In this document: positions 1-64,000 of the stretch, in pieces
How the letters are laid out: each line of letters starts with the position of its first letter
How positions within the stretch are numbered: position 1 is the first letter of the stretch
IMG/VR virus record: IMGVR_UViG_3300036715_004471
Coordinates: 1-64,000 of that record
Length of the DNA stretch: 64,000 nucleotides
Direction: 5' to 3' (one strand)
Made by a program: the position numbers and the translations under genes
Notes under the pieces: generated by a model
The model's input: only the letters and a program-made list of their open reading frames with translations
Database searches by the model: none
Told to the model about the DNA's origin: nothing

Positions 1-405
1 TCATTTACGAGTTGCAACAACTTTCACATGATCATCGAAAACAGAAAGCATTACATCTTTAGGCAATTCATTTTTCAGTTCTTCAACTGCTTTGCCTATT
101 TCTTTCTTTCTCGGATCTTTTGAACTTTTGAGAGACCAAGTATCATTATCATAATCACTATAATCTACTTCCCACTCTGGATTGGCAGGATCTGGAAATA
201 CACAATAGAAGTCATGCACACCAAAAACACAAGTATCTCCATCATTGAAATACGGAGTATATTGTGTCCACCAAATCATTTCCAATTCCGGAAACCTTTC
301 AAATATATCTTTGAAAGCATCTTTAACTGCCGCTTCGCCTTCCTTGCGAAGTTTATCATCATAAGCCTTTTTAAGGACCTTCAATTCTTCAAATAATTTT
401 CCCAT
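1..405 (-). CDS. hypothetical phage protein (runs off window edge)
   Basis: 134+ aa ORF in minus-strand gene run; WTQYTPYFNDGD motif. Confidence 0.7.
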   Translation of the reverse strand: MGKLFEELKVLKKAYDDKLRKEGEAAVKDAFKDIFERFPELEMIWWTQYTPYFNDGDTCVFGVHDFYCVFPDPANPEWEVDYSDYDNDTWSLKSSKDPRKKEIGKAVEELKNELPKDVMLSVFDDHVKVVATRK

Positions 406-406
406 T

Positions 407-850
407 TTATCCTACCTCAACCGGAACAATTTCCCAAAATTCCAAGTTAAAACACTTCATAAGTTCTACCCAATCCTCTGGCGTTACATCTTCACTCGGC
501 TGACTAGGATGTAAGCCTCTACGTGAATTGTAAGATTGACCAAGCCATTGGTCAAAATTGATATTGAAAAACTTTTCAAATAGAATATCGATTCTAGTAT
601 CTTCACCGACTTTCTCTTCAGCATATTCGGTTATGATATTCATCATGTCATAATCATAATTAACCAAATCTCCTGATCGAATCAGTTCCTTGAAGTTATC
701 AAAATTCAATTCTAAAACTTCTTTTTCGGCATCTTCTTGAGAAAGGAATACTTTGCGAGGTCGTCCGGCACTTTCATCTAATCTAAAGTAGACCTCATCG
801 TTATACTGCCAACCAATTTCCATCAATACAAAACATTTTTTGTTAGACAT
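407..850 (-). CDS. hypothetical protein
   Basis: 147 aa ORF, tightly packed. Confidence 0.7.
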   Translation of the reverse strand: MSNKKCFVLMEIGWQYNDEVYFRLDESAGRPRKVFLSQEDAEKEVLELNFDNFKELIRSGDLVNYDYDMMNIITEYAEEKVGEDTRIDILFEKFFNINFDQWLGQSYNSRRGLHPSQPSEDVTPEDWVELMKCFNLEFWEIVPVEVG

Positions 851-853
851 ATG

Positions 854-1171
854 TCACCAACATACTTTAACAATATAATGTCCCGGTTCAATTAAACCTT
901 TGTGACACAGATCACCCATAATTACATCGGCAGAAAAACAGTATTCGCCATCATTAGCAAACTCTTCTAACTTTTTTTGATCGTATTTGCGTAGTTTCTT
1001 TTTGGAAATATGAAACTCATGGCTACTGTCGTTGCCACATTCTTGATCTTGGATAAAAGAGTAATCCTTGCCATAAACACTCTTAATAAAATCTTCCAAG
1101 TTATAATAATCAACTTGATAGGCGGTAATCTTAGTTACTAAAAGTGATTTAATTTTATCTGTTTTCTTCAT
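854..1171 (-). CDS. hypothetical protein
   Basis: Likely start MKKTDK at 1171, just after upstream stop. Confidence 0.65.
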   Translation of the reverse strand: MKKTDKIKSLLVTKITAYQVDYYNLEDFIKSVYGKDYSFIQDQECGNDSSHEFHISKKKLRKYDQKKLEEFANDGEYCFSADVIMGDLCHKGLIEPGHYIVKVCW

Positions 1172-1175
1172 AGAA

Positions 1176-1532
1176 TTAATCAATCTTAATGATTTTAAGT
1201 ACAGTTCCGCCTCGGCGCCCACCAATCATCCAATCTTGCATTTGCATATTTCCAAACCATTGTTCCATAGTTGGAATGAAACCAAGATCCTCAATCACGT
1301 GATCCTCAGCAATATCACGCACACAAACTTTCTTGCCCTCGGAATTGGTAATTGTAGTTCCAAAAACCCGCTCGACAATAAAAATTCCAAAAGCAGAATG
1401 GAGCTGGGCTCGATGTCTCATATCCGGCAGGGCGGCTTTAGAACTATCAATGAAATCATGAATCTTTTGATAGTCTTCTGGCTCTCCTCCGTGTTTACGA
1501 GCAGAGTTCTTGGCATGTTGAAATGGTTTCAT
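1176..1532 (-). CDS. DUF6915-like conserved phage protein
   Basis: HAKNSARKHGG..DYQKIHDFIDSSK..RHRAQLHS..IAEDHVIED pattern. Confidence 0.7.
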   Translation of the reverse strand: MKPFQHAKNSARKHGGEPEDYQKIHDFIDSSKAALPDMRHRAQLHSAFGIFIVERVFGTTITNSEGKKVCVRDIAEDHVIEDLGFIPTMEQWFGNMQMQDWMIGGRRGGTVLKIIKID

Positions 1533-2083
1533 AGTTTATCCTTTATGAAGAAATTATATACTCTTATGATCCATTCAGAAAATTCTTGAATAGACATTTC
1601 ATTTTTAGCATAATTACAATCTTTACAACACGTATAAACATTGTCCAATGTATAATCTTTATTATTATCTATTCGATCTATGCCATTATAACTATAATTA
1701 TACTTACCATTATGTTCTGTAAATATTCTATGCGGTAATCTATTACAGTAAAAACAAGCCCTCTGAAAAAGTTTATCTGATTCTTCTACTGAAAAAGAAA
1801 AATTATACCCTCTTTTTTTAGCAGAATTCCTATAAGAATCTATTAATTTTCTAAGAGCAGGATTACTATCAAATTTCTTATTTGCTTGAGATGCTTTTTC
1901 TTTTTGTAGACATCCGCAACTTTGTGTAGTACCATTATTCAAAGACGTTCCTATAACAATTTTTGTAGTACCACAATCACAAATGGTATTCCATAATATT
2001 TTATTGTGTTTATTTTTACCAAATTTAGATAATACTAATAATCTACCGAATCTTTTGTTTTCTATATTTTTGTATTGTGACAT
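1529..2083 (-). CDS. HNH-type homing endonuclease
   Basis: RFGRLLV..CDCG..SCGCL N-terminus; CFYC..NGIDRIDN..YTLDNVYTCCKDCNYAK; AT-rich. Confidence 0.85.
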   Translation of the reverse strand: MSQYKNIENKRFGRLLVLSKFGKNKHNKILWNTICDCGTTKIVIGTSLNNGTTQSCGCLQKEKASQANKKFDSNPALRKLIDSYRNSAKKRGYNFSFSVEESDKLFQRACFYCNRLPHRIFTEHNGKYNYSYNGIDRIDNNKDYTLDNVYTCCKDCNYAKNEMSIQEFSEWIIRVYNFFIKDKL

Positions 2084-2135
2084 AAATCTCCATCTAGCTA
2101 GATGGAGATTTATTACCATAGATTAATAATTATTG

Positions 2136-3350
2136 TTATAGAAGACCTTTCTTTTTAGCTATCTCTTCTAAAGACTGGATTTCATTCATTAATCTATCAA
2201 GTCTAATTTGACTTTCTTCTACTTTACTTGGCATAGCAAAACCTAATGAAGAACGAAAACCAATTGTTTTTGGTTTTGATGCCGCAATTCCTTTCGGATT
2301 ATCTTTGTTATTGAAAACATCGTAAATCTCTGCCAGAGTATAAAACCTTTTCTTTTCCAAAGAGGCTTCTTGATTGGTCATCAACCTACGATAGACATTA
2401 TTCGCTAACTCATATGGCAATGGACCTACATTGATATTCTTACATAGCCTGCCAGGTCTCATAATTGCCTGATCCACATCTCTAATCTCAGCATTGGTAG
2501 TAACAATCATCTTGATATCCATGATAGCACCAAGAATACCATCACTAAGATTTAGTAATGAAGTAATAGTGGACATATTATCACTCTTACGAGGAACTAA
2601 ACATGTATCACCATCTTCAATGATAAGAATAATTGGCTTCTCATGAGAATCTTTTACTCTCAAAAGTAGAGGTAAGAATTCTGGACTATCCAAAGAAGCA
2701 ATCAAGTTGGATGGAACAATCAAAAATACACAGTCAAGCTCCGATAAGAAACTTCTTGCCAAATGAGTCTTACCTGTACCTGGCTCACCATTGAGAATGC
2801 AAATTCTTCCAGAAGGCGGGCTTTTATTAAAAGCCTCAACTACATGTTTTAGATCAGAAATAACTTCTGGATTATAGTTTTCTTCGATTAATGGAGAGGA
2901 ACCACTACCAAGATTTTTAATTTCCAATCCAAAACTGGATTTCACAATTGAAAAGACTAAATCTTTCTTGCTCTTGGAGATGAAATTATCTTCTATGTGC
3001 TTGAAAAGAACAAGTAGCTTTTCTTCCATTAAATATCCCGTAACGGAAACGGCATTGCTTTTCTTGGTAAATGAAATTGAGATATAGGAGGGATTCCACA
3101 AATAGTTATATTCGCCGCCGTCATACTGGCAAACCCCTCGTTTGCCGCCAGATTCTTCCAGATACTTGATTAAATCTTCAATTGGAATTGAAAGAGTTCC
3201 GCTAGCATGTTTAACATCTAAAGGAGCGCCAGTATCTAGGTGATGTTTAAAGATTCGAGGAAGATATAATCCAGCAGCGCTAATGCCATAGATGCTCGAA
3301 CCGGCAGCAATGACTTTGTTATCTTGTGTGCTCAACTTTTCTTCCGTCAT
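2136..3350 (-). CDS. AAA+ ATPase
   Basis: Walker A GEPGTGKT, Walker B IIIEDGD, LLNLSDG, TTN, MRPGRL. Confidence 0.9.
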   Translation of the reverse strand: MTEEKLSTQDNKVIAAGSSIYGISAAGLYLPRIFKHHLDTGAPLDVKHASGTLSIPIEDLIKYLEESGGKRGVCQYDGGEYNYLWNPSYISISFTKKSNAVSVTGYLMEEKLLVLFKHIEDNFISKSKKDLVFSIVKSSFGLEIKNLGSGSSPLIEENYNPEVISDLKHVVEAFNKSPPSGRICILNGEPGTGKTHLARSFLSELDCVFLIVPSNLIASLDSPEFLPLLLRVKDSHEKPIILIIEDGDTCLVPRKSDNMSTITSLLNLSDGILGAIMDIKMIVTTNAEIRDVDQAIMRPGRLCKNINVGPLPYELANNVYRRLMTNQEASLEKKRFYTLAEIYDVFNNKDNPKGIAASKPKTIGFRSSLGFAMPSKVEESQIRLDRLMNEIQSLEEIAKKKGLL

Positions 3351-3358
3351 ATGTCTCC

Positions 3359-3520
3359 TTACTTCTTTTCTTCAAATTGACGAATCATTTTGATGCGGAA
3401 CTCGAAGTGTCGTTCTTGCTTCTGATATTTCTTCAAACGCTTTTTAATTCTATTTAGTCTATCCTGAATGTGCTTTTTCTTAGCAACCCATTCCAGAATG
3501 ACCTCTTGAGATACACTCAT
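3359..3520 (-). CDS. small basic hypothetical protein (53 aa)
   Basis: Read manually: MSVSQEVILEWVAKKK...QFEEKK*; fills the gap between neighbours. Confidence 0.55.
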   Translation of the reverse strand: MSVSQEVILEWVAKKKHIQDRLNRIKKRLKKYQKQERHFEFRIKMIRQFEEKK

Positions 3521-3524
3521 GATA

Positions 3525-4034
3525 TTAACCCAGAATTTTTAATGCTTTTTCCACGTCTCGACTGGTAAGACCGAATTCTCCATCAGTCAAAACTAAGAAT
3601 TCCTTCAAATGAGCCATGTTATCAATGTCATCTAGAATAACAAATGACTCCGGCTTCTCATTCAACGAGTTAAGATATCCTTGAATCTCATCTCCTCTTG
3701 GAGTGGGAACCCTTCCCCAACCGATTTCAATATAATCTGGATATCTAGGAGTAGCCGCAACAATCTCAAAGGTTGCCCCACAACCTTTCAACATGACATT
3801 CAGCTCTTCAACCGTGTACCCAATTCTCCAAGAAGAAGATACAACTACCGTGGCACCAGAAGTTTCAACCAATTTATTCAATAGTTGAAGCGCAATTGGA
3901 TCAATATGGGTGCGGTGTGCAACCAACATAATCTCTTCCTGTGACATACCTCTAGTCTCAGTTTTGAATACAGAGCTATTAAAATAGATATCGCTATTCA
4001 ATACTCCATCAAAATCCAGAAATATGATTTTCAT
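3525..4034 (-). CDS. HAD-superfamily phosphatase (Swiss-army-knife RNA-repair type)
   Basis: IIFLDFDGVLN, VVSSSWR, RGDEI, FVILDD motifs. Confidence 0.85.
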   Translation of the reverse strand: MKIIFLDFDGVLNSDIYFNSSVFKTETRGMSQEEIMLVAHRTHIDPIALQLLNKLVETSGATVVVSSSWRIGYTVEELNVMLKGCGATFEIVAATPRYPDYIEIGWGRVPTPRGDEIQGYLNSLNEKPESFVILDDIDNMAHLKEFLVLTDGEFGLTSRDVEKALKILG

Positions 4035-4375
4035 TGTACCTGCTCGCGATGAAACTTGTCCGGCGTATAGGTAATAGTATTACCAACTACCCCGGAGGTA
4101 CACTTGGTAATACGAGTCATTACTTTAATGTAACAACGAATAAATGATCCATTGCAAGAATTTGGCTCATACTGAAATCCAGCTACCGGATGGCACTCTT
4201 GATTCTCGTATGTCTCAAAAATCTTACAGACTTCTCCGTCAATCTGAACGGTTCCCACCTCGCGAGAAAAGAGACCAACCTTATCAGTCGGTCCCGGAGC
4301 GGGACAAGGAGGACTTTTATCACATCCCATAATCAAAACAGCGACAAATGGCAGAAAAGATAGATACTTTTTCAT
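4031..4375 (-). CDS. putative lipoprotein
   Basis: MKK + hydrophobic stretch + lipobox-like IMGC. Confidence 0.6.
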   Translation of the reverse strand: MKKYLSFLPFVAVLIMGCDKSPPCPAPGPTDKVGLFSREVGTVQIDGEVCKIFETYENQECHPVAGFQYEPNSCNGSFIRCYIKVMTRITKCTSGVVGNTITYTPDKFHREQVQ

Positions 4376-4436
4376 AATATTCCTCTGGATAAGTGCAGTC
4401 GGGGCAAATTATTTACTTGCTCTACAGTAGGTTAAA

Positions 4437-5177
4437 TCAATCATCATCGAACCTTGCGTAGTATTCTTTCTTAGCTTTCACCTGCACGTATTCAATACCT
4501 TCGGTCTTGAAGAGTGCGGCGGTCAAATGCCCACCGAAAACACAACCAGTATCCAATCCCAAACAGTAATATCCATTGTGGATATCCAATCTAGATTCAT
4601 TCAAACTGTGAACACAATGTCCATAGACAATGGATTCAGGTCCTGTCCAAACCTCTGACCAGTATTTGGTATTGGGTGGCTGGGAGAAATTCTCTCCTAA
4701 AGCTTTGGGAGCGCCCTGATCATCTACATATCTGACCCTGATGATCTGAGTAGGGGGCTGCTCTGCCAATGAGAGGCTGGGCTGGCATCCGCCGTGAACT
4801 GCCCAAACATTATCAAATAGATGAAGTTTAAGGGGCAGTTTGTTTAACCACTCAAATTCATCATCTGATAAGCTGCCTTGCACTGCTAACTTATCCCGAG
4901 ACAAAGGTCTCATGGGATTCGGTTTGCCGGAAGACAAACGACGTTGCTCGCGAGCCCTCCACCTCAAATGCTTATCTTCATGATTACCCATAATACATTC
5001 GAGATCCAATTCTTTAGCACGGCGAACACACCCAGCCGAATCAGGACCGCGATCAACCAAATCACCCAACAGAACGACTCTCATTTGATCGGGATTATAT
5101 TCGATGGTTCTCATTAACTCATCGAATTCTTCCAAACAACCGTGCAAGTCGCCCACGGCAACAACTAATTTTTCCAT
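4437..5177 (-). CDS. calcineurin-like metallophosphoesterase (ApaH/PrpE/Pnkp-phosphatase-like)
   Basis: GDLHG, GDLVDRG, GNHE, VHGG, YGH, LDTGCVFGGHLTA. Confidence 0.9.
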   Translation of the reverse strand: MEKLVVAVGDLHGCLEEFDELMRTIEYNPDQMRVVLLGDLVDRGPDSAGCVRRAKELDLECIMGNHEDKHLRWRAREQRRLSSGKPNPMRPLSRDKLAVQGSLSDDEFEWLNKLPLKLHLFDNVWAVHGGCQPSLSLAEQPPTQIIRVRYVDDQGAPKALGENFSQPPNTKYWSEVWTGPESIVYGHCVHSLNESRLDIHNGYYCLGLDTGCVFGGHLTAALFKTEGIEYVQVKAKKEYYARFDDD

Positions 5178-5257
5178 GTTATTCTCTCTTATCTATAAAT
5201 TATCAGATGTTGGGAGAGCCCTGCGGTCGATGAGTGAGTGGTTGCTTTTTCTAAAAT

Positions 5258-6448
5258 TCACTGAGGCATCTTAGCTCTTAATTCCGTAGAACTAATATCC
5301 CACCTACCCGGAACATGAGTCAGCAGGTTATCCTCATATTTCTTCAACAACTCATATGAGGCAGAATCTTTGTTGATAATATCTGGTAAAGTGATGAAAT
5401 CATCCTTTACCAATCTACCAAGAACGAAAATCTTAGTATTTAACTTCGCCATCTCAGCCAAAAGCAGTTCTGGATCAATTCCCCACTTGGGATCCAGCAT
5501 AGTCATGAGTGTATCTGCACCCATACCAAACCAACCTCCAGGTTCACGACGAACCTTATCAATGAAAAGCGGGTCCCCAGAAGTAAGAAGAAAGTTTCTT
5601 CCTTTCATAGCATGAGCCCTTCCCAACATATCAGCCGGGGTTAAAGCAGCCTTGTGTGGAGGATCCATGACAGTTGTATAAACTGTATCTCTACATTCAC
5701 CAAATCTCTTAGCAATGGTTTGCCTAATAGCTTCGGCACCATCAGCATGACCAAAATGGAAAGGATTGAAACTACCAGGATAACGGAAGGTTTTAGTATC
5801 AATCGTAGACATACGAGTTCCGTTAGCATGGAACAGAGGCTTAGCTAGAATCAATTCCTTAGCTCGCTCAGTAGTGTCTAGTGGCGCGTACTTCCATGTA
5901 TTAGTTCCGTGTGCAAGGAAGTAATCTTCTGCTGCAAAATAATCCTTAAACCTAAAAGGAAGTGGCGTGACTGGCTCCCACAAACCAGCAGCATGTAGAA
6001 TCGCTGTTACACCAACCTCATCAGACAAGGTGCCATCTACCACTCTCTGAATTAACCCAGAGCCCTTTGGAATCTCCATCGCAAAAGTAAAGCATTCAGT
6101 ATTAGAGAAGGTAGAAACCATAACTCTATGCGCCCCCCTATGTTCGGACATGGATGCGACCGAAGCTGTCAAACCAACACCAATAGCTTTATGACCAGGC
6201 TCATAAGCCATTAGATACGCAGCCATTGCAAGCTCCATTGCAGTATCCGGTGATACGAACTTGTCAGGAGTAAATCCGATATATTTGCTTGTCAATTCAG
6301 TTGCATAAGGAAAACCGCAACCAACAAGAAAAGACGAGCACCCAGGCACTTCCCAGATTTTCTTTTGAATACCTGCACCTGCACCAGTACTATATACAAA
6401 AATACGAGGCGCCGCTGCGCCCATATCTCTCAGCTTTTCAATGCTCAT
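5258..6448 (-). CDS. CinA/PncC-like domain fused to HxGH nucleotidyltransferase (NadD/NMNAT-like)
   Basis: N-terminal TGAG..VPGCSSFL..A..MA..GVGLTA; C-terminal PGSFNPFHFGH, GADT, ISSTELR. Confidence 0.75.
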   Translation of the reverse strand: MSIEKLRDMGAAAPRIFVYSTGAGAGIQKKIWEVPGCSSFLVGCGFPYATELTSKYIGFTPDKFVSPDTAMELAMAAYLMAYEPGHKAIGVGLTASVASMSEHRGAHRVMVSTFSNTECFTFAMEIPKGSGLIQRVVDGTLSDEVGVTAILHAAGLWEPVTPLPFRFKDYFAAEDYFLAHGTNTWKYAPLDTTERAKELILAKPLFHANGTRMSTIDTKTFRYPGSFNPFHFGHADGAEAIRQTIAKRFGECRDTVYTTVMDPPHKAALTPADMLGRAHAMKGRNFLLTSGDPLFIDKVRREPGGWFGMGADTLMTMLDPKWGIDPELLLAEMAKLNTKIFVLGRLVKDDFITLPDIINKDSASYELLKKYEDNLLTHVPGRWDISSTELRAKMPQ

Positions 6449-6521
6449 AAATTAACCTTTCTCGACAAAAACTTGGGGGATCTTATAGGGGGAATGAGAT
6501 CATATAGTGTTTGGACTCAAC

Positions 6522-6551
6522 AGCCCTACTAACAAGAAAATTAGTAGGGCT
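6522..6551. terminator. intergenic hairpin, possible terminator
   Basis: agccctactaa-N8-ttagtagggct, 11-bp stem; no clear U-tract. Confidence 0.4.
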
Positions 6552-6582
6552 TGCCAAGGTAATGTCCAGGATATACAATCCT

Positions 6583-7428
6583 TTATTGTATGAAGTTGTG
6601 TGCTAGGTCAGCCCCAGGAATGTCTTTCATTAGAATTACCAAGAGCAGCAACGCCGCGATTGTTGCAACATACAGTGCTACAGAAGCTAAAAGTTGTTTC
6701 TTAGAAAGATCATCAGGGTAATGATGATCCCTTATCCTATCTGGAAGTTTCCATTGTCGGTACGATGGGTCTCTCGACTTGTATCTGTAATATACTTCTA
6801 GTACTAACTCTAGAGCTCCAACAAAGATGAATAGTACAAACAAGCCAATCTTGAGATACAGTAGTAGTAAAACAGCCAATACAGTGGAGACGAGTAAAAA
6901 TACTAAACCGAGTTTTTGATGAATTGAGAAGCTAATGGCTCTAATTATCTGTCCGCCATCAAGAGGGTGAATGGGGAGCAAATTGAATAGATTGAGCGTT
7001 GCCATCCATGCGGCAGCGGCAGCTAATAGGGGATTATGTGTATACCAATAACCAATAGCAGTTATGTATGCCAACAAGGCTCCCCAGATAGGACCCATAA
7101 TAGCTATGAAAACATTTTGTCCATAGCTTTTATATTGCTCTTCAGCAATGGCGGCGCCACCAACGAATGGTAAGAAATAGAAACCTTTGGTCTTGATTCC
7201 CATTTTCTTCATTGCCCAGACATGACCGCTTTCGTGAAAGCCAATTGCAATCATCAATAGAAGAGCAAACTTCCATGAATAAAGTAAAGCATATCCAGCA
7301 AATGATACGCCCGCCAGCCCGATTTTAGTCATCTTCAAACCCTTTAAGAGCTTAAGGAAAACCGAAAAAACTTTTGAACCTAACTTCACAAGAAGAGCCC
7401 AAAGTCCTTTCTTTTTATTTTCTGACAT
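6583..7428 (-). CDS. site-2 protease family (M50) membrane metalloprotease
   Basis: HESGH and NLLPIHPLDGG motifs, multiple TM segments. Confidence 0.9.
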   Translation of the reverse strand: MSENKKKGLWALLVKLGSKVFSVFLKLLKGLKMTKIGLAGVSFAGYALLYSWKFALLLMIAIGFHESGHVWAMKKMGIKTKGFYFLPFVGGAAIAEEQYKSYGQNVFIAIMGPIWGALLAYITAIGYWYTHNPLLAAAAAWMATLNLFNLLPIHPLDGGQIIRAISFSIHQKLGLVFLLVSTVLAVLLLLYLKIGLFVLFIFVGALELVLEVYYRYKSRDPSYRQWKLPDRIRDHHYPDDLSKKQLLASVALYVATIAALLLLVILMKDIPGADLAHNFIQ

Positions 7429-7451
7429 TTAACATTTCCTTTTAAGTAAAA

Positions 7452-7862
7452 TTACTTTTTACCAAGCAACCAAATGCTGGTAATGGCAAAAATAATTCCA
7501 AACATTTTCCTGACACTAAAATTTTCATCTAGAAAAATGAAAGCTAATGTTAATGTTAGCGCCGGGTAAAGTGCAGACATGGCGGTTACTTCTCCAACAT
7601 TTCCTTTCTGTAGAAGAAAGAAATAAGTTAAAGTTCCGACGCACATAAATATCGCTCCAACCACAGTGTAGATCACTCCCGAAAAGTCCCAACTGTGATT
7701 AGGCTTAAACAGGGCTACATAAATTGGGGCAGCGCAAAGATATACAATTGTACCAAAACATGAAACCCAGATGGGATGTAGGTGCGTATTAGCGAGCTTA
7801 TAAAAAAAGCTCCCCACTCCCCAACTAAGAATAACGACAATCATTAGTCGCTCGGGTGACAT
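7452..7862 (-). CDS. EamA/DMT family small transporter
   Basis: About 5 TM helices; LYPALTLTLAFIFLDENFS..K..GI pattern. Confidence 0.8.
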   Translation of the reverse strand: MSPERLMIVVILSWGVGSFFYKLANTHLHPIWVSCFGTIVYLCAAPIYVALFKPNHSWDFSGVIYTVVGAIFMCVGTLTYFFLLQKGNVGEVTAMSALYPALTLTLAFIFLDENFSVRKMFGIIFAITSIWLLGKK

Positions 7863-7889
7863 ATTGTACCTTTTCTTTGAATCTAGAAT

Positions 7890-8090
7890 TCAGTTTTTTG
7901 ATAAGGCAATAATTTTACCATCACTAGTTTGCAATACTTTGACAACAGAACCATCAAGTGGTTTGTGACCAAGCAATTTTTCTGAACCATCAAGTTCCAC
8001 GACATCGAGATCCCAATCGTCGGGAGTTGATTTCTTCCATTCAGAAGATCCATTCAATACAAAACAGGGACAGAAATTAGATTCATTCAT
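7890..8090 (-). CDS. hypothetical protein
   Basis: Likely start MNESNF. Confidence 0.5.
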   Translation of the reverse strand: MNESNFCPCFVLNGSSEWKKSTPDDWDLDVVELDGSEKLLGHKPLDGSVVKVLQTSDGKIIALSKN

Positions 8091-8112
8091 ACTCAATCCT
8101 TTGATGTATGGG

Positions 8113-8379
8113 TTACCACCATACATGCAAAACCAAATCCTTATCATTTACAAGTGGTCTGACGAATTTTAGAACCACTCTAATATCATCATCCCAATCT
8201 TCGGTATTATTTTCATCATCTAGTATTTCATAGAAGTTAAAATATACCAATTTTTCATTACGACCAGCAATTTCATATATGCTCTTTTTGAAAGAGGCAA
8301 GATGCTTACTTAATTCTGCAACAGATTCTAACTGTTTACAGAATTCAACAAAATCATAATGGTAATGTTTAGTAAACAT
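8113..8379 (-). CDS. hypothetical protein
   Basis: 88 aa ORF. Confidence 0.6.
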   Translation of the reverse strand: MFTKHYHYDFVEFCKQLESVAELSKHLASFKKSIYEIAGRNEKLVYFNFYEILDDENNTEDWDDDIRVVLKFVRPLVNDKDLVLHVWW

Positions 8380-8382
8380 TAT

Positions 8383-8535
8383 TCAATATTCCTCTTCCAA
8401 GAAAGCCTGCTGTTCGTTTGTGCCGTTCTTTCTTTTGTCTTTCTTGTTCTTCATGGGTCCGCCATTGCAACGTTTGAGCATTGCAATAACTAACACATTA
8501 CGAACTTTACGCTTTTTCTTTTTCTTCTTTTTCAT
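8383..8535 (-). CDS. small highly basic protein (50 aa)
   Basis: Read manually: MKKKKKKKRKVRNVLVIAMLKR...FLEEEY*. Confidence 0.55.
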   Translation of the reverse strand: MKKKKKKKRKVRNVLVIAMLKRCNGGPMKNKKDKRKNGTNEQQAFLEEEY

Positions 8536-8542
8536 TTGCCAC

Positions 8543-10075
8543 TTATCCCTTTACCGTACACAACGGCATTAGTTTGGCAACAACTCTAGCAATACCAGCT
8601 TCCTCAACTGAGTTGATAACCGGAGTAATAGGCTTGTATGCGTAAGGAGCTTCTTCTTTGACTCTCTCCTTATACTTAGCCATGATGTCTTTTCTCATTT
8701 GCATCTGAGGAGATTTTGGATCCACAGATGTTACAATTCTCAATTCACTGGTTTGTTCATCGAAAATCTTATCAGAAACATGAGAGGCTTCTCCTCTTGG
8801 CATGATTCTGCCAGCTCCATGACAAGCACTCTCCAAAGCATCTGGATTACCCAAACCAGTCAATAGATAACTAGCGCTACCCATAGATCCAGGAATGATA
8901 ACAGGTTTACCAATCCACTTGTCTTCTCTATCTGGACCTTCTGCGGGAGTGGCTCCTTTGCGATGAATGAAGCTATCGCCCTTCTCAAAAACCAAATTGT
9001 GAGGAGCATCGTACACCAAACGAGCATCAACCTCAGATTTGATGACTTCTTGAATGGCTTTAATAGCCATCAACCCAAGAAACAATCTATTAACAAAAGC
9101 AAAATTTGCCGCATTTCTCATGCTGTTAAGATAAAAAATTCCTTCTTTTGCGTGCTCACCAATTGTTGGCAATACGAAAAAGTCATTCTTGGGAATTTTA
9201 ATTCCTTTAGGAAAGATTTCACGGGCACGATCAACGAAGTGCCATCCAACAGCATGACCCAAACTAACAGAGCCAGAATGAATCATGATTGCCAGATTAC
9301 CAGTATTGATATTCAACTCCATAGCAGTTTGCTTACAAAGAATCTCCTCAATCTTCTGGAACTCCACAAAATGATTACCACCCCCGACAGAACCAATCTG
9401 CGGGTCACGACCATCTTTGTTGCCAGAAGACTGGATCAATTTTTCAAAACCAAACAAACGGGTAGTATCGAAACCACCACCGTTGTGTGCTTTATCAAGA
9501 TCGTCTAGCTGAGCATTGGGATTAAAGAACTTATAAATACCAACCCCGGCATTATCTTCGCAAGTTTCCAATAGTCCTGGAAGACCATAACGAAGAACAG
9601 CCTCTCGTTGGCGAGGAGACATGGGAATATCTCTTTGACCTTGGAAGAAGATTTCTCTGAGGCGTTTCTGAATAGCGCCCCAATGCTCATCCAATTTAGA
9701 AACAGGAATATCCGTTACTAACAAACGCATACCACAACAGATATCATTACCAATAGCAGAAGGAATAACGAACCCTCTGTTTTCTACCACGGTTCCAATA
9801 GGAATGCCAGAACCTTTATGGAAGTCAGGGGTCAAAGCAACCTTTCTAATTCCGACATTTTGGTCGCCGAAAAAAGAAAAATTTCCGGACTTCTCTCCAG
9901 AGAGAATGTCGGAAATTGCGCGTTGAACATCTAGAAAATCGAAAAGCTCTTGAAATGCATCTCTATCAATTGCCACCTCTTCATTGGCGAAGAGTTTGAC
10001 GTCTAGATGCAAATTGTTATTGATTTGGCAGCAAGAACTAGAAATTCTATTAACTGACCATTCTGCGTTATACAT
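8543..10075 (-). CDS. rtcB: RtcB family RNA ligase
   Basis: PDFHKG, DICCGM, GGGNHFVE, HSGS, HN, HRKGAT, PGSMG, HGAGR, EEAPYAYK, VKG end. Confidence 0.95.
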   Translation of the reverse strand: MYNAEWSVNRISSSCCQINNNLHLDVKLFANEEVAIDRDAFQELFDFLDVQRAISDILSGEKSGNFSFFGDQNVGIRKVALTPDFHKGSGIPIGTVVENRGFVIPSAIGNDICCGMRLLVTDIPVSKLDEHWGAIQKRLREIFFQGQRDIPMSPRQREAVLRYGLPGLLETCEDNAGVGIYKFFNPNAQLDDLDKAHNGGGFDTTRLFGFEKLIQSSGNKDGRDPQIGSVGGGNHFVEFQKIEEILCKQTAMELNINTGNLAIMIHSGSVSLGHAVGWHFVDRAREIFPKGIKIPKNDFFVLPTIGEHAKEGIFYLNSMRNAANFAFVNRLFLGLMAIKAIQEVIKSEVDARLVYDAPHNLVFEKGDSFIHRKGATPAEGPDREDKWIGKPVIIPGSMGSASYLLTGLGNPDALESACHGAGRIMPRGEASHVSDKIFDEQTSELRIVTSVDPKSPQMQMRKDIMAKYKERVKEEAPYAYKPITPVINSVEEAGIARVVAKLMPLCTVKG

Positions 10076-10520
10076 TTTGTTTACTCAACTGATATTTTCT
10101 TAGAATATCAATTGCCTCGTTAATTTCTTCGATTGAAGGCTCTTCTTCTCTCAGAGCTTGCATCGTATCCACCATCTGAAAGATTTGCTTTTCTCCAAGA
10201 GTCTTACAGTGATTAAGCATATGTCTCGTAATATGTCTACGAGAAACACTATATATTCCTTTGAGTTTGTGGAACATTTCCATGTCACTATTGGACACTA
10301 GCTTGCCCTGGATTATATTAGACTCTACTTTCGAGAGAAAATTTCCGATGGGACCTTTAAGCTTGCCAATATTTCTGGAATATAATTCTTCTTGACACGC
10401 ATTTAACAGCTCATAGTTTTCAGACTTTTCAGCTTGCTTAAGCTTTTTGAGCAAACTCTTTTCATCGAGATCCTGCACAAATGGAGTCTGAAGATTTAGA
10501 TCAGAACAATCGGTCTTCAT
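10068..10520 (-). CDS. hypothetical protein
   Basis: 150 aa ORF overlapping the rtcB start. Confidence 0.65.
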   Translation of the reverse strand: MKTDCSDLNLQTPFVQDLDEKSLLKKLKQAEKSENYELLNACQEELYSRNIGKLKGPIGNFLSKVESNIIQGKLVSNSDMEMFHKLKGIYSVSRRHITRHMLNHCKTLGEKQIFQMVDTMQALREEEPSIEEINEAIDILRKYQLSKQNV

Positions 10521-10545
10521 AAAAAATTTCCAGAATATTTAATGT

Positions 10546-10632
10546 TGGTAGCGCTGGTGGGACTCGAAACCACACGCCCACAAGGGGCAACGGATTTTAA
10601 GTCCGTAGTGTCTGCCATTCCACCACAGCGCC
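10546..10632 (-). tRNA. tRNA-Leu(UAA)
   Basis: GGCGCTG/CAGCGCT acceptor, ACGGA-CTTAAAA-TCCGT anticodon arm, long variable arm, TTCGAGT loop, encoded CCA. Confidence 0.93.
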
Positions 10633-10667
10633 ATGGCTATCCCTATATATCAGGGAATGCCTAGAAA

Positions 10668-10883
10668 TTAATCATCTTCCTCTTCAAGAGGTTCGAAGTT
10701 TTCATCACCTTCGAATTCTAATTCTTCATCCTCTTCTAGATCGCCCTTGAGATCCACAAGCTCACCGTCTTCATCTTGACGCAAACCTGTATAAATGATT
10801 ACTTCGCCTTTCTTGTTGGTTTCAAAACGAAACCCACTAGGGAGATAATCTGACAGCAACTCTTCTAAATCTTCAAGATTCAT
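10668..10883 (-). CDS. acidic hypothetical protein
   Basis: Start MNLEDLEE after AAGGA RBS. Confidence 0.65.
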   Translation of the reverse strand: MNLEDLEELLSDYLPSGFRFETNKKGEVIIYTGLRQDEDGELVDLKGDLEEDEELEFEGDENFEPLEEEDD

Positions 10884-10893
10884 AAATAATCCT

Positions 10894-11250
10894 TTAAGTA
10901 TTGATGATGGGGAGAAATTTATCTTCCTCTTCTGGAATTCTCTCCCCCATGCCTTCATCCACATCGATGCCGAGATCATTTTCAATCTCAATGTTCTCAG
11001 AAATCTTATAGATTCCACCCTTTGCACCACGTTTTACTTCCACACCCGGATATCCCTTAATCAGGAATAACAGGGTTGGATAAAGCTGTGGTCCAGTCAT
11101 GTCACAATCTTTGGCGATATCATCAGACAAAACCGTGGCAGGAATCTTTTGCCCCACTTTAAGAGCTTCAATTTTTTCAGAAGCTTTCTGGAAAATCACA
11201 CGAATTTTATCCAGACTCATTTCAATATGTTTATTTACCACCGTTATCAC
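10894..11250 (-). CDS. hypothetical protein, possible winged helix
   Basis: VEVKRGAKGGIY wing-like motif. Confidence 0.55.
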   Translation of the reverse strand: MITVVNKHIEMSLDKIRVIFQKASEKIEALKVGQKIPATVLSDDIAKDCDMTGPQLYPTLLFLIKGYPGVEVKRGAKGGIYKISENIEIENDLGIDVDEGMGERIPEEEDKFLPIINT

Positions 11251-11880
11251 CTATTTATTCTTTCGATTTTTTATTTCTTGTTTTATATCTTGCTTAAGTG
11301 CCTTGATAATATTCTCCGTCTGTGACAAAGAATATTCTTTCGAACCAGATGTATCAATAAAGAAATCACTTACCAATTTCTTATCTTCTAAAGACATCTG
11401 TGAGTTGATGCGATCCCAAGCTTCTTTTTGAGAAAGATTATTGCGTTTCACCAATCTTTCAACTTGAATGCTAGTCGGGCACCCCACCAAAATCAAGGGG
11501 CGGAATTTATCAGCCATTCCACGTTCGATAATAATGGCAGCATCATATCCAGCCATTTCAACTCCATTTTTAGATAGAAGATCGAACTGTTGTCTAGCAG
11601 CTTCTTCAATCAATGGGCTCATAATGGCAGTTACATGAGCTAATACTTCTTTTTGTGCAAAAGCCCACTTGCCAAAGTTAACACGATCCAATTTGCCATC
11701 CGGCAATAACCAGCGGCTTCCAAACTCTTCAATGAATGTTTTGAGACCAATGGAACCAGGCTCAATAACCTGTCTAGCCAAAAGGTCCGCATCAACCATA
11801 GGAACACCATGGTTTTTGAAAGTATTAGAAACAGTGCTCTTTCCAGAAGCAATTCCGCCGGTTAAGCCAAAGATAAGCAT
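11251..11880 (-). CDS. coaE: dephospho-CoA kinase
   Basis: GLTGGIASGKSTV, VDADLLAR, LDR, QVERLVKRN, RINSQM. Confidence 0.92.
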   Translation of the reverse strand: MLIFGLTGGIASGKSTVSNTFKNHGVPMVDADLLARQVIEPGSIGLKTFIEEFGSRWLLPDGKLDRVNFGKWAFAQKEVLAHVTAIMSPLIEEAARQQFDLLSKNGVEMAGYDAAIIIERGMADKFRPLILVGCPTSIQVERLVKRNNLSQKEAWDRINSQMSLEDKKLVSDFFIDTSGSKEYSLSQTENIIKALKQDIKQEIKNRKNK

Positions 11881-11881
11881 C

Positions 11882-12178
11882 TTAATCGTTCATCCATCCA
11901 AAGAAAAGATAATCAATCCCGCCATCGATGTTCTTATATCGCTGGCACAGCGCATAGAAACATTTTTCTTCTTTTTCTAAATGCGCCTTTGCCAGTTTGA
12001 TTGCCGCATCATAATTAGCAGCCGGTTCGCCAGAAATCAGCCACCAGGAATACTTTTCAGCAATAGTACCCAAATAAACTCCATGGTCACACTCTTTCTG
12101 AGTAATTGCTACTGACAATTTGAAAGCTTCACTAGCATCCCGCCCGTGAGCACCAATCATAAAAGTAGTCATATTCAA
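11882..12178 (-). CDS. hypothetical phage protein
   Basis: 98 aa; GTIAEK..YLFFGW. Confidence 0.65.
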   Translation of the reverse strand: MNMTTFMIGAHGRDASEAFKLSVAITQKECDHGVYLGTIAEKYSWWLISGEPAANYDAAIKLAKAHLEKEEKCFYALCQRYKNIDGGIDYLFFGWMND

Positions 12179-12891
12179 TACACCATTCTAGTGATTTTGG
12201 CAAATGTGTCGGACCAAGAAGGATGTTCATCCAAGTTATGACGCACAATTCGATCAATTTGAATGCATTTTCTGACAGTAATTAGGAAAACTTCTGGCTC
12301 CACATCTTTGAGAGCCATTCCTACATTGTCAATGTAAACATCTCTTCGGCGAGGATCCTCACCAGTATGATCCAAGCTGTTGGCAAGTTTGTAACACAAC
12401 AACGTTGCAATCATAATCTGATTAGAATATGAAAGGTTATACAAATCAACCTTTTCACCAACCATGATATTATTAACCATAGTCAAAATATCCTGACCAG
12501 GGGTGGAGCCAATCAATGAATCAATATAGTCAATTGGATTGCTAACATTGGCATTAAGCACATTGGACATGATTTTGAATTCATTTCCAATAGATTTGAA
12601 TACTTTATCAATCTCTGCACGCAAATCACGGAGACTTAGATTAAGAAAAGCATTCATTCCCCAATACATAGCATTCTTATTTGCCGATAATGCCAAAGGC
12701 ACATCGCTGATTACTAGATGGTGTTGCATCTGTACCATCACAAGCATCTGGTAATTATTACCACCAAGCCCACTTCCGACATGTTCGTTATTCTCTCGAA
12801 TACCAAGTTCAAGAATAATAGCCGAAGCTCTACGCGAGGCTCGAGAAATTTCGTCACTACTAATAGCAGGACTGATATGATCGAATTTCAT
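12175..12891 (-). CDS. hypothetical protein
   Basis: Likely start MKFDHIS after AAGGA. Confidence 0.65.
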   Translation of the reverse strand: MKFDHISPAISSDEISRASRRASAIILELGIRENNEHVGSGLGGNNYQMLVMVQMQHHLVISDVPLALSANKNAMYWGMNAFLNLSLRDLRAEIDKVFKSIGNEFKIMSNVLNANVSNPIDYIDSLIGSTPGQDILTMVNNIMVGEKVDLYNLSYSNQIMIATLLCYKLANSLDHTGEDPRRRDVYIDNVGMALKDVEPEVFLITVRKCIQIDRIVRHNLDEHPSWSDTFAKITRMVY

Positions 12892-12970
12892 CTGACAATC
12901 TTTCAAAATGAAATGTTTTAAGAACTCCAGTTTTTGGGAGGAACTGGCAAACCCAGGGCGCGCATTACGA

Positions 12971-13300
12971 TTATACGACGCCTCCACCATCCATGGCGAA
13001 GAACTCGCCATGGATGGGCACTACATCATTTGTAATCTCACATACGAGATTACATTTGAACCATCCAAATTGTTCTGCTGTTTTTCTAGTATGACAGTTT
13101 GCGCAACGTACTTCACATTTTAATATTTCATTATTTATAATATCCAATGATAAACCACGGTTCATCATTTGGCTATTCCCTTATTTTTAATGCCGCGAAC
13201 ATGATCAAATTGTAAAACAATAGGATCTTTTTCACCACAATCAATACAAGGATTATTCATCAGATAAGAATAAATAAATTCTCTATATGCATAGTTTTAT
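12971..13300 (-). pseudogene. frameshifted, 5'-truncated HNH endonuclease
   Basis: [30 protein letters not shown] continues in another frame as MMNRG..KCEVRCANCH; shift at 13168-13170. Confidence 0.75.
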
Positions 13301-13306
13301 TAAAAT

Positions 13307-13639
13307 TTAACTATTCCGTATACTTTCCATTGGCAGATCAATTATTTTATCTTGAAAATCATCTAATTCATCTATTAAATGCATAGAGGGATCTACTAAA
13401 ATTTCTATACGACAAACGTTTTCGTCCGAATCTATTCCCTCAAATTCTCGATCAGCAATCAAAGTAAACCCCATGGTTCCTAAGTTCATTGCTTCTGGAT
13501 CTCGAGCCATATTAACCATAGTTTCTTGAATGGTATTACGAATTTCTTCTTCTTTACCCAAAAAGCTCTGATTGTTATTAGAAATAAATTCTACCGCACT
13601 ATCTAACTGTAATTGTGAATAAGAGATACGAATTTCCAT
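13307..13639 (-). CDS. hypothetical protein
   Basis: 110 aa ORF. Confidence 0.65.
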   Translation of the reverse strand: MEIRISYSQLQLDSAVEFISNNNQSFLGKEEEIRNTIQETMVNMARDPEAMNLGTMGFTLIADREFEGIDSDENVCRIEILVDPSMHLIDELDDFQDKIIDLPMESIRNS

Positions 13640-13657
13640 ATCTCAATATTATAGCCA

Positions 13658-14131
13658 TCAGACAGCAAGCTGCAACTGGTGACAAATCATTTCTAATGCC
13701 AAGGCATCTTTTTTTAATTTTGCCAACATCCCTTGGATCTGGGTAGCGTCGATAACGATTCCGGATCTTCGCATAAAAGATGGAATAACTCTGATATTAT
13801 CAAAGTAAAGTGATACTCGACTATCATCGAACCGAAGATCAACATCATCACCCAAATCAAAAGATGAATGATATCCATGCCATGTTAATTCGACAAGTTT
13901 GGCAATTATCTCATCACGTAATGAACCGGCGTATTCTAAATAAACAGACTTACCATTTGGTTTGATACGCCATTCTGTTCCATCCAGAAGTCGTTCTTCT
14001 TCAATTATTCCTTTAACCAATAGTCGATTTTGTTCTTCTAACTGGTAAGATTGTTCTAGCAATTCATCAGACTGACTATTAAGCTCTTCGATCTTCAACT
14101 GGTTAGCTGTAAATTCTTCTCTTTTAGACAT
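13658..14131 (-). CDS. hypothetical protein
   Basis: 157 aa, coiled-coil N-terminus. Confidence 0.65.
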   Translation of the reverse strand: MSKREEFTANQLKIEELNSQSDELLEQSYQLEEQNRLLVKGIIEEERLLDGTEWRIKPNGKSVYLEYAGSLRDEIIAKLVELTWHGYHSSFDLGDDVDLRFDDSRVSLYFDNIRVIPSFMRRSGIVIDATQIQGMLAKLKKDALALEMICHQLQLAV

Positions 14132-14212
14132 GGTTCTGTCCTAATTGTTACAATAAGTTAAGCTATTAAACCTCCAAGAATTTAACCGCTTTGCCCTTAT
14201 CCTAAGTAAGGT

Positions 14213-14449
14213 TCACTTACAAACACTGTCTGTGCAAGAAAGAGAGCCTTCACACTGAGTAGAGCTAGTGCATTTATCCCCGCGCCTGAGTGTCGGGTGC
14301 GAATTCATTTTTGTTCCGACAATAGTATAAGTGGCACAAGTACCACAAGTTGCCAGGGGAACACCAATCACAAGACCGACGACCCCAAATAATATCCAAA
14401 CCCATGGGCTTAACTTACTTGACTTTTTAGATTCCATTTTATTTACCAC
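14213..14449 (-). CDS. small membrane protein with Cys-rich C-terminus
   Basis: One TM; CTSSTQCEGSLSCTDSVC. Confidence 0.6.
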   Translation of the reverse strand: MVNKMESKKSSKLSPWVWILFGVVGLVIGVPLATCGTCATYTIVGTKMNSHPTLRRGDKCTSSTQCEGSLSCTDSVCK

Positions 14450-14634
14450 GATCTAAGGATAATATCCTTGTTGCAGTTGGGGCATACAATCCATTCCCGA
14501 CCATCGGGACCGCCGCTATAGTCTGTGCCATGATATTCTTTAACATCATTTAAGACATAAGCGATTGTATGACCACAACTATAGCATACCGTCTGTTTTT
14601 CCTTTAGGGGAATTTCTTTAAGAACACGTGCCAT
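14443..14634 (-). CDS. small Zn-ribbon protein
   Basis: CYSCG...CPNC. Confidence 0.65.
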   Translation of the reverse strand: MARVLKEIPLKEKQTVCYSCGHTIAYVLNDVKEYHGTDYSGGPDGREWIVCPNCNKDIILRSW

Positions 14635-14635
14635 A

Positions 14636-14941
14636 TTATCTCCTTACCCACCCAATGGATAATACAATTCTTCGTTTAGATACTTTTTCCACACTATGTG
14701 GCATAATATCTGGACGAAAGAACTTTACCCTACCACATGAAAAGATAGTTTCTCCAAGAAACTTATCCTCCCCATATAGAAGAAGATTTATTCTGAAATG
14801 ACAGAATCCGGGCACAGGATCCACATGGATGGGAATATGTGAATCGGGCGGATAATCTATCAGATAGCAATCAAAAGATTTTCCAACCAATAGTTTTAGT
14901 TTTCTGTATCCGGTTTCTTGCCTACCAACTTCCCACTTCAT
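14636..14941 (-). CDS. 2OG-Fe(II) oxygenase/cupin-like protein
   Basis: HVD...HSV...RIVLS motif spacing. Confidence 0.7.
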   Translation of the reverse strand: MKWEVGRQETGYRKLKLLVGKSFDCYLIDYPPDSHIPIHVDPVPGFCHFRINLLLYGEDKFLGETIFSCGRVKFFRPDIMPHSVEKVSKRRIVLSIGWVRR

Positions 14942-14986
14942 GAACTCATACGAGCGTAAACGCTAGCCGTAAACACATTGAGGGCA

Positions 14987-15217
14987 CTACATCCTAGGAA
15001 TCTTAGTTGTTTCGTCGTATGAAGGTTTCACTGCCAAACTTATTTGGTGCAAGACTCTTGTCATGCCCAATTCAGATTCTTTTGATCTTAACTTCATCTG
15101 AGTTACAGTTAATTTGTTGTGCAATTTATCGTTGTCACGCATCAAGCGCCTAACAATTACTACGAAATATAACACGATCATTACTAGAACAATACCTAGT
15201 GTTATTGTTATTTGCAT
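14987..15217 (-). CDS. membrane-anchored hypothetical protein
   Basis: Start MQITITLG; N-terminal TM then coiled coil. Confidence 0.6.
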   Translation of the reverse strand: MQITITLGIVLVMIVLYFVVIVRRLMRDNDKLHNKLTVTQMKLRSKESELGMTRVLHQISLAVKPSYDETTKIPRM

Positions 15218-15231
15218 AAATCCTTTATAGG

Positions 15232-15303
15232 TGGTTCCAAAGGGAATCGAACCCTTATAGCCGGGGTTAGAATCCGGCGCCCTAGCCGTTGGACGATGGA
15301 ACC
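15232..15303 (-). tRNA. tRNA with CUA anticodon (amber suppressor type)
   Basis: GGTTCCA/TGGAACC acceptor, GTCC/GGGC D stem, CCGGA-TTCTAAC-CCCGG anticodon arm, AAGGG-TTCGATT-CCCTT T arm. Confidence 0.85.
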
Positions 15304-15333
15304 GTATGCTGGACGGATCCAGCATTATAGAGA

Positions 15334-15672
15334 TCAAATCTCTCGATGGGAAGAGTATTCCTGATCATCGGTTACAAACTCCACGTGCCTGTATGTGGAT
15401 TTCGCCACATTGACTACCGGTGGAGGTGGAGGAGGAATTGGTGGTTTGGGAGCAAAAAATGCTTCCGATTTACCGAATAACCAGACTCCCGGTAGCCACA
15501 AAATGTGGTACCCGATAATCACAACAATAGCAAGTGGCCAAACCACAGACCCAATTAGTCCAAGAATCAAAACCTCTTCACTATCTAGTGATGTCCTTGC
15601 CCTCAAGAAAGGAACAACAACAAAAGCCCCAAACAATGCTACCGCTAGATAGATTATTAATAGTTCAATCAT
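15334..15672 (-). CDS. membrane protein with Pro-rich tail
   Basis: Two TM segments with WP motif. Confidence 0.65.
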   Translation of the reverse strand: MIELLIIYLAVALFGAFVVVPFLRARTSLDSEEVLILGLIGSVVWPLAIVVIIGYHILWLPGVWLFGKSEAFFAPKPPIPPPPPPVVNVAKSTYRHVEFVTDDQEYSSHREI

Positions 15673-15684
15673 GACACATGTTTC

Positions 15685-15867
15685 TCACTTGAGAATAGAT
15701 TCCCAATTCTTAACTGAGAATGGGAACAGACAAATTTGAAGGGCTGCTGCTGTTAATGCGCCGACATGCCACGTACCCAAAAGCACCACACATAGAACCG
15801 AAGTAAATAGTACGACACCGACCGTCTGGCAAAGAGCCGCCATGAAAGCTTTTGTACCAAGAGACAT
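15685..15867 (-). CDS. small membrane protein
   Basis: 60 aa hydrophobic. Confidence 0.55.
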   Translation of the reverse strand: MSLGTKAFMAALCQTVGVVLFTSVLCVVLLGTWHVGALTAAALQICLFPFSVKNWESILK

Positions 15868-15868
15868 A

Positions 15869-16267
15869 TTACGTATTCCTTAAATGTTTTGTATTTGCAA
15901 TAGTGATATGAAAACAACCAGTACCATCTGGCGGTTTTGTTAATTCGTTGGTTGCTGTCAACCCCAATTCCAATCTCAATTCTTCCAAAAACTCGCTTGA
16001 AACATTGAGCCAGAAATACATTCCATTATCAAATACAAAAGAATCATATTCAAAATCTATTTCAAGATTCTGATATTTGTTACAATATTCAATTTGAGCT
16101 GGCGTTTCGTTTCTCAAAACCGAAATATGAGAATCATACATCGGTCTCCGACATCTGTAGTATTTTGGAATTAAAGATCTATAATAATCTCCAAGCTGAT
16201 TGTCAACTTCAACAATCAATTTAAAAGGATTATTCTGATAGATCAGTCTTCCTCTGGAGGTGTGCAT
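15869..16267 (-). CDS. 2H phosphoesterase family protein
   Basis: Two HxS/T motifs: HISV and HITI about 75 aa apart. Confidence 0.7.
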   Translation of the reverse strand: MHTSRGRLIYQNNPFKLIVEVDNQLGDYYRSLIPKYYRCRRPMYDSHISVLRNETPAQIEYCNKYQNLEIDFEYDSFVFDNGMYFWLNVSSEFLEELRLELGLTATNELTKPPDGTGCFHITIANTKHLRNT

Positions 16268-16755
16268 GTGAAAAAATGTTCTGGAAGAACTCTTCCTTTA
16301 TCTGTCAATTGATATCCAAGAGCCTCTAATCTATGATCCTCTGCAACAACTTCTTGTGCCGAGGAGACGCAAGTTAATGGATGACCTAAGTGATTATAGC
16401 GATAACATTTTCCATTGCAAGGAACCCATGGTCCAGCAATCATTGGTGGATTTGAAATCAATCTCCACGCTTCTTCGATTGATGAATTTTCATGTTCCAA
16501 ACAATCAATAGCTTCATCAAGCACATCTTGAGCCCAATGGTCCTCAATTTCTTTATTCAGATTGAGAACCATATTTCCCCGAAGCGGACCATACTTCGCA
16601 TATAGTTCCGGCAACTTGTTGTGATTATTTGGACTTACACATACATGTAAGATTCCAGTAACCTCCGCTAAGAGTGCCTCTCTTACAATGGTAAACATAC
16701 GCGGGCGGGCTCTCATGTTTCGGAACAGTTTTAATGCCATAGTAATGTGTTCCAT
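16243..16755 (-). CDS. hypothetical protein
   Basis: 170 aa ORF. Confidence 0.6.
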   Translation of the reverse strand: MEHITMALKLFRNMRARPRMFTIVREALLAEVTGILHVCVSPNNHNKLPELYAKYGPLRGNMVLNLNKEIEDHWAQDVLDEAIDCLEHENSSIEEAWRLISNPPMIAGPWVPCNGKCYRYNHLGHPLTCVSSAQEVVAEDHRLEALGYQLTDKGRVLPEHFFTCTPPEED

Positions 16756-16798
16756 TAATTCTCCAGCTCCACTACTTCCAAAAATACTCCCTTATACC

Positions 16799-17209
16799 TC
16801 AGTGATCATAGAGCTGTTCTGATTCAATGAGCTCATCACCAATCAGCTTGCAAGCCGTTTTGATCCGACTGTATCTACACATGTCCGCAAAGTCCATTTT
16901 GTAATCGATAAGATGTTTCATCATATCGAAACAGGCATTCTGCTCGATAGTAATAAAGTGATAGGTACCACTGAGAAATTCATATACATTGATTTTGAAC
17001 TTCTTTCCAAAATCATACTCATCTCCACCTGATCCGAAGCAAGGATCTTGCTCCGCATAATCCAGCTTGTAATGAGGATAACTATCAGTGTTTTCATCTT
17101 CACTAATGACTGCGCCAGTAAAGTCACAACGATACTCCTTAAATTCCCAAGTGGAATAAGGCTTGCCATTGTCGGAGCGATACTTAGTAACTTTCTCGTA
17201 GATTTTCAC
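16799..17209 (-). CDS. hypothetical protein
   Basis: 136 aa, GTGA overlap with upstream gene. Confidence 0.65.
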   Translation of the reverse strand: MKIYEKVTKYRSDNGKPYSTWEFKEYRCDFTGAVISEDENTDSYPHYKLDYAEQDPCFGSGGDEYDFGKKFKINVYEFLSGTYHFITIEQNACFDMMKHLIDYKMDFADMCRYSRIKTACKLIGDELIESEQLYDH

Positions 17210-18126
17210 GACACTTCCTTGTTTCTATGATTCTGGAAATAATCCAATAGTTTAATTTCACTGAAAGGAAATCTTTGTTCAGACGTACTAGATGGTGCAA
17301 ATTTTTGCTCCACACCATCAATGTACATAGTGAATACAAAGTCATCCCCCATATAAAATTTTGCCCAAGCATCTTCGGTGAAGAATCTTTGTAGATTCAT
17401 TTGCTTAATTGCAAGGTTGTCAAAAGAAAGAATCAAGCCTTTCTTCTTGAAATAAGTTGCCAAGGTAGTATACCATTGGTACTTATTCTCTTCAATTCTT
17501 TTGTTTCTTAAATAGTAGTTTAGACCAAATCCAAACACCTTATATCCAAGAACCAAGACCTTACAGGTGCGGTTGTATTCGGCACACAAAGAAGATAGAA
17601 TGTCAATGTCATGAACAGTATTGATACCCATGATCACATGGAACACGACACAATCAGTTGCCTCTAGGATAGGTTTAATATCCTCAATGTACGCGGGTGA
17701 AGAATAAGAAATCCCCACACCAAATACCAATTCATCTTTCACCAGATTCAAAATCAAATCTTTATATGGTTTGAGATGTTTTTGATTGATGGTGATATTG
17801 GGAATAATTCCTTTGGCGCGAAGCTCCCTCAAGAAAGGAATCAAGCCGGGATGGGAAAGTGGATTACCACCGCCGATAGCGATTTCAACGCCTGCCGGCA
17901 AAGACAAAAGAACGTTCAACAGAACATCCAAGTCACCATGCAATCCCTTAACAGTGGATTTCTCATGGCAAAAACTACACCCGGCATCGCAGTAATTAGT
18001 AATCTTTACGTCGATTGATTCCGGATGAGTCGGACTTGGAGTTCCGTCAAACGTTCTCTCTTTAGTTCCATCCTCGTACAGACACACACGCGTGTTACCG
18101 TTTTGATACGAGTGCAGGATATTCAT
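17206..18126 (-). CDS. radical SAM protein
   Basis: CDAGCSFC (CxxxCxxC), GGGNPL. Confidence 0.9.
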   Translation of the reverse strand: MNILHSYQNGNTRVCLYEDGTKERTFDGTPSPTHPESIDVKITNYCDAGCSFCHEKSTVKGLHGDLDVLLNVLLSLPAGVEIAIGGGNPLSHPGLIPFLRELRAKGIIPNITINQKHLKPYKDLILNLVKDELVFGVGISYSSPAYIEDIKPILEATDCVVFHVIMGINTVHDIDILSSLCAEYNRTCKVLVLGYKVFGFGLNYYLRNKRIEENKYQWYTTLATYFKKKGLILSFDNLAIKQMNLQRFFTEDAWAKFYMGDDFVFTMYIDGVEQKFAPSSTSEQRFPFSEIKLLDYFQNHRNKEVS

Positions 18127-18128
18127 GA

Positions 18129-19016
18129 TTAAATTTTATTGATTTTGATTGTTACTTTCAACGAATCCACGATCTCATCACACTTATAGGTTCTACCAGT
18201 GGGATTATATTTTGGATCGATCTCTGATTCATCAATACCGTAGACTGATTTAGTCTTGTAGAAGGTGATGTATCCTTCTGTCCAATGGGCATAGGTATCA
18301 AGCTCTTGACCATTAACATCAGCTGTACCCCAAGAAGAAACCTTGAAAGGCTCTCTCATTGCTCTCTTCTTTGCCCAGGTGGCAGCGTCATCATTAGGAT
18401 CATTATCATAATCCCAATCTTTGCGCTCTAGAGCTGGATGATTTTTGGTTAAAGAATCCATCGCTTTGTAAACCGCGTCGCCCTCGGGATACGTTACGAA
18501 CTTGGCAGTTTCGGTAACGCCATCAATCGTTAGTTCGTAATTGTATTTGATATTGCTATCAACATCAAAAAAATTAGGCGGCTCATAATCATTGTCATTG
18601 CCGGTAAACAACCATGAGTTAGGATTGAAAATGAAGTTCTTCAAAGTCTCTTCATTCTTAAATGCCTCTACGGCAGTACCAACAGACTGGTGATCAATAT
18701 AGCTGTATCCAGCACTTTTGTAATCTGGACTCATATCGAAGATGACCTTTTTTGCACCCGTGTGCGCGCAGATTACTTCAGCCAGCATATGAAGACTGTT
18801 AGGATTTTCCTGTAAGTCAACGGCGCAATAGTTGGCTTTGGTCATAGGATCATTGAACTTATCCCAAGCCCAACCAAACTCACCACCAGAAAGAATGATG
18901 GATCCATCTGCGTTAGGCACAATGGTATCCAAGATACCATCCGAAGAGGATGAGATTGAAATGCTGTGAGTGCTGGACGAATTGGTCTCGAAGACCCCGT
19001 GTCTAATGTTTTTCAT
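18129..19016 (-). CDS. conserved phage protein with N-terminal FETNSSSTHS motif
   Basis: IRHGVFETNSSSTHSI, GEFGW, YIDHQS. Confidence 0.7.
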   Translation of the reverse strand: MKNIRHGVFETNSSSTHSISISSSSDGILDTIVPNADGSIILSGGEFGWAWDKFNDPMTKANYCAVDLQENPNSLHMLAEVICAHTGAKKVIFDMSPDYKSAGYSYIDHQSVGTAVEAFKNEETLKNFIFNPNSWLFTGNDNDYEPPNFFDVDSNIKYNYELTIDGVTETAKFVTYPEGDAVYKAMDSLTKNHPALERKDWDYDNDPNDDAATWAKKRAMREPFKVSSWGTADVNGQELDTYAHWTEGYITFYKTKSVYGIDESEIDPKYNPTGRTYKCDEIVDSLKVTIKINKI

Positions 19017-19236
19017 TTGACTTCTCGCTATTTAGAAACTGTTGAACTCTAACCACAATATCTACTGCAACACCGCTCGCCCTGATGTCATGGCAACCAT
19101 TGGCAATGAATTTGGAAAGAGATTTTACGCCTTTATGATTATGGCAAACGAAGTCCATTAACATTCTTGAGATGTCACGATGGAGCTTTAGTGATTCCTC
19201 GTTGTAGCCAACTGGAATAAGTTCTTTATTTGCCAT
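19003..19236 (-). CDS. hypothetical protein
   Basis: 77 aa ORF. Confidence 0.5.
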   Translation of the reverse strand: MANKELIPVGYNEESLKLHRDISRMLMDFVCHNHKGVKSLSKFIANGCHDIRASGVAVDIVVRVQQFLNSEKSNEKH

Positions 19237-19883
19237 ATTTTTTTATATTCTTGTACGGATCCAAGTATAGAGTGTAACAATTTGGTATCACAAACTCTTA
19301 ATTGTACAACACCATACAAAAGTTTTGGTCTCTTGCTTTTAGATGAGCAAGGTTTTTTATTTACCATAGTTGCATGTAAACAACTTCTTGGCAAAGAAAG
19401 AAAATCTAACCAATAACTTTCTATCTCTTCAACAAATAATCCGTTATTTGTATAACAATTTATCTGTATTTTAATTTTATTTTCGGGAACTTGATAAAAC
19501 TCTTTTAAGAATTGAAGGAAGAATTTTATCATATTAGGATCCGAATTGGTTAAACCACAATGTTTGGTTTTATTTCCTTCACCCCAATATAACATACAAC
19601 CCATAGCATGGAACATGTTATTTTGTTTTGCTATTTCTTTTCCTTCTTCTTGGAACTTAGAATGACTTTGCCTAGCCCAATCTCTTTTAGATTTATTTCC
19701 AATTCTACTTTCAGAAGAATTCTTTTTTAATTTATCTTTTTGTTCTGTTGTTAATGTAATATCATACACCCATGTGTGTATGCTGCCGACGGAAACGTTT
19801 AACTCTTTAGCTATTTTTTTGATTGAGAGCCCTTCTTTTCTTAACTCAATAGCTTTATTTTTCTGAACAGTTTTCTTTTTCAC
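19188..19883 (-). CDS. HTH plus LAGLIDADG-like putative homing endonuclease
   Basis: N-terminal HTH (GLSIKKIAKELNVS); GCMLYWGEG and NSDPNMIKFF; AT-rich. Confidence 0.7.
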   Translation of the reverse strand: MKKKTVQKNKAIELRKEGLSIKKIAKELNVSVGSIHTWVYDITLTTEQKDKLKKNSSESRIGNKSKRDWARQSHSKFQEEGKEIAKQNNMFHAMGCMLYWGEGNKTKHCGLTNSDPNMIKFFLQFLKEFYQVPENKIKIQINCYTNNGLFVEEIESYWLDFLSLPRSCLHATMVNKKPCSSKSKRPKLLYGVVQLRVCDTKLLHSILGSVQEYKKIWQIKNLFQLATTRNH

Positions 19884-20062
19884 ATGAACCCCACATGCTA
19901 TGATATGTAAATATTCATAGAGAGGTTCAAAAATTTTGATTTCTAAGCCCCTTTGTACCGCTATGCTTGCAAGTCCATGCTAAACAGGGAGGCTATGTTT
20001 TACAACGCGAAAACAATAAATCCGTTGCTACCAGTGGATCATATGGTATAAAATATATGTGA

Positions 20063-20254
20063 TTAGTTCTTCATGCCAGGATCCGTGTGCATGTGTCTAC
20101 TCACAACCTCTCCCAAGGCAGTGATAGAAAAGAATTCTTTATTGCCAACCACGACTCTTTTGGCAAGCCCCTTTTCAATAAGACCGTTCATTGCCTCATT
20201 GAATTCATTTTCATTCCAGTCGCCGCCCGGAAAACCAAAAAGCTTTTCATTCAT
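20063..20254 (-). CDS. small winged-helix-like protein
   Basis: LIEKGLA..FSITALG. Confidence 0.5.
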   Translation of the reverse strand: MNEKLFGFPGGDWNENEFNEAMNGLIEKGLAKRVVVGNKEFFSITALGEVVSRHMHTDPGMKN

Positions 20255-20284
20255 AATTTCATCTTCTTGTTTATCTCAAACTAT

Positions 20285-20370
<86 letters not shown>

Positions 20371-20395
20371 ACACCCACACCTTTCGATATGGATA

Positions 20396-20809
20396 TTATT
20401 TTGACTCAGTAAGATCCCTTACTCGATTGACATAGGAAGGGGACGTGCAATGACCAGCCACGTATTCCTTACATTTTTCCAAAGAGGAAGACCACTTGAT
20501 CGCTTGTACCAAGCCATTGAACACTACCTGCAAATCATGATAAGACTTACACGTAGACAGTGGAACAGTGGTGGTTTTGAAACAAAGATACCCATATTTA
20601 TTCCCGCTCTTGAGAATGTATCTCTGCATTTCAACCAGGTTTCCATGGGAGTTAACAGTTCTCACCAAGGTATCAATGACAGTAGGCGCAAGCTTGGAGA
20701 TAAGTAGCTCAAAAGAAGGCGCCGCGTTCCAAATCATCTTGGGAGCATACCCACGTCTCACTCTGCGAGGCTTCTCAAGTTTTGGAAACAGTACACGAAC
20801 ATCAGACAT
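20396..20809 (-). CDS. hypothetical protein, paralog of 20831..21304
   Basis: Shared DVxVLFP..RVRRG.AP and YGYL motifs. Confidence 0.7.
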   Translation of the reverse strand: MSDVRVLFPKLEKPRRVRRGYAPKMIWNAAPSFELLISKLAPTVIDTLVRTVNSHGNLVEMQRYILKSGNKYGYLCFKTTTVPLSTCKSYHDLQVVFNGLVQAIKWSSSLEKCKEYVAGHCTSPSYVNRVRDLTESK

Positions 20810-20830
20810 TTTATTTCTCCAAGCTGTTAG

Positions 20831-21304
20831 TTAAATGCCTAGCTCTCGCGCAGGAAGACCATTCGATGGGTTCTGCGCAGGCTCTTCAGGTTTGGGTATA
20901 AATTTTTCACGAAGCCTCTTCATGAAGTCTCCGTTATTAATTCTTGCCGTTGGTTTATTGGTATGAATACCAATCAACTCATCCAACGAACTATGCCAGT
21001 CGGGAGAGATGCAAATATCATCGTAAAGATATTGCAACTCCCTGTAATTGTTATATGAATTGGCAAGCGGATAATCTTTATCATCCACAAGCTTGAGATA
21101 ACCGTAGGAATTTTCTCTTTGAAGAAGATAGAAAAAAACAATCGTTCTATTCTCTTCCAGCTTCTCGGTGAAAAGAATTTTATGTGCTGCACTTACCATT
21201 TCATCAAATGTAGGCGGCACAATAAATTTACGGGGCGCTCGCCCTCGTCGTACTCTTTGCGTACGCTCTCTTCCAGGAAAGAGAACTTTTACGTCTGTTG
21301 ACAT
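20831..21304 (-). CDS. hypothetical protein, paralog of 20396..20809
   Basis: Same N-terminal motif. Confidence 0.7.
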   Translation of the reverse strand: MSTDVKVLFPGRERTQRVRRGRAPRKFIVPPTFDEMVSAAHKILFTEKLEENRTIVFFYLLQRENSYGYLKLVDDKDYPLANSYNNYRELQYLYDDICISPDWHSSLDELIGIHTNKPTARINNGDFMKRLREKFIPKPEEPAQNPSNGLPARELGI

Positions 21305-21305
21305 T

Positions 21306-21818
21306 TTATCTTTCCTTACAATTACAGGGATAACTAGGTTTCTTCTGACCGTTTGTTACCGTACATTTACGATTGCCATACTTACAATGACGATGGATAG
21401 CACAGCAATGCTCCGTATGAACATCCTTCTTATTGGCATCAAGGAAGAGCGGCTCAACCACTGGGGCGCCAGTTATAGAAGTCGACGGAGGGGCGACAGT
21501 TACAATTGACGTACTAATCACCTTACCACTCTCGTAAGTAGTTGCGATCATCTCGTCTGAATCACTATCATCGCCAGCATTAGCGAATGCCTTCATGCAA
21601 TGCTCGAACCAATCCGATGCTAGCTTTCTGGCATATTCAACAGTGGCACGATTAAGATCATTGTTATGCTCCAGCACATCTGCCAAAGAATATTTTCCAT
21701 CCTCAGTTTGAAACCACCACCTCAAACCAGCAGCACTGAAAGAGATAATAGTATCAACCTCTGCGCAAGAGAAAACAATTGATTCCGCGAACGCAATTTG
21801 AAAGATAGTCTTTTCCAT
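21306..21818 (-). CDS. hypothetical protein with Cys/His-rich C-terminus
   Basis: DVHTEHCCAIHRHCKYG..C..YPCNC. Confidence 0.65.
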   Translation of the reverse strand: MEKTIFQIAFAESIVFSCAEVDTIISFSAAGLRWWFQTEDGKYSLADVLEHNNDLNRATVEYARKLASDWFEHCMKAFANAGDDSDSDEMIATTYESGKVISTSIVTVAPPSTSITGAPVVEPLFLDANKKDVHTEHCCAIHRHCKYGNRKCTVTNGQKKPSYPCNCKER

Positions 21819-21853
21819 GTCTTGTCTTTCGCAAGAGAGGTTGATGGGTAGGT

Positions 21854-22843
21854 TTACTCAAACAGATCGGAAACCGATCCACACCGATGAATTCTTTCAA
21901 TCGCCACACGCAGCATCATCGCACAAGATACAACTCTAATCTTTGCGGAAGCCTTAGCTTCCGCAGAAAGCGGAATAGAATCTGATACGATTACTTCTGA
22001 TAGTAGGGACTCATTGATTCTTTGAATTGCCGGACCAGAAAGTACCGCGTGTGTTGCGCATCCAATAACTTGGTTTGCACCAGCCTTCATTAGAGCGTCC
22101 CCGGCTTGACATAGAGTTCCAGTAGTGTCAATGATATCATCAACCAAGATACAATTCTTGTCAGCAATATCGCCGATGATATGCATTACTTCTGATTCGT
22201 TTGGTTTGTCTCTACGCTTGTCGATAATAGCTAGTCCACAACCACCAAGCTTTTTGGCAAAGTTTCTGGCTCGCTTTACACCACCAACATCAGGTGAAAC
22301 AACGACAGTATTGTGAGGTTGCCAATCTTTATAGTTATGAGAAAGATCGTAGCACAAGAACGGCGCGGACTGAAGGTTGTCGAACAGAGGAGTTTCAAAG
22401 AATCCCTGAATCTGGGTAGAATGAACATCCAGAATAGCAACTCTATCAACGCCAGACTTGATAATCAAACCGCTTACCAACTTCGCAGTGATGGGTGTCC
22501 TCGGCGCAACCTGTCTATCTTGACGAGCATATCCATAGTAAGGAATAACTGCGGTCACAGAATCGGCAGCTGCTCTCTTCAAAGCATCTGCCATAATGCA
22601 CATCTCCATAATATTGTCGTTATGGGGCGCACAGGTAGACTGCAAAATATAGCAATCCATTCCTCTGACAGATTCTTTGATGGAGAAGAATGTCTCTCCA
22701 TCAGAAAAATGACTAATGACACCCTGACCTCGTGTCGGTGGAGCCGGAAAACCAACCAGCTTATCCACCTCATGATAATCAAAGAATTTATCGAAAAGCT
22801 CCGGATTGGAGCGTCCCACGAAAACCCTGATGTCACTATTCAT
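21854..22843 (-). CDS. prs: ribose-phosphate pyrophosphokinase
   Basis: FSDGE, PYYGYARQDR, DVHSTQIQGFF, VVSPDVGGVKRA, DKRR, DDIIDT. Confidence 0.95.
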   Translation of the reverse strand: MNSDIRVFVGRSNPELFDKFFDYHEVDKLVGFPAPPTRGQGVISHFSDGETFFSIKESVRGMDCYILQSTCAPHNDNIMEMCIMADALKRAAADSVTAVIPYYGYARQDRQVAPRTPITAKLVSGLIIKSGVDRVAILDVHSTQIQGFFETPLFDNLQSAPFLCYDLSHNYKDWQPHNTVVVSPDVGGVKRARNFAKKLGGCGLAIIDKRRDKPNESEVMHIIGDIADKNCILVDDIIDTTGTLCQAGDALMKAGANQVIGCATHAVLSGPAIQRINESLLSEVIVSDSIPLSAEAKASAKIRVVSCAMMLRVAIERIHRCGSVSDLFE

Positions 22844-22844
22844 A

Positions 22845-23915
22845 TTATCTTCCATTCTGATGAGACCAGCCAGAATCAATCTCCAGATCTAAATCCCTGG
22901 CGATACAAGGCAAATAGATAGTAGAAATATGTTCCAATTCTGACATGTTAGAAGCCGTTCTCAAATCATGTGAACCGTATTCGCCAAGAGATATAACGTA
23001 TCCGGGATCTCTCAAATCACCGTAAATTCCATTATGTTGATAGCCTTTGCTATAATCACGATCTTGACCCATGTTAAAACCGCGGGCTCGGTAATACTCT
23101 AGGCTTGGTCGCTGAGGATATTGCGAATGATCATCTGCCAATTCCTCATGAGATTCCACCCGGTCCAGCACAGTCTTTACGAAATCATCTGGAGACATAC
23201 CGCCTTCCTTCTGACCTCGTAGAAGCACATTGTTCAGCTGTGTTTTGGTGAGCTTGCCGGCAACCAACTCTCTCAGTTCATTTACGTAATTATCATGAGC
23301 CTGATGCGTTCTCTTCTCATTGAGAATCATATCAATGTGCTCAAAATCTTTTCCTAGAACCTTGGCGTAAAGCTCTTGAATATCTTCCACCCGCCACTTG
23401 CCCTGTGTTGATTCGTAGCTCCTCCAAATTCTTCTAACGTGGAAGTGATGTCGTTCTCTATCGTATCTAGCAGTAGGCATCTGCGTGTACACGTACATGT
23501 AATCGCGACATTGATTGGTATGAATTATCACTTTAGTGTTAGGGTTCGCGGCTGGAAGCCAGAACACATCGCCATCGGCGTCTCCATACATCAAAGAGTT
23601 TTCTTCATCATGACCTTTATCTACTAAGGCTTGATGAATAGCCACCACATGAGGAATCATGATCTTTTTGACAACCAAAGTCCAATAAGCATCAATGTCC
23701 CAATTCAAATAAAGAGAGCCACAGGTCTGTTCAAAATATTTTTTGGCAAAAGCTTCTCGAGCTTTATCTTCATCTGAAGAGTGTCGATCTTCCCAAGACT
23801 CATCCTCGAAAAATTCAAATGGTTCCTGAACCATTTGAGCAGAGTTGAATGGCTCTTTTCTTTTTTGTTCCAACTGCTTAATGGCAAGTTTTGCCAATAA
23901 CTCTTCTCTCTTCAT
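22845..23915 (-). CDS. hypothetical protein
   Basis: 356 aa ORF. Confidence 0.7.
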   Translation of the reverse strand: MKREELLAKLAIKQLEQKRKEPFNSAQMVQEPFEFFEDESWEDRHSSDEDKAREAFAKKYFEQTCGSLYLNWDIDAYWTLVVKKIMIPHVVAIHQALVDKGHDEENSLMYGDADGDVFWLPAANPNTKVIIHTNQCRDYMYVYTQMPTARYDRERHHFHVRRIWRSYESTQGKWRVEDIQELYAKVLGKDFEHIDMILNEKRTHQAHDNYVNELRELVAGKLTKTQLNNVLLRGQKEGGMSPDDFVKTVLDRVESHEELADDHSQYPQRPSLEYYRARGFNMGQDRDYSKGYQHNGIYGDLRDPGYVISLGEYGSHDLRTASNMSELEHISTIYLPCIARDLDLEIDSGWSHQNGR

Positions 23916-23918
23916 GAA

Positions 23919-24722
23919 TCAATCCTCGTCGTCAAAATCTTCATCATCCTCATCGTCATTGTCATCGTCGATGGAATCGTTTTCCTTATCCCCAAGATGA
24001 TAAGGAAACATACCATATTCAACCACGGAGTGGTGAATGATAGTATCGTGTTCTCTTCCATTGAAGTCCAAATATTTGGTAGCTTCTTTACCAAAGACCT
24101 CAAACATCATCTTCGCTTGTTCAGCGGACAGCGAGGTAACAGTGAAGCACTCCAGAAAATCTTTCTTGTTTCTGTATTCACAGGCTTCATTGGTTCCAAA
24201 GCCCGCATGAATTCTTTTCATGGGAACTCGATTTTGCCAAGTCTCCCACTCTTGAACGGTAAAGATTCTAAAACCGTCCACATCAAACTCATCGGCATAG
24301 TTATCGGCATACTTCACCAAAACATAATCAACGCCTTCAAAAAGCAAAGGCGTCGTAGTCTCTGTCCGAGGCTTACGCTTGGCGAGATACTGCTGATAAA
24401 GAATTTCCGCCGAAGCAATCTTTCGGTCAAACAGTTTCATAAACTTGCCCTTGATTGATCCAAAGGTCAACTCAGTATATCTGGCGCTATCTTTCCACCA
24501 ACGATACTGTTCCGATTGCTTCAACTCATCATTCAACAGATGAACATTACTGTAGTAACTTGGAACTTTGGCGATGATTCTAACCAAATCTTCCACATAT
24601 CCGAGCTCAATGCGATGGTCGGCGTAATCCATGATTACTAGAACCTGCTCTTCAAAAGCAGGCTCTTCAAGGATTCTTTTCGCCTCTTGGTAATGTTCTA
24701 GATACAGATGATCGCCGCTCAT
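23919..24722 (-). CDS. hypothetical protein with acidic tail
   Basis: 267 aa; NYADEFDVDGF, FGTNE. Confidence 0.7.
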   Translation of the reverse strand: MSGDHLYLEHYQEAKRILEEPAFEEQVLVIMDYADHRIELGYVEDLVRIIAKVPSYYSNVHLLNDELKQSEQYRWWKDSARYTELTFGSIKGKFMKLFDRKIASAEILYQQYLAKRKPRTETTTPLLFEGVDYVLVKYADNYADEFDVDGFRIFTVQEWETWQNRVPMKRIHAGFGTNEACEYRNKKDFLECFTVTSLSAEQAKMMFEVFGKEATKYLDFNGREHDTIIHHSVVEYGMFPYHLGDKENDSIDDDNDDEDDEDFDDED

Positions 24723-24725
24723 GAT

Positions 24726-24959
24726 TTACTTAGTTCTCTTGAGAGTTATTTCGATTCCGCCAGAAAGATAGACTGTTACAGTTTCGCCAATTTGCATATG
24801 CCTAGGAATAGAAACGCTCTCAGTCTCTCGTTCTCTTGGGGCACTGTAATCGTATGACGTCTTACCAGATGCTTTATCGTAAGGACAGTCGCCCAGATAC
24901 GCGTGTTCGTGCCCACACATGTAGCAATAATATCCAATCATTCTTCTTCTCCCGGACAT
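24726..24959 (-). CDS. small Cys/His protein
   Basis: CYMCGHEH..CP. Confidence 0.55.
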   Translation of the reverse strand: MSGRRRMIGYYCYMCGHEHAYLGDCPYDKASGKTSYDYSAPRERETESVSIPRHMQIGETVTVYLSGGIEITLKRTK

Positions 24960-25135
24960 GGATCGTCGGGATATCTGACCCCACCATATCCAACGCTTCC
25001 AAAAGCATGAGCCCCACAGACCGTACAGATATCATCAACGCTACTATTAGTATCAATGATCCAGTTGTGAGCTCTGCGCTCTTTTGGCTCAACAGGAGCC
25101 AAATGACTCTCGATATTCATTTCTCTCCCGGACAT
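24938..25135 (-). CDS. small Zn-finger-like protein
   Basis: HNW..DDICTVCG..GVRYP..CPGE. Confidence 0.6.
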   Translation of the reverse strand: MSGREMNIESHLAPVEPKERRAHNWIIDTNSSVDDICTVCGAHAFGSVGYGGVRYPDDPCPGEEE

Positions 25136-25455
25136 GAAGCGAAGGGATACATTACCCCCTCTTCATCATAGTAAGGTGCAACGTAGCCACACCTAACACA
25201 AATCTCATCCAGAGAATCAGGAGAGTCGACCGACGTCCAAAGATGATCGGGATCTGATTTGTTTTGATCATGATATTCTTCGATCACGATCGAAACTTTG
25301 TATGCGCCCGAACCATTCGGCAACTTGGGAATTGCTAAATCTACAAATGCTTTTCCAACACTACCATGATAGTGATAGTCGGGATCATCCTCATACCATC
25401 CCATATCACGGCAGTCAAACCTTACTATATCCGTATGCACAATCGGGTCCATCAA
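25117..25455 (-). CDS. protein with the same C-terminal Zn-finger-like domain
   Basis: HLW..DEICVRCG..GVMYP..CPGE. Confidence 0.6.
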   Translation of the reverse strand: MMDPIVHTDIVRFDCRDMGWYEDDPDYHYHGSVGKAFVDLAIPKLPNGSGAYKVSIVIEEYHDQNKSDPDHLWTSVDSPDSLDEICVRCGYVAPYYDEEGVMYPFASCPGEK

Positions 25456-25727
25456 ACCTTCTCCAACAAACCCGGAAGACGAGAAACGAAATCAGCATCA
25501 ATAGTGCTGACGGCTTCTCTACGATCCTTTTCGGTATCCGAAGGAAGAGAAACTAAATGTTTGCGCAAGCACTCTTCCAAATCTTCTTTGGCAAGTCGAA
25601 GACCAATGGCTTTGGTTTCTTCAACAGCCAATTTCTTTTTGAGATCATTGGTTCGAAGTTTGGAACCAGCCAATCTCTCACTCAACCCGGCGATATCTTC
25701 ACGCAAGCGCTTCTCTTTATCATCCAC
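25452..25727 (-). CDS. coiled-coil hypothetical protein
   Basis: 91 aa with GAGG RBS. Confidence 0.6.
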   Translation of the reverse strand: MDDKEKRLREDIAGLSERLAGSKLRTNDLKKKLAVEETKAIGLRLAKEDLEECLRKHLVSLPSDTEKDRREAVSTIDADFVSRLPGLLEKV

Positions 25728-25735
25728 AATTCACC

Positions 25736-25921
25736 TCATTTGGGCAACATGTCAAGGTCTTCCGACGAAGACAGAACTGGAATCGTAGTGATCTCAAACT
25801 CTTCGCCTTCCCAAAACACCTTGTCAAGATGTGCCTTGGTCAATTCAGCCATAGCCGCATTCTCACAGGCTACAACATAATTGGGGTACGATTTACTGGT
25901 GAGTACAATTACGGTTCCCAT
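25736..25921 (-). CDS. hypothetical protein
   Basis: 61 aa ORF. Confidence 0.5.
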   Translation of the reverse strand: MGTVIVLTSKSYPNYVVACENAAMAELTKAHLDKVFWEGEEFEITTIPVLSSSEDLDMLPK

Positions 25922-26071
25922 GTTACCCTATCTTTTGGGATTGGAGTTAAAATTTCCAGCTTTTTAATCATTGCGTGCATATGCACACATGCTGAGATAG
26001 AGGCTGGGTAAACTATCTATATTTGCCATTACGCGTGGCGCGCCACTAGCTTTTGTGAAAAGCTAGAAAAC

Positions 26072-26359
26072 TCAAGCCGACTTCGGCGCTACTTCAATCA
26101 CCTTGCTAAGCAAACCGGGAGCCACGGTCCACTGCATACCTGCATCAGTTACCACCTTGGCGTTCTTGCGGTTAATGCCGAGGAACTTTCCACGAATGGT
26201 GCCGCGCTTGGACTCAAACTGCACAGTCTCTCCGAGGCGGAAAGACATGCCGTTCTCGGCGCCCAACTGATCAAATCGTAGCCTAACCATTGCATTCATT
26301 GCGGTCAGGTCTTCGCGAGAAGCAGTGCGGATCTAAGTCCTCACATCTTCAAAGGTCAC
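26072..26359 (-). CDS. SH3-like hypothetical protein with in-frame TAG at codon 9
   Basis: GTG overlapping upstream TGA, MTFEDVRT*IRTASREDLTA then the 75-aa ORF (FRLGETVQF..WTVAPGLL). Confidence 0.6.
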
Positions 26360-26580
26360 TTCGACACCCCATTCGCTTCCATCCACAGACGCATGCCCTC
26401 ATCCGTGGCATTGATCTCGGAAACGATCTCGAATCCGCGCCCAACCTCCACGTTCTCGTAGAAGCCGGTCTCTTCATCCTGAACCCAGCCGAAGTATACC
26501 TTGTCACGGGTCGCCGTAACAATCTTGTTCGTCTTCTCACCCGGCGCACTCATCTTACCAGTTATTGCACAACGAAACAT
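26356..26580 (-). CDS. hypothetical protein
   Basis: MFRCAITG..GFEIVSE; AGGA RBS. Confidence 0.65.
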   Translation of the reverse strand: MFRCAITGKMSAPGEKTNKIVTATRDKVYFGWVQDEETGFYENVEVGRGFEIVSEINATDEGMRLWMEANGVSK

Positions 26581-26638
26581 TTTTTTGTTTCCTATTCTAT
26601 CAATTATGATATATGTTTATGTAAGGAGTTACATAAAC

Positions 26639-27304
26639 ATGAAAAATTCAAAAGATACTTCTCAAGAAAGATTTTGGAAAAAAGTAACCAAAGCTTTGGA
26701 AAATGAATGTTGGCTTTGGACGGGATGTAAACAAGGCAGCAATGGTTACGGGTATTTCCGAATTAGTAAAGATGCTGGTAACCAAGTCGCTCACCGTTTT
26801 TCGTATGAACTTCACAAGGGGCAAATTCCGATGGGAATGATTGTTTGCCACACCTGCGATAACCCTATTTGCGTTAATCCTAATCATCTGTTTGTGGGAA
26901 CACATCAGGATAACGCCATCGACCGAGAATCAAAAAAAAGAAGTGATTATTCTAAAATCACTAAACTCACTGAAAAACAAGCTCAAGAAATTAAATCTTC
27001 TAATTTATCACAAAGTAGTTTATCCAAACTATATAAAGTAAGTAGAAGAACTATAGCTTCAATCCAATGCGGAGAGACGTGGAAGCACGTACGCACACAT
27101 ATTCAAGTAACTTCGTCTACCGAATATGTTTGTGTCGTTTGTAACAATTCATGTACAAAAACGATTTACAAAGATAATGGGTATAAATATCGAAAGATTC
27201 GTGATGATGTATGTTTGCGTTGCAATAAAGCTTTGGCTCTATTAAATAATGATTTACAAAATTTAATTAGAGCCAAAACCTATCTGGAGACTAATCTGGT
27301 TTAA
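26639..27304 (+). CDS. HNH homing endonuclease
   Basis: CWLWTG..GYG..AHRFSY..VCHTCDNPICVNPNHL; AAGGAG RBS. Confidence 0.9.
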   Translation: MKNSKDTSQERFWKKVTKALENECWLWTGCKQGSNGYGYFRISKDAGNQVAHRFSYELHKGQIPMGMIVCHTCDNPICVNPNHLFVGTHQDNAIDRESKKRSDYSKITKLTEKQAQEIKSSNLSQSSLSKLYKVSRRTIASIQCGETWKHVRTHIQVTSSTEYVCVVCNNSCTKTIYKDNGYKYRKIRDDVCLRCNKALALLNNDLQNLIRAKTYLETNLV

Positions 27305-27487
27305 TCAAATAAACTCCGGTGGAAATAAATCCACTACAACGTGGACTAATTCGACGTGTGTACTTATCCGTCCAAATATGCCGACCATTTACAAGTCGGC
27401 ATCCCTGTCTTCCAGACATTTCATTGTAACTGTCATTATGATCTTGCTGTGATGCCACGACAGTTTTGTTATTCTCCAATGAATTCA

Positions 27488-28882
27488 TCAGTAGATGATT
27501 TTGTTTTCGAACTTGTGACTGCCGAACTTTTCGTTGATGGTACGCCACACATTTTTACCATCACCCTCCGAATGCTCAATCCATTTTCCATTCATGGTCC
27601 AAGCAGTGGTCATGTCGCCAAGGTCATTTACCAAGGTGCCGATACCATTTTGGAAAACATCCCAGATGATATCTCTTGCTTTTGCCGGGGGAATGTCGCT
27701 TGACAGATCAGGCACGCCAGCAGCTGCACCGCCATTGCAAATTGGCCAAGCCGCCTGAAACAACTTCATCATGATATCTTTGTTTCTATTCATGATGGCG
27801 CGAGACTTATCAACATCCAAATCCATCATACAGGAAATGACTTCATCTTCGGATGTGTCCCAGAATTTTCCAAGATCCTTCTTACCCAGAATGACACACT
27901 TGCGCGCAAAATCATACACCAAGTTAGCAACCATCGGATGAATTAACCAGGAATTACTCAGAGCATGATATTCAAGCCCTGAACCAGTGACCTTGTAATC
28001 ACCGGGCAGGCTTCCCAGTTTGCTGTAATCTGGATGATTATATCCGTTCAGCAAAGACACGCACGCGCATCCAAGCGTAGCATCCAACACTTTGGTGATC
28101 GATGATGCTCTCTCATCTGAGAGCCCGCGGAAATCATAAAGATGAAATTGAATTGCTCCACGAGCGGTACGATATCTGATCGTTTTAGCATCAGGGCACC
28201 TCGAACTTGCGCTATCAATTCTCTTGATACCGTAAGCGTTCTTAATATCTGAACCAATTCCAAACGCAAGAGTCTGAACGTCAGCCTCCGCAAGCTGCTT
28301 GTCAGACAAAACCATTACTGATTTGTTGGAGATTCTTGCCTTGGGATCAACCTTTCGAGCCGAGGCATACATGTCATGCAGTCCAAATGCCATCGAATCA
28401 ATGGCGCGGGCGAGGCAAACACAAGAGGCGGTCTGAACTGCACCGCCAAATCCAATGCGAGATGCTGTCACCTTACCATCATAACCCGGAGACTTAACCT
28501 GATCTTTCGCAATGAGAAACGTAGCGGGGACGCAAGCGCCATTCTCATCCTCCAAAAAGAATTCTCCCATAGCGGCATTGTCACCGTTATGATCTAATTC
28601 ATTGTGAAGATTCGAAAATCTATGTTTATCCCTAGCAGCAACGTGTTCAACCATTTCAGAGTCATCAAGAACGGTCAAGGCGGCGTCGTCAACAAGATAG
28701 TTGGCATACGACGTACCATCGAGGTACGTTACTGTCACGTAAATTTCATCGTGACCGTAATCTTGAATGGACGTAACCAAAACGGTATCATGGGCAAACT
28801 TACCTTTGTTCGCCAGCTTGACACCAATGTTGCGACGATTCTTAACCCAATCGTTCACCAACTCACGTGCGTTCGTAATCAT
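27488..28882 (-). CDS. degenerate phiEco32-like COOH-NH2 ligase paralog
   Basis: Aligns by eye to 62749..63993 (NAYG, LDATLGCACVSL, LPGDYK, LEYHALSNSWL) but lacks several catalytic residues. Confidence 0.75.
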   Translation of the reverse strand: MITNARELVNDWVKNRRNIGVKLANKGKFAHDTVLVTSIQDYGHDEIYVTVTYLDGTSYANYLVDDAALTVLDDSEMVEHVAARDKHRFSNLHNELDHNGDNAAMGEFFLEDENGACVPATFLIAKDQVKSPGYDGKVTASRIGFGGAVQTASCVCLARAIDSMAFGLHDMYASARKVDPKARISNKSVMVLSDKQLAEADVQTLAFGIGSDIKNAYGIKRIDSASSRCPDAKTIRYRTARGAIQFHLYDFRGLSDERASSITKVLDATLGCACVSLLNGYNHPDYSKLGSLPGDYKVTGSGLEYHALSNSWLIHPMVANLVYDFARKCVILGKKDLGKFWDTSEDEVISCMMDLDVDKSRAIMNRNKDIMMKLFQAAWPICNGGAAAGVPDLSSDIPPAKARDIIWDVFQNGIGTLVNDLGDMTTAWTMNGKWIEHSEGDGKNVWRTINEKFGSHKFENKIIY

Positions 28883-29022
28883 GTTTTTGTTCCCTTACTT
28901 TCTGATGAAGATGGTTGTCTGATGGGAGGGTCCAGCCCTCCCCAGACTTTTCTATTCTGTGTTATGATCCTGACGCTTACGTCTTACTTAGATCTCGAGC
29001 CCCTGAGTCCCGGAATCTTTTG

Positions 29023-29049
29023 AGGGAAGCAAGCCGTGCTTGCTTCCCT
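29023..29049. other. 12-bp intergenic hairpin
   Basis: agggaagcaagc-cgt-gcttgcttccct. Confidence 0.55.
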
Positions 29050-29161
29050 GTACGTGAACATACATCTCACCAACTCTATCTCTCAGATCATTGATTTTTG
29101 TTCTGCGATATACTAACCTATCTCCCGGAAAGTAATCTCTTACTATGTCTCTTCGTTGCTA

Positions 29162-29650
29162 TCACTTCGCTGGCGTAGTAGCGCTAGCAGTCTTCTTCGA
29201 CTTGCGCTTGGCGCTCTTGGTCGCGGAACGCTCCGCAGCCACTCGCACCTTATTGCTCTCCGAACGGGAAGCGTCGCAAGCCCCAAGCTTGTTGGCAAAC
29301 CAGTTCTTAGCCAAGTCGCTGTCGTCACGTGCCAGGCGACGGGCAAACTCCTTGAGACTCAAACTGTTGTCACTCTTGGCGTGAAGAGCCTTGATAGAAC
29401 GAGAAACGGAAATCTTATCTTTGCTCATGATCTGTTCCTTTGCACTCGGGAGTTGATCCCGATTCAGATGTGGGTTTGACATCTCAACCATCCGAAATTC
29501 TCCGGTATAAATTGATGTCTTACAAATCCGACAATCACAATACTGATACTCTGTATTATAACGATCAGAAAACTTTTCACCTTCCCAGCGGAAGGTTTTG
29601 AATTCAGATGCGTGTGAACACGCGCGCCTCTCTAACGATGCTTCTGCCAT
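29162..29650 (-). CDS. basic hypothetical protein (possible internal start at 29428)
   Basis: K/A/S-rich C-terminus; AAAGGA before MSKDK. Confidence 0.6.
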   Translation of the reverse strand: MAEASLERRACSHASEFKTFRWEGEKFSDRYNTEYQYCDCRICKTSIYTGEFRMVEMSNPHLNRDQLPSAKEQIMSKDKISVSRSIKALHAKSDNSLSLKEFARRLARDDSDLAKNWFANKLGACDASRSESNKVRVAAERSATKSAKRKSKKTASATTPAK

Positions 29651-29662
29651 AAACTGATTCTC

Positions 29663-29860
29663 TCAGTTCTTGTCAGAAACTTCGGGGTCGCAATTCATCA
29701 TGCGACGCACGTAATCATCAACCGTCCAGCCGCACGACTCAACGAAACCGCGCAGAAGATTACAATGATCTTCCATAGCAGTTTCATTTCGATAATCAAT
29801 TTGAACGCTCCAGAGTTTTTCCATCTCCAAAGCCACAAGTTCGTACGACACTCTTTTCAT
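29663..29860 (-). CDS. hypothetical protein
   Basis: 65 aa, AAGGA RBS. Confidence 0.6.
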   Translation of the reverse strand: MKRVSYELVALEMEKLWSVQIDYRNETAMEDHCNLLRGFVESCGWTVDDYVRRMMNCDPEVSDKN

Positions 29861-30004
29861 GACGATCCTTAAGAAAAATGTATTGTCTTGAGGATATGTT
29901 CCAAGAACATTTGGACGATGGGAAACCTGGCACTGACAGCTCCAACCAAGAAAAAGATTGCCATAGCAAACGGATAGTCCCGTTGGTGATCTTCCTTTTT
30001 AAGG

Positions 30005-30220
30005 TTACGGCTCCAAGTCATCGTCATCATCCTCTTGAATATCCAAGACTTTGGAAGTGATTGTTCTTCGATCTTTGTCTCGAAGAATATTCAACGGGGA
30101 GCCTATGATAGGCTCTTCATAAAACCCGAAGTATGTTTTCCATTCACCTACTTTTGGTTTGATGCGCCTGTACCGACCATCATCAAACTCATAAGTGGAA
30201 TTTTTTGTTATCACTATCAT
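30005..30220 (-). CDS. hypothetical protein
   Basis: TKNSTYE..TSKVLDI. Confidence 0.6.
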   Translation of the reverse strand: MIVITKNSTYEFDDGRYRRIKPKVGEWKTYFGFYEEPIIGSPLNILRDKDRRTITSKVLDIQEDDDDDLEP

Positions 30221-30344
30221 GGATGTGCGATAACCTGTTTCAGAAGCACAATGGTCTGTACTAAAACAAACAGGACAAACACAACCATACTGATGGTGAC
30301 AAGCATTTTACGTTTCAGTAATGCCATGTGACCTCCAGAAAAGA

Positions 30345-30373
30345 TCATGGGCTCGGTCAAGCCGAGCCCATGA
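30345..30373. terminator. 12-bp hairpin downstream of the GATase gene
   Basis: tcatgggctcgg-tcaag-ccgagcccatga, followed by TCTTTT on the minus strand. Confidence 0.6.
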
Positions 30374-30400
30374 GTCAAGCAAGTTTAAGCAAATATAAGT

Positions 30401-31414
30401 TCAGTCCATCTGACCATAATATCCGCGGTAATAAGCTGCAAGCTCTTCGTCATCCTCTACTTCGCTCTTGTCACCCTTCACCTCGGTCTTATCATCTTTC
30501 TTCCAAGATGAGGGGTAAGGAGAGTATGCTCCAGAACCAGTGGTACAGCTGCCACCGTAGCTATCGCCAGGAACTTTGGTTTCCACTACCGCCTCTTCGT
30601 CAATCTCATCATTAGCGGGTTTGACAGTCACGACGGTAGAGGTAGAGGAAGAATGATCGGTCCGGCTCTTGGTGTACTTGTTGTAGTAACCAACCTGGAT
30701 TCCACTCAGCTTGGTCTTGAACACACCATCGGCACGAATGCGATACACTCTGCCAATCTCATCGATCTTGAACTCACGATCGACTTCCAGGTCTGCAACC
30801 TTGAGCGCCTCGCGCACAATCTTCCAGGTAGAACCCCATACCACGCCGCCACCCTTGACCGAAACTACGCAGATATCAGAATGCTGCGAGAGACGGCACA
30901 GGTTGACATAGCCGCGATGATCAGTGTCGATCCAAGTAACTACGCCGTAACCCACCATCTCGCGGATGCCATCGTAGTTCTTATCAGCCAAGAGTTCGAA
31001 AATCTCCTGACTATCGACATTGATGTCTCGACCATTCTGCTTGGCAGACTTGAAAGCATCCGGAACCATCCCGTTATGGGCGCCCCACATGACCACCCTC
31101 CCGCCGCGACGAATCGCAAACGGATGTGCGTTCATAGGATCTTCACGACTACCACACGTAGCGAAACGTGCGTGCATCAAGCAGACGTCTCCAGCAGCGC
31201 CTTCAACGAAACGAACTCTTGCTCGGAGCCACGTTCCCTTCTTGCGTGCATACTTGACATCATCAGCTTCGCCATCCTTAGTGGAGAAAGTGACGCTGGC
31301 ATAACCGCAGCTATGCCCACCGCGACCGTCGATGCCATCCCCGAGACCGAGGATGAGCATCAACTTATCTTCCGCCGCAATGTCCAATCCGATGTATCCA
31401 GACAATCCACACAT
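30401..31414 (-). CDS. class II (Ntn) glutamine amidotransferase
   Basis: N-terminal MCG, RGGHSCG, HARFAT, AHPF, HNG, VDSQ. Confidence 0.9.
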   Translation of the reverse strand: MCGLSGYIGLDIAAEDKLMLILGLGDGIDGRGGHSCGYASVTFSTKDGEADDVKYARKKGTWLRARVRFVEGAAGDVCLMHARFATCGSREDPMNAHPFAIRRGGRVVMWGAHNGMVPDAFKSAKQNGRDINVDSQEIFELLADKNYDGIREMVGYGVVTWIDTDHRGYVNLCRLSQHSDICVVSVKGGGVVWGSTWKIVREALKVADLEVDREFKIDEIGRVYRIRADGVFKTKLSGIQVGYYNKYTKSRTDHSSSTSTVVTVKPANDEIDEEAVVETKVPGDSYGGSCTTGSGAYSPYPSSWKKDDKTEVKGDKSEVEDDEELAAYYRGYYGQMD

Positions 31415-31416
31415 GA

Positions 31417-33477
31417 TTAGTACACGTACTTTCCGCCCTTGAGGCTAATGAGGCGCTGAGCGAGTCCATTTCTTCTCGACGTCTCGTGACGCCATTCTTT
31501 CACTCTTGACATGATCCACGGCGCAAGCTCGGGAGCCACGTTCTGACAAAGGATCCTGAGCGGAGACTTCGGCAGATTTTCCAGATCCTTATCGGTAGAC
31601 TTGGCTGCCCAATCCACCAACCTCACCATCAACTTCGCCCAATTGATAACGCGCTGGGCGTCAGTCGTATTGGGATGAATTCTGAACTCCACCGTAGTGT
31701 CCGGCGCGATAGTTCTCTTGTTGACGATAAGAAAACGACCAGGAACAAGCTTGGCGCCCTGTTTGGTCTTATTCCATCTCATCAGGGCTGCCACCGAAAC
31801 ACCATGGCGCTGTGCGATCTTCTCTAGCGAATCGCCATTCAAGATGGGAACATTGACCGGGGTTCTCGGTCTCGGACCACGCCCCGCCAACCACGGAAGG
31901 ATGTTGAGACCCTTGCGACGGCAGTAGGGATGGTTATCAGCACGACGACCAGGCTTTTCTTTCTGGGCATCTTTACCGAAACCGGGAGACATGTTGACCT
32001 CACTCTTGCGACCCTCACGAGTCAAAGTGGTGAAGGCAACAGACATGATGGCATCCTTCTTATCAGTTCGTTCCAGGGCAGCAGCATATTCTTTGCCGAT
32101 CGGCACAGCGTATCTGTTACCCAAGCGCTCCTGTCCTGCAATCAGGTACAGGATGGGCTCGACCTTCGAGTAGACCGTCAAGAAGCGAAACATGTCCGCC
32201 CATTGAAGATCCTTGGCGTCCACGTGAGTGTGAATCGAACAACGATTGTCAACTCGGACTCGGCTCTTCTCGAACACCTTGCCCAAAGATTCAATACACT
32301 TGACCAGATAATCGCCAGCCACGGGAGCGGTAACCGCCTCGTAACCGCACGAATCATCACGATGAAGGTCGCTCAACCACCGTCTACACCAGTGATCAAC
32401 GTATCGGTTAGTGGAAAGCGAATTGTACTCCCACTCAATACCAGCGAATCGGTTGCAGTCGAACTGCTTACGTTCCGTCTTTTTGAAAGCGGGGAACGTC
32501 TTGCCGAACGGACCATTCGTTCGAGCAGCGACACAAGAGCAATGATCCAGACAGTTGTGGCAGTCTTCACACTCCTGCATCTCCTGGCAACCGGCGCTGG
32601 GACAAAGCACACACGCGCAGCAACCAGAACATCTCCAACAGTAACGGCACACTCTTTCCTGATGAGAGTTGCACGAATGGCAATGAAAGTGCGGGTTGCC
32701 GGGGCGACCAGTACCAACAGTGGCTCCCAATCTGCAACACTCTCCGCAGAATCCGCACGCAGAAACTTCATGCGACTTGGGCACGCCAGCACCAGCCGGA
32801 ACAATCGGATAGGTACAGTGAGGACAATGTGAGTGGGACTCGAATCCCACCATCGCATTACAATCCACACACCATCGGTAAGTGTAGTTCGAGGCATTGG
32901 TATGAGTGCCAACGTAATCTCGGAGCCCCGCCTTATCAATGTCGGTAGCAGAAGGATCGTTGTCGATCACCTGCAATGCGCTGAAAGCGTTATCTCGATT
33001 GGACAGGTCAGGAAAGTATCTGTCCGTGAGAGCAGGATAACGTCTCACCAACTGATCGTAATTCATATCTCGTCTCGGTTCGGGTTCCCTTGGTTGATTC
33101 ATTCCAGGCACATCATGTGCTAGAATCCTTCTCGCCGCTTCTTGAAAATCTTCGAGGCTGATGGGCGTCGGCGGTGGGTAAGCAGGTACAGCCCTCGCAA
33201 AGGGATTAGCTTCCACCACCGGTGCTTGAGCAATAGGCTGAGGTTCTGCAAAGAAATTGCGCCTCCACTCATTTAGCGGATTAACACGTCGAGCGCCGTC
33301 CGCAACAGCCCGCATTCGATTGCGAAATGCCTCAAGCCGAATCTGCGCATCGTGCAGTTGCTCGTGCTCTCGCTCTCGCACGAATTGGTAATTGTCTACC
33401 TCGATCTCATCGAAGATCCTTCGATCTTCTTCAATCGTCAATTCCTCCGCCCCAATTGTATCTTCTTTGTTCAACAA
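31417..33477 (-). CDS. amidoligase (GS/GCS-like) with Cys-rich region and inserted LysM domain
   Basis: GIEWE, YEAVTAP, CSIHTHVD, TVEFRIH; LysM GDSLEKIAQRHGVSVAALMRWN; start uncertain. Confidence 0.85.
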   Translation of the reverse strand: MLNKEDTIGAEELTIEEDRRIFDEIEVDNYQFVREREHEQLHDAQIRLEAFRNRMRAVADGARRVNPLNEWRRNFFAEPQPIAQAPVVEANPFARAVPAYPPPTPISLEDFQEAARRILAHDVPGMNQPREPEPRRDMNYDQLVRRYPALTDRYFPDLSNRDNAFSALQVIDNDPSATDIDKAGLRDYVGTHTNASNYTYRWCVDCNAMVGFESHSHCPHCTYPIVPAGAGVPKSHEVSACGFCGECCRLGATVGTGRPGNPHFHCHSCNSHQERVCRYCWRCSGCCACVLCPSAGCQEMQECEDCHNCLDHCSCVAARTNGPFGKTFPAFKKTERKQFDCNRFAGIEWEYNSLSTNRYVDHWCRRWLSDLHRDDSCGYEAVTAPVAGDYLVKCIESLGKVFEKSRVRVDNRCSIHTHVDAKDLQWADMFRFLTVYSKVEPILYLIAGQERLGNRYAVPIGKEYAAALERTDKKDAIMSVAFTTLTREGRKSEVNMSPGFGKDAQKEKPGRRADNHPYCRRKGLNILPWLAGRGPRPRTPVNVPILNGDSLEKIAQRHGVSVAALMRWNKTKQGAKLVPGRFLIVNKRTIAPDTTVEFRIHPNTTDAQRVINWAKLMVRLVDWAAKSTDKDLENLPKSPLRILCQNVAPELAPWIMSRVKEWRHETSRRNGLAQRLISLKGGKYVY

Positions 33478-33610
33478 TGCGGTGCGGTGCTACTGCCGCC
33501 GGCTCCGGAACGATGGGAGCCGGTGCGATTGGCGCCGCCGGTTCTGCTGGCGCAACTTCTGGTGCAGGCGCAGCTTCTTCTGCTACTTGCTCGTCCTCTT
33601 CTTCATCCAT
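33431..33610 (-). CDS. 59-aa acidic Ala/Pro-rich ORF (peptide or frameshifted amidoligase N-terminus)
   Basis: Read manually: MDEEEDEQVAEEAAPAP...EQRRYNWGGGIDD*. Confidence 0.5.
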   Translation of the reverse strand: MDEEEDEQVAEEAAPAPEVAPAEPAAPIAPAPIVPEPAAVAPHRIVEQRRYNWGGGIDD

Positions 33611-33627
33611 ATGTCACGCCTGATCGG

Positions 33628-34368
33628 TTAGAGGCTCAGAAAAGCCTGAGCGTATCTGGTAGCCGTAGTTTCGCAAAGTCCCGGAGCAGTGTTGACCTCC
33701 AAGACCCACATTCTGTTGGAACGGGTATTGGCAACGATATCGACTGCTCCGAAGAGCAAGCCGAGAGCCTGAACTGCTCTCACGCCAAGATCACGAAGAC
33801 CCTGCGGCTCAACGATTCCATTGCGACAGAACACCCACTGATTGTCGATGTTCCTAATCAAACCATCAGGTCTGGAACCATCGGCGTTACGCGCACCGTT
33901 GCGGCGACGCTTCTCCTGCAAGTCAATGACGACACCATTACAGGCATGAACTCGGAACTCCTTGTCCTTCTCAACCAGCTTCACATACAAAGGAGCCTCG
34001 ACGATGGGAAGCTGGCGGCAGATCACAATTCCACGACCCTCGGAGCCATTGAGAATCTGTCGAGCTACCACCACGATACCACTGCGAACCCACCCCTCTG
34101 CAACAGCCTTGGAGGTAGTGTACTCCGGAATCGAAACGCCCGCCGTAGACAGCTTGTTGAGAGTACTGAGCTTGTTCTTAGCGATGGCGATCCCCGCCGC
34201 CGGCTGAAGATTCACCAGAGGAACGTTGGCGTTCCCCCAAAGAATGTTTCGATGATCGTAACTCGCATCACCAGAAACAACCCTCTTGCCACTGATCTCA
34301 GTCATCTTCGCAGCAAGGAGCTTGGCTCCCTCACTGGTCTTCTTGTACGGAACGATTCGATAAGCCAT
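33628..34368 (-). CDS. phiEco32-like ATP-grasp ligase
   Basis: NKL, GSEGRGI, EFRVH, FGAVDI, VLEVNTAPG. Confidence 0.9.
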   Translation of the reverse strand: MAYRIVPYKKTSEGAKLLAAKMTEISGKRVVSGDASYDHRNILWGNANVPLVNLQPAAGIAIAKNKLSTLNKLSTAGVSIPEYTTSKAVAEGWVRSGIVVVARQILNGSEGRGIVICRQLPIVEAPLYVKLVEKDKEFRVHACNGVVIDLQEKRRRNGARNADGSRPDGLIRNIDNQWVFCRNGIVEPQGLRDLGVRAVQALGLLFGAVDIVANTRSNRMWVLEVNTAPGLCETTATRYAQAFLSL

Positions 34369-34441
34369 CGCAGTTGATCTCCTTTATTTTTCGTAACTTT
34401 AGTTAACGCCCCGCGAGAATGAATTTTAACTGTTGCTTCTG

Positions 34442-34822
34442 TCAGAAGTAATAGTCAATCGCCATCACACCGATGAACGTTGATTTTTTCTGAGCGAAGA
34501 GTTTTCCGGCGCTCATTGAAACTGAAACCGGTGAACTCGGTTTACTGTACACTAAGCTGCCTAGTGCCAGATTAGAATGACTATTATCTTTCACTGTGTG
34601 CTGATACTCGGCACGCAACGTGATGGGTGCAATTGGGTCTAAAGAGACAGCACCTACCATTCCCAAATCAACACGTAACTGTCGTCGAGGCGCCATGACA
34701 TTTCCAAAAATAGTTCCAGTGTTATTCCCCATGACAACACTGGCGTCGGTCATTAGCGCCACATTGGAATGAAACACCTGGTACCAGGAAATGCTTCCGC
34801 CACCACCATCTGCGTTGCATTT
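34442..34822 (-). pseudogene. C-terminal fragment of an outer-membrane beta-barrel-like protein
   Basis: Amphipathic strands, ITLRAEYQH, terminal IDYYF; no signal peptide, frame is closed by a stop just upstream. Confidence 0.45.
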
Positions 34823-34906
34823 TTACACTCTTAATAAGATTCAATCTTACCAATTATTGTCCCACTTGGTTAGTTTGCTCAGGTAGAGAATCTATATTCT
34901 CTGCCG

Positions 34907-35191
34907 TCAGCGCTCGCCTTCCAAGCAAGTTTTGATCCGGATTCTAATCTTAGGTCCGGAAAATCTTTCTTTCAAGTTGCCCAAACAACCAATACCACCG
35001 CAGCAGGTACAGGTCTTGGTGAAGTGATCGTTTCTTGCATCACATTCACCATGGCAACGACAGCCATGAAGGACACCTTCACCATGACACTGAGGACAAT
35101 ACCCGGGAGGTAAATATCCGGCTTGCACCAGATCATCCCAGGTAATTCCTGCATCTTTGAGGACTTGGTAAATCTCTTCACTACTTGCCAT
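34907..35191 (-). CDS. small protein with DnaJ-type Cys repeats
   Basis: CPQCHGEG...CTCCGGIG. Confidence 0.65.
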   Translation of the reverse strand: MASSEEIYQVLKDAGITWDDLVQAGYLPPGYCPQCHGEGVLHGCRCHGECDARNDHFTKTCTCCGGIGCLGNLKERFSGPKIRIRIKTCLEGER

Positions 35192-35192
35192 G

Positions 35193-36101
35193 TCAATTTC
35201 CAGTTTTGTGTGGCTTGACCACTCCAGACGCCAGACCGATCTGAAACCGTTCCCAATAGTTACTAGGATACAATTTCAAACAGTCCAAAGCATTTTCGTA
35301 AGCGAATGCTCTCCACCATCCAGAAGAAATGCTGGTGCATACTTTGGAAAGTGAAAGCCGCCATGCTTTCTCAGGCGTCATCTTCCCGGGATGGGGAACC
35401 AGACTTCGTTCAATCGCAAGTACCGCAGACTCTTCCACTACGGAATAGAGCTGAATCTCGCGGGGACAAGCGAAGAACTTGTTCTTATCACAGAGGACTT
35501 CGGCACCATCTTTTTGAAAGTAAGTATAAGCCGGACGATCCGCCAACGCAACAGTGGCATGAATCGAATCATGATCGTAAACGTATCCCACACCATCCTC
35601 ACTGAAGAAGTCTGCTTTGCCGACATTCAGTTTAGGATGATTATAGGTATAAGTTTCCTTCTCACGCATCTTATGAAACTCCTCGAACTCCGGACGAACC
35701 TTGGCTCCTACCATCTTCATCAGATGATAATCAGAAAGGTTCTTCCAGAAATGAGGAGAGTTCCTCAGATACTTGTGAGAGGACTTGATAGTGAACAGCA
35801 TGTCCAGGCTAGGAACCAACCCGAACGGCGTGCTCATGGTATCAGGATCTTCCACAACCAGTTGGAGCAGAAGTTCGGAACTTCTGCTGGGATTAATCAA
35901 CTCAAACTCACAGTTGACTGCCCCGCGCACCACTCGTTTGGTGGGCGTAATCTTAATGTTGATGGGACCAACCCGACCGGACTGTTCAAGGATCCAGCTG
36001 CTGTATTCTGCTTCGGTGCAAACCCAATCGAAGTCCTTGGGCTCACGATGAAGAAGAAATGGTGCCCGAAACTTCAAAGCTCTGCTTCCGATCAGGATCA
36101 C
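35193..36101 (-). CDS. phage protein with polymerase-beta-like nucleotidyltransferase N-terminus
   Basis: LIGSRAL..PKDFDW (GS..DxD); IKSSH, YDHDSIH, SGWWRAF; GTG start after GGAG. Confidence 0.65.
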   Translation of the reverse strand: MILIGSRALKFRAPFLLHREPKDFDWVCTEAEYSSWILEQSGRVGPINIKITPTKRVVRGAVNCEFELINPSRSSELLLQLVVEDPDTMSTPFGLVPSLDMLFTIKSSHKYLRNSPHFWKNLSDYHLMKMVGAKVRPEFEEFHKMREKETYTYNHPKLNVGKADFFSEDGVGYVYDHDSIHATVALADRPAYTYFQKDGAEVLCDKNKFFACPREIQLYSVVEESAVLAIERSLVPHPGKMTPEKAWRLSLSKVCTSISSGWWRAFAYENALDCLKLYPSNYWERFQIGLASGVVKPHKTGN

Positions 36102-36705
36102 GACAACTTTTCTCCATTTGGAATGCGTGGATTTTCTCAACCCATACTAAAAAATCATGTACTGATCTAGTCAGTTTTGCTTTGTTACAATCTTCGCAAG
36201 ATGGGACAACGTTATCCCTATCATGGTTTAATAGACTATTTATTCTATCTAATCCATTATAGATGAAATCTCCATCTTGAATCCTTTGTTTTGAGAACCT
36301 GCTGTTAGCATATTTATACGCATTGTACGTATTTTTAGGCTCATCTCCACAATAGAAACATTTTTCTTGCGATAACACTACAAATTCTTCAAATGATAAG
36401 TTGCCATCTGAATATCTGTCAGTGAAAATCTTTTTGGCTGAACCTAATCTTGGCTGCAAGCCGGGACGGGCTCGCTGCGCCTTCTTTAGGTTAATTTTAA
36501 CTGACTCTACATTAAGACACCCACAACTCTTGGTTTTGCCCGTCTTAACATAGGATAGCCTTATATTTAAGACCGTTCCACAATCGCAAACACATTCAGA
36601 CAAAACATGACCATCATTTGTACGAGAGGTCAGAATTTTCTGTATTGTAAGACGATTGAATTGTTTTCCTATTAGTTCTCGTGCCGATTTTATATGCCTA
36701 TTCAT
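36043..36705 (-). CDS. HNH-type homing endonuclease (related to 1529..2083)
   Basis: FNRLT..CDCG..SCGCL; CFYCG; NGLDRINS..NVVPSCEDCNKAK. Confidence 0.85.
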   Translation of the reverse strand: MNRHIKSARELIGKQFNRLTIQKILTSRTNDGHVLSECVCDCGTVLNIRLSYVKTGKTKSCGCLNVESVKINLKKAQRARPGLQPRLGSAKKIFTDRYSDGNLSFEEFVVLSQEKCFYCGDEPKNTYNAYKYANSRFSKQRIQDGDFIYNGLDRINSLLNHDRDNVVPSCEDCNKAKLTRSVHDFLVWVEKIHAFQMEKSCRDPDRKQSFEVSGTISSSS

Positions 36706-36796
36706 AACACCTCGGTTGGTATATCAGAATATGCACACCAAATCATAAGCACGAGAACCAATCAGAATCATTGAACAGTCCTTTCAGGCGGCTATA

Positions 36797-37201
36797 TCAC
36801 TCGTCTTCGTCGTAGGAAGAGTCATACGAATCCTCGTACGAATCTTCCGGAGCTGCCGGATCTTCCTTGGAAAGCGAGAACTCAGCCACCTGAGTCAACT
36901 GCGCCACCTTGGCAGGATCAAGCCCTCCGAACGTATCGAAGTACGTTTTGGGAACGTAGTTGTTTTCCATCGGCATCATGTAGTTACCGACTGCCATCAC
37001 ACTGGCGTGAAACGGAACACCGTGCTCATCCGAGATAGCAATGGCTTCTTTCATAGCCCTCGCCGCCGCAGGATGGGCGCTCTTGTCATTCAGAGCAGAG
37101 TGCGCGAGTTCCAGCTTGCGCTGAATCTTGACACCATGAGTGGCAAGAGCCTTGTCGAAATCCTTTTCCAGACTCGTCTTATTCATTGGTTCCTCTCCCA
37201 T
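36797..37201 (-). CDS. hypothetical protein with acidic tail
   Basis: 134 aa ORF. Confidence 0.65.
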   Translation of the reverse strand: MGEEPMNKTSLEKDFDKALATHGVKIQRKLELAHSALNDKSAHPAAARAMKEAIAISDEHGVPFHASVMAVGNYMMPMENNYVPKTYFDTFGGLDPAKVAQLTQVAEFSLSKEDPAAPEDSYEDSYDSSYDEDE

Positions 37202-37221
37202 ATGGGATTGCTGATGGGACC

Positions 37222-37500
37222 TCAGTGGTCCTTGTTGAAGTGAAACTGGCTTGCCATGAAATCGCAGGTGGAAGTTGAGATGATGATCTCATAGATCGGA
37301 TACTTCTGCTGGTATCCATATCTCGATCGATAAGTTGCTCGATCAGAGCTACCCAACGAATCGTCAGAAACGGTTCGCTTCTTAATGGAAAGAACCACCC
37401 CACTATTCACATTCCATTTAGGATATTGGGCGCCACATTCCGGAGACTTGTTTAGAAGGTCACCAGGAACGATACTTTCGTCATCTTGAAGTTTACTCAC
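37222..37500 (-). CDS. hypothetical protein
   Basis: 92 aa ORF. Confidence 0.5.
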   Translation of the reverse strand: MSKLQDDESIVPGDLLNKSPECGAQYPKWNVNSGVVLSIKKRTVSDDSLGSSDRATYRSRYGYQQKYPIYEIIISTSTCDFMASQFHFNKDH

Positions 37501-37699
37501 GGAACACTCCTCTGATAGTTTTTCCGATCTTGGTAATCGGAATACTCACCAGAATCAAGGTGCCCGCAGCAAGAATAGACAAGCCCTCAACCAAAGCTTT
37601 GGTACGCTTTGGTCCATAAATCAGTCGATTGGCTGTGACGATGGGAGCCACCATCACCAGAAAAACGCCAACCTTGGGATCTTCGTTTTTTATTTTCAT
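37493..37699 (-). CDS. small membrane protein
   Basis: AGGAG RBS, hydrophobic segments. Confidence 0.6.
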   Translation of the reverse strand: MKIKNEDPKVGVFLVMVAPIVTANRLIYGPKRTKALVEGLSILAAGTLILVSIPITKIGKTIRGVFRE

Positions 37700-37716
37700 G
37701 AATCTCCTGTAAAAAT

Positions 37717-37858
37717 TGTGTGTAACGGTGCTCTTCCGTTATACGGTTTGCAATAACCCGTGCCCTAGCGACTCAGTAGGCTACACCAGTGACCGGAGGA
37801 CTGCAACCTTTTTATCCAGTTTGGTGCTACGTATTGCCATCATTTAGACCAACACACA
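37717..37858 (-). ncRNA. tRNA-like structured RNA (142 nt)
   Basis: TGTGTGT/ACACACA 7-bp closing stem stacked on AACGG-AAGAGCA-CCGTT (5 bp + 7-nt loop). Confidence 0.5.
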
Positions 37859-37860
37859 GC

Positions 37861-37993
37861 GGGAAGAGATGGATTTGAACTATCATCTCAAACAAAAGCA
37901 GCCATCTGTTCGCCACTCGGTGTCGAGTGATAGCTTATGAGGCTACGGTCATGCTTATTGTTTGCGCTCTAATCTCTGTTGAGCTATCTTACC
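37861..37993 (-). ncRNA. tRNA-like RNA with enlarged anticodon arm containing a CAT stem-loop
   Basis: GGTAAGA/TCTTCCC, GCTC/GAGC D stem, CAAACAA/TTGTTTG arm, GATAG-TTCAAAT-CCATC T arm. Confidence 0.7.
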
Positions 37994-38057
37994 AGATGGG
38001 TATAGGGGCGAATTTAATCCGCCCCGTTCCCCATGTTGCACTTACGCAGTGCGCGGA

Positions 38058-38510
38058 TCACTCAGCAGCGGGCTTGACAGGAACGTCTGCCCAACGACGC
38101 ACGCCACCGCGGAGACCCTTCTTGATGTAGAAGGCGCGGGTACGGGCAGGCTCTGCCACAGCGAGAACCACATCATTCTCATCCTTCTTCTCCGGCTGAT
38201 CCGAATTGATACGAACCCAGCTCTTGATGCGATCGCTGAGAATCTTGAAGTTCTCTGCATTGGGATTGAGATTAACGATCGCGAAAGTCACGATACTATC
38301 CATGCTCAAGGGCGCACCCGCGGCGACCTTGGTATCGAAAACGTTGTGAACGGCAGCACCGATCGCCTCGTCTTCCTTCTCGCAGAGAGACTCGAACTCG
38401 ATGAGACGAGTCGAGAACTTCTCAATGGTCGCATCGAAATCGACCTTACCATCAACCCCACGCACAGCGTAGTCGCTGAGCATGTTAAACGAAAGCACGC
38501 TATCACTCAT
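38058..38510 (-). CDS. hypothetical protein
   Basis: GGAG RBS; KKGLRGGVRRW. Confidence 0.7.
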   Translation of the reverse strand: MSDSVLSFNMLSDYAVRGVDGKVDFDATIEKFSTRLIEFESLCEKEDEAIGAAVHNVFDTKVAAGAPLSMDSIVTFAIVNLNPNAENFKILSDRIKSWVRINSDQPEKKDENDVVLAVAEPARTRAFYIKKGLRGGVRRWADVPVKPAAE

Positions 38511-38759
38511 AATTGTTTCTCCGAATTGGATCCTTGGATCCGGTTACGATGTCTATCTAACCTTGACGACACCACATCGTCGCATTTAGATTCACATCAT
38601 TGTTTGCCCTTCCACTTGATGGGGTCGGGCTGGAGCATGATGCTCCGTTACTTGCCGCTCGCCACACCGTTGGTCGATGGGGAGATACCGCCGTTCCTAA
38701 CGCCTACTCTAGGGCAGCCATAAACAAAAGGGTACTGATAAGCGCGACCGGGGTAAATT

Positions 38760-39230
38760 CTAAGCGAATTTATAGTTCTCGATGATTTCACATTCATCAT
38801 CATCTAGCTCTGTTCCACCTGATTTGGGTGAATCTTCTACCGACGCAAGCAGAGCTGCTATTTGTCGGTCTGTCTCAGAATCATCTGAGTTCGAGTCCTT
38901 CCGATCAAGGTCCTCAAAATAGTCTTCACGCTTCTCGTCGCTCGCGATGGATTTAACAACCTCGGCGCACATCATTGAGTAAACGTGAATCGCTTGTTCG
39001 ATGTCGCCAATCTCAACATCATTGAAGAAGTACACCCCGTCTTCATTCAGTTCGACGTATGCCATCGCCTCTGTATGCCGAGTTCCCGGAGGAGCATCAT
39101 CATAAGAGATAATAACATTGCACGTTTTGCCAGGTCTGAGACAAAAAATCTTCATCAAACCTTTGGAAAAATCGTCCAAAGCCGAAGCTGTACGATCAGT
39201 CAAGTCGTGAGTGTACTGATCCATGATCAC
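38760..39230 (-). CDS. acidic hypothetical protein
   Basis: 156 aa ORF. Confidence 0.65.
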   Translation of the reverse strand: MIMDQYTHDLTDRTASALDDFSKGLMKIFCLRPGKTCNVIISYDDAPPGTRHTEAMAYVELNEDGVYFFNDVEIGDIEQAIHVYSMMCAEVVKSIASDEKREDYFEDLDRKDSNSDDSETDRQIAALLASVEDSPKSGGTELDDDECEIIENYKFA

Positions 39231-39409
39231 TTCTTATCAAGGTAGTTCTGAAAGAACTTAGTCTCGTTGAAATAATCAGCCGCCTTGATAAAGGGTTTGG
39301 CAACAAAGGTTGCCGCCTTAATCAGGGAGGAGTGAACAACCAAGAGTACCAGCTTGTACGTCGGTTGGAACTTGCGAGCTTCCAGCTCAATGACTCGATC
39401 GATAGACAT
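39227..39409 (-). CDS. hypothetical protein
   Basis: 60 aa, AAGGAG RBS. Confidence 0.5.
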   Translation of the reverse strand: MSIDRVIELEARKFQPTYKLVLLVVHSSLIKAATFVAKPFIKAADYFNETKFFQNYLDKK

Positions 39410-39963
39410 GTATCTTCTCCTTCGGAAAGTAGGGGGTGTGCTTCGTACTCGGAACCCAGAGAAACGACAGAGAAGTCTACCAGATTTTGGGTTCTTCTGT
39501 TTCTAAATCTGTAAACATCCAACCACCCATTTCGTTGCAGAACCTTGTTCTGCGCACTATTAGTGGTTACATGCGTACAGAAAAGAACAGTGTAGCCTCT
39601 ATCTCTGGCGATAGCTCTTCTAAACTTGCCAAGGATAGTGCCAACACCTTTGTTGCGGTAATGGGAGAAAACTTTCTCTCCAGTCGACATGCAAACGCCA
39701 CAGCATCCGCGCAACTGACAAAGAACAAACTCCGCGATTTCCGCCTTGGTATCGGCGTCACGAATAACGAAACCAGCCCCCTCTTCAGACTCGATGAATC
39801 TGGTGTTTCGATTATTCAGCGGCTCCAGATTGTCGAAGCGCTTTGAAGGAGTGATCAAGATCTCCACACGATTGATCTTCAGAGTGCGTCGAATCTCTTC
39901 ACAACACTCTTTCGCGTATGCGGGAACCTGAGTGAGTCTAGCCCAAATACTGTCGTTACTCAT
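39322..39963 (-). CDS. GNAT-fold acetyltransferase
   Basis: VFSHYRNKGVGT (motif A), N..Q..VLQRNGW; paralog of 59172..59960. Confidence 0.75.
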   Translation of the reverse strand: MSNDSIWARLTQVPAYAKECCEEIRRTLKINRVEILITPSKRFDNLEPLNNRNTRFIESEEGAGFVIRDADTKAEIAEFVLCQLRGCCGVCMSTGEKVFSHYRNKGVGTILGKFRRAIARDRGYTVLFCTHVTTNSAQNKVLQRNGWLDVYRFRNRRTQNLVDFSVVSLGSEYEAHPLLSEGEDTCLSIESLSWKLASSNRRTSWYSWLFTPP

Positions 39964-40609
39964 GTTTTTCCTTAGCAGCATCTTGCGCCGTATGTACTGC
40001 ACGGATCAGATCCACTTGACTCCTCAAAACAAACATGATGTTACGATACACATCGTATTGTCGAGGGTGCTTCTTACGAGCCGACTTCAACATCGGCAAA
40101 ATTCGGTTGGTGGTTTCTTCCAGATATCCATCCTGCTTATCTCTGGAAAAGACAGGGACGATGGTACTCTGGTTGTGGATTCTATCTGACCCCTTGACTA
40201 CCGAAGAAATGGGATCATCTTCCATATCAAGGAAGTAGACTTCTGGATCAATCTTACGACCACGATGGGTCTTGGTGACCAACTCAGTGGCGCGCGAGAT
40301 TCGAGTGCTGAATCTTGAATCCAATTCCTTGAAACCAACATCGTAATCTTCCGGGCAATCATGCAAGAAAGATACGGCAATGGTTTCTTCCGGAAACATC
40401 AGACCACTAGAGAGTGTCAGAAGATATCCAGCAATCTCAATCTGATGGTAAAACTCCGGGGTGATCTTGTCTTTTCTGGTCCCCTTATGAAAACCAAGAG
40501 CGAACTCCATGGCTTCCAATGCAGTGAACCAACCTTTGCCCAAGAGAGTGTGTCTAACGGCGATGGTGTGTCTCTGGTATCTGTCCAGAATAACTTCTGC
40601 TGATTCCAT
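39956..40609 (-). CDS. HD-domain (p)ppGpp hydrolase-like protein (SpoT-HD/Mesh1 type)
   Basis: H.GTRKD..PEFYH, LHDCPED, VTK, VKGSDRIHN. Confidence 0.85.
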   Translation of the reverse strand: MESAEVILDRYQRHTIAVRHTLLGKGWFTALEAMEFALGFHKGTRKDKITPEFYHQIEIAGYLLTLSSGLMFPEETIAVSFLHDCPEDYDVGFKELDSRFSTRISRATELVTKTHRGRKIDPEVYFLDMEDDPISSVVKGSDRIHNQSTIVPVFSRDKQDGYLEETTNRILPMLKSARKKHPRQYDVYRNIMFVLRSQVDLIRAVHTAQDAAKEKHE

Positions 40610-40642
40610 GTTTCCTCGCCGTTATCTGGCTTGATGGGAGCC

Positions 40643-41644
40643 TTACTTCTTCATCTGACTGAGATACCAACCGCGAGCTTTATCGCCGACTGGTTTCTGA
40701 ACCTGCTTCCAATCCAATCCAGAAGCCTCAAGCTCATCTTGGTTTTCCTTCTGAACATCCGTAGCAATCCAGCCAAGGAACTTGCCAATGAGCTTCTGAT
40801 TGAAAGTCAGAGAACCATCATCAGAAACCGCCCGAGCCCCCTGCTCCAAACGCGCCATAGTCAGCACCATACCAGCAAACAGATTGGCATTCTCAGCCGA
40901 TTCTGCATTGACCTGAGCAGCAACCTTTGCCTTGACAACACGATGGGCTTCACCCTTCGCCTTAAAAACAAGGTTGCAATAGTTGGCATAACCAAGATGT
41001 TCGACAGAAGTTGGATAGAAAACCAATCCTTCTCCAGTGCCCTTGATACCGAAAGTAGAATCTACCCACGGATCATTCTGCTCTACCGCCATAACCCATT
41101 CGTTGATCAACGAAGTTTTCGCAGATAGAGTCTCATCACTAGCCGACCAGTCTACTTGGATTGGATCGTTATGCCATGGCAGAATATGAATGCCAAGCTC
41201 CGAAGCAACTGGCGACAAAAGATCAGCCAAATGAGTAGGCTCAGAAATAAGAACGCCGTCTTCCGTATTCAGAGAGCGAGCAGCAAACAAAGCAAAAACC
41301 TTATCATTAAGCTGCTCAAGTGCAACTCCGCTTTGAATACCCTTGCCGCACCACTCGCCATACAGGATAAAACCATTGGCATTAGAAGCTAGAAGGGGAG
41401 CCTTGATTGTCTCGACCCACTTAGCAAAACCTTTATTATCTTTTTCAGGAGTAAGAACAACGCCTCTACTCTGACAAACGATACTTCCATCGTTATGAAT
41501 TTGAATTGCATGATTCTCTCCATGCAACTTAACCTTACCACGATAGGTAACGATCGGATAGCCGTTCAAAATATCAGGAACAGAAACAGCATACTTTCTG
41601 ATATTATGGAAGCCTTCGATTTCGGTCCAGGGAATGACAGCCAT
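40643..41644 (-). CDS. ATP-dependent RNA ligase (Rnl2-like)
   Basis: KLHGEN, QSR, YGEWCG, GEGLV, FKAK. Confidence 0.85.
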   Translation of the reverse strand: MAVIPWTEIEGFHNIRKYAVSVPDILNGYPIVTYRGKVKLHGENHAIQIHNDGSIVCQSRGVVLTPEKDNKGFAKWVETIKAPLLASNANGFILYGEWCGKGIQSGVALEQLNDKVFALFAARSLNTEDGVLISEPTHLADLLSPVASELGIHILPWHNDPIQVDWSASDETLSAKTSLINEWVMAVEQNDPWVDSTFGIKGTGEGLVFYPTSVEHLGYANYCNLVFKAKGEAHRVVKAKVAAQVNAESAENANLFAGMVLTMARLEQGARAVSDDGSLTFNQKLIGKFLGWIATDVQKENQDELEASGLDWKQVQKPVGDKARGWYLSQMKK

Positions 41645-41659
41645 GATCTTATCCTTATC

Positions 41660-42175
41660 TCACACTGACCATTCGCAGTGAAGTTTTTTGTACGGTTTGA
41701 AAGTTGTAGATCCATTAAGCAGGATCTTATGCTGCGGAAGAAAACTAATCTGCCCATTGGAAAGCTGAATGGCATGCAAAAGATCATTGCCCGTGTACCA
41801 ATCCAAAGTGAAAAGGTACAATCCTTCTGTCAAACATTTAAGGTCTTTCAAGAAGATCGAAAGTTGGCGATCCTTCAAAAAGTCCCAAACAGACAGAGAG
41901 AACTCCACGTCCGGGCAGTTATGATAAACCAATGACTTCAAAGAGAAGTCGAATGCAGGATCCTTGAGCTTGGTTGAAACAAGATGCGGAGGAACATAAG
42001 AGAAGAGGCTGTCACCTTCCACTACGATCTGGAAAGTGGGCACTGATCCTTTGTAACTCGTCACTCCGACAAGCTGACAAGGAACCGTTATACCCGCTTT
42101 GCTTGGATCCATATCGTAAAGAACATCTTCTCTAACGACGGCTTTGATTGGCTGAATGCTGGCGTGAACAAGCAC
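41660..42175 (-). CDS. hypothetical phage protein
   Basis: 171 aa; YLFTLDW. Confidence 0.65.
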   Translation of the reverse strand: MLVHASIQPIKAVVREDVLYDMDPSKAGITVPCQLVGVTSYKGSVPTFQIVVEGDSLFSYVPPHLVSTKLKDPAFDFSLKSLVYHNCPDVEFSLSVWDFLKDRQLSIFLKDLKCLTEGLYLFTLDWYTGNDLLHAIQLSNGQISFLPQHKILLNGSTTFKPYKKLHCEWSV

Positions 42176-42196
42176 GATAATTTCCTTGTTGGAATT

Positions 42197-42739
42197 CTAT
42201 TCGTTGGGCGCCATCCACTTGATGATGATTCCAGCAACCATCTCTACCTCACTGAAATCGTTTAGGCAAACTTTGAGAACGCTCCCCGCGCTCATCATGC
42301 CGCACTTTGCGAACCAGTTGGTGGTCTGTTCGATGATTGCTAAACCTTCTGTCTCGAAGGTTAGCGGAGACAATGGACTTGATGGGTGCGCCAAGAACAC
42401 TACTCGATCATATACCGGATTAAAAAGCGTCAGGAAATCTCTGGGATTCCTAAAGCCTTCCAAAACATAATCGCCATCCTGAGCAAGCACGCCAGGATAA
42501 TTCTGACGAATATGATTGATGCAGTGGTTTGGATCTTCCGCTAGAAGACGCTGAGAGAACAACGTAATCTCTTCTAGGGTACGCTGTCTGTCTTCTATGG
42601 TCACTACAGGACCAGAAGGAACAAAGATGTTGCGTACCCAATCAGAAGCGGAAATCCTCGTGGCTTTCAACCCTGCCGCAACCTGGTTAGCAATGGGTGT
42701 CTTAGCGCTACGGGAAGGACCGATGATGTAGACGTTCAT
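42197..42739 (-). CDS. P-loop (NMP-kinase-like) protein
   Basis: IIGPSRSAKT, VLEGFR. Confidence 0.65.
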   Translation of the reverse strand: MNVYIIGPSRSAKTPIANQVAAGLKATRISASDWVRNIFVPSGPVVTIEDRQRTLEEITLFSQRLLAEDPNHCINHIRQNYPGVLAQDGDYVLEGFRNPRDFLTLFNPVYDRVVFLAHPSSPLSPLTFETEGLAIIEQTTNWFAKCGMMSAGSVLKVCLNDFSEVEMVAGIIIKWMAPNE

Positions 42740-42993
42740 GATCTTAGCTGATGAGCTTCTCTTGTCTTACCCAAAACTAAAATACGATTGTCGGGCAGAC
42801 GAATACCATAGACCTCATATGGACGTTTATCTCCGCGCACACTATCTTCGGATCGCATGATCGCATCATGATCAACATAAACCGAATGAAGTACATCGTA
42901 CTTAGTGATCCAATCGCTGTAAACGGTTGAAAAATACCAAGCCCAAAATCGTTCGATATTCATTTGAATTAAAGTCCTTTGGGCTCCGCCCAA
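42736..42993 (-). CDS. hypothetical protein
   Basis: ORF in minus-strand run. Confidence 0.5.
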   Translation of the reverse strand: MGGAQRTLIQMNIERFWAWYFSTVYSDWITKYDVLHSVYVDHDAIMRSEDSVRGDKRPYEVYGIRLPDNRILVLGKTREAHQLRS

Positions 42994-43163
42994 TGCGGTT
43001 TGTCGAGCAAACGCATCAGCCAGCCGTCATTATGATCGCAGAAACCGTTTGGACAATCTCTCAAACGTCCGTAACGATCAGGAACCATACCGTGTTCCTG
43101 ATACCGAAACTCCAACTGGTTGTATGGGAACTTGCCCTCATAAACCAATGCACGAGCAGCCAT
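42969..43163 (-). CDS. hypothetical protein
   Basis: 64 aa ORF. Confidence 0.45.
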   Translation of the reverse strand: MAARALVYEGKFPYNQLEFRYQEHGMVPDRYGRLRDCPNGFCDHNDGWLMRLLDKPHWAEPKGL

Positions 43164-43291
43164 GATGAAGTTCGAGGTGGAGACCGTAACAGTCTCTCGG
43201 CTATCATCACTGAGAAATGCAAGGACTTCCGCCTCTGCCGAATGATCCGAGTAAGCTTAACCCGTACTATTGAACTCGATAATCTTCATCG

Positions 43292-43549
43292 TCAATCCTT
43301 GTTGGCAGCAATCTCTCGATACGTTTTCAGTCGAGCTTCGGCTACCTTGATGATGTTTTCAAGGCGATTGATATCGGATCCGATCCCGCCATTACAGCCG
43401 GCGTAGATGAAATCCTTTTCCCACAAGAGCTGCCAATCACGCTGGCAATCATAACGAATCTGATTGCGAGCAAAGAGTACGCGCACCGGCGGCTGGGTCA
43501 TATCAACGGCGTCGATATAGAAATCTTGAAGGGGAATCTCTTTTTCCAT
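43292..43549 (-). CDS. hypothetical protein
   Basis: 85 aa ORF. Confidence 0.6.
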   Translation of the reverse strand: MEKEIPLQDFYIDAVDMTQPPVRVLFARNQIRYDCQRDWQLLWEKDFIYAGCNGGIGSDINRLENIIKVAEARLKTYREIAANKD

Positions 43550-43555
43550 GTTTGT

Positions 43556-44176
43556 TCAGCAGGGATTAACTGCGTCCTTATAGTCGTGCTTCACCACGCC
43601 CACCTCAGCGATCAAGGAGAAGACGACGTAGTTGTTGGGCACATAGGGTGCCGAAGTCTTGCGAATGATGATGCCAACGCCCTCACGATCAGGACCATTG
43701 CCCGTATGAATCTTGAGGTACTTGACCTCAAACTCATCGCCCGGGAAAGCGATGGACTCATAACGATCAGTGTGCCAACCGGATTCAGTGATGGCATGAC
43801 AGTCACCTTCCGTAATTGGAGTGCCCCAATTGACGTGACTCTCATGAATAGCCTCGAAGCCGTAACCGAAGTCGAAGGCGGTACGCTCGTGAAGCAACTG
43901 CTTCTTGTAATCGAAACCCAACCGCGCATTCTTGCGCAGCGTACCAGAAGCATGAAGGAAAAGGAATTCTGCTTCGCTCATGAAGCGAGCGCGAACTCTC
44001 ATCCACATTGGATTGGTATGCTTGATTTTGGAAGCCTTTTCCACATCAGCAATCATCCGAGCCAGGTCGCCAGACATCTCTTGTGCCTGATGAATCAGGG
44101 CTCCCAACTCACCATCGATCTGAAACTTGCTGGTTGCTTTAGTTCCAGTTGCACGAAGACCGCCCTCGAAATCCAT
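43556..44176 (-). CDS. hypothetical phage protein
   Basis: 206 aa; HASGTLRK. Confidence 0.7.
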   Translation of the reverse strand: MDFEGGLRATGTKATSKFQIDGELGALIHQAQEMSGDLARMIADVEKASKIKHTNPMWMRVRARFMSEAEFLFLHASGTLRKNARLGFDYKKQLLHERTAFDFGYGFEAIHESHVNWGTPITEGDCHAITESGWHTDRYESIAFPGDEFEVKYLKIHTGNGPDREGVGIIIRKTSAPYVPNNYVVFSLIAEVGVVKHDYKDAVNPC

Positions 44177-44180
44177 TTAT

Positions 44181-44402
44181 CTATCTCCCTGGTTGCCAGG
44201 TTTGAAGGTGACGATACACTCCCTTGCCATCCAAGAAGTGGATGGGAACCGAGAAGTTAGCTCCGACCGGATAAGAAGTGCCGTCAACTACGGTGCCTTT
44301 GAGGATCACAGAATCTCCAACGGCTTGGTATTCACGAATCCAAAACTGAATCCTGGAGTCGCCCCACACCTCATCAATGTAACTAGATGGATGTCTAGAC
44401 AT
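44181..44402 (-). CDS. hypothetical protein
   Basis: 73 aa ORF. Confidence 0.55.
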   Translation of the reverse strand: MSRHPSSYIDEVWGDSRIQFWIREYQAVGDSVILKGTVVDGTSYPVGANFSVPIHFLDGKGVYRHLQTWQPGR

Positions 44403-44405
44403 TTA

Positions 44406-45116
44406 TCACCAAGCATTCATCAAACGCGGACCAGGCTGCGAGGTGCAATTGATAGCACCATTCGCAACCGTGTAGATCGCGCCAACCTCTTCCATTGGAA
44501 GATATTCTTCAGGAGTCAGGTTTGCATGTTCACAAGCAAACTTCAGAATAGAAGGCGTGGAAGCGTACACTACTCCACCCTCCTTCATAGTTGCTCCAAA
44601 GATTTCAGAGTCACCAGTCAGTCGGCAAATCTTGATCTCGTTCAGATTAGATGCCTCGACCCAAGTGATGACACCCCAGCCGCTCATCTTGGCAAGCTCT
44701 GCCAACTGATTGTCAGCCATCAGATGAAACACTTCCTGAGAGTCAACCGTGATGGCTCGACCATTGTGACGAGCACTAAACCAAGCGTCGTCGAACATTC
44801 CATTGTGAGAACCCCACAAAACTGTTGCGCCATTCCTTTCAATAGGGAACGGATGCACATCAGTCTCTACAGAAGAGATGGGTCCTCTGGAGTGCATCAT
44901 ACAGCTCTCCATGGAAGAGGCTGCATCCATGAAATCACGTTCCACGGCACGCCAGCTACGAATGTCACGTCGGAAACCCATGCCGCCATTACCATCCAGG
45001 TTGACATAACCAGAGCCACCCATACCTCTAGTCACAATGGCGTGACCAAGAGCAGCAGTCAGGATCAAACGAGTCTCGGGATCAGAAATATTACTGTATC
45101 CGCTCAAACCACACAT
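44406..45116 (-). CDS. class II glutamine amidotransferase, second copy
   Basis: MCGLSGY, HSRG, VHPF, HNG, VDSQ; paralog of 30401..31414. Confidence 0.88.
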   Translation of the reverse strand: MCGLSGYSNISDPETRLILTAALGHAIVTRGMGGSGYVNLDGNGGMGFRRDIRSWRAVERDFMDAASSMESCMMHSRGPISSVETDVHPFPIERNGATVLWGSHNGMFDDAWFSARHNGRAITVDSQEVFHLMADNQLAELAKMSGWGVITWVEASNLNEIKICRLTGDSEIFGATMKEGGVVYASTPSILKFACEHANLTPEEYLPMEEVGAIYTVANGAINCTSQPGPRLMNAW

Positions 45117-45146
45117 AACTTTTGATTCCTTGGTTATATACTATGT

Positions 45147-45734
45147 ATGAACGACACACACAATATGATTGTTTGTAAACAATGTAAAAAACATTCTCCA
45201 ACGAATGGAAAAAAGATGTGCGCCCAATGTCTTGAGAAAGCCAAAGCATATCGCCGGAAAAAGAAATCTATTGGGTCATGTGCTTCTTGTAAAGCAAGAC
45301 CTAGTGATGGATCTATTTATTGTAACGATTGCTTGGTTAAGCGCAGAACTTATGAACGCAAGCGCGAATCCGCTAGAAGAGCCAACGGCTTCTGCACTCA
45401 TTGTGTTGGTAAATTTCCTATTCCAGGAATACGTATTTGTAGTGATTGTTGGTGGAAACAGAAATCACTTAGTGTGACGGGATCAACAACCAACATTAAC
45501 TTAATCAAATCCAAATGGGATGATCAAAATGGTAAATGCGCCCTTACATGCGAGACATTGATACCTGGCACGAATGCTAGTTTGGACCATATCATTCCGA
45601 AATCTAAAGGAGGAACAAGTGCCATTGATAACTTACAATGGGTATTAACCTCTATCAATAGTGGAAAACATGATCTCACTCAAGAAGAATTTATTCGTCT
45701 TTGTAGATTAGTGGCGAAACTCAATCCATTATGA
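45147..45734 (+). CDS. HNH endonuclease with N-terminal Cys repeats
   Basis: QNGKCALT..SLDHIIPKSKGG..DNLQWV..N..K. Confidence 0.85.
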   Translation: MNDTHNMIVCKQCKKHSPTNGKKMCAQCLEKAKAYRRKKKSIGSCASCKARPSDGSIYCNDCLVKRRTYERKRESARRANGFCTHCVGKFPIPGIRICSDCWWKQKSLSVTGSTTNINLIKSKWDDQNGKCALTCETLIPGTNASLDHIIPKSKGGTSAIDNLQWVLTSINSGKHDLTQEEFIRLCRLVAKLNPL

Positions 45735-45834
45735 ATTCTACCTATCTACAATAACCTAACACCAGGGTTTAGAATAACCTGATGTACAAGTCAGATGATG
45801 AGGGACTTTGAAATAAGGATCAGAAGTACAGCAA

Positions 45835-46254
45835 TCAGCATCTGATTGACAACTCAAGACTGGTCTCGGCGCCGCAAGCAATACAGGGTCTAGGCGCACC
45901 ATCACAATAACCGCCACGCCTCACAACAGGAGATGCAGGCATCACAACTCGTTTGCGCGCCACAAGTTTTCGCTGATTAAGTTCATGCAAGTATGCAAAA
46001 ACCTTATCCATGGAGTTAATAGAACCATTCATTAGATTCATGAAGAATCTATAAAACAGCATCCCCACATGGTAAATCAAGAAAATCGGTAGAATGATGA
46101 ACCAAAAGAAAGTTGTGAGAACAGCATATTCGCCACCAACTTCGTTTTGCGGATATCCGCGAACCGGGTTTGTCTTCCACCACTTATCTCTTTTGGCAGC
46201 CGCCAAGATGAAACCCAGAGGCAAACCTGCCAGATAGATATAGAGTGCAGTCAT
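45835..46254 (-). CDS. membrane protein
   Basis: Two TM segments. Confidence 0.6.
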   Translation of the reverse strand: MTALYIYLAGLPLGFILAAAKRDKWWKTNPVRGYPQNEVGGEYAVLTTFFWFIILPIFLIYHVGMLFYRFFMNLMNGSINSMDKVFAYLHELNQRKLVARKRVVMPASPVVRRGGYCDGAPRPCIACGAETSLELSIRC

Positions 46255-46273
46255 GTTCTAATATCCTTTATGC

Positions 46274-46645
46274 TCAAATGAGCGATGATGCAGTACCAGC
46301 ATACTCGATCCAATCACCCGACTCAACCAAGTCATTGTTGCTGGTATCGTGATGAAAGATATAAGCTTCTACCTCCACTCCATCACCCACCTCGATAGAC
46401 GTGCGCACGTACAAATGCGGATGACCCTCAACCCTGTCAAGGTATTTCTTGGTATCATCGGAGACTTCATAGACCTCTCCAAGAACCGCAGTCTTGCCAC
46501 CAGGACAGAGAGCGGGGAAAGCGCCCAAAGAACGAAGGCTGTACTCGGGCTTGGTTCGGCACGTCTCAACGTACTCAGAATCAGCCAGCGCACCATGCAG
46601 GGGTCCGCCCATACGGAGCGAACCGTAAACAAAAATCTTCGACAT
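46274..46645 (-). CDS. gamma-glutamylcyclotransferase (GGCT/AIG2-like)
   Basis: IFVYGSLR, GEVY, LDRVEG, YVR, SGDW. Confidence 0.92.
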   Translation of the reverse strand: MSKIFVYGSLRMGGPLHGALADSEYVETCRTKPEYSLRSLGAFPALCPGGKTAVLGEVYEVSDDTKKYLDRVEGHPHLYVRTSIEVGDGVEVEAYIFHHDTSNNDLVESGDWIEYAGTASSLI

Positions 46646-46655
46646 TTTCTTGCTC

Positions 46656-46979
46656 TTACTTTCTCACGTGTATGGTGGGACAGAACATCTTTTCTCCGTT
46701 CAGCTGAACGATAGAGTAACCTGCGGGAGTATGCACATGCACTTTCACCGTGGTTTTCTCAGCGAGAATCGTTCCGTGATATGTCAGCAAAGCATTCACC
46801 TCACAGGAACTTTTGTCTCCGTCATTCTGCTCAGAGCATCTCTTCCAGGAGTAAAGACCTTCAGGCTGATCGAAACAAGCTACCTGGTTATTGGAACGAC
46901 CGTTGACGTACCAATTCTGAGTCACACCAGCACTACAACCAATCATAGTTGCCAGCATCAAAAGAATGCAAAGTCTCAT
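46656..46979 (-). CDS. putative lipoprotein
   Basis: MRLCILLMLATMIGC. Confidence 0.55.
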   Translation of the reverse strand: MRLCILLMLATMIGCSAGVTQNWYVNGRSNNQVACFDQPEGLYSWKRCSEQNDGDKSSCEVNALLTYHGTILAEKTTVKVHVHTPAGYSIVQLNGEKMFCPTIHVRK

Positions 46980-47311
46980 GAAGTTTTCTCCGTCGGTTCT
47001 CCGATCGGAACCCAATCGGAGGGATTGATTGGATCTGATTCGTCGCACGTACAACTGTAGCGAATTGCCTGGTATCCGTTACGGGGAACCTTCTCCTTGA
47101 CAATCAAGCCGGTCGAACATGAGTTACATCGCCTCTCTGAAAGTTCTTTGGTTTCTCTTTCAGAGAGGATGCGTCTCAGCTCATTAGCTTCATCATGAGA
47201 TAGATGAAGCTCAACAATCGTGGGATGATTGCGAGAGAAAGGCTTACTAGGCTCTGCCTTAGCAAACCTTGCCCCTCTACGAATCAACTCCTGAATCAAA
47301 TTCAGGTTCAT
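46976..47311 (-). CDS. hypothetical protein
   Basis: CNSC..CTC. Confidence 0.6.
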   Translation of the reverse strand: MNLNLIQELIRRGARFAKAEPSKPFSRNHPTIVELHLSHDEANELRRILSERETKELSERRCNSCSTGLIVKEKVPRNGYQAIRYSCTCDESDPINPSDWVPIGEPTEKTS

Positions 47312-47314
47312 GGA

Positions 47315-47947
47315 TCAACCGCGCGAGAAGCGTACCTGGGTCTGCCCCACCGACATGCGAGACTTCAAAGAGCCGCTCGCACGATTGGTGTGCATGTAAG
47401 GAGAACGCGTGCGAGGAATCATCGCCTTGATGGCGCTCTCTCGCTCATGACGAGTCACCATGGGTTTACCATTCTTGCCGATGACCTTCGTCCAGATCAC
47501 CTCAGCATACTGTCCACTGTAACACTCGCTGAGACGACGCTGACACCAGCGATCAGCCTCCTGGGAATGATCGAATCCAGAGCGAAGCTCCTTGTCATTT
47601 CCATCCACCTTGGTCGTGGCGATGGTACCATCCTGGTTGTAAACGACCCCCTGATAGGGCTTGTCGTTCTTGTACTCGCGCGGCGGGCGATTGATCTGCT
47701 CTTCAACCTTCAGCGTATCCTGCGCCATCACATGATGAAGGGCAGCTTTCATGATGGTCTCCAGACCAGGGGTCGGGAGAGTTTCTTTGGCATCAATGCT
47801 GAGAAGCACGGGGGCAGCCTCATCGGCAAGCTCACCCGTCTCCAGCCACTCGCGATGAGTCGCCAGAAATGCGGTAGCACTCTTGATTCCACCACGTGCA
47901 GCCAGGCTCAAAAACCACTTGGGGGTCATTCTCTTCTTATCAGACAC
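47315..47947 (-). CDS. hypothetical protein
   Basis: 210 aa, GAGGAG RBS. Confidence 0.7.
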   Translation of the reverse strand: MSDKKRMTPKWFLSLAARGGIKSATAFLATHREWLETGELADEAAPVLLSIDAKETLPTPGLETIMKAALHHVMAQDTLKVEEQINRPPREYKNDKPYQGVVYNQDGTIATTKVDGNDKELRSGFDHSQEADRWCQRRLSECYSGQYAEVIWTKVIGKNGKPMVTRHERESAIKAMIPRTRSPYMHTNRASGSLKSRMSVGQTQVRFSRG

Positions 47948-48032
47948 GGAAACTCTCCTCTATTGAGATACTTGTTTGAAGTTGATGTGTGTAGTGTCAC
48001 CTATACTGTGACTCTGTATCCGATGGGAGGTT

Positions 48033-48461
48033 TTACCTCGCGCGTTTGCTTTCCCGGTCGGAATTGAATTCTTTCCAACGAAGAGTCGCCCCAAGACTCC
48101 TAACAATGGAATCATGATCTCCAATCAGAAGACCAAGCTTACGAAGGAAGTATTTTGCCTGAATGAAATTTCCGGCTTCCAACTCTTGGATTACACGCTC
48201 CCGCTCTTCTACGGTAACGTGTTCTTTGATTGCTTTTTCCAGAGTAAACAGAAGATCGATATAGGTGCATTTAACCAAATCAATCGTCACCGGATACTTC
48301 TCACGATACGTCCAAAGCAAGTCAATACACTTGGCGATGACTTGGTAATCGGTTCTCTGAGTTACGATACCCAGAGGATTCATCAAGAAACATCGCAGAC
48401 AATGCTGTGGATTGTACGGTTGCCAGTCAGCACAAGAAAAATTGTCGTTATGCTGAAGCAT
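48033..48461 (-). CDS. hypothetical protein
   Basis: Likely start MLQHND overlapping the upstream stop. Confidence 0.5.
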   Translation of the reverse strand: MLQHNDNFSCADWQPYNPQHCLRCFLMNPLGIVTQRTDYQVIAKCIDLLWTYREKYPVTIDLVKCTYIDLLFTLEKAIKEHVTVEERERVIQELEAGNFIQAKYFLRKLGLLIGDHDSIVRSLGATLRWKEFNSDRESKRAR

Positions 48462-48810
48462 TTTGATTTTCGCTTCGAGATAGCCGAATGATTCTGTATG
48501 ATGCTTTCCAAGCAATTCGAGCCAAGTCACTATCCTTTTGGTTCTTTTTCGATTGGATGGCAACTCGCTTCTCATCATTGGAAGCAAGCCACAAAGCCAT
48601 TTCTTTTTCGTAATTGACATTCGGAACTTCGCGACAGAAAACCAAACAGGTTTCCCAATCACCACGTTCCTCCTGAATCACTTCGGTAGGAATACATGCA
48701 TACTTGTCCTGGAAGTACTTGTAGACCTCCAGAATATCCTGCATGGTGGGCTCAAACGGAAGAACTTTGCTCTCGGTTAGGTACTTGGTCTTGCTGGGCG
48801 CCATGTTCAC
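48448..48810 (-). CDS. hypothetical protein
   Basis: 120 aa ORF. Confidence 0.55.
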   Translation of the reverse strand: MNMAPSKTKYLTESKVLPFEPTMQDILEVYKYFQDKYACIPTEVIQEERGDWETCLVFCREVPNVNYEKEMALWLASNDEKRVAIQSKKNQKDSDLARIAWKASYRIIRLSRSENQNASA

Positions 48811-48828
48811 TGTGGTTGTTCCTTGAGA

Positions 48829-49281
48829 TTACAAATTCCAGGAGAAACCCAAATCCCTACTGAAATGTCTTGCATTTGTGTGCCCTATTTCCAGGGTACA
48901 AGTAAATGTCCGACTAGGGCTAAGGGATGCGCACTCAATGATATGAGGAGGGTTGTAGCCCCTCAACTTTTCCGCGAAAGGTAGGTCTTCCAATTGAGAG
49001 GCGTGGTCACCACCCACTCGTTGAATTAACTGCCCAAGTGTCAGATAAGGATACCTAAGCCACGCCTCTAACAGAGCTTTGATTACCGCTTCTTTTTGGG
49101 CGGGCTCAATAGCTTTGGTTTTAGGCGGTAGCTGTACAGGAACAATCCTTGGAGCCGGAGAAGCAACTACGCGAGTAGGCTTTTCATGTCCGACCTTACC
49201 AGGGTTCTTTGGTTTTTTGGTGATGGGCTTCTCCTGCCCAGGCTTACCGGACAAAGAACCAACACGGTCTTTTTTACCCAC
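48829..49281 (-). CDS. hypothetical protein
   Basis: W.RYPYLTLGQL motif; AGGAG RBS. Confidence 0.6.
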   Translation of the reverse strand: MGKKDRVGSLSGKPGQEKPITKKPKNPGKVGHEKPTRVVASPAPRIVPVQLPPKTKAIEPAQKEAVIKALLEAWLRYPYLTLGQLIQRVGGDHASQLEDLPFAEKLRGYNPPHIIECASLSPSRTFTCTLEIGHTNARHFSRDLGFSWNL

Positions 49282-49284
49282 GCC

Positions 49285-49479
49285 CTATCGCTCTCCTGTT
49301 GGAGTTGGTTCGCAACCACAACATGGCACAAAAAAACGACCACCAGACCACGTTTCATAGTCAGTGCAACTTGGGTGCACTTTATCTTTCAAAAGATAGA
49401 AGAACCCACAATCATCGAAATGATCATTGGTTCCACCACAAATTCCACATGGACTATCATTAGGTTTGGCGTATGCCAT
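49285..49479 (-). CDS. small Cys-rich protein
   Basis: CGICG..H..C; AAGGA RBS. Confidence 0.55.
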   Translation of the reverse strand: MAYAKPNDSPCGICGGTNDHFDDCGFFYLLKDKVHPSCTDYETWSGGRFFVPCCGCEPTPTGER

Positions 49480-49491
49480 TTAATTTTCCTT

Positions 49492-49592
49492 TGGAGTCGA
49501 GCCAGGGAATCGAACCCCGATTACCGCTTTCGGGCGGCGTACTAAGTCTTGTGTAGCGCGCGTAAGACTTTTTACCATTGTACTAACCCGAC
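49492..49592 (-). ncRNA. tRNA-like RNA with D-loop insertion
   Basis: GTCGGGT/GCTCGAC + T + CCA; GTAC/GTAC D stem with inserted AGTCTT..AAGACT hairpin; CGGGG-TTCGATT-CCCTG. Confidence 0.7.
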
Positions 49593-49600
49593 ATACTTAG

Positions 49601-49707
49601 GGCGTCCAACTAGATTTGAACTAGTACCTTACTATCACCTCAATGGTCGTCGAAGCAAACCATATCACCGATGACAGTACGTTCTAACTATTACTACTAC
49701 AGACGCC
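49601..49707 (-). ncRNA. tRNA-like RNA with extended anticodon arm
   Basis: GGCGTCTG/TGGACGCC; TACTGTCATC/GGTGATAGTA arm; ACTAG-TTCAAAT-CTAGT T arm. Confidence 0.65.
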
Positions 49708-49710
49708 AAA

Positions 49711-49788
49711 TGGTACGTTGGCAGATATCGAAACCTGCCCAGCTTTACAGTTGCGGCTGCGCGGCTGTCACCCTAATGGTACAACGTA
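49711..49788 (-). ncRNA. degenerate tRNA-like RNA
   Basis: TACGTTG/CAACGTA + CCA; GCAG..TTCGA..CTGC. Confidence 0.5.
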
Positions 49789-50040
49789 TTGTGTGTTGAA
49801 CGAACGACGATATACAACTTTCAGTTACGCCCTTCCGTTTCCACGATCAAACACTTAGCATTACCGATGGTCAAGTTGTCGATAGCTGGTTGCCCAGGAT
49901 CTCGGAATCCCACTAGCTGCTAAATGATTTGGGGTGGTCTTCATCGCACACCGATTTTTCTCTTCGTGAGAACGTAACTGTTACTGCTCAGTGCGTTAAC
50001 CGGCAAATGGTATTAGCATTGCCAATAATCGCAAAGACTT

Positions 50041-50715
50041 TTACCCGTTCAGCGGCTTGACCGGCTCTTGCTTCGGAGCGGGCTTAACAAGAGTCACGGG
50101 GGAATTCTTGTCGTTGACGACACAACCAAAGGCACGGAGGGCATCGTCAATCATGTCACGACCCTTGATCAAGCTCAATCCAGTATTCAAACGAATCTCG
50201 CGAATCGCCTGAACTCGATTGCCGGAAGCCAGCAACTTGAAAATCCCGATGATCCACTGCTCAGCAGAAACCTTGCTGTTGCCTTCGCCTGGGAAGAACA
50301 AAGGAGCCATCTTATAGGTCTCAATCGTCTGCTGATACAGAGCCTCCACCTCCGTCTCTTGCTCAGCAGTCAGCCTGATGGGATCATCCAGTCGAGAACG
50401 CAATGCGCGCGTCTCGAACTGAAGCTTTTGAATCTCTGCATCCTGCGACGCAATGTGAGCGTTCTTAGCGCCAAGCTCAGTCTTCGCCGCGAAGGCAGTA
50501 GCATTGGCGTCGCTTGCCTTTTTCTCGGCAGCCATGATCAAACGGTCAGCGGCAGCAATCTTTCTCTGGTTCTCGACATTTGTCTCGCGAAGACGAGCCG
50601 CCTCGTTGACATTGTACTCAGCCAACAGAGTGGCACGAGCTTCATTGTATCCGGCATTGGGATCTGCCAAGACCTTGCGAATGTCGTCGGGGCTACCTTC
50701 AAAAATGGCTTTCAT
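50041..50715 (-). CDS. coiled-coil protein with bL12 C-terminal-like domain
   Basis: GNRVQAIREIRLNTGLSLIKGRDMID. Confidence 0.6.
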   Translation of the reverse strand: MKAIFEGSPDDIRKVLADPNAGYNEARATLLAEYNVNEAARLRETNVENQRKIAAADRLIMAAEKKASDANATAFAAKTELGAKNAHIASQDAEIQKLQFETRALRSRLDDPIRLTAEQETEVEALYQQTIETYKMAPLFFPGEGNSKVSAEQWIIGIFKLLASGNRVQAIREIRLNTGLSLIKGRDMIDDALRAFGCVVNDKNSPVTLVKPAPKQEPVKPLNG

Positions 50716-50727
50716 CTTTTGTCTCTC

Positions 50728-51300
50728 TCAGAAAACGTTGAACACTACCAGTTTAACTGCCTCTTGAATAGAATCACGACGGTGAACTCTATTAAAAGAC
50801 AGAATAGCCCGCGGGTCGTGGTGGTCGCCGCCGAACTTATAAGCCAGAACAACTCCGACTGTTACGCCTCGTTGCCTCGCCTCTTCAATCTCTTCGGCAG
50901 GAAACTGCATTCCAGCTGAAGTGGAATAGTACAGATTTCCTTTTCCATCCTTCATAGCAACCACTGCCATGCAAAGATAAATTCGCTGAGAGGCAAACTT
51001 CTTTCCGATTACCGGAACCTTGGAAAGAATCTTCTTCCAAAGCGGATTCAGATCCGGAAGCGGAACCAATCCGCCTTCGATTCCGATCGCAATCGTTCCG
51101 GGAGACCAAACGTCTTCTGCGCGATTGGTGGCGCCCTGCATGGTCTCTTTCATTCCGAAAGGCTGATCACTGACTCCCGATTTGGCGGGGAGCCCGATCA
51201 CTTCATTGTGTCCGGCGACACAATGCTTGAAGATATAGTCGACAGGCTCGACCTTATCTTTGAGTGTGGATCCAACTTTGATGATCAAGGTGTCACTCAT
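50728..51300 (-). CDS. yjjX: inosine/xanthosine triphosphatase (YjjX/DUF84 family)
   Basis: VGST..K, SGVSDQP, ET.QGA.NRA, IGIEGG. Confidence 0.85.
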   Translation of the reverse strand: MSDTLIIKVGSTLKDKVEPVDYIFKHCVAGHNEVIGLPAKSGVSDQPFGMKETMQGATNRAEDVWSPGTIAIGIEGGLVPLPDLNPLWKKILSKVPVIGKKFASQRIYLCMAVVAMKDGKGNLYYSTSAGMQFPAEEIEEARQRGVTVGVVLAYKFGGDHHDPRAILSFNRVHRRDSIQEAVKLVVFNVF

Positions 51301-51569
51301 GAGTCTTCCTTCAAGAATTCTTTTACCAAGAGAGGGATTTGTTTTCTCTTTGGATCTTCTTTCCCACCTGGTATCGATGTGAGAACTTGACAATAGAGCG
51401 CCCATTCTGAGGAGCCCACGGGATGATCCATTTTTAATTGGAGATGCTGTCCCGCCAATTCAATGGCGAGCCATGTTGCTATTCGAGCGCATTCAAGGAT
51501 ATTGCCTCTGTAAAGCTCAATCCATTCTAGGGCGCCCAAGGCGCAACATTTGTTTTGTTGTGGGATCAT
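51297..51569 (-). CDS. hypothetical protein
   Basis: 90 aa ORF. Confidence 0.45.
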   Translation of the reverse strand: MIPQQNKCCALGALEWIELYRGNILECARIATWLAIELAGQHLQLKMDHPVGSSEWALYCQVLTSIPGGKEDPKRKQIPLLVKEFLKEDS

Positions 51570-51571
51570 GT

Positions 51572-51970
51572 TTATCTAGAGAATTCAGTCTTCTCTTTTT
51601 CCGGATTGATGGTCCCATAAAGCTGGGAGGATCTTACGACTTCGTAGCCCTGCTTCTCTGCCCAAGGTTTCAAATCCTCCTGGATGATCACTTTGGCAAA
51701 AACACGCTGGCTATCCTTTTCCAAAATCGCAATGTATCTGCGCCAGTATGGTTGGGGCGTGTAAGAATACGATCCAGAATGGTAGTTACCGCCCTGGTAG
51801 TGTCTCGCCATCCCAGCCCATGCCGCCATGTGCTCTTTACTACCGCCAAAAGGGGGATGGGTAGAAGGTACAGGTGTACTGTATGCTTCACTTGCAGCTC
51901 GGGGATTACCCGGAGGTAGAAGAGCAATCGGCTTTCTATCATCTGTCGGCATGATATGTCTCGTTCTCAT
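51572..51970 (-). CDS. hypothetical protein
   Basis: 132 aa ORF. Confidence 0.6.
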   Translation of the reverse strand: MRTRHIMPTDDRKPIALLPPGNPRAASEAYSTPVPSTHPPFGGSKEHMAAWAGMARHYQGGNYHSGSYSYTPQPYWRRYIAILEKDSQRVFAKVIIQEDLKPWAEKQGYEVVRSSQLYGTINPEKEKTEFSR

Positions 51971-52137
51971 TTACCCGAAAGGGCGTCATTGACTGATTCG
52001 GCGCGCTTGATGACCGAACGAACTCTCTCTAGTTCTTTTGTGGATTCTCCATCCGATAGAAGGAAAATTTCCAGATCAGCGAGCATGATGATCAGCTCAT
52101 CGTATGTTTCATCGGTCATCAAGATACGCTTCATTGT

Positions 52138-52815
52138 TTACCACCTATCCAGTTTAGGCTCGTCAGATTGAGCCGCCAAGCCTGGCAAATCAACCGCGTA
52201 ACCACTTTTGGCATGTTTGATTGCTTTCCTTTCCAAGAGAGATTTGATCTCTTCTTTGGAGGCGGAAAGTTTAACCAAAGCAATTGCCTGCTCACTTCCA
52301 TGAAGTCTACCACAGACAAACATGAGTTCTCTGTCTCGATCACTCAATTCAATCTGTCGAATCTTGGGAAGCATCTCATCTTCACGAAAGAAAATCTCTC
52401 CCGTGATTTGGTTATTGTTTCGGTCAACGTAACACTTGGTTACAGCATTCCCCTTCTCAATGGGGCGATCGATTTTGTCTGTGTTGACCACACCAGTACG
52501 AGTAACTAGGTCACCATTGTAAGTGCCCCAATTGATCAGGTAGTTTACCGTTAGCTTATCTTTGCAGTATTGCAAACGGTTTGCAATCCGTGGATTGATG
52601 TCTCCTTGCTGTAGGATCAGAGAAGTTTCCAACACAAACCCGACTTTATCAACCACCCCCCGCATGTAATAGTTGAAAGAGTTTGCCGACGAAACAGTAA
52701 GAGAATTGGGCAATCGCCATTTTCTTCTCTTACAAATCTCGTAATCCAAAGCCATTGAGATGGCTTTGGGTAGACGAGAAACAGGATATTTCATATGACC
52801 TCCAGATGTTACCAC
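52138..52815 (-). CDS. hypothetical protein
   Basis: C-terminus resembles that of 52809..53618 (DRDR.....G.L...L...GYA). Confidence 0.65.
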   Translation of the reverse strand: MVTSGGHMKYPVSRLPKAISMALDYEICKRRKWRLPNSLTVSSANSFNYYMRGVVDKVGFVLETSLILQQGDINPRIANRLQYCKDKLTVNYLINWGTYNGDLVTRTGVVNTDKIDRPIEKGNAVTKCYVDRNNNQITGEIFFREDEMLPKIRQIELSDRDRELMFVCGRLHGSEQAIALVKLSASKEEIKSLLERKAIKHAKSGYAVDLPGLAAQSDEPKLDRW

Positions 52816-53618
52816 TGATCGACTGCGGCAACCTTTTCACCTCGCAAGGGTCGTGGCAAACGATTCGCTTCACTCAACATAGTGATGGCGTATCCACCAC
52901 CAACTTTCTTGAGTAAACCACGGGCTGCGAGCGATTCGCTTTCGGCTTTAGTCACGCCCAGATTGTCGAGTGCCTGCCGGCGAAGTCCACCTTCTTTGAG
53001 AGAGCCGTAGCAGAAAAGAATCTTACGATCTCGATCATCCATCTTCACTTCTGGAAGAGGCTTGAGCACCTGAGCTGGATGAAAGACTACCTCGGTCTCC
53101 GGGTGAAGAACATTCACCATACCAATCGCAGGACCAGCATCTCTTTGCATGAAGTACCCGCGCACCAGAGCAGTACCATTCTCAAGGTTTCTTTTGGTTT
53201 TGTCACGGTCAACATCACGGGGAGCATAGCCTCGACCCTCGAACTCTCCAACATGCAACTCAGATTGCTTGTTGGAAAGGTTGACCCTCAACAAGAAAGC
53301 GGTGCATCCAGACTTCGGTGCAATGAAGTAAGTCCACAGCTTGTCACCGCGAATCTTGATAGAGAACGGGAGTTCAACGATGTATCCGCCCTTCAAGAGG
53401 GTCTGATGAATGGAGTCGCGAACAGGGATCGGGAGATATCTGAGGGGGTACTGGCTCATAGTTTTTCTCTTGGGGAAAGAAAGAGCTTTCACAAATCTGG
53501 ATACCTTTTTCCAAACTTGAACGAACCTAATGCGCATCAACAACCACAATGAGGGCATCGACCTGAATCGATCCAAAATCGTCGATAGCAGTTGCAGCAT
53601 AGGAAAAAATAGGACCAT
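52809..53618 (-). CDS. hypothetical protein (start possibly 53459)
   Basis: C-terminal wHTH-like LAARGLLKK..YAIT. Confidence 0.65.
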   Translation of the reverse strand: MVLFFPMLQLLSTILDRFRSMPSLWLLMRIRFVQVWKKVSRFVKALSFPKRKTMSQYPLRYLPIPVRDSIHQTLLKGGYIVELPFSIKIRGDKLWTYFIAPKSGCTAFLLRVNLSNKQSELHVGEFEGRGYAPRDVDRDKTKRNLENGTALVRGYFMQRDAGPAIGMVNVLHPETEVVFHPAQVLKPLPEVKMDDRDRKILFCYGSLKEGGLRRQALDNLGVTKAESESLAARGLLKKVGGGYAITMLSEANRLPRPLRGEKVAAVDQW

Positions 53619-53828
53619 TGCTGGTTCTTCAAGAAGTTGAAACGAATCCTACGAATCTTCATCTTGAATCCTCGCAAGGAGCTGTTGGTGTGATGGGTAT
53701 ACCTCTAGGGACAAGGGGAGCTGATGATGCTCCCCTTGTCCCTATTGGCGCCGCTTTGATTCCTTTACCAAGGATCAGGATGATCCTCGCGTCTCCCTGT
53801 TGTTTTTCCAGCCATCCGCCCGGGAAAA

Positions 53829-53994
53829 GGGTCGGAGTGGGACTCGAACCCACACGGTTAAGGAATTAGGCGGCTCTCGGCACAAGTCGTCCGGAGCGAC
53901 AGCACCGGATTTCAGTAGTCATTATAGAAAGGATTCGAGGGTTGGTACACCCGAATTCACCTAACTATTCCTCTGTGAGGATTTGATTCAACCC
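53829..53994 (-). ncRNA. tRNA-like RNA with ~100-nt multi-hairpin insert
   Basis: GGGTTGAA/TCCGACCC; AGGAA..TTAGG/CCTAA-TTCCT helix; GTGGG-TTCGAGT-CCCAC T arm. Confidence 0.65.
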
Positions 53995-54010
53995 GTGCCA
54001 ATAGTTTTGT

Positions 54011-54304
54011 TTAACTGCGATCTTTTTCCTTGAGGTCGTCACCATTCAAATAACCTTTTGTCAGGTCAATCGAAATCAACGCCTCAGCAAAGAATACTCC
54101 ATCAACCATGATGGGCAGGGTAATGACCGGAGGTGCCTTCCACCGCACATGATCTCGATAAACCCCGAACACTTCAAGACCAGCGGCAAGCTTAGCAATC
54201 ACATTGATCGCCTCAGCACGATCCAGAACTACCACTACCCTAGCAGGTTCGCCACGATGTCGAGTATCAGATGCTTTGACTTCGGAAATGTATTCGGCTT
54301 GCAC
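54011..54304 (-). CDS. hypothetical protein
   Basis: 97 aa ORF. Confidence 0.55.
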   Translation of the reverse strand: MQAEYISEVKASDTRHRGEPARVVVVLDRAEAINVIAKLAAGLEVFGVYRDHVRWKAPPVITLPIMVDGVFFAEALISIDLTKGYLNGDDLKEKDRS

Positions 54305-54307
54305 GAT

Positions 54308-54511
54308 CTACTCTTTCGGTCTGGGTCCAAAGCCAGCAAAACGTCCGCATTCATTACAACGAACATAAAGCCCGTCGTCCAATTTTTCTTTGTTATCGAA
54401 GTGCCCAAGACTAGGATTGAATACTTTATCTCCACGAACAACACATGCATGGTTGATCCACACATTGGTCATTTTAGCGTCACAGACGTGATAGATAAGA
54501 AAATCAGCCAT
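54308..54511 (-). CDS. hypothetical protein
   Basis: Likely start MADFLI; CNECG. Confidence 0.55.
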   Translation of the reverse strand: MADFLIYHVCDAKMTNVWINHACVVRGDKVFNPSLGHFDNKEKLDDGLYVRCNECGRFAGFGPRPKE

Positions 54512-54528
54512 GGTTCTTTCGATTGTTT

Positions 54529-54604
54529 TGGTTGCGCGGGCAGGGATCGAACCTGCCATCCATTAGTGTGATGAGCATCCTGTTAGACCACCAGGTCTCG
54601 CGCG
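54529..54604 (-). tRNA. degenerate initiator-like tRNA (CAU)
   Basis: 76 nt, C1:A72 mismatch, CTCATCA loop with poor stem, GCAGG-TTCGATC-CCTGC, ACCA. Confidence 0.55.
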
Positions 54605-54649
54605 ATGTTTGAGTTGGTTTGCGCCGCAGTACACCATCACGCTCAAGTG

Positions 54650-54739
54650 AGCGCCTGCGGGAGTCGAACCCGTCCCTCCAACTCGAAGAACTTTGAAGTG
54701 AGAGCCACAGTGTGCTATTACGCCAAAAACTACAGACTC
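54650..54739 (-). ncRNA. degenerate tRNA-like RNA
   Basis: GAGTCTG/CAGGCGC; CGGG-TTCGACT-CCCG; no normal anticodon loop. Confidence 0.5.
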
Positions 54740-54874
54740 CCAACTAGGTAATTCCTATAGGGTCGCACCCTTCACCACGATGGACGAAGGAACCTATAAG
54801 AACCTAAACCGATCTGCCCGCTATTGCAATGTCTCGGAACGATGGGTCCGGACAAAGCGCACCACACCTTTTCT

Positions 54875-55009
54875 TGGTTAAGAGAACCGGAGTTGCACCG
54901 GAAGGGATTGCTCCCCGCAGTTCACCGACTTTTCCCTACACCAATATCAGATGTGGACCTGACAGTCCTAGCTCGGTCATTACTCATTATAGGATGGATT
55001 ACTCCCCCA
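54875..55009 (-). ncRNA. tRNA-like RNA (135 nt) with CCA end
   Basis: TGGGGGA/TCTCTTA + A + CCA; CCGG-TGCAACT-CCGG; GGGA-GCAA-TCCC extra arm. Confidence 0.5.
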
Positions 55010-55085
55010 ACCTCCTGAGTCACTTCACTTCAAAAAATTAAGATCATCCATTTACATCCCGATGACCGGGACAGGATTTATCTTC

Positions 55086-56105
55086 TTAAATTCCGTTGGG
55101 CGTATAAGAGAAGATGATGTCTCTCTTACCGTTCGGGTTAACGAAGGCGCAAACCAAACGTTTGAAGTCTTCCTCATTACCCATGTCGACAATCTTGCCG
55201 TCACAGATGAGCTTCCAGACATTAACCTCACGCAGAACATCCATCTTCGACACAACCAAGTGAGTTACGTCGTTCACATCACAAGCACGAGCCAGCGACG
55301 TGAGATCCAGATAATTGCACTGTCTCGGTCTACCAGTAGTAGCACCGAACTCTCCACCCACCTTGCGCAGAAGAGGAAGAATCTCATCACCCTCCGTCTC
55401 GAACTTTTTGGCACCAACATAAGTATCGTATGCCTTGCAGGCACCATACACCATGTCGATGGCAGTGTGGGGAACACCATTGATGATGGCTCCGCCAACA
55501 CCACAGTGAGAGCTGGTAACGTATGGATAGTCACCGAAGATGGGATCCAGATAATGCCCTTGAGCACCTTCCAGAATTAGGTTAGTCTCACCCTTGGACT
55601 CATCGAAAATCTCATCGACGAAATCAATCAGGTAGCCAGCCAGTCTCGGCTCATGCTCAGCACGAATGCCGGTACGATTGTACTTGTCACGATACGCCGG
55701 ACCAATACCACGCTTGGTAGTACCAATCTTCGTATCGGTAGCATCTTCCATGAGATGCGCATCAGTCACGATGTGAGCATTGCGTGCAATCTTGACCAGG
55801 GAAGTATCCACTCCCAGAGCAGCCAAATCAGCAAGCTCGCTGAAGAACTGGTCGGGATTCACCACACAACCAGGACCAACAATCGACTTTACACCGAACA
55901 AGACTCCAGAAGGAATGAGATGGGTCACAACCTTCTGACCATTGTGGTAGATGGTATGACCAGCATTGGCGCCGCCATTGAACCTCACCGCATGGGTGTA
56001 CTGCACTTCATTGGGAGCTTTTGCAGCCTCCCCCAAGAGGTGATGGGAAATCTTCCCCTTGGCGCAATCGCCGTATCTCACGTCAATGACGATATCTGCT
56101 CTCAT
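55086..56105 (-). CDS. purA: adenylosuccinate synthetase (short form)
   Basis: YGDCAKGK, GGANAGHT, GTTKRGIGPAY, EGAQG, YPYVTSS, TTGRPR, SKMD. Confidence 0.92.
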   Translation of the reverse strand: MRADIVIDVRYGDCAKGKISHHLLGEAAKAPNEVQYTHAVRFNGGANAGHTIYHNGQKVVTHLIPSGVLFGVKSIVGPGCVVNPDQFFSELADLAALGVDTSLVKIARNAHIVTDAHLMEDATDTKIGTTKRGIGPAYRDKYNRTGIRAEHEPRLAGYLIDFVDEIFDESKGETNLILEGAQGHYLDPIFGDYPYVTSSHCGVGGAIINGVPHTAIDMVYGACKAYDTYVGAKKFETEGDEILPLLRKVGGEFGATTGRPRQCNYLDLTSLARACDVNDVTHLVVSKMDVLREVNVWKLICDGKIVDMGNEEDFKRLVCAFVNPNGKRDIIFSYTPNGI

Positions 56106-56356
56106 TAAAGCGCTCCCAATTTGTTTCCAACAGAAAGACGCAACTCATATGCGTGTTCCGTTTCATTCTCTTCAATCAGAGTCAAAACCGATTTTTCACC
56201 ATCAACACAGGCGACAGCGAATTTTGTTCCGACAGGAAACTCTCCAACTTGAACCTTCAGTTCAACCTTATAAAACTGAAGTGCCATGGGACCATTTTCA
56301 TCCCAACCATCCCACAAGAAAAGCTGATCTTCCAATCCAGTATGATTTGATTCCAT
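56105..56356 (-). CDS. hypothetical protein
   Basis: GGAGG RBS, 83 aa. Confidence 0.65.
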   Translation of the reverse strand: MESNHTGLEDQLFLWDGWDENGPMALQFYKVELKVQVGEFPVGTKFAVACVDGEKSVLTLIEENETEHAYELRLSVGNKLGAL

Positions 56357-56425
56357 TTTATTCTACCTCCGGGAACTTAGTGCAATTTTCAAAAACAATT
56401 TCTATCAATAAACATAGATACCATT

Positions 56426-57145
56426 ATGATTCCAATGTTTACTGAAGAACAGTTGATGAATGCAAAGTCTTCTGACAAAATGCCATTTACTTGTGAGATA
56501 TGCAGCCAAACCTTTTATGCTTTGAAGAAGCATGTGCTCCGAGCACGAAAGGCGACTCCAAAAAAGAAACTTTCTTTTTGTACTCAACAGTGCGCCGGAT
56601 TGGCTAAGCGTTATGGTCCAAATCCACTCAATCACAGAGTACAAACGACTTGCGGGCAATGCTCTAAACCTATCGAGGTTAGAGCCTGTCACAAACGCAA
56701 ATCTAAAAGTGGTTTGAATTTTTGTTCTATGTCTTGTGCTGGTTGCTATAACCAAACACACAAAACAACTAGTACACGTCGTTCAAAACTAGAAATTTGG
56801 TTGGAGAACAAGTTGATTGCTCAATATCCAACCATTGAATTTGTTTTCAACGGAAAAGAAACTATCAATTCCGAATTGGATATCTACATTCCGGAGTTCA
56901 AACTAGCGTTTGAACTCAACGGAATTTTCCACTATGAACCTATTTATGGTCCAGAGAAACTGATTTCTATTCAGAATAACGATCATAGGAAGTTCCAAGC
57001 CTGTTACGAAGCAGGAATATCACTAGCTATTATTGATGTCTCTTCTATGAAGAACTTCAAGGAGAAACAAGCCCAACAATACTTGGATATTATCATTGGG
57101 CTCATTTCAGAAAAGTGCTCCGGCGGGTGCCTACCCCGCGTATAG
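56426..57145 (+). CDS. putative homing endonuclease, PD-(D/E)xK type with Zn-binding repeats
   Basis: CxxC..FCxxxC repeats; ELDIYIPEFKLAFELNGIFHY. Confidence 0.8.
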   Translation: MIPMFTEEQLMNAKSSDKMPFTCEICSQTFYALKKHVLRARKATPKKKLSFCTQQCAGLAKRYGPNPLNHRVQTTCGQCSKPIEVRACHKRKSKSGLNFCSMSCAGCYNQTHKTTSTRRSKLEIWLENKLIAQYPTIEFVFNGKETINSELDIYIPEFKLAFELNGIFHYEPIYGPEKLISIQNNDHRKFQACYEAGISLAIIDVSSMKNFKEKQAQQYLDIIIGLISEKCSGGCLPRV

Positions 57146-57303
57146 TTCCCTGGAAATACCAGACGCGCTAGTCCTATTCTCCGACCCTTCCACCCATTCA
57201 GCTAAACGGATCTTTTGGAGGGATCCGCCATAGCTTACATAAGGACTAAACTTAACACGTGCGTCAGTAAAACCAGAGCGGTCACCGCTCGGCGAACGGA
57301 GCA
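57116..57303 (-). ncRNA. cloverleaf-like RNA (188 nt)
   Basis: TGCTCCG/CGGAGCA; GAGCG..CGCTC arm; GACGC..TAGTCCT/AGGACTA..GCGTC long arm; GCGGG-GTAGGCA-CCCGC. Confidence 0.6.
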
Positions 57304-57590
57304 TTCTTGGTATTCGAATAACAGAGATTATCGATGGTCTCATCATTGTCCAGTCACTATAACTGACACCCACGGTGGTGCCCTCTTAGTGACTCACTCT
57401 CAACAACGTGTCTCGCATCTTACTCTGAAATCGAATTGGTCCCTTACGAGTTAACCAAACTTCCCTCACCCGTATCGACGGTTACAGGAAGTCCACAGTC
57501 ACAGATCTGCTGTGACGCCGTAAATGGGCGAACCGGGCTGCAATCCGGTCCATCACATAGGGTCCTCATTCCCTACGCTAGCCCAAGCCT

Positions 57591-57929
57591 TTACTTGCTC
57601 GCTTTATTGCCCTTGCGAGCAAACTGCTTCTCGCTGTCATCACGAACACGAGCCGAGGTATCCAAAGGTCCAACACCTCGCGATGCCTTCTCCTTGGTCG
57701 TCTGAACCTTGGGCTGACTCTCCTTGATCAGAAGAGCCTCCAGCCTGACGAGCTGTTTGGCTGCGGCACCATTGCCGGGGACAGCGATGAACGCCTGAAC
57801 ACGAGCCAGCTTCTCAGCAGTGGACAGCTTGCTGTAACCACTCTCCTGAGCAACCTGCTCGGCACGTTCACGACGCTCGGAACGAATCTGCTGGGTACAC
57901 GGGTACCCCTTACCACCATGATGAGACAT
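57591..57929 (-). CDS. basic hypothetical protein
   Basis: 112 aa, AAGGA RBS. Confidence 0.65.
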   Translation of the reverse strand: MSHHGGKGYPCTQQIRSERRERAEQVAQESGYSKLSTAEKLARVQAFIAVPGNGAAAKQLVRLEALLIKESQPKVQTTKEKASRGVGPLDTSARVRDDSEKQFARKGNKASK

Positions 57930-57960
57930 GTTGTTTGTTATTCCTTTGTGTTTGTTTGGT

Positions 57961-58374
57961 TCAAACCAGCTGGCTGTTATTCAGCCAAGCCTTCGCAGCC
58001 AGAACGGCGCGAGTGGGAGCAGTCTTGCTGACAGCCAGCGAAGACATCAGAACAACCTGAGTCTCAAAATGATTCAGGTTATCCAAACCATCCATCTCGA
58101 TCTCGATGGGCGACTTGGCAAGACGACCTTCGGCAATACCACGTCCGCGAGATCGATCAAACTTGTCACCCGCAACCGGGGAAGGCGAACCCTTCTTACC
58201 AGGATTGACCACGGAAAGCTGATAGCTCAGCTTGTCGCCAGAAACGTTGAAGGCAACGCAGCCGATCATCGGCGCTCCACGGAAGCAAGCGCGCCGCTCA
58301 TCATCCGTCTTGGCGGCGGAAACAAGGGCAGTGACGACACGGGGATCACGGAGGTACACGAACTTATTCGACAT
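57961..58374 (-). CDS. hypothetical phage protein
   Basis: DKFDRSRGRGIAEGRL. Confidence 0.65.
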   Translation of the reverse strand: MSNKFVYLRDPRVVTALVSAAKTDDERRACFRGAPMIGCVAFNVSGDKLSYQLSVVNPGKKGSPSPVAGDKFDRSRGRGIAEGRLAKSPIEIEMDGLDNLNHFETQVVLMSSLAVSKTAPTRAVLAAKAWLNNSQLV

Positions 58375-58472
58375 TATTCGATCCTATTCTGATGGGGTTG
58401 TGTGTTGAAACGAGGACCGTAGTCCTAAAAAAGTACCCAAAAACAGCGCGAATTTACAGCATTCGCACTTAT

Positions 58473-59108
58473 CTACTTCAAACCAGGCTCATTGCGGAAG
58501 AGAGCGTCGCTCATCTTTTGGTAAAGACCCTTGAACGAAGCGAAGAGAAAGTCAATCAGCTTGCGCAGGGGGTCGTTGATGACCGTGCCAACCATCGAGA
58601 ATGGCCAGAAACCAATCCAGCCAGTGATACGCGACTTGTGATCGCTGGCGCGGGGGCGCATATTCCAGGTGCCACCGTAGTAGTGGCGATCTCTGAGACC
58701 GTAAGAATACGTCTCTTGCATCGTCGTACCACGATCGATGACCGTGATATAGCCGGTACGAAGAAACTCGGAAAAATCGTGAGATAGACTCTCTGGAATC
58801 TGAGCATCGGGATCCAGACCGCGCTTCTTGAGGAACCAAGACTTGCGCTCACGATAGGCATCGCGGAATCCGATGAGGAAGAAGAACCACTTACCGAAGC
58901 TCCAGACCACACCGGCAATCAGGTAAGCTCCTGCAAAGCACAGGGCAGTCTGCCAGTTCTCCACAATCCAGGAAAGAACAAGCGCTTTGTTCACCCAGAA
59001 GTAAAGCCCGCCCGATGCTAGGAGACACAGGGTAGTCCAGGTCCACTTCTCGAAAGCGGTGAAGATGACGCACAAGAGGATGACAAACGCGAGTCCCAGC
59101 CAAAGCAT
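58473..59108 (-). CDS. membrane protein
   Basis: Several TM segments; WIGFWPFS. Confidence 0.7.
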   Translation of the reverse strand: MLWLGLAFVILLCVIFTAFEKWTWTTLCLLASGGLYFWVNKALVLSWIVENWQTALCFAGAYLIAGVVWSFGKWFFFLIGFRDAYRERKSWFLKKRGLDPDAQIPESLSHDFSEFLRTGYITVIDRGTTMQETYSYGLRDRHYYGGTWNMRPRASDHKSRITGWIGFWPFSMVGTVINDPLRKLIDFLFASFKGLYQKMSDALFRNEPGLK

Positions 59109-59171
59109 TGAACTTTTCCTTGAAAGATTTTACAGTCAAAGTCCCGAGAACATCTCGTGGACCAGTGATTG

Positions 59172-59960
59172 TCAGAGTTCCGATGGAACGAAGGAGTTGA
59201 GACCACCCAAACCATTGTCCACGAGATGGGGATTTTGGGGGTCAGTAATACACTCAGTCCCGTTGACTTGGAACTTGTATTGGAAACCATTTCCCGGCGG
59301 GATGAAAACCGTGGTCGACCAAACGCCATCCTTGAGATGCAGGTACTGCCCATGCTTCCAAGAACGATAATCGTTGTAATAATCTCCCATTACCTTGACA
59401 GAAGATTCTTTTCCGGTCGACACCAACGAAAAGGTGTGAGGTCGAAGAACTTCCGACACAGAGATATTGAGAGTGTTACCCGTTCTGGAGTTGACGAATG
59501 TATGAACATCCTTCCAGCCATTCTTGGCGAGAACTTTGTTCTGCGGAGAGTTACTCGCCACGTCCGTGCAAATCAGAAGAGAATATCCTTCATGATGGGC
59601 GATGGCTTTCCTAAAAGCGTTCAACCTAGTTGCCACGCCCTTACCACGAAACTTGTGGTAGACGGAGCTTTTGGTAGAAAGAAGAATTCCACAGCACGCC
59701 GGAAACTGCTGAAGATTGAACTCGCTGATCCAACCGTTGTACCAGTTATTGTCACGGTTAGGTTCAGGAACGTGCCTCATATCCACCCGGAAATGAACAG
59801 GGTTCTGTTCATCCTTGATGAAGTATAGGTTTTCCATCTTCAACTCATACCAATTGCTCTTGGCATGACGCATCTTGATTATCACAGGAAATCCGAGGAT
59901 CTTCTCTAGATCCGCTTTACATGAGTCGATGGGATTCATTCTATTCCTCATAGGGAGCAT
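59172..59960 (-). CDS. GNAT acetyltransferase fused to CBM48/AMPK-beta glycogen-binding domain
   Basis: VYHKFRGKGVAT; C-terminal VKVMGD..W..GVWS..PPG..YKFQVNG..DPQNP..NS. Confidence 0.8.
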   Translation of the reverse strand: MLPMRNRMNPIDSCKADLEKILGFPVIIKMRHAKSNWYELKMENLYFIKDEQNPVHFRVDMRHVPEPNRDNNWYNGWISEFNLQQFPACCGILLSTKSSVYHKFRGKGVATRLNAFRKAIAHHEGYSLLICTDVASNSPQNKVLAKNGWKDVHTFVNSRTGNTLNISVSEVLRPHTFSLVSTGKESSVKVMGDYYNDYRSWKHGQYLHLKDGVWSTTVFIPPGNGFQYKFQVNGTECITDPQNPHLVDNGLGGLNSFVPSEL

Positions 59961-60116
59961 CTCCCCAACCAGAAGTGGTGCTTTGAAGGCAGAAGTCTAA
60001 CCACCAACCATCCCAGTTATTAGGACCGCTGGCATGAAGCATAAACTTCTTCCTCAGTTTCAGAATCTGCATCCGAATTTCTGCTTCGGTTAGCATGACT
60101 CAATTACCTTTCTTAG

Positions 60117-60295
60117 TGCGCCTAATGGGAGGCGAACCCACAACCTCCATCGTGTTAGGATGGCACTCTTCCTGATGCTTATGCTTATCGGACAGTGTAA
60201 GAGTTACCCCCACACGAAAGGAAGCTTGCGCATCCAAGTGCAGGAGGATTACTTAGCAGTGCCGGGCAAGGCATGAATTTTTGAGCTTCAGGCGC
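60117..60295 (-). ncRNA. tRNA-like RNA (179 nt)
   Basis: GCGCCTG/TAGGCGC + A; GTGGG-TTCGCCT-CCCAT; several internal hairpins. Confidence 0.6.
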
Positions 60296-60525
60296 GAAAC
60301 GTGGTGCGCCTAATCAGCACACCAAAACTCAGGCTTAGGACTTACCGGGTTACGATTTGGTGTCCAGCCAACCACACACATACGGATGCGAATCACTCCA
60401 TTTGCACCTGTCTATTATCCTTTGCAGGATTCACCAAGCAGCGTAGGTATGAGATTGCAACCGATATCTATGCAGTATTTATAATCCAGATGTTCGTGGG
60501 CTTGCGCCGGGGTCTTACCTCATCA

Positions 60526-60593
60526 TGCACGCGGGGATCGAACCCGCCATCTCCACAATTTATTGTGGTGAGTTCTCTTTGAACTCTTCTGCA
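60526..60593 (-). ncRNA. embedded tRNA-like cloverleaf
   Basis: GAGTTC/GAACTC, CCACAA/TTGTGG, GCGGG-TTCGATC-CCCGC. Confidence 0.55.
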
Positions 60594-60699
60594 ACAATGA
60601 AACTCAACCTCCATAAAACTGGCTCACGTAGATAGAATGCTTTTAAGGCATTACCTATGAACCAACAAGCATATTGTTAATCTCGCAAAAATCTTAGCA

Positions 60700-60780
60700 T
60701 CGCTTGTGTGGACTCGAACCACATAGCCTAAGCACCTCACTTAAAATGCGAGGCGACTCTCCCAGGAGTCAAACAAACGA
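60700..60780 (-). tRNA. embedded atypical tRNA-like element (UUU loop)
   Basis: TCGTTTG/CAAGCGA, GACTC/GAGTC, CCTCGC-ATTTTAA-GTGAGG, TGTGG-TTCGAGT-CCACA. Confidence 0.6.
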
Positions 60781-61016
60781 AACCTCAGCGAGCACTCATC
60801 TTGCCAGCCATCGAGAACCTCACGGTCTCAACATGAGATAGTACATCTTTCTCAGTTGCCTTGCGGCACCAGTCGCACAGATGATAGTACCTCAACCCAA
60901 CTTCATGGCATCTGGGTAACCCAAGTGGCTACCTTTGTTTTGGTGCGCTGACTAGGCGCACAACATCTTTTACTTCAAAAACAGTTCGCGATCTTGTTGG
61001 AGACCGCAATCACTGT

Positions 61017-61262
61017 TCAGCGGCTCTTGCCCACGCGCGCAGTCGCGTCCGTCCACGAGTACGCGAAGCGCTTGCGCTTGACGTTGTAATCGCCCTTGGT
61101 CCAAGCATAGGTCACCGTACCGTTGGTGGCACGAAGCTCACCATCGAAGGTGTAGTAGAAGCTCAGGGCACCAGCCAACGTGGCATTCTTCGGAAGACCC
61201 GAATAAGCGCCAGGGTTGAGCGTCTGCAAACGGGCGGCGTCGAAACCGATTCTCTTGTTCAT
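61017..61262 (-). CDS. hypothetical protein
   Basis: 81 aa, AAGGA RBS. Confidence 0.6.
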   Translation of the reverse strand: MNKRIGFDAARLQTLNPGAYSGLPKNATLAGALSFYYTFDGELRATNGTVTYAWTKGDYNVKRKRFAYSWTDATARVGKSR

Positions 61263-61283
61263 GATGATTGTTCCTTGTGAGGG

Positions 61284-61556
61284 TTAGATGGGATTAGCGG
61301 GACGCTCGAAATGAAGAGCACTCCACCAAGCCTGGTATCGTTGAAGCGTGTACGTATCCGTAAACGTGTTGAAAATCTCTGTGAGCTTGTCTCGTGTCTG
61401 ATCTCCATTGAAAAGACCCCAATCTGTATTGACCATTGTGCCATGGTAAGCAACCATGTACGTTTCCCACTGCCTATCAAAAGTTTCCTTATCTGGCAAT
61501 GGGAAAATTACAAGAGGAGCTTGACCTCTTTTGACGCGAACTTTTCTGGGAGTCAT
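61284..61556 (-). CDS. hypothetical protein
   Basis: 90 aa, AAGGA RBS. Confidence 0.6.
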   Translation of the reverse strand: MTPRKVRVKRGQAPLVIFPLPDKETFDRQWETYMVAYHGTMVNTDWGLFNGDQTRDKLTEIFNTFTDTYTLQRYQAWWSALHFERPANPI

Positions 61557-61629
61557 TTAGAATCCTTACTCGTCGAGTGCTTAAGGCGCTCACGAATCAA
61601 CGGAGGAAGAAGAAGATGCCACTGATTCG

Positions 61630-62685
61630 TCAATCAATGTCATACCACATACCGTAGCGCGTCATGCACTCGATACGAACCAGCGAATCAGTCATTCCAT
61701 CCGGATCATGTCCACCATCGCGGAGTTTGATTCTCAGCGAAATCATGGGCACATTCGAGATGTGAATCATACTCTTGCCAGTCTGGGTATTCTTGACGAC
61801 GGGTTTGCTTTCATCAGCCGTCTGAGCATTGGCGGCATTGCGCTGCCTCATCCTCTCGCGCCACTGTTCCGCAGCACCGGACGGATCACCATTCTGAGTA
61901 GGAGAAAGCGGCTGACCCGCAGGGACGTACTTCCACTTCTGGGTAACAGGATCCCAAAGACGAGCACCATACTCACTGACAAACTCTCCGGGTTTACCAT
62001 TGAGAGATTCCGCAAGAGCCTTGCGACGAGCCTCCGCCTCCTCCTTGCCCTTCTTCATCTTATCGAGAAACTGGCGCTTGCGCTCAGCCACTCGGGGACG
62101 TTCGGCTCTCTTCCATTCCGCCCAATCACCAGAAGGAATGACCTCCTCACGATAAGGAATCTTCCAGCGATTCAGAATGTAACAGTGAGCACGAGTACCA
62201 TCCTCAAGCGAGATAATCCGGCGCGCCGTGCTGCTCGGACAATCCTCAACCGCATTGTCGAGCCATTCGATGGTGCGATTCTTCACCACATAAAGCTCGC
62301 CAACGATGGCGGTCTCGCCACCATCAATGATGGCGGGTACCTCATCGTTCATGTTGATCATCTTGAACTGAGGCAAAGTTTTGGTGGCACCAACGAAGCC
62401 CTTGTCACGGGCGACCGCCACGTTGAGGCGAAAGCCGGAACGGCAAACGCCGAACACGAACAAGTTGTTCGTTCTTTCGACTTCTTTGGGCTCAAGCCTG
62501 GCGTTTGGGGGCATTTGTGTCTCCGGATTTCTCACTGGACCAATCCCGGGTTGAGTATCCTCACCATCCCAAGATAGATCGAACGTTGTCTGTTGATGTC
62601 CAGGACGATCCGGCTCCGTTGATGGGGGAGGCGGAACGCGCAAAAGACCTTCATGACCTTGATATTGTTGGCTTTGCCAAGCCAT
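61630..62685 (-). CDS. protein with divergent GGCT/AIG2-like domain and long extensions
   Basis: LFVFGVCR, GELY, WLD, IPSGDW. Confidence 0.7.
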   Translation of the reverse strand: MAWQSQQYQGHEGLLRVPPPPSTEPDRPGHQQTTFDLSWDGEDTQPGIGPVRNPETQMPPNARLEPKEVERTNNLFVFGVCRSGFRLNVAVARDKGFVGATKTLPQFKMINMNDEVPAIIDGGETAIVGELYVVKNRTIEWLDNAVEDCPSSTARRIISLEDGTRAHCYILNRWKIPYREEVIPSGDWAEWKRAERPRVAERKRQFLDKMKKGKEEAEARRKALAESLNGKPGEFVSEYGARLWDPVTQKWKYVPAGQPLSPTQNGDPSGAAEQWRERMRQRNAANAQTADESKPVVKNTQTGKSMIHISNVPMISLRIKLRDGGHDPDGMTDSLVRIECMTRYGMWYDID

Positions 62686-62699
62686 ATGATTCCTCTAAC

Positions 62700-62739
62700 T
62701 GGAATGCCCTCGCCACCTTCCGGTGGCGAGGGCATTCCA
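62700..62739. terminator. perfect 18-bp hairpin (GGAA loop on minus strand)
   Basis: tggaatgccctcgccacc-ttcc-ggtggcgagggcattcca. Confidence 0.65.
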
Positions 62740-62748
62740 ATGATTGTT

Positions 62749-63993
62749 TCAGATCTTCTTGCCCAGACGAAGAGCGACAATCGCGCTGCTCACCTTGGCG
62801 TTGGGACTGGCGTTGCCGCATCTCCAGGCTTCGAGAGAGCCGTCCTTGGCATCGAGATACCAGTTACGAGCGAGGTTATCGGGCTCCGCGAGAGCGGTCT
62901 CCATGCCATTGGCGAAGATGTTGTACAGGAGTTCCAGATCCTGCGCCGATGCCCAGGAGTAGTGACTCTGATAACAAGCAGCCAGGAGCTTGATGAAAAC
63001 CTCCTTGTTCTTCTCCAGACTCGCACGCGCAGCCGCGACATCGCAGTTGACGATGGTCTGAATCGTCTCCTCCTCAGTCGCCTGCCACAGATCCATCCAG
63101 CCCTTCTGACCGAGAATCACCACCTTGCGAGCTACATCGATCACCAGGTTCATGATGAACGGATGCGACAACCACGCATTGGAAAGCGGACGGTACTCGA
63201 TACCGTGAGGCGGGAGGCGGTACTCACCGGGAAGACCGTAGAAGATGCGACGCTTCTTTGCGTCGAACTTCGCGAAGAGCGACACGCACGCAACACCAAG
63301 GATGGTATCCAGAGCCTTGACGACAGGCACAGCCTTCTCCTCGGAAGTTTTACCCACTCCGAAGTGCAAGTGACCTCCGGCGCTGCGGAAGGGAACCTCT
63401 CGTCCAGGCGGGAGCTGCGTCTTGATGCCGTAAGCGTTGAGGCTCGGCATACAACCGAAGGCGACATGCTCATCAGCAGCCTCCATCAGCATCTCATGCG
63501 GAATATCGAAGACGCTCTTGATCGCGAGCTTCGCACCGGGGAAGCGCTTGCGCGCGGCATCGTAGACACCACGAAGACCAGCCGCAACCGAATCGGTATG
63601 CACCTCGTTGCAACCAGCCGCAAGCGTCGTGAACTCCGCTTGGAAGCCATCCCAGTACATCTTCTGGGGAGTCGGTCCAGCACCACCACGCGAGCCGTAC
63701 TGCTGGAGAGCGGAGGTGACATCCTTACCATCCTTGCTATCGAGGAAGAGGAAGGCAGGAATCATCTTGCCATCCGCATCCGTCACGAAAATCTCCGGAT
63801 CGGAGCCAATCGTGAAGCCGTAAGCCAGGTTCGTGGGAAGAGAGAGAAGTTTCAGCTTGCTCTTCAGCTCCGGAGGCGTCGACTCACAATCAAACTCATC
63901 GTTCAGATTGAAGTAGGTCACGAACGACGTACCAGTCTCCGTGCAGATGCAGCGAAGGCTGGCATAGTCCATGGTGACGCTCGCCTGCGTCAC
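62749..63993 (-). CDS. phiEco32-like COOH-NH2 ligase type 2 (may extend beyond window)
   Basis: GSDPEIF, DGFQAEF, FGCMP, RSAGGHLHFG, RRIFYG.PGEYR, GIEYRPLSN. Confidence 0.9.
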   Translation of the reverse strand: MTQASVTMDYASLRCICTETGTSFVTYFNLNDEFDCESTPPELKSKLKLLSLPTNLAYGFTIGSDPEIFVTDADGKMIPAFLFLDSKDGKDVTSALQQYGSRGGAGPTPQKMYWDGFQAEFTTLAAGCNEVHTDSVAAGLRGVYDAARKRFPGAKLAIKSVFDIPHEMLMEAADEHVAFGCMPSLNAYGIKTQLPPGREVPFRSAGGHLHFGVGKTSEEKAVPVVKALDTILGVACVSLFAKFDAKKRRIFYGLPGEYRLPPHGIEYRPLSNAWLSHPFIMNLVIDVARKVVILGQKGWMDLWQATEEETIQTIVNCDVAAARASLEKNKEVFIKLLAACYQSHYSWASAQDLELLYNIFANGMETALAEPDNLARNWYLDAKDGSLEAWRCGNASPNAKVSSAIVALRLGKKI

Positions 63994-64000
63994 CAGAAAC

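What the first reader, a model, noticed from the sequence alone, without database searches (positions are those of the whole stretch)
15232..15303. Amber suppressor-type tRNA (CUA) in a genome that still uses TAG as stop
Seen: intact cloverleaf with loop TT-CTA-AC and one A:C mismatch closing the anticodon stem; 3' end ACC without the final A. Genes such as 407..850 end in TAG with the next gene starting immediately, so there is no global recoding. Known: CUA tRNAs occur in large phages, with and without code reassignment. Inference: selective or timed readthrough.
Basis: partly seen in the sequence, partly recalled or inferred. Interest (0 to 1): 0.6.

Follow-up and report, generated by a model that had tools for sequence, protein, structure and literature searches.

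The report
Extra amber-suppressor tRNA in huge phage
A 446-kb phage from microbial mats carries an intact tRNA that reads the stop codon TAG, beside a second such tRNA and its own release factor 2, and it has almost purged TAG from its gene ends without using TAG inside genes, which fits a state already described for phages on the way to a changed genetic code.

Summary
The tRNA is real. It lies on the minus strand at 15303..15232, has anticodon CUA and scores 55.5 bits against Rfam tRNA, mid-range among the genome's 55 tRNAs. The same sequence stands in contigs of two metagenome runs, so the anticodon is not an assembly error.

The general point holds, because the genome reads as standard code. 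Treating TAG as sense adds at most 2% coding density, and no gene shared with two 430-450 kb relatives carries an in-frame TAG.

- The window is the start of a 446,541-bp virus record.
- That record has a second tRNA(CUA) at 320.8 kb, conserved in both relatives.
- It encodes release factor 2, present in four relatives, plus a CCA-adding-like enzyme and a TyrRS.
- TAG ends only 6 of 332 low-GC ORFs.

The window tRNA has no ortholog in the relatives. Its acceptor stem, D-arm and 4-nt variable loop match the clade's tRNA-Glu(CUC).

Best reading: a functional, lineage-specific second amber suppressor inside a kit that neutralises TAG. I found no conserved readthrough target in the phage. This is a new member of a known kind, of moderate interest.

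The parts
15232..15303 (-). tRNA gene with anticodon CUA (positions 34-36 = 15270..15268). It has a canonical cloverleaf, a 4-nt variable loop, an A31:C39 mismatch and discriminator A73. C74 and C75 follow at 15231..15230; the terminal A is not encoded.
   Evidence: ARAGORN. Rfam RF00005, 55.5 bits, full length. Fold z -2.96. Identical in contigs of runs X1 and X2.
15324..15352 (-). Sigma-70-like promoter match, TTCCCA-17 nt-TATAAT (10 of 12). It ends 21 nt upstream of the tRNA 5' end.
   Evidence: It is the only such site in 14600..15900. Shuffles give a mean of 3 sites, so only its position is suggestive. Function is inferred.
15306..15325 (-). Inverted repeat ATGCTGGA / TCCAGCAT with loop TCCG, lying between the -10 box and the tRNA 5' end. 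It may be a leader or processing hairpin.
   Evidence: Read directly from the sequence. Not tested.
11251..11880 (-). Dephospho-CoA kinase gene that ends in a genuine TAG stop (11253..11251). Suppression here would fuse it to the next, same-frame 118-codon ORF.
   Evidence: Pfam CoaE at 163.7 bits, profile positions 2-177 of 180. The downstream ORF is a separate gene in G001 and G002.
8543..10075 (-). RtcB RNA ligase. It places the suppressor in a tRNA and RNA-repair neighbourhood.
   Evidence: Pfam RtcB, 311 bits. 81% identical ortholog in G001.
10546..10632 (-). tRNA-Leu(UAA), on the same strand as the suppressor.
   Evidence: ARAGORN. Rfam 51.8 bits.
20285..20370 (-). tRNA-Leu(UAA), on the same strand as the suppressor.
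   Evidence: ARAGORN. Rfam 56.7 bits.

Best explanation
The feature is an intact amber-suppressor tRNA that is probably expressed. Its body is of the tRNA-Glu type.

It is a lineage-specific second copy within a kit that this clade of huge phages carries. The kit comprises a conserved tRNA(CUA) and a phage release factor 2, plus a CCA-adding-like enzyme found here in this genome.

Proposed mechanism (each step after the first is inferred):
1. The gene is transcribed from its own promoter-like site.
2. The transcript is trimmed, and the missing 3' A is added by the phage or host nucleotidyltransferase.
3. A host synthetase charges it, most likely with Glu or Gln. The phage TyrRS is a weaker candidate.
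4. The charged tRNA competes with host RF1 at UAG.

The phage's own genes are insulated from this. They end in TAA or TGA, which the phage RF2 serves, and TAG has almost been purged from gene ends.

UAG is therefore close to unassigned for the phage. Readthrough falls on host or rival-phage genes that end in TAG, and in-frame TAG codons become tolerable. This matches the published pre-recoding state.

Shown: the tRNA, its twin, RF2, TAG depletion and the absence of recoding. Inferred: expression, charging, suppression and the physiological role.
For: The tRNA is sound.
- Every standard pair is present except 31:39, and it ranks 24th of 58 Rfam tRNA hits in the genome.
- Read from the sequence, the conserved tertiary positions are intact: U8, A14, G18-G19, A21, U33, A37, the T-loop UUCGA, and an A15:U48 pair.
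- A promoter-like site lies 21 nt upstream.
- The sequence is identical in two runs.
- A different 24.8-kb contig at about five times the depth carries a copy with 8 of 72 differences. None of the listed differences falls in the anticodon, A31:C39 is swapped to C31:A39, and the flanks are unrelated.

The kit.
- A second tRNA(CUA) lies at genome 320811..320884 (Rfam 61.9 bits).
- It has orthologs in the same synteny in G001 (89% identity) and G002 (77%). These genomes share only 79-83% identity in the large terminase.
- RF2 lies at genome 131157..132305 (TIGR00020, 417 bits against a cut-off of 370). The SPF and GGQ motifs are visible in the translation.
- RF2 is conserved in G001 (76%), G002 (57%), G003 and G007. 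No second RF-1-domain gene is present.
- A PolyA_pol-family enzyme lies at 260626..261018.

Insulation of the phage's own genes.
- Low-GC ORFs end in TAA 206, TGA 120 and TAG 6 times. TAG against TGA departs from the all-frame trinucleotide ratio at p = 1e-17.
- Among 207 ortholog pairs with G001, which has one CUA tRNA, TAG ends 3 genes here and 14 there. Discordant pairs are 2 against 13, p = 0.007.

Standard code.

Glu-type body.
- 21 of the first 25 nt match G001's tRNA-Glu(CUC).
- It has the same acceptor strand GGTTCCA, U8-C9, the GGCTA D-loop, a 4-nt variable loop and A73.

Literature.
- The model of low GC, then rare TAG, then gain of a suppressor tRNA, then in-frame stops, together with RF2 in TAG-recoded phages, is described in bioRxiv 10.1101/2021.08.26.457843.
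Against: - There are no expression, charging or suppression data. No RNA run holds the stretch.
- The window tRNA has no ortholog in G001 or G002, so no conservation speaks for it within the clade. The syntenic slot in G001 holds other ORFs.
- The A31:C39 mismatch and C38 are not the classical efficient amber-suppressor context (my own knowledge, not tested).
- About 21 ORFs still end in TAG. These include CoaE 4 kb away, where readthrough would add 118 residues. This would be costly if suppression were efficient.
- The promoter match is no more than chance gives for the region.
- The link between the number of CUA tRNAs and TAG depletion rests on three genomes.
- The amino acid cannot be read from the sequence. 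Whole-sequence similarity puts Asp, Arg, Gln, Trp and Glu tRNAs within 67-72%.
Confidence: 0.55

Rival explanations
1. Programmed, selective or timed readthrough. The tRNA exists to extend particular phage proteins that end in TAG, giving two isoforms or late-phase variants.
For: - A few phage ORFs end in TAG and are followed by same-frame coding sequence. In the GC-rich part, 9 TAG sites have coding signal on both sides, against 15 TAG-terminated ORFs. This share is higher than for TAA (9 of 40) or TGA (12 of 58).
- CoaE-TAG is followed at once by a same-frame 118-codon ORF with no obvious Shine-Dalgarno sequence.
Against: - Nearly all such sites have a start codon within 13 codons, often with an AGGAG or AAGGA box.
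- Pfam domains are complete on one side of the TAG (CoaE; NTPase_I-T).
- The ORF after CoaE is a separate gene at other places in G001 and G002.
- The one TAG stop conserved with G001 has no same-frame continuation there.
- The two remaining candidates (genome 101943 and 117173) are weak. The one I translated in its own frame (117173) looks like an off-frame product. The 101943 stretch was translated in the wrong frame, so it rests only on its short 52- and 50-codon arms.
- TAG stops are being lost, not kept.
Confidence: 0.1
2. Hidden partial recoding. TAG is a sense codon in a small set of lineage-specific genes, for example ORFans of the GC-rich 20-130 kb segment next to the tRNA, which comparison with relatives cannot reveal.
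For: - All TAG sites with coding signal on both sides lie in 11-126 kb.
- The genome has the hallmarks of TAG-recoded phages: two CUA tRNAs and RF2.
- In relative G002 an HNH-type gene has an in-frame TAG at a conserved Trp, followed by 25 conserved codons that run to the same C-terminus.
Against: - Reading TAG as sense raises density only from 0.768 to 0.780 in that segment and by 1-2% elsewhere.
- The codon-model test leaves 0 credible in-frame TAG in the low-GC 340 kb and 2 weak ones in the GC-rich part.
- No TAG interrupts any gene shared with G001 or G002.
Confidence: 0.08
3. Inactive or decaying paralog. It is a duplicated tRNA-Glu(CUC)-like gene whose anticodon mutated C36 to A, and it is not charged or not used. 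The CUA is an accident carried in a variable region.
For: - It has no ortholog in G001 or G002.
- It carries a mismatch at the base of the anticodon stem.
- CCA is incomplete, while the neighbouring tRNA-Leu genes encode it in full.
- GluRS normally reads position 36 (my own knowledge), so a Glu body with CUA may be a poor substrate.
Against: - All other stems and conserved tertiary positions are intact, and the score is mid-range for the genome.
- A homolog in another genome of the same mats shows no listed change in the CUA anticodon despite 8 changes elsewhere. Its 31:39 pair is swapped A:C to C:A rather than repaired or degraded.
- 31:39 mismatches also occur in the conserved CUA tRNA and in all three tRNA-Trp of the clade, so they are not a sign of decay here.
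- This genome has fewer TAG stops than G001, as expected if suppression is stronger.
Confidence: 0.17
4. Pyrrolysine tRNA (ARAGORN's label). UAG would be read as Pyl.
For: Only the CUA anticodon and the program's label.
Against: - No PylS in the genome.
- The tRNA has the canonical D-loop with G18-G19, the canonical T-loop, a 5-position anticodon stem and a 4-nt variable loop. It lacks the compact tRNA-Pyl architecture (the tRNA-Pyl features are my own knowledge).
Confidence: 0.01

Closest known systems
Suppressor tRNAs of stop-codon-recoded phages (TAG to Gln, code 15: crAss-like, Lak, Agate and others)
   Same: A phage-encoded tRNA(CUA) in a low-GC, tRNA-rich large phage. A phage-encoded RF2 sits alongside it, as reported for TAG-recoded Lak and Agate phages (bioRxiv 10.1101/2021.08.26.457843; PMC13037316).
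   Different: This genome and its relatives G001 and G002 read as standard code. They have no in-frame TAG in shared genes and no density gain with TAG as sense. The tRNA body is Glu-like rather than Gln-like.
Standard-code relatives of recoded phages that have gained a suppressor tRNA (the 'pre-recoding' state in the Borges et al. model)
   Same: Low GC content, a rare target stop codon, a suppressor tRNA present, and essentially no in-frame stops yet (for the model; here).
   Different: - The published example is a TGA suppressor in an Agate phage; here the target is TAG.
- There are two unrelated CUA tRNAs.
- The kit (one CUA tRNA plus RF2) is conserved across genomes that share only 79-83% terminase identity. 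That looks like a stable state rather than a brief intermediate.
Laboratory amber suppressors derived from tRNA-Glu or tRNA-Gln (supE-type; engineered tRNA-Glu(CUA))
   Same: A one-base anticodon change (CUC or CUG to CUA) on an otherwise normal class I tRNA. The anticodon arm CCGGA-UUCUAAC-CCCGG resembles the E. coli tRNA-Gln arm (my own recollection; a lead only).
   Different: This one is natural and phage-borne. It has G1-C72 and A73 rather than the U1-A72 and G73 of tRNA-Gln, and an A31:C39 mismatch. The amino acid it inserts is unknown.

Membership tests
tRNA (Rfam RF00005) | Full-length match to the covariance model above the gathering score | tested here: met
   55.5 bits against a cut-off of 29, model positions 1-71 of 71, E 3e-9. 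Ranks 24th of 58 hits in the genome.
tRNA (Rfam RF00005) | Cloverleaf with the conserved tertiary nucleotides (U8, A14, G18-G19, U33, T-loop) | tested here: met
   Read from the alignment and the sequence. The fold returns the cloverleaf. A31:C39 is the only non-standard pair.
Amber suppressor tRNA | Anticodon CUA in a 7-nt loop, preceded by U33 and followed by a purine at position 37 | tested here: met
   Loop U32 U33 C34 U35 A36 A37 C38. The sequence is unchanged in contigs of runs X1 and X2, and no difference in the anticodon is listed for the diverged homolog.
Amber suppressor tRNA | Is aminoacylated and inserts an amino acid at UAG | not testable with these tools
   Needs an amber reporter, tRNA charging assays or proteomics. 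No RNA run holds the locus.
TAG-recoded (code 15) phage | In-frame TAG codons inside conserved genes | tested here: not met
   tblastn among G000, G001 and G002 finds no TAG inside genes of this genome, and one case in G002. The codon-model junction test agrees.
TAG-recoded (code 15) phage | Clear gain in coding density or gene length when TAG is read as sense | tested here: not met
   Density changes: 0.916 to 0.938, 0.768 to 0.780 and 0.862 to 0.872 in the three parts of this genome. No gain in G001 or G002.
TAG-recoded (code 15) phage | Accessory machinery: tRNA(CUA), and RF2 without RF1 | tested here: met
   Two tRNA(CUA) genes. prfB at 417 bits with the SPF motif, and only one RF-1-domain gene in the genome.
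tRNA-Glu-derived tRNA | Acceptor stem, D-arm, 4-nt variable loop and discriminator like the clade's tRNA-Glu | tested here: met
   21 of 25 5' nucleotides match G001's tRNA-Glu(CUC), with the same acceptor strand, the GGCTA D-loop, a 4-nt variable loop and A73. However, the T-arm matches G001's tRNA-Asp, and whole-sequence identity does not separate isotypes.
tRNA-Glu-derived tRNA | Charged by GluRS | not testable with these tools
   No isotype-specific models are on hand. The phage has no Glu/GlnRS and its only class Ib synthetase is a TyrRS.
tRNA-Pyl | PylS partner and the compact tRNA-Pyl architecture | tested here: not met
   No PylS. The D- and T-loops are canonical.

The most novel reading that the evidence does not exclude
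This clade of huge phages keeps a suppressor tRNA and RF2 as a stable weapon or firewall rather than as a step toward its own recoding. During infection UAG stops terminating. That corrupts host, defence-system or rival-phage proteins whose genes end in TAG, while the phage's own genes (TAA and TGA ends, served by phage RF2) are immune. The window tRNA would be a second suppressor with a different identity, horizontally shared among phages of the same mats, that strengthens the effect and has driven a further purge of TAG stops in this lineage.
Probability: 0.2. Interest if true: 0.7.

Novelty: new member of a known kind. Interest (0 to 1): 0.45.

Why it matters
Phage-borne suppressor tRNAs are usually discussed as tools for reading the phage's own recoded genes. 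Here the full toolkit is present: two CUA tRNAs, RF2 and a CCA-adding-like enzyme. One CUA tRNA and RF2 are conserved across a clade of 430-450 kb phages that still read as standard code and have nearly emptied TAG from their gene ends.

If the tRNAs are active, the clade is a natural example of an almost unassigned stop codon. It offers a way to test two ideas: whether suppression is aimed at the host or at competitors, and whether gaining a suppressor drives loss of that stop codon. The comparison of 3 against 14 TAG stops among 207 orthologs hints at the second.

It also offers natural CUA tRNAs with unusual 31:39 mismatches as candidates for study of suppression efficiency.

Tried and rejected
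Searches for close kin of the tRNA.
- Exact-pattern scans of viral contigs found nothing.
- A 19-nt D-arm pattern in 185,579 prokaryote genomes gave 3 chance hits with no tRNA.
- The first metagenome pattern found nothing.
- The second gave 8 loci with 6 CUA tRNAs. They share only the anticodon arm that the pattern imposed and have unrelated bodies, so they are not kin.
- Megablast of 8-20 kb against GenBank phages found nothing. The terminase has only about 24% identity to named phages.

In-frame TAG.
- A simple same-frame ORF-pair count, a codon-usage junction test, Pfam on both halves of candidates, translation of the two leftovers (the first was in the wrong frame and says nothing) and cross-genome tblastn all failed to produce a convincing case in this genome.
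- TGA recoding of the GC-rich segment was considered, because density rises from 0.77 to 0.85 with TGA as sense. I rejected it because none of the 12 TGA sites with coding signal on both sides lacks a nearby start, and GC-rich DNA gives long off-frame ORFs.

Other rejected leads.
- An ochre-type tRNA(UUA) reported by ARAGORN at lowered thresholds (genome 68510) has no Rfam support.
- No theta or HDV-like ribozyme or other Rfam family lies beside the tRNA.
- Incomplete relatives G003-G007 gave no CUA tRNA with the conserved tRNA as query. They are 47-79% complete, so this says nothing.

Procedure.
- No tool call named an alternative genetic code.
- In my own scripts TAG was either dropped from the stop set, which changes ORF boundaries only, or shown as X.

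Full report
**1. The observation**

ARAGORN reports four tRNAs in the window, all on the minus strand. One lies at 15230..15303 with anticodon CTA. Rfam's tRNA model matches 15303..15232 end to end at 55.5 bits (E 3e-9). Its only non-standard pair is position 31 with 39, A opposite C. The loop reads UUCUAAC. The gene ends with discriminator A, then C-C, then T, so the terminal A of CCA is not encoded. The strand folds into the cloverleaf at -29.4 kcal/mol, and none of 200 shuffles folds as well.

**2. What genome this is**

The window is the first 64 kb of a single 446,541-bp virus record. The record has the following features.
- ARAGORN finds 56 tRNAs and Rfam finds 55 above its cut-off, all on the minus strand.
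- It encodes a gpA-type large terminase, RtcB and two further RNA ligases, and very large genes of up to 2,369 codons.
- Composition is uneven: 39% GC in 1-20 kb, 44-61% in 20-130 kb and 31-38% in the rest.
- The stretch around the tRNA is held by microbial mat, sediment and aquatic metagenome runs.
- No named phage is close.
- IMG/VR holds relatives. I fetched two whole: G001 (432,844 bp, terminase 83% identical) and G002 (447,763 bp, 79%).

**3. Is the anticodon real?**

Contigs of runs X1 and X2 cover the gene without a single difference.

A different 24.8-kb contig, about five times deeper and present in X1 and X2 (a shorter piece also in X3), matches only the 72 nt of the tRNA, with 8 differences. 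Its flanks are AT-rich and unrelated. The listed differences are A31 to C, C39 to A and C41 to U. None of the listed differences is in the anticodon.

A second genome in the same mats therefore carries a homologous CUA tRNA in which the 31:39 mismatch is swapped rather than repaired. This argues against both sequencing error and simple decay.

**4. Is TAG a stop, a sense codon, or neither?**

Among main-strand ORFs of 80 or more codons, stop use is as follows.

| Part of genome | TAA | TGA | TAG |
|---|---|---|---|
| Low-GC | 206 | 120 | 6 |
| GC-rich | 40 | 58 | 15 |

TAG and TGA have the same base composition, yet TAG is twenty-fold rarer as a stop in the low-GC part (p = 1e-17 against the all-frame ratio).

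A secure TAG stop exists 4 kb from the tRNA. The dephospho-CoA kinase gene at 11251..11880 has a complete domain and then TAG.

Five tests speak against TAG as a sense codon.
- Same-frame ORF pairs split by a single stop number TGA 53, TAA 42 and TAG 13.
- A codon-usage test for coding signal on both sides of a stop finds no credible case in the 340 kb of low-GC DNA. It finds nine in the GC-rich part. Nearly all of these have a start codon and often a Shine-Dalgarno box within 13 codons.
- Pfam domains are complete on one side of the TAG.
- tblastn among the three genomes finds no TAG inside any shared gene of this genome.
- Treating TAG as sense raises density by 2% or less here, and not at all in G001 and G002.

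The genome reads as standard code, with TAG close to unused.

**5. The rest of the kit**

- A second tRNA(CUA) lies at genome 320811..320884 (Rfam 61.9 bits, again with a 31:39 mismatch, C opposite A).
- It has orthologs in the same neighbourhood, between tRNA-Thr(GGU) and tRNA-Arg(CCU), in G001 (89% identity). G002 has an ortholog at 77%, beside tRNA-Thr(GGU), and also carries a further, unrelated CUA tRNA next to it.
- The phage encodes release factor 2 at 131157..132305 (TIGR00020, 417 bits, above the cut-off). The SPF and GGQ motifs are visible, and no second RF-1-domain gene is present.
- RF2 is conserved in G001 (76%), G002 (57%), G003 and G007.
- There is also a PolyA_pol-family (CCA-adding-like) gene and a bacterial-type TyrRS that G001 and G002 lack.
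- There is no Glu/GlnRS and no PylS.

RF2 reads UAA and UGA but not UAG. A phage RF2 together with tRNA(CUA) is what has been reported for TAG-recoded Lak and Agate phages.

**6. The window tRNA in particular**

It has no ortholog in G001 or G002. The flanking genes are syntenic in G001, but the slot between them holds other ORFs and no tRNA.

Its first 25 nt match G001's tRNA-Glu(CUC) at 21 positions. The two share the acceptor strand, U8-C9, the GGCTA D-loop, a 4-nt variable loop and A73. Its T-arm and the start of the 3' acceptor strand are identical over 20 nt to G001's tRNA-Asp. Whole-sequence identity alone does not separate isotypes.

I therefore call the body Glu-type, one anticodon change (C36 to A) away from CUC. 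I leave the inserted amino acid open between Glu, Gln and, less likely, Tyr through the phage TyrRS. That choice rests on general knowledge of identity elements, not on a test.

A promoter-like site, TTCCCA-17-TATAAT, ends 21 nt upstream. The number of such sites in the region is no more than chance gives. No ribozyme or other known RNA lies beside the gene.

**7. Does the phage use TAG readthrough on purpose?**

I found no sign of it.
- The 118-codon ORF that follows CoaE-TAG in frame is a separate gene at other places in G001 and G002.
- Among 207 ortholog pairs with aligned C-termini, G001 ends 14 genes in TAG and this genome 3. Thirteen G001 TAG stops are TAA or TGA here, against two the other way (p = 0.007).
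- The single TAG stop shared by both is followed in G001 by 230 nt full of stops, and the next gene is in another frame.

TAG stops are being lost, not conserved. They are rarest in the two genomes with two CUA tRNAs: 1.8% here and 2.8% in G002, against 8.6% in G001. With three genomes this is a hint only.

**8. Explanation**

The best-supported reading is that the gene is a working amber suppressor, gained by this lineage on top of a clade-wide kit of tRNA(CUA) and RF2. The phage's own genes are insulated because they end in TAA or TGA.

This is the state that Borges and colleagues proposed as the path to recoding: low GC, a rare stop codon, gain of a suppressor, then in-frame stops. One in-frame TAG has indeed appeared in G002. 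It sits at a conserved Trp of an HNH-type gene and is followed by 25 conserved codons that run to the same end.

Conservation of the kit across genomes this diverged, without recoding, suggests that suppression has a use of its own. It may act against host or rival genes that end in TAG. That is inference, and I give it a probability of 0.2.

The rivals are programmed readthrough of phage genes (0.10), hidden recoding of ORFans (0.08), a decayed tRNA-Glu paralog (0.17) and tRNA-Pyl (0.01).

**9. Verdict**

- The tRNA and the absence of recoding are confirmed.
- The example gene is wrong.
- 'Selective or timed readthrough' finds no target.
- The finding is a new member of a known kind: a suppressor tRNA in a standard-code relative of recoded phages. 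The added points are a second suppressor, RF2 and a near-complete purge of TAG stops.
- Interest is 0.45.

Noticed in passing
genome 320811..320884 (-) = L013:16811-16884: A second tRNA(CUA), Rfam 61.9 bits, with U1-A72, G73 and a C31:A39 mismatch. Its anticodon arm is almost identical to that of the phage's tRNA-Trp(CCA). It is conserved in synteny in G001 (89% identity) and G002 (77%). G002 has a further, unrelated CUA tRNA beside it.
   Followed up: yes
genome 131157..132305 (-) = L004:7157-8305: A phage-encoded release factor 2 (prfB, 417 bits, SPF and GGQ motifs), read as a single ORF with no frameshift. It is conserved in G001, G002, G003 and G007. No RF1 is present.
   Followed up: yes
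genome 355457..356701 (-) = L015:11457-12701: A bacterial-type tyrosyl-tRNA synthetase (tyrS, 383 bits) that G001 and G002 lack. The phage's own tRNA-Tyr(GUA) is only 75 nt, with a short variable arm, which is odd for a bacterial-type TyrRS.
   Followed up: partly
window 20000..64000 and on to genome 130000: A 110-kb segment at 44-61% GC inside a 31-38% GC phage genome. Its genes and tRNAs are on the same strand as the rest, and its coding density is lower (0.77). G001 and G002 have smaller GC-raised segments that hold homologs of some of its genes. IMG/VR classes the record as a provirus. The origin of the segment is unexplained.
   Followed up: partly
window 55086..56105 (-): A 339-aa adenylosuccinate-synthetase homolog (Pfam 268 bits), shorter than the 416-position family profile. 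Phage PurZ enzymes of 2-aminoadenine genomes are short in this way. No DatZ- or MazZ-like neighbour was found by Pfam in 50.7-60 kb.
   Followed up: partly
G002 330781..331509 (+) (L124): An HNH-type gene with an in-frame TAG at 331429, where three paralogs or orthologs have Trp. It is followed by 25 well-conserved codons that end at the same C-terminus. This is either a very recent nonsense mutation or a TAG that is read through.
   Followed up: partly
genome 154849 and 260003 (-): Two genes conserved in G001 (62% and 66% identity) carry an in-frame TAA in this genome, at positions where G001 has Gln and Glu. They may be split genes, pseudogenes or errors. Not examined further.
   Followed up: no
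genome 404899..404972; G001 423057..423130; G002 130556..130630: All three tRNA-Trp(CCA) genes of the clade have a mismatch at 31:39 (C:A, U:U and C:A). Only 9 of 124 non-CUA tRNAs have one, while 3 of 5 CUA tRNAs do. Weakened anticodon stems have been linked to near-cognate stop reading, but through the top pair of the stem (PMC13092985).
   Followed up: partly
run X1, X2, X3 contig laid on window 15232..15303: A 24.8-kb contig at about five times the depth of this phage carries a tRNA 89% identical to the window tRNA (no listed difference in the anticodon, 31:39 swapped to C:A), with unrelated AT-rich flanks. The suppressor seems to be shared among phages of the same mats.
   Followed up: partly
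genome 324754..324824 (-) = L014:754-824: A tRNA that ARAGORN misses (Rfam 41.4 bits, loop CUCGUAA, so Thr CGU). The tandem TAG-TAG at the end of the HNH-type ORF 324807..325463 lies inside it. A sub-threshold tmRNA-like match lies at L014:15-210, and G001 has a clear tmRNA at the matching place.
   Followed up: partly
window 37860..37993 (-) and 49495..49592 (-): Weak tRNA-model matches (34 and 30 bits) with long insertions. ARAGORN in intron mode calls them Ser(GCU) with a 57-nt insert and Val(CAC) with a 10-nt insert. They may be intron-bearing tRNAs or chance matches.
   Followed up: partly
window 8543..10075, 40643..41644; genome 76711..77937: RtcB and two RNA-ligase-family genes lie in the same 80 kb as the scattered tRNAs. 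This looks like a tRNA-repair repertoire.
   Followed up: no

What the first reader, a model, noticed from the sequence alone, without database searches (positions are those of the whole stretch)
26072..26359. Gene with in-frame TAG at codon 9: candidate client of the suppressor tRNA
Seen: a GTG at 26359 overlaps the upstream TGA (GTGA coupling, as elsewhere in this window) and reads MTFEDVRT-TAG-IRTASREDLTA straight into the annotated 75-aa ORF. The TAG is at 26333-26335. It could be a TGG-to-TAG nonsense change tolerated by suppression, or a readthrough switch.
Basis: partly seen in the sequence, partly recalled or inferred. Interest (0 to 1): 0.6.

Follow-up and report, generated by a model that had tools for sequence, protein, structure and literature searches.

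The report
Amber codon in conserved phage gene
A small, conserved gene of a 447-kb phage really does carry a TAG stop where its relatives have a tryptophan codon. The phage also carries two amber-suppressor tRNAs and its own release factor 2, so the gene may be made full-length only by read-through, but that is not proven.

Summary
On the minus strand, GTG 26359-26357 overlaps the TGA of the upstream 74-aa gene. The frame reads eight codons, then TAG (26335-26333), then eleven codons into the ATG (26299) of the 75-aa ORF. Contigs from two runs in different studies carry the same letters.

The upstream frame is real coding sequence. The nearest ortholog (80% identical) reads MTFEDVRT-W-IRGASREDL, with TGG at this codon, and two more distant relatives also have TGG. 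Codons 2-20 show 13 synonymous and 3 non-synonymous differences. Of 135 family members, 130 have their first residue at or before this start. None begins at the internal ATG, and the truncated ORF would lose the conserved D-L motif.

So this is a lineage-specific TGG-to-TAG nonsense change in a ~95-aa protein made of a helical hairpin and a small beta-barrel; its function is unknown.

The genome otherwise uses the standard code, and I found no other convincing in-frame TAG. TAG ends only about 4% of genes. The genome encodes two well-formed tRNA(CUA) genes and RF2.

Suppression is therefore plausible but untested (about 0.45). The main rival (about 0.4) is an unrescued young nonsense allele, possibly with re-initiation at ATG 26299. 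A conserved programmed switch is not supported.

The parts
26072..26359 (-). Full-length gene: 95 codons including the TAG, plus the TGA stop. It belongs to a family of ~90-aa phage proteins made of an N-terminal helical hairpin and an SH3/Tudor-like small beta-barrel.
   Evidence: Translation. Ortholog P0001, 80% identical. 479 relatives by HMMER. Alignments. AlphaFold model of the ortholog, pLDDT 91.7.
26357..26359 (-). GTG start codon overlapping the TGA stop (26356-26358) of the upstream gene. A G-rich Shine-Dalgarno-like GGGG lies 7 nt upstream. The ortholog has ATG here, with GGAG upstream.
   Evidence: The same overlap type is seen in L002 and L006 (ATGA) and in L007 (TAATG). In the MAFFT alignment, 115 of 135 family members have their first residue in this column.
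26333..26335 (-). In-frame TAG at codon 9, followed by A. Relatives have TGG (Trp) here.
   Evidence: Contigs of two runs agree with the window.
26297..26299 (-). Internal ATG (codon 21), the start of the 75-aa ORF as listed. It is CTG (Leu) in the ortholog and has no Shine-Dalgarno-like motif upstream. It is a possible re-initiation site 33 nt after the TAG.
   Evidence: The family column is L/I/V, with M in 10 of 136 sequences.
26356..26580 (-). Upstream 74-aa partner gene, translationally coupled to this gene. The pair is conserved in L002 and in L006 (48% identity).
15230..15303 (-). tRNA with anticodon CUA (amber suppressor no. 1). It has a standard cloverleaf, a Glu/Gln-like body, A73 and a 4-nt variable loop. 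A second tRNA(CUA) lies outside the window at G000 320811-320884.
   Evidence: ARAGORN. Rfam tRNA model, 55.5 and 61.9 bits. Similarity to other tRNAs.

Best explanation
SHOWN: the gene at 26072-26359 (minus strand) is a genuine member of a ~90-aa phage protein family whose members start at the codon that overlaps the upstream gene's stop. In this phage lineage a single G-to-A transition turned the Trp codon 9 (TGG) into TAG.

INFERRED: the allele persists because the phage supplies its own amber-suppression machinery. This comprises two distinct tRNA(CUA) genes, one of them 11 kb away on the same strand, and a phage RF2. RF2 ends translation at TAA and TGA but not at TAG. TAG is also rarely used as a terminator in this genome.

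Ribosomes starting at the coupled GTG would then insert an amino acid at codon 9 in a fraction of passes and make the full 95-aa protein. The identity of that amino acid is unresolved; Glu/Gln or Lys-type tRNA bodies are the leads. The rest terminate after 8 residues, and some may re-initiate at ATG 26299 to give a 75-aa product lacking helix 1.

On this reading it is a single suppressor-dependent gene in an otherwise standard-code genome. That matches the intermediate state predicted by the published model for how phages drift into TAG recoding.
For: - The TAG is real in two runs.
- TGG occupies the same codon in three relatives, and the flanking residues are identical (MTFEDVRT / IR.ASREDL).
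- Codons 2-20 show 13 synonymous against 3 non-synonymous differences (dN 0.08). Codons 21-90 have dN 0.107 and omega 0.075. My rough Poisson estimate from these counts: if the N-terminal piece had evolved neutrally for more than about 20% of the divergence, 6-9 extra replacements would be expected.
- The downstream 86 codons are intact.
- 126 or more of the 136 aligned sequences occupy each of columns 1-20, with conserved I10, S/T14, E/D16, D/E17 (123 of 136) and L18 (99 of 136). None starts at codon 21.
- Both tRNA(CUA) genes score like the genome's other tRNAs (55.5 and 61.9 bits, against 51.8-56.7).
- The anticodon arm of tRNA no. 2 recurs letter for letter in tRNA(CUA) genes of two other large phage contigs that have different acceptor stems. 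This points to selection for UAG decoding.
- RF2 is present, with SPF and GGQ motifs.
- TAG ends 21 of 480 crude genes, and 13 of 416 on the main strand.
- The column of codon 9 naturally holds A, L, W, F, E and V, so most inserted residues should be tolerated.
- The published model holds that in-frame stops accumulate after a suppressor tRNA is acquired (bioRxiv 10.1101/2021.08.26.457843).
Against: - There is no direct evidence of read-through: no RNA or protein data, and only contigs rather than reads.
- This is the only convincing in-frame TAG in 446 kb, so the suppressors clearly do not exist to serve many such genes.
- TAG still works as a terminator, followed by clear ribosome-binding sites and next genes. 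Suppression therefore cannot be near-complete.
- The start is GTG where the ortholog has ATG. GTG-coupled starts are rare here (4, against 45 ATG). Two weakening A/G changes in one small gene also fit early decay.
- The low dN is equally explained by a very recent mutation.
- The amino acid carried by either tRNA could not be assigned.
Confidence: 0.45

Rival explanations
1. Unrescued young nonsense allele. The TGG-to-TAG change simply truncates translation. Either the gene is a recent pseudogene of a dispensable accessory protein, or it is expressed as a 75-aa N-terminally truncated product. That product would arise by re-initiation at ATG 26299, 33 nt after the stop, by ribosomes that have just terminated.
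For: - TAG is a working terminator elsewhere in this genome.
- No other in-frame TAG clients were found.
- The start is weakened from ATG to GTG.
- Codon 21 is ATG here but CTG in the ortholog, which offers a nearby restart codon.
- Re-initiation after early nonsense codons is established bacterial and phage genetics (my own knowledge, not tested here).
- Low dN is compatible with a recent event.
Against: - The truncated product would lack helix 1 and the start of helix 2, including the family's best conserved N-terminal motif (D17-L18). No family member has that shape.
- ATG 26299 has no Shine-Dalgarno-like motif.
- M at codon 21 occurs naturally in 10 of 136 relatives, so it need not be compensatory.
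- The rest of the gene is intact and the allele occurs in two samples.
- The genome carries exactly the machinery that would mask an amber mutation.
Confidence: 0.4
2. Programmed, regulated read-through switch. The TAG is an adaptive device that ties synthesis of this protein to the time when the suppressor tRNAs and RF2 are expressed, as proposed for late and lysis genes of TAG-recoded phages.
For: The toolkit of suppressor tRNAs plus RF2 matches the 'code-change' genes described for recoded phages. TAG is followed by A, a context reported to favour suppression in E. coli (my own knowledge).
Against: The stop is not conserved: all three relatives examined have TGG. Only one gene is affected. 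The gene lies among small early-type accessory genes, not in a lysis or structural block. No regulatory logic is evident.
Confidence: 0.08
3. Artefact or chance. Either the TAG is a sequencing or assembly error for TGG, or the upstream frame is non-coding and the true gene is the 75-aa ORF.
For: Depth is modest (contig depths 9 and 4.8). The bare sequence pattern occurs by chance at similar rates for all three stops.
Against: Identical letters occur in contigs from two studies. The upstream frame is conserved with a 13:3 synonymous to non-synonymous ratio and matches the N-terminus of the whole family.
Confidence: 0.04

Closest known systems
TAG-recoded phages (genetic code 15 type: crAss-like, Lak, Agate and others) with phage-encoded suppressor tRNA and RF2
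   Same: This phage carries tRNA(CUA) genes and a phage-encoded RF2, uses few TAG terminators, has a low-GC genome (38.7%), and has an in-frame TAG in a conserved gene (literature).
   Different: The genome here is standard-coded. ORFs of at least 80 aa cover 95% of it under code 11, and no region has low coverage except the tRNA array. Only one supported in-frame TAG was found. That TAG replaces Trp, not the Gln reported for recoded phages. TAG still terminates genes.
Standard-code relatives of recoded phages that have acquired a suppressor tRNA (the proposed precursor state in bioRxiv 10.1101/2021.08.26.457843)
   Same: A standard code, a depleted stop codon and acquired suppressor tRNAs. 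The model predicts that in-frame stops then start to accumulate.
   Different: That paper describes a TGA suppressor in a standard-code Agate phage from gut samples. Here there are two different TAG suppressors plus RF2, in a 447-kb phage from mat and sediment samples, with a concrete first in-frame TAG.
Classical amber mutants rescued by informational suppressors (e.g. T4 psu tRNAs, E. coli supE/supF)
   Same: A one-step change from a sense codon to TAG, and a suppressor tRNA one anticodon step from a normal tRNA, encoded in the same genome.
   Different: This is a natural allele found in metagenomes, not a laboratory mutant, and suppression was not demonstrated. The comparison rests on my own knowledge of the classical systems.
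Small viral proteins with a Tudor/SH3-like barrel (weak similarity to Pfam Phage_ProQ_C_like, MS_channel_2nd beta-domain, DUF7205 clusters)
   Same: The model has two helices followed by a five-strand small barrel. The family is found almost only in viruses.
   Different: No Pfam family reaches its threshold. Foldseek matches are weak (best E 2e-3). Function is unknown.

Membership tests
TAG-recoded phage genome (code 15-like) | Many in-frame TAG codons in conserved genes; low coding density under the standard code | tested here: not met
   Standard-code ORFs cover 90-95% of the genome. Coding-TAG-coding junctions number 1-4, against 25-45 for TAA and TGA, and all those inspected are adjacent genes.
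TAG-recoded phage genome (code 15-like) | Phage-encoded tRNA with anticodon CUA | tested here: met
   There are two, at 15230-15303 and at G000 320811-320884. They score 55.5 and 61.9 bits on the Rfam tRNA model.
TAG-recoded phage genome (code 15-like) | Accessory: phage RF2, and depletion of TAG as a terminator | tested here: met
   prfB model 417 bits (cut-off 370), with SPF and GGQ motifs. TAG ends 21 of 480 crude genes.
Suppressor-rescued amber allele (informational suppression) | Relatives carry a sense codon one step from TAG at the same position in a conserved frame | tested here: met
   TGG in L002, L006 and L007. Purifying selection on both sides of the codon.
Suppressor-rescued amber allele (informational suppression) | The full-length protein is actually produced, with an amino acid at the TAG | not testable with these tools
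   No RNA run or raw reads are available, and there is no proteome.
Programmed stop-codon read-through | The stop codon is conserved among relatives | tested here: not met
   All three relatives with DNA in hand have TGG. All 135 family proteins were called as uninterrupted ORFs.
Pyrrolysine decoding (ARAGORN labels both tRNAs 'tRNA-Pyl') | PylS synthetase and the atypical tRNA-Pyl architecture | tested here: not met
   The genome has no PylS_Cterm match. Both tRNAs fit the standard tRNA model end to end, with a 5-bp anticodon stem. The label only reflects the CUA anticodon.
~90-aa phage protein family (helical hairpin + small barrel; no Pfam name) | Profile match over the full length, including the N-terminal helix | tested here: met
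   479 relatives at E of 1e-3 or better. The 20 upstream codons align to the family N-terminus. No Pfam family is above its cut-off.

The most novel reading that the evidence does not exclude
This phage is caught at the very first step of stop-codon capture. The genome is still standard-coded but has already assembled the amber-decoding toolkit: two unrelated tRNA(CUA) genes, RF2 and few TAG terminators. One conserved gene now depends on TAG being read as an amino acid, at a Trp position rather than the Gln positions known from recoded phages. If so, it would be a natural 'ambiguous intermediate', in which the identity of the inserted residue and the cost of read-through at the remaining TAG terminators can be measured.
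Probability: 0.3. Interest if true: 0.65.

Novelty: new member of a known kind. Interest (0 to 1): 0.5.

Why it matters
Models of genetic-code change in phages propose an order of events. A stop codon becomes rare, a suppressor tRNA is acquired, and in-frame stops then accumulate. Examples of the intermediate stage are scarce. This locus offers a concrete, testable case, with one gene, one codon, a known ancestral residue (Trp) and two candidate suppressor tRNAs in the same genome.

There is also a practical point. Standard annotation gives a 75-aa ORF that lacks a conserved part of the protein. If the TAG turns out not to be suppressed, this is simply a fresh nonsense allele of a small accessory gene and of little wider interest.

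Tried and rejected
- **Genome-wide TAG recoding: rejected.** ORF coverage, codon-usage scoring of both sides of every stop, a composition-independent ORF-dominance test and a scan for low-coverage regions all argue against it. The few TAG junctions are neighbouring genes with their own ribosome-binding sites or starts: 11253 (CoaE-like), 42199, 54310 and 374788-375333. The 261124-261930 hit is an antisense low-complexity frame.
- **Other N-terminal TAG clients: none convincing.** Four weak candidates turned up (starts near 5261, 309608, 335055 and 389553). They have no coding signal, and they occur at the same rate as the TAA and TGA controls.
- **Tandem-stop back-up after TAG terminators:** too few genes (13) to say anything.
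- **More close orthologs:** scans of viral contigs and metagenome contigs with the alignment found none. The word-based protein search found only one ortholog cluster.
- **tRNA isotype: not resolved.**
  - tRNA no. 1 is nearest to tRNA-Glu. Its best annotated match is Myxococcus phage Mx1 tRNA-Glu at 78.6%, and it resembles the phage's own tRNA-Glu(CUC). It has no E. coli match.
  - tRNA no. 2 has a Lys/Arg/Ile-like body.
  - The anticodon arm of tRNA no. 2 differs at 1 of 14 positions from the phage's own tRNA-Trp. I first read this as Trp ancestry. However, the same arm occurs in suppressors with unrelated acceptor stems, so it may reflect selection on the anticodon arm for reading U-starting codons.
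- **Dedicated synthetase:** only a TyrRS is encoded. There is no GlnRS/GluRS, TrpRS, LysRS or PylS.
- **Function of the protein:** Pfam, PHROGs, Foldseek against PDB and the Atlas give only generic small-barrel similarities.
- **Toolkit in relatives:** searching the relatives' whole records for RF2 and suppressor tRNAs was not possible because the records are not held.
- **Alternative codes:** no alternative genetic code was applied in any tool.

Full report
**Setting.** The window is the first 64 kb of a 446,541-bp virus record. The genome has 38.7% G+C and 56 tRNA genes, all on the minus strand, and most genes are on the minus strand too. No close relative exists in the GenBank phage collection.

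**The observation.** On the minus strand the 74-aa ORF 26356-26580 ends in TGA (26358-26356). GTG 26359-26357 overlaps that stop. The frame then reads V/M-T-F-E-D-V-R-T, TAG (26335-26333), I-R-T-A-S-R-E-D-L-T-A and ATG 26299, the start of the 75-aa ORF that ends at 26072.

Logan contigs from two runs in two different studies cover the TAG with no differing letter. One is a microbial mat run (a 2,740-bp contig covering 25380-28000). The other is a sediment run (a 967-bp contig covering 25901-26867). The first may be the source sample. Contigs cannot show minor alleles, but an assembly slip is unlikely.

**Is the pattern more than chance?** By itself, no. In this genome 29 of 33 GTGA overlaps open fewer than 50 codons, whereas 45 of 77 ATGA overlaps open 50 or more. 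The generalised pattern is 'a start within a few bases of an upstream stop, a short frame, one stop, then a long ORF'. It is found for 6 genes with TAG, 6 with TAA and 4 with TGA, in proportion to how often each stop closes such short frames. The case rests on comparison with relatives.

**Relatives.**
- The word-based protein search found one ortholog cluster, P0001 (80% identity), on a 15.7-kb JGI contig, L002.
- L002 is syntenic with the window. Both carry the 464-aa, 74-aa, this gene, 61/66-aa, 91-aa and 112/110-aa genes in the same order.
- In L002 the gene starts with ATG in an ATGA overlap with the upstream stop. It reads MTFEDVRT-W-IRGASREDLAAL, so the window's TAG aligns with TGG.
- Codon by codon, positions 2-20 show 13 synonymous and 3 non-synonymous differences (dN 0.08, synonymous sites saturated). 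Codons 21-90 have dN 0.107 and omega 0.075.
- The upstream 20 codons have therefore been under the same purifying selection as the rest of the gene for nearly all of the divergence. My rough Poisson estimate from these counts: neutral evolution of this piece for more than about a fifth of the divergence would have added 6-9 replacements.

**The wider family.** An exhaustive HMMER search found 479 relatives at E of 1e-3 or better, most of them 88-100 aa long.
- In a 136-sequence alignment, 115 of the 135 relatives have their first residue in the start column. At least 126 sequences occupy every one of columns 1-20.
- The N-terminal part holds conserved positions: I/L/V10, S/T14, E/D16, D/E17 in 123 of 136, and L18 in 99 of 136. 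No member begins at the position of ATG 26299.
- Two further relatives for which I read DNA also have TGG at the codon. L006 has an ATGA overlap and an upstream partner 48% identical to the 74-aa protein. L007 has a TAATG overlap.
- The column of codon 9 holds A, L, W, F, E and V across the family.

The refutation test 'orthologs begin at the downstream ATG with no conserved upstream frame' is therefore clearly failed.

**The protein.** No Pfam or PHROG family reaches threshold. An AlphaFold model of the intact ortholog has pLDDT 91.7. It shows helix 3-12 (which holds W9), helix 15-37, and then a small beta-barrel at 45-79. Foldseek gives only weak Tudor/SH3-like and MscS beta-domain matches. 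Atlas neighbours are viral hypothetical proteins, some carrying DUF7205. Function is unknown. A product starting at codon 21 would lack helix 1 and the first part of helix 2.

**The genome's code.** The genome uses the standard code.
- ORFs of at least 80 aa cover 95% of it. The only low-coverage stretch is the tRNA array at 414-428 kb.
- Tests for coding sequence on both sides of a stop find 1-4 TAG cases, against 25-45 for TAA or TGA.
- The TAG cases I inspected are neighbouring genes with their own starts: a CoaE-like gene ending at 11253, and genes ending at 42199 and 54310.
- TAG therefore still terminates genes, but rarely. It ends 21 of 480 crude genes, and 13 of 416 on the main strand.
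- I found no second convincing in-frame TAG.

**The suppression toolkit.** Two tRNA genes have anticodon CUA, at 15230-15303 in the window and at G000 320811-320884.
- Both fit the Rfam tRNA model end to end (55.5 and 61.9 bits; neighbouring tRNAs score 51.8-56.7). Each has one non-standard 31-39 pair.
- ARAGORN's 'tRNA-Pyl' label only reflects the anticodon, and no PylS is encoded.
- The first tRNA has a Glu/Gln-like body: A73, a 4-nt variable loop, and nearest matches to the phage's own tRNA-Glu(CUC) and to tRNA-Glu of Myxococcus phage Mx1.
- The second has a Lys/Arg/Ile-like body. Its anticodon arm differs at only 1 of 14 non-anticodon positions from the phage's own tRNA-Trp(CCA).
- That same arm recurs letter for letter in tRNA(CUA) genes of two other large phage contigs with quite different acceptor stems. 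I read this as selection on the arm for UAG decoding rather than proof of Trp identity.
- The inserted amino acid therefore stays open.
- The genome also encodes RF2 (prfB model 417 bits against a cut-off of 370, with SPF and GGQ motifs) and a TyrRS. It encodes no GlnRS/GluRS, TrpRS or LysRS.
- RF2 together with suppressor tRNAs is the combination reported for TAG-recoded Lak and Agate phages. Release factors are also known more generally from huge phages.

**Interpretation.** What is shown is a real, lineage-specific TGG-to-TAG nonsense change at codon 9 of a conserved, translationally coupled ~95-aa gene. The genome that carries it also has amber-suppressor tRNAs and RF2.

What is inferred is that suppression keeps the gene in use.
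- In favour: the toolkit is present, the rest of the gene is intact, dN in the N-terminal piece is low, the column of codon 9 is tolerant, and the allele occurs in two samples.
- Against: there is no expression evidence. This is the only such gene. TAG still terminates other genes. The start is GTG where the ortholog has ATG, a second weakening change that also fits early decay. A recent mutation would explain the low dN equally well.

Ribosomes that stop at codon 9 could re-initiate at ATG 26299, which is CTG in the ortholog. That would give a truncated protein unlike any family member.

I put suppression-dependent expression at about 0.45, an unrescued young allele (truncated product or pseudogene) at about 0.4, a programmed switch at under 0.1, and artefact at a few percent.

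**Relation to what is known.** This works like a classical amber mutant in a suppressor background. It matches the intermediate stage proposed for the origin of TAG recoding in phages: stop-codon depletion, then acquisition of a suppressor, then accumulation of in-frame stops. It is not a member of the recoded-genome class, because the defining feature of many in-frame TAGs was tested and not met. It is not programmed read-through either, because the stop is not conserved. I rate it a new member of a known kind, of moderate interest. It would rise if read-through were shown and fall to ordinary if not.

**Limits.** Only contigs, not reads, were available. There is only one close ortholog. My gene lists are crude ORF and codon-usage calls, not a trained gene finder. 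The whole records of the relatives could not be searched for the toolkit. No alternative genetic code was applied in any tool.

Noticed in passing
window 26636-27304 (+ strand; ORF as listed 26501-27304): An HNH homing-endonuclease gene (Pfam HNH_3 5.8e-11; PHROG endonuclease 1.8e-36), with a C-terminal endonuclease VII-like piece. It sits between the 464-aa gene and the 74-aa gene, on the opposite strand. The syntenic relative L002 has only a 23-nt spacer there, so this is a free-standing insertion about 300 bp from the TAG.
   Followed up: partly
window 26072-26580: The two-gene pair (74-aa gene plus this gene) has about 54% G+C, against about 35-45% around it and 38.7% genome-wide. The pair is conserved in L002 and L006. 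It may be a horizontally acquired module.
   Followed up: partly
G000 131157-132305 (- strand; L005:1414-2562): A phage-encoded release factor 2 (prfB 417 bits; SPF and GGQ motifs), in one open frame without the usual +1 frameshift site.
   Followed up: partly
G000 355457-356701 (L004:1222-2466) and G000 426450-426524: A phage-encoded tyrosyl-tRNA synthetase (tyrS 383 bits). The phage's tRNA-Tyr(GUA) has a short variable loop, unlike the long-arm bacterial type. Whether the TyrRS could also charge a CUA tRNA was not tested.
   Followed up: no
G000 320811-320884 (L003:1002-1074); L010:88-164; L012:8661-8734: The second tRNA(CUA) has a 17-nt anticodon arm that is identical in suppressor tRNAs of two other large phage contigs (320 kb and 170 kb) with different acceptor stems. 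The arm is one base from that of the phage's own tRNA-Trp.
   Followed up: partly
window 11251-11253, 42197-42199, 54308-54310 (- strand): These TAG terminators are each followed in the same frame by the next gene. The first of them ends a CoaE-like kinase gene. Any efficient amber suppression would fuse these neighbouring proteins, which gives a built-in read-out of suppression strength.
   Followed up: partly
window 27488-28882 (- strand): A 464-aa protein with weak similarity to a PHROG 'COOH.NH2 ligase' family. In L002, nearby genes carry faint Amidoligase_2, LysM and GATase hits.
   Followed up: no
window 26693: A short (about 31-nt) stretch inside the HNH gene matches much deeper contigs of other organisms in three runs, with one base missing. 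It is probably a shared HNH motif, not a variant of this phage.
   Followed up: no

What the first reader, a model, noticed from the sequence alone, without database searches (positions are those of the whole stretch)
27488..63993. Expanded, duplicated phiEco32-type peptide-ligase system
Seen: COOH-NH2 ligase (62749) next to a GGCT-fold protein (61630); ATP-grasp, amidoligase and GATase-II operon (34368-30401); second GATase-II (44406) near a second GGCT (46274); and a degenerate ligase paralog (27488). Known: this gene set was described computationally in phiEco32-like phages and proposed to make peptide modifications, possibly of the cell wall; I know of no established product. Here most components are doubled and spread over 36 kb.
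Basis: partly seen in the sequence, partly recalled or inferred. Interest (0 to 1): 0.72.

Follow-up and report, generated by a model that had tools for sequence, protein, structure and literature searches.

The report
Expanded phage amide-ligase gene set
A 446-kb uncultured "megaphage" carries an enlarged, split-up but conserved version of a peptide/amide-ligase gene set already known by prediction from about 300 small phages; its product is still unknown, and one enzyme here carries a cell-wall-binding (LysM) insert that makes the old cell-wall hypothesis easier to test.

Summary
A ninth gene, a third COOH-NH2 ligase, lies just past the window end. Genome-wide there are 3 COOH-NH2 ligases (one with a degenerate active site), 1 Amidoligase_2, 2 class-II glutamine amidotransferases, 2 GGACT cyclotransferases and 1 RimK-like ATP-grasp. 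All sit within 27.5-66.4 kb of a 446.5-kb phage genome.

The same genes lie in the same order, spread over 36-40 kb, in two related megaphages at 38-78% protein identity. The split layout is therefore old and retained. The three ligases arose by duplication inside this lineage.

Features specific to this clade:
- Long-form ligases with an extra N-terminal beta domain.
- A 351-aa GGACT protein.
- A 686-aa amidoligase with a Cys-rich zinc-type region and an inserted LysM domain.

The product remains unknown. My best guess is a glutamate/glutamine-derived amide adduct built and trimmed on a peptidoglycan-derived acceptor.

Verdict: a new variant of a known, predicted kind, of moderate interest.

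Separately, the whole region lies in a 126-kb GC gradient (0.65 to 0.34) that is conserved in the clade and unexplained.

The parts
27488..28882 (-). lig27: divergent COOH-NH2 ligase paralog (464 aa), probably catalytically altered or inactive
   Evidence: PHROG 3815 at 2.1e-6. 458 bits against the long-form ligase profile. Keeps 58 of 97 conserved columns; His267, His269, Glu179, Arg307/308 and Arg327 are replaced. The G001 ortholog (48% identical) shares the loss of both His. Forms its own long-stemmed clade inside the megaphage ligase clade.
30345..30373 (-). Terminator-like hairpin (12 pairs, 8 G-C, T-rich tail) 28 nt after the GAT30 stop codon
   Evidence: Strongest minus-strand hit of the scan. 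The total number of hits in the region is not above the shuffles, so this is only a hint that grasp-amidoligase-GATase is one transcription unit.
30401..31414 (-). GAT30: class-II (Ntn) glutamine amidotransferase, 337 aa; domain at aa 1-245 followed by a low-complexity tail
   Evidence: GATase_6 at 29.9 bits, cut-off 27. PHROG 14519 at 3.7e-14. Starts MCGLSGY. Cys2, Arg83, Asn114-Gly115 and Asp134 are invariant. Its start lies 2 nt after the amidoligase stop.
31417..33477 (-). amid31: 686-aa amidoligase. Variable N-terminus; conserved region from about aa 136; Cys/His-rich segment at about aa 212-316; glutamine-synthetase-fold core at aa ~340-686 with a LysM insert at aa 547-585 (nt 31723-31839)
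   Evidence: Amidoligase_2 at 8.2e-11 and LysM at 7e-9. The LysM part also matches the MltD model. Only 17 long homologs were found, 11 of them with LysM; about 20 Cys are invariant. In the model the core has pLDDT 80-95, and the best fold matches are YbdK, glutamine synthetase and Dop.
33628..34368 (-). grasp33: RimK-like ATP-grasp ligase (246 aa), single copy
   Evidence: PHROG 2599 at 3.6e-59. Sub-threshold RimK family, MptN and LysX matches. Weak Ddl and RimK matches in the PDB. 313 phage records hold homologs at up to 42% identity. 76-78% identical in G001 and G002.
44406..45116 (-). GAT44: second class-II glutamine amidotransferase (236 aa)
   Evidence: No Pfam hit; weak PHROG hit at 7e-5. 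Starts MCGLSGY, keeps all invariant catalytic and Gln-binding columns, and scores 315 bits against the family profile. Falls in a different subclade from GAT30.
46274..46645 (-). GGCT46: short GGACT/AIG2-like gamma-glutamyl(amine) cyclotransferase (123 aa)
   Evidence: GGACT at 9.2e-24. PHROG 2520 at 6.3e-22. Has the YGSL motif and the Glu of the LDxxEG motif. 153 phage records hold homologs, often next to the ATP-grasp gene.
61630..62685 (-). GGCT61: long GGACT protein (351 aa). N-terminal DTQPGIGP motif, GGACT domain at aa 75-189, basic linker, conserved ~45-aa C-terminal domain
   Evidence: GGACT at 4.4e-12. Only 5 word-based homologs, one of them the window's own protein. Orthologs sit directly after the ligases in G001, G002 and L014. 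Alignment.
62700..62739 (.). Perfect 18-bp-stem palindromic hairpin in the 63-nt spacer between lig62 and GGCT61
   Evidence: Its role (attenuator, processing site or terminator) was not tested.
62749..64000 (-). lig62: long-form COOH-NH2 ligase type 2. The gene runs to 64170 (473 aa) and is cut by the window end. A tandem paralog, lig64, lies at 64720-66195, outside the window
   Evidence: PF14395 at 47.6 bits. PHROG 3815 at 8.6e-31. lig64: PF14395 at 55.3 bits. AlphaFold model with pLDDT 93.6, a glutamine synthetase/YbdK fold and an extra N-terminal beta domain. At least 498 long-form homologs.

Best explanation
This is a lineage-specific, expanded and physically split version of the phage amidoligase cassette first predicted in phiEco32-like phages. 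It is carried by a clade of about 430-466-kb uncultured megaphages.

Shown:
- Nine intact genes from five enzyme families lie in three same-strand clusters. The first is lig64-lig62-GGCT61. The second is GGCT46 and GAT44. The third is grasp33-amid31-GAT30, with lig27 1.5 kb downstream.
- The set and its order are conserved in three genomes.
- The three COOH-NH2 ligases arose by duplication within the lineage, and one of them lost its conserved histidines.
- Both amidotransferases keep the catalytic Cys and the glutamine-binding residues.
- The amidoligase carries an inserted LysM domain.

Inferred mechanism:
- Up to four active ATP-dependent carboxylate-amine ligases form successive amide bonds: an ATP-grasp of the RimK alpha-L-glutamate-ligase type and three glutamine-synthetase-fold enzymes (the amidoligase, lig62 and lig64).
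- The bonds most likely involve glutamate or glutamine.
- The translationally coupled amidoligase and GAT30 would act together as a glutamine-dependent amidating unit, or GAT30 would act as a gamma-glutamyl hydrolase.
- The two GGACT enzymes would remove gamma-glutamyl groups as 5-oxoproline. That would be a write, edit and deprotect scheme.
- Because LysM binds GlcNAc-containing glycans, the most likely acceptor is a peptidoglycan precursor or muropeptide. The outcome would then be a modified cell wall during infection.

The identity of the system is well supported. The acceptor and the product are not.
For: - Families.
- Catalytic residues of both GATases.
- Glutamine-synthetase/YbdK fold of the ligase and the amidoligase. 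The matches include gamma-glutamyl-amine synthetases.
- Conserved order of all nine genes in G001 and G002.
- In-lineage duplication of the ligases.
- Co-occurrence as one operon in small phages.
- A 2-nt gap between amid31 and GAT30; the amidoligase-then-GATase order is kept in many distant phages.
- LysM at 7e-9, present in 11 of 17 long homologs.
- Terminator-like hairpin after GAT30.
- From my own knowledge, not tested here: gamma-glutamyl protect-and-deprotect chemistry by an ATP-grasp plus a GGCT-fold enzyme in butirosin synthesis (BtrJ/BtrG), and glutamine-dependent amidation of peptidoglycan stem peptides (MurT/GatD, LtsA).
Against: - No biochemical data exist for any member.
- amid31 has no signal peptide (sequence), so LysM would have to bind a cytoplasmic ligand. 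That is unusual for LysM.
- LysM is absent from the canonical small-phage amidoligases and from 6 of the 17 long homologs, so it cannot define the ancestral acceptor.
- About 45 unrelated genes separate the clusters: RNA ligase, a SpoT-like HD hydrolase, a PurA-like protein, an NTPase. The clusters may therefore work independently.
- One 121-kb phage has a long-form ligase but no ATP-grasp anywhere in its record.
- The presumed catalytic Glu of the long GGACT protein is Met in the L014 ortholog.
Confidence: 0.55

Rival explanations
1. The three clusters are independent modules, not one pathway. These would be a ligase/GGACT writer-eraser pair (lig64, lig62, GGCT61), a GGACT/GATase pair (GGCT46, GAT44) and the grasp-amidoligase-GATase operon. 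Each would act on its own substrate.
For: The clusters are 10-16 kb apart. They are separated by unrelated genes, and this separation is conserved in three genomes. GAT30 and GAT44 fall in different subclades. A 121-kb phage keeps a long-form ligase without any ATP-grasp. There is a terminator-like hairpin after GAT30.
Against: In about 20 of 21 smaller phage loci, and in cultured phages, the same families sit in one same-strand operon. Every copy of every family in the 446-kb genome lies in one 39-kb stretch.
Confidence: 0.22
2. The enzymes modify proteins rather than the cell wall. They would add peptide or poly-glutamate tags to host or phage proteins, in the way RimK modifies ribosomal protein S6 or PafA/Dop handle Pup, in order to redirect host physiology.
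For: The ATP-grasp is closest to RimK-family alpha-L-glutamate ligases. The amidoligase fold matches include Dop. The long-form ligases and the amidoligase carry extra N-terminal domains and a Cys-rich region that could recognise macromolecules. Protein targets have been proposed for related phage ATP-grasp ligases (PMC4431377).
Against: All RimK-type matches are far below the family cut-offs. LysM points to a glycan ligand. No tag-like small ORF or target was identified.
Confidence: 0.15
3. The set modifies nucleotides, tRNA or phage DNA, for example by adding an amino acid to a base. This would fit the nucleotide and RNA-repair genes around it.
For: The neighbours include a PurA-like enzyme, an NTPase_I-T protein, an HD hydrolase, an RNA ligase and RtcB.
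Against: None of these neighbours is part of the cassette in small phages. The PurA-like protein is not PurZ: 90 bits against a 300-bit cut-off. No base-modification hallmark enzyme was seen next to the ligases.
Confidence: 0.06
4. The extra copies are decaying leftovers of duplication with no function.
For: lig27 has lost conserved active-site residues.
Against: All nine ORFs are intact and retained in the same order in three genomes that differ by 25-60% at the protein level. The C-terminal half of lig27 is well conserved between orthologs.
Confidence: 0.02

Closest known systems
phiEco32-type phage amidoligase cassette (Iyer, Abhiman, Burroughs and Aravind 2009, as cited in PMC10580990). 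Examples: Escherichia phage IME267, Alcaligenes phage vB_Af_QDWS535, LUZ24-like Pseudomonas phages
   Same: The same five families: PF14395 ligase, PF12224 amidoligase, class-II GATase, RimK-like ATP-grasp, and often a GGACT protein. All are on one strand, the amidoligase-then-GATase order is kept, and the context is a phage genome.
   Different: - The canonical set is a single 4-8-kb operon with one copy of each gene and a short (254-268 aa) ligase.
- Here there are three long-form (464-491 aa) ligases, one of them degenerate, two GATases and two GGACT proteins, one of them 351 aa.
- The amidoligase is 686 aa and carries a Cys-rich region and LysM.
- The ATP-grasp gene lies upstream instead of downstream.
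- Everything is spread over 39 kb.
Glutamine synthetase / YbdK (GCS2) carboxylate-amine ligases, including gamma-glutamyl-amine synthetases
   Same: Both lig62 and amid31 have this fold (Foldseek probability about 1.0). By family knowledge the expected chemistry is an ATP-dependent acyl-phosphate intermediate.
   Different: TM-scores are only 0.3-0.45 and identity is 8-14%. No sequence-level match to any solved structure. The substrates are unknown.
Butirosin BtrJ/BtrG logic: an ATP-grasp gamma-glutamylates an amine and a GGCT-fold enzyme later removes the group (from my own knowledge)
   Same: An ATP-grasp ligase is found together with GGACT/GGCT-fold proteins. The two are often adjacent in small phages.
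   Different: No carrier protein and no aminoglycoside genes are present. The resemblance is in logic only and was not tested.
Glutamine-dependent amidation of peptidoglycan stem peptides: MurT/GatD and the AsnB-like LtsA (from my own knowledge)
   Same: A carboxylate-activating ligase is paired with a glutaminase. Here the ligase also has a peptidoglycan-binding LysM domain.
   Different: MurT has a Mur-ligase fold and GatD is a class-I GATase. Here the pair is a glutamine-synthetase-fold ligase and a class-II Ntn GATase. There is no homology.
RimK, the ribosomal protein S6 alpha-L-glutamate ligase
   Same: It is the nearest named ATP-grasp family.
   Different: The scores are far below the family cut-offs (36.6 bits against 143), and the protein is about 50 residues shorter than RimK.

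Membership tests
phiEco32-type phage amidoligase cassette | COOH-NH2 ligase type 2 (PF14395) | tested here: met
   lig62 scores 47.6 bits and lig64 55.3 bits against a cut-off of 25. There are three copies genome-wide.
phiEco32-type phage amidoligase cassette | Amidoligase_2 (PF12224) enzyme | tested here: met
   42.7 bits against a cut-off of 22. Single copy.
phiEco32-type phage amidoligase cassette | Class-II (Ntn) glutamine amidotransferase with an N-terminal catalytic Cys, placed directly after the amidoligase | tested here: met
   GATase_6 at 29.9 bits, cut-off 27. MCG start. Invariant C2, R83, N114-G115 and D134. A 2-nt gap after amid31. The same order is seen in QDWS535 and in many IMG/VR loci.
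phiEco32-type phage amidoligase cassette | RimK-like ATP-grasp ligase | tested here: met
   PHROG 2599 at 3.6e-59. 42% identical to the annotated ATP-grasp of QDWS535 by tblastn; 50% over the aligned part in the reverse search. No Pfam hit, and the NCBIfam matches are below cut-off.
phiEco32-type phage amidoligase cassette | GGACT/AIG2-like cyclotransferase (accessory; detected in about half as many phage records as the ligase) | tested here: met
   Two copies, 84.8 and 47.1 bits against a cut-off of 22.8. 153 phage records have a homolog, against about 300 with the ligase.
phiEco32-type phage amidoligase cassette | All components in one compact operon (within about 10 kb) | tested here: not met
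   The components lie in three clusters over 38.7 kb, with about 45 other genes between them. The same split is found in G001 and G002. All genes are still on one strand.
phiEco32-type phage amidoligase cassette | Defined product or phenotype | not testable with these tools
   I found no paper that establishes one.
Glutamine-dependent two-component amidotransferase (amidoligase plus GATase) | A functional glutaminase site | tested here: met
   Cys2, Arg83, Asn114-Gly115 and Asp134 are invariant in 47 sequences, including GAT30 and GAT44. They correspond to the Cys1/Arg/Asn-Gly/Asp set of PurF- and GlmS-type enzymes (from my own knowledge).
Glutamine-dependent two-component amidotransferase (amidoligase plus GATase) | A physical complex with an ammonia channel between the two proteins | not testable with these tools
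   No usable computational result was obtained (see Tried and rejected). It needs co-purification or a solved structure.
PurZ (2-aminoadenine genome pathway), considered for the neighbouring gene at 55086-56105 | A match to the PurZ model above its cut-off | tested here: not met
   The PurZ model gives 90 bits against a cut-off of 300, while the PurA model gives 258 bits. The best PDB matches are bacterial PurA.

The most novel reading that the evidence does not exclude
The cassette is one block of a ~126-kb, single-strand 'leading arm' of the genome. Base composition in this arm falls steadily from a sharp boundary: GC 0.65 to 0.34 here, 0.58 to 0.33 and 0.52 to 0.30 in two relatives. Orthologs keep their place in the arm while their GC3 differs by genome.

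If this gradient reflects the order of entry or expression, early genes would be tuned to a GC-richer host before the phage's own tRNA arrays are expressed. If instead it reflects biased gene conversion spreading from a recombinogenic genome end, it would be a new kind of positional programme in phage genomes.

In the first case the expanded ligase set, with its LysM-bearing amidoligase, would be an early function that remodels the host envelope by acting on peptidoglycan precursors.
Probability: 0.15. Interest if true: 0.75.

Novelty: new variant of a known kind. Interest (0 to 1): 0.42.

Why it matters
The phiEco32-type ligase cassette has been annotated in hundreds of phages since 2009 without a known product. 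This megaphage clade adds three things.

- The set can be expanded and dispersed and still be retained gene for gene. That argues for real and probably layered function.
- A conserved pseudo-ligase paralog exists, which may be a regulatory or scaffold subunit.
- The LysM domain built into the amidoligase gives the first sequence-level pointer to a peptidoglycan-type ligand, and it can be tested directly by binding assays.

In practice the cultured E. coli and Pseudomonas phages with the compact cassette remain the better experimental entry point. This variant mainly sharpens the hypothesis.

The conserved GC gradient around the cassette may interest phage genome biologists more than the cassette itself.

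Tried and rejected
- Complex prediction of the amid31 core (aa 320-686) with the GAT30 domain (aa 1-245) gave no verdict: score 0.00 and the controls were not run. It is evidence neither for nor against binding.
- Nucleotide search of the region against cultured phages found no match.
- The amidoligase and GAT30 have almost no BLAST-level relatives among cultured phages. Profiles were needed to find them.
- Sequence search of the PDB with the ligase profile and with GAT30 gave only chance-level hits.
- PADLOC defence models gave no hits for any component.
- I looked for shared extra components. The 'hypothetical' genes inside the canonical cassettes (QDWS535 gp42; IME267 gp81, gp83, gp84) and the small ORFs beside the megaphage components share no PHROG family or BLAST hit.
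- The PurZ / 2-aminoadenine reading of the PurA-like gene was rejected.
- Chimeric assembly or a recently acquired island as the cause of the high-GC region was rejected. Two independently assembled relatives show the same gradient with collinear orthologs.
- Amelioration of recently acquired genes is disfavoured for the same reason.
- TAG recoding: removing TAG as a stop does not merge ORFs more than removing the other stops does, so no alternative code is claimed.
- Repeats at the GC boundary: nothing notable.
- RNA runs: none was listed, so co-expression remains untested.
- The GATase tree does not resolve whether GAT30 and GAT44 come from an old duplication or from separate acquisitions (weak support and long branches).


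Full report
**What the window is.** The window is the first 64 kb of a 446,541-bp virus record. The record carries a large terminase, a portal, a baseplate wedge protein, a family-B-type DNA polymerase and an SbcC-like nuclease, plus 56 tRNA genes. It is therefore a tailed 'megaphage'. It comes from a 465,767-bp JGI metagenome contig. The best-matching public run is a microbial mat metagenome, with partial matches in sediment and aquatic runs. Nearly all genes are on the minus strand.

**Checking the observation.** Pfam places five of them above the curated cut-offs:
- COOH-NH2_lig at 62749
- GGACT at 61630 and at 46274
- Amidoligase_2 plus LysM at 31417
- GATase_6 at 30401

The other three had no Pfam hit, but other evidence supports each.
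- The ORF at 33628 matches the RimK-like ATP-grasp PHROG at 3.6e-59. It has sub-threshold RimK, MptN and LysX matches.
- The ORF at 44406 starts MCGLSGY exactly like GAT30. It keeps every invariant column of a 47-sequence alignment of this GATase family: Cys2, Arg83, Asn114-Gly115, Asp134.
- The ORF at 27488 is a true but divergent ligase paralog. It matches PHROG 3815 at 2e-6 and scores 458 bits against a profile of long-form ligases.

The ligase at 62749 runs past the window end to 64170. A third ligase lies at 64720-66195. Profiles I built give these genome-wide copy numbers: three ligases, one amidoligase, two GGACT proteins, two GATases and one ATP-grasp. All lie between 27.5 and 66.4 kb.

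**Is it one known kind of system?** Among cultured phages, 301 records carry a homolog of the ligase and 313 a homolog of the ATP-grasp. The host breakdown is nearly identical: Pseudomonas 119 and 120, Escherichia 92 and 94, Vibrio 20 and 22. A further 153 records carry a GGACT homolog, often beside the ATP-grasp gene.

In Alcaligenes phage QDWS535 the order is ligase, hypothetical, amidoligase, GATase, ATP-grasp, all within 4.4 kb. A phiEco32-like phage has ligase, amidoligase and GATase within about 5 kb.

I scanned 26 IMG/VR loci with profiles. In my reading of that table, about 20 of the 21 non-megaphage loci with enough flank hold the ligase within 10 kb of a GATase and/or ATP-grasp on the same strand. 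An amidoligase (or a second, weakly scoring ligase-like gene) lies between them in most.

I found no paper that establishes a product. Authors still cite the 2009 prediction of cell-wall modification and superinfection exclusion.

**What is different here.**
- *Copy number and layout.* The nine genes form three clusters over 38.7 kb. They are separated by about 45 genes, including an RNA ligase, a SpoT/MESH1-like HD hydrolase, an NTPase_I-T protein and a PurA-like enzyme. This layout is not an accident of one assembly. Two related megaphages, G001 (451,956 bp, circular assembly) and G002 (432,844 bp), have all nine genes in the same order over 40 and 36 kb, at 38-78% protein identity. G002 has one extra ligase.
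- *Ligase history.* A tree shows that the lig27, lig62 and lig64 types are each represented in the relatives and together form one clade (SH-aLRT 91). They therefore duplicated within this lineage before the genomes diverged.
- *The degenerate ligase.* lig27 sits on a long stem and keeps only 58 of 97 conserved columns. It has lost His267, His269, Glu179 and several Arg, and its G001 ortholog shares the loss of both His. It is a conserved, probably non-catalytic paralog.
- *The two GATases.* They fall in different subclades, so their history is not resolved.
- *Architecture.* The ligases are long forms of 464-491 aa, against 254-268 aa in small phages. The AlphaFold model (pLDDT 93.6) shows a glutamine synthetase/YbdK-type core preceded by a beta-rich N-terminal domain. 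At least 498 such long forms exist in metagenomes.
- *The long GGACT protein.* It is nearly confined to this clade.
- *The amidoligase.* It is 686 aa, with about 20 invariant Cys in a zinc-type region and a LysM domain inserted into the catalytic core. Only 17 long homologs were found, 11 of them with LysM.

**How it most likely works.** Some of this is shown: the families, the intact catalytic sites of both GATases, the glutamine-synthetase fold of the ligase and the amidoligase, the 2-nt spacing between amid31 and GAT30, and a strong hairpin just after GAT30.

The rest is inferred. There are up to four active ATP-dependent carboxylate-amine ligases, two glutaminases (or gamma-glutamyl hydrolases) and two gamma-glutamyl cyclotransferases. 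Together these are what one would need to build, amidate and trim a glutamate- or glutamine-derived amide adduct. This is similar in logic to gamma-glutamyl protecting-group chemistry and to glutamine-dependent amidation of peptidoglycan stem peptides; both comparisons come from my own knowledge.

The LysM insert makes a peptidoglycan precursor or muropeptide the most likely acceptor. I hold this loosely, for three reasons:
- amid31 has no signal peptide.
- LysM is missing from the canonical enzymes.
- No assay exists for any member.

The rivals are independent modules, protein tagging and nucleic-acid modification. They are listed with their tests in the rival explanations.

**Membership and novelty.** All five family-level features of the phiEco32-type cassette are met. 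The compact-operon feature is not. I therefore file this as a new variant of a known, computationally predicted kind. It is neither categorically new nor merely another member.

**The surroundings.** The cassette sits inside a striking compositional gradient.
- GC rises almost linearly from 0.34 at position 1 to about 0.65 at 123-125 kb (r = 0.88, about 0.017 per 10 kb). It then drops to 0.38 within 500 bp at 126.0 kb. The remaining 320 kb is 0.33-0.36.
- All three codon positions and the intergenic DNA follow the gradient.
- G001 and G002 show the same pattern with lower peaks of 0.58 and 0.52.
- The arm is largely collinear at the protein level between G000 and G001: 112 of the 262 ORFs called on 1-135 kb have a G001 match, mostly in conserved order. 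It has no long nucleotide matches, whereas the core is about 72% identical at the DNA level.
- Orthologs differ widely in GC3 between genomes. For lig64 the values are 0.70, 0.53 and 0.32.

This rules out a chimera or a recent island. It points to a position-dependent and genome-specific pressure.

In transcription order the arm is followed by the main tRNA arrays at 393-427 kb. This fits early genes being tuned to a GC-richer host. GC-biased gene conversion spreading from a genome end is an alternative. I could not decide between them.

The 'provirus' label of the record seems spurious. The DNA trimmed beyond its end encodes same-strand genes typical of huge phages, such as a class-I aminoacyl-tRNA synthetase, NUDIX hydrolases and a SpoU methylase.

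**Verdict.** This is a new variant of a known kind and its mechanism is still inferred. Interest is moderate (0.42). The GC gradient deserves its own follow-up.

Noticed in passing
window 1-64000, continuing to about 126,000 of the genome (L003-L006): GC content rises monotonically from 0.34 to about 0.65 over 126 kb and ends in a sharp drop (0.57 to 0.38 within 500 bp at 126.0 kb). It affects all codon positions and the intergenic DNA. Two related megaphages show the same gradient with lower peaks, and orthologs differ widely in GC3 between genomes. It is not a chimera or an island. The cause is unknown; host-codon tuning of early genes or biased gene conversion from a genome end are possibilities.
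   Followed up: partly
window 15230-15303 (-); also genome 320811-320884 (-): There are two suppressor-type tRNAs with anticodon CTA, which reads TAG. TAG ends only 4 of 280 long frames in the low-GC core but 24 of 169 in the GC-gradient arm. Removing TAG as a stop does not merge ORFs unusually, so no recoding is shown.
   Followed up: partly
window 55086-56105 (-): A short (339 aa) adenylosuccinate-synthetase homolog, 76% identical in G001. It matches PurA models far better than the PurZ model, so it is not evidence for a 2-aminoadenine genome.
   Followed up: yes
window 39956-40609 (-): An HD-domain protein resembling the hydrolase domain of SpoT/RelA and MESH1. It may be a (p)ppGpp hydrolase.
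   Followed up: partly
window 8543-10075 (-) and 40643-41644 (-): An RtcB-type tRNA-splicing ligase and a separate RNA ligase (PF09414). This suggests an RNA-repair capacity, possibly against host anticodon nucleases.
   Followed up: no
window 62700-62739: A perfect 18-bp-stem palindromic hairpin in the 63-nt spacer between the ligase and the long GGACT gene.
   Followed up: no
window 35193-36140 (-): A protein with DUF7275 (3e-63) and DUF7277 domains lies just downstream of the ATP-grasp cluster's upstream neighbours. It had no match in G001.
   Followed up: no
genome end (446,541) and beyond, L065: The record is labelled 'provirus'. However, the 19 kb trimmed from the parent contig encodes same-strand genes typical of huge phages: an AAA ATPase, a Glu/Gln-tRNA synthetase-like protein, a SpoU methylase, NUDIX hydrolases and a TPM phosphatase. 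The trimming looks spurious and no host flank is evident.
   Followed up: partly
L006:1-6000 (genome 124,001-130,000): In the probable source run, contig word depth is about 13 on the high-GC side of the boundary and about 6 on the low-GC side. The other runs show smaller differences. This could be GC bias in sequencing or a terminal redundancy.
   Followed up: no
window 10546-10632, 20285-20370, 60699-60780 (all -): tRNA-Leu(TAA) x2 and tRNA-Lys(TTT) lie inside the GC-gradient arm. Both decode A/T-ending codons.
   Followed up: no
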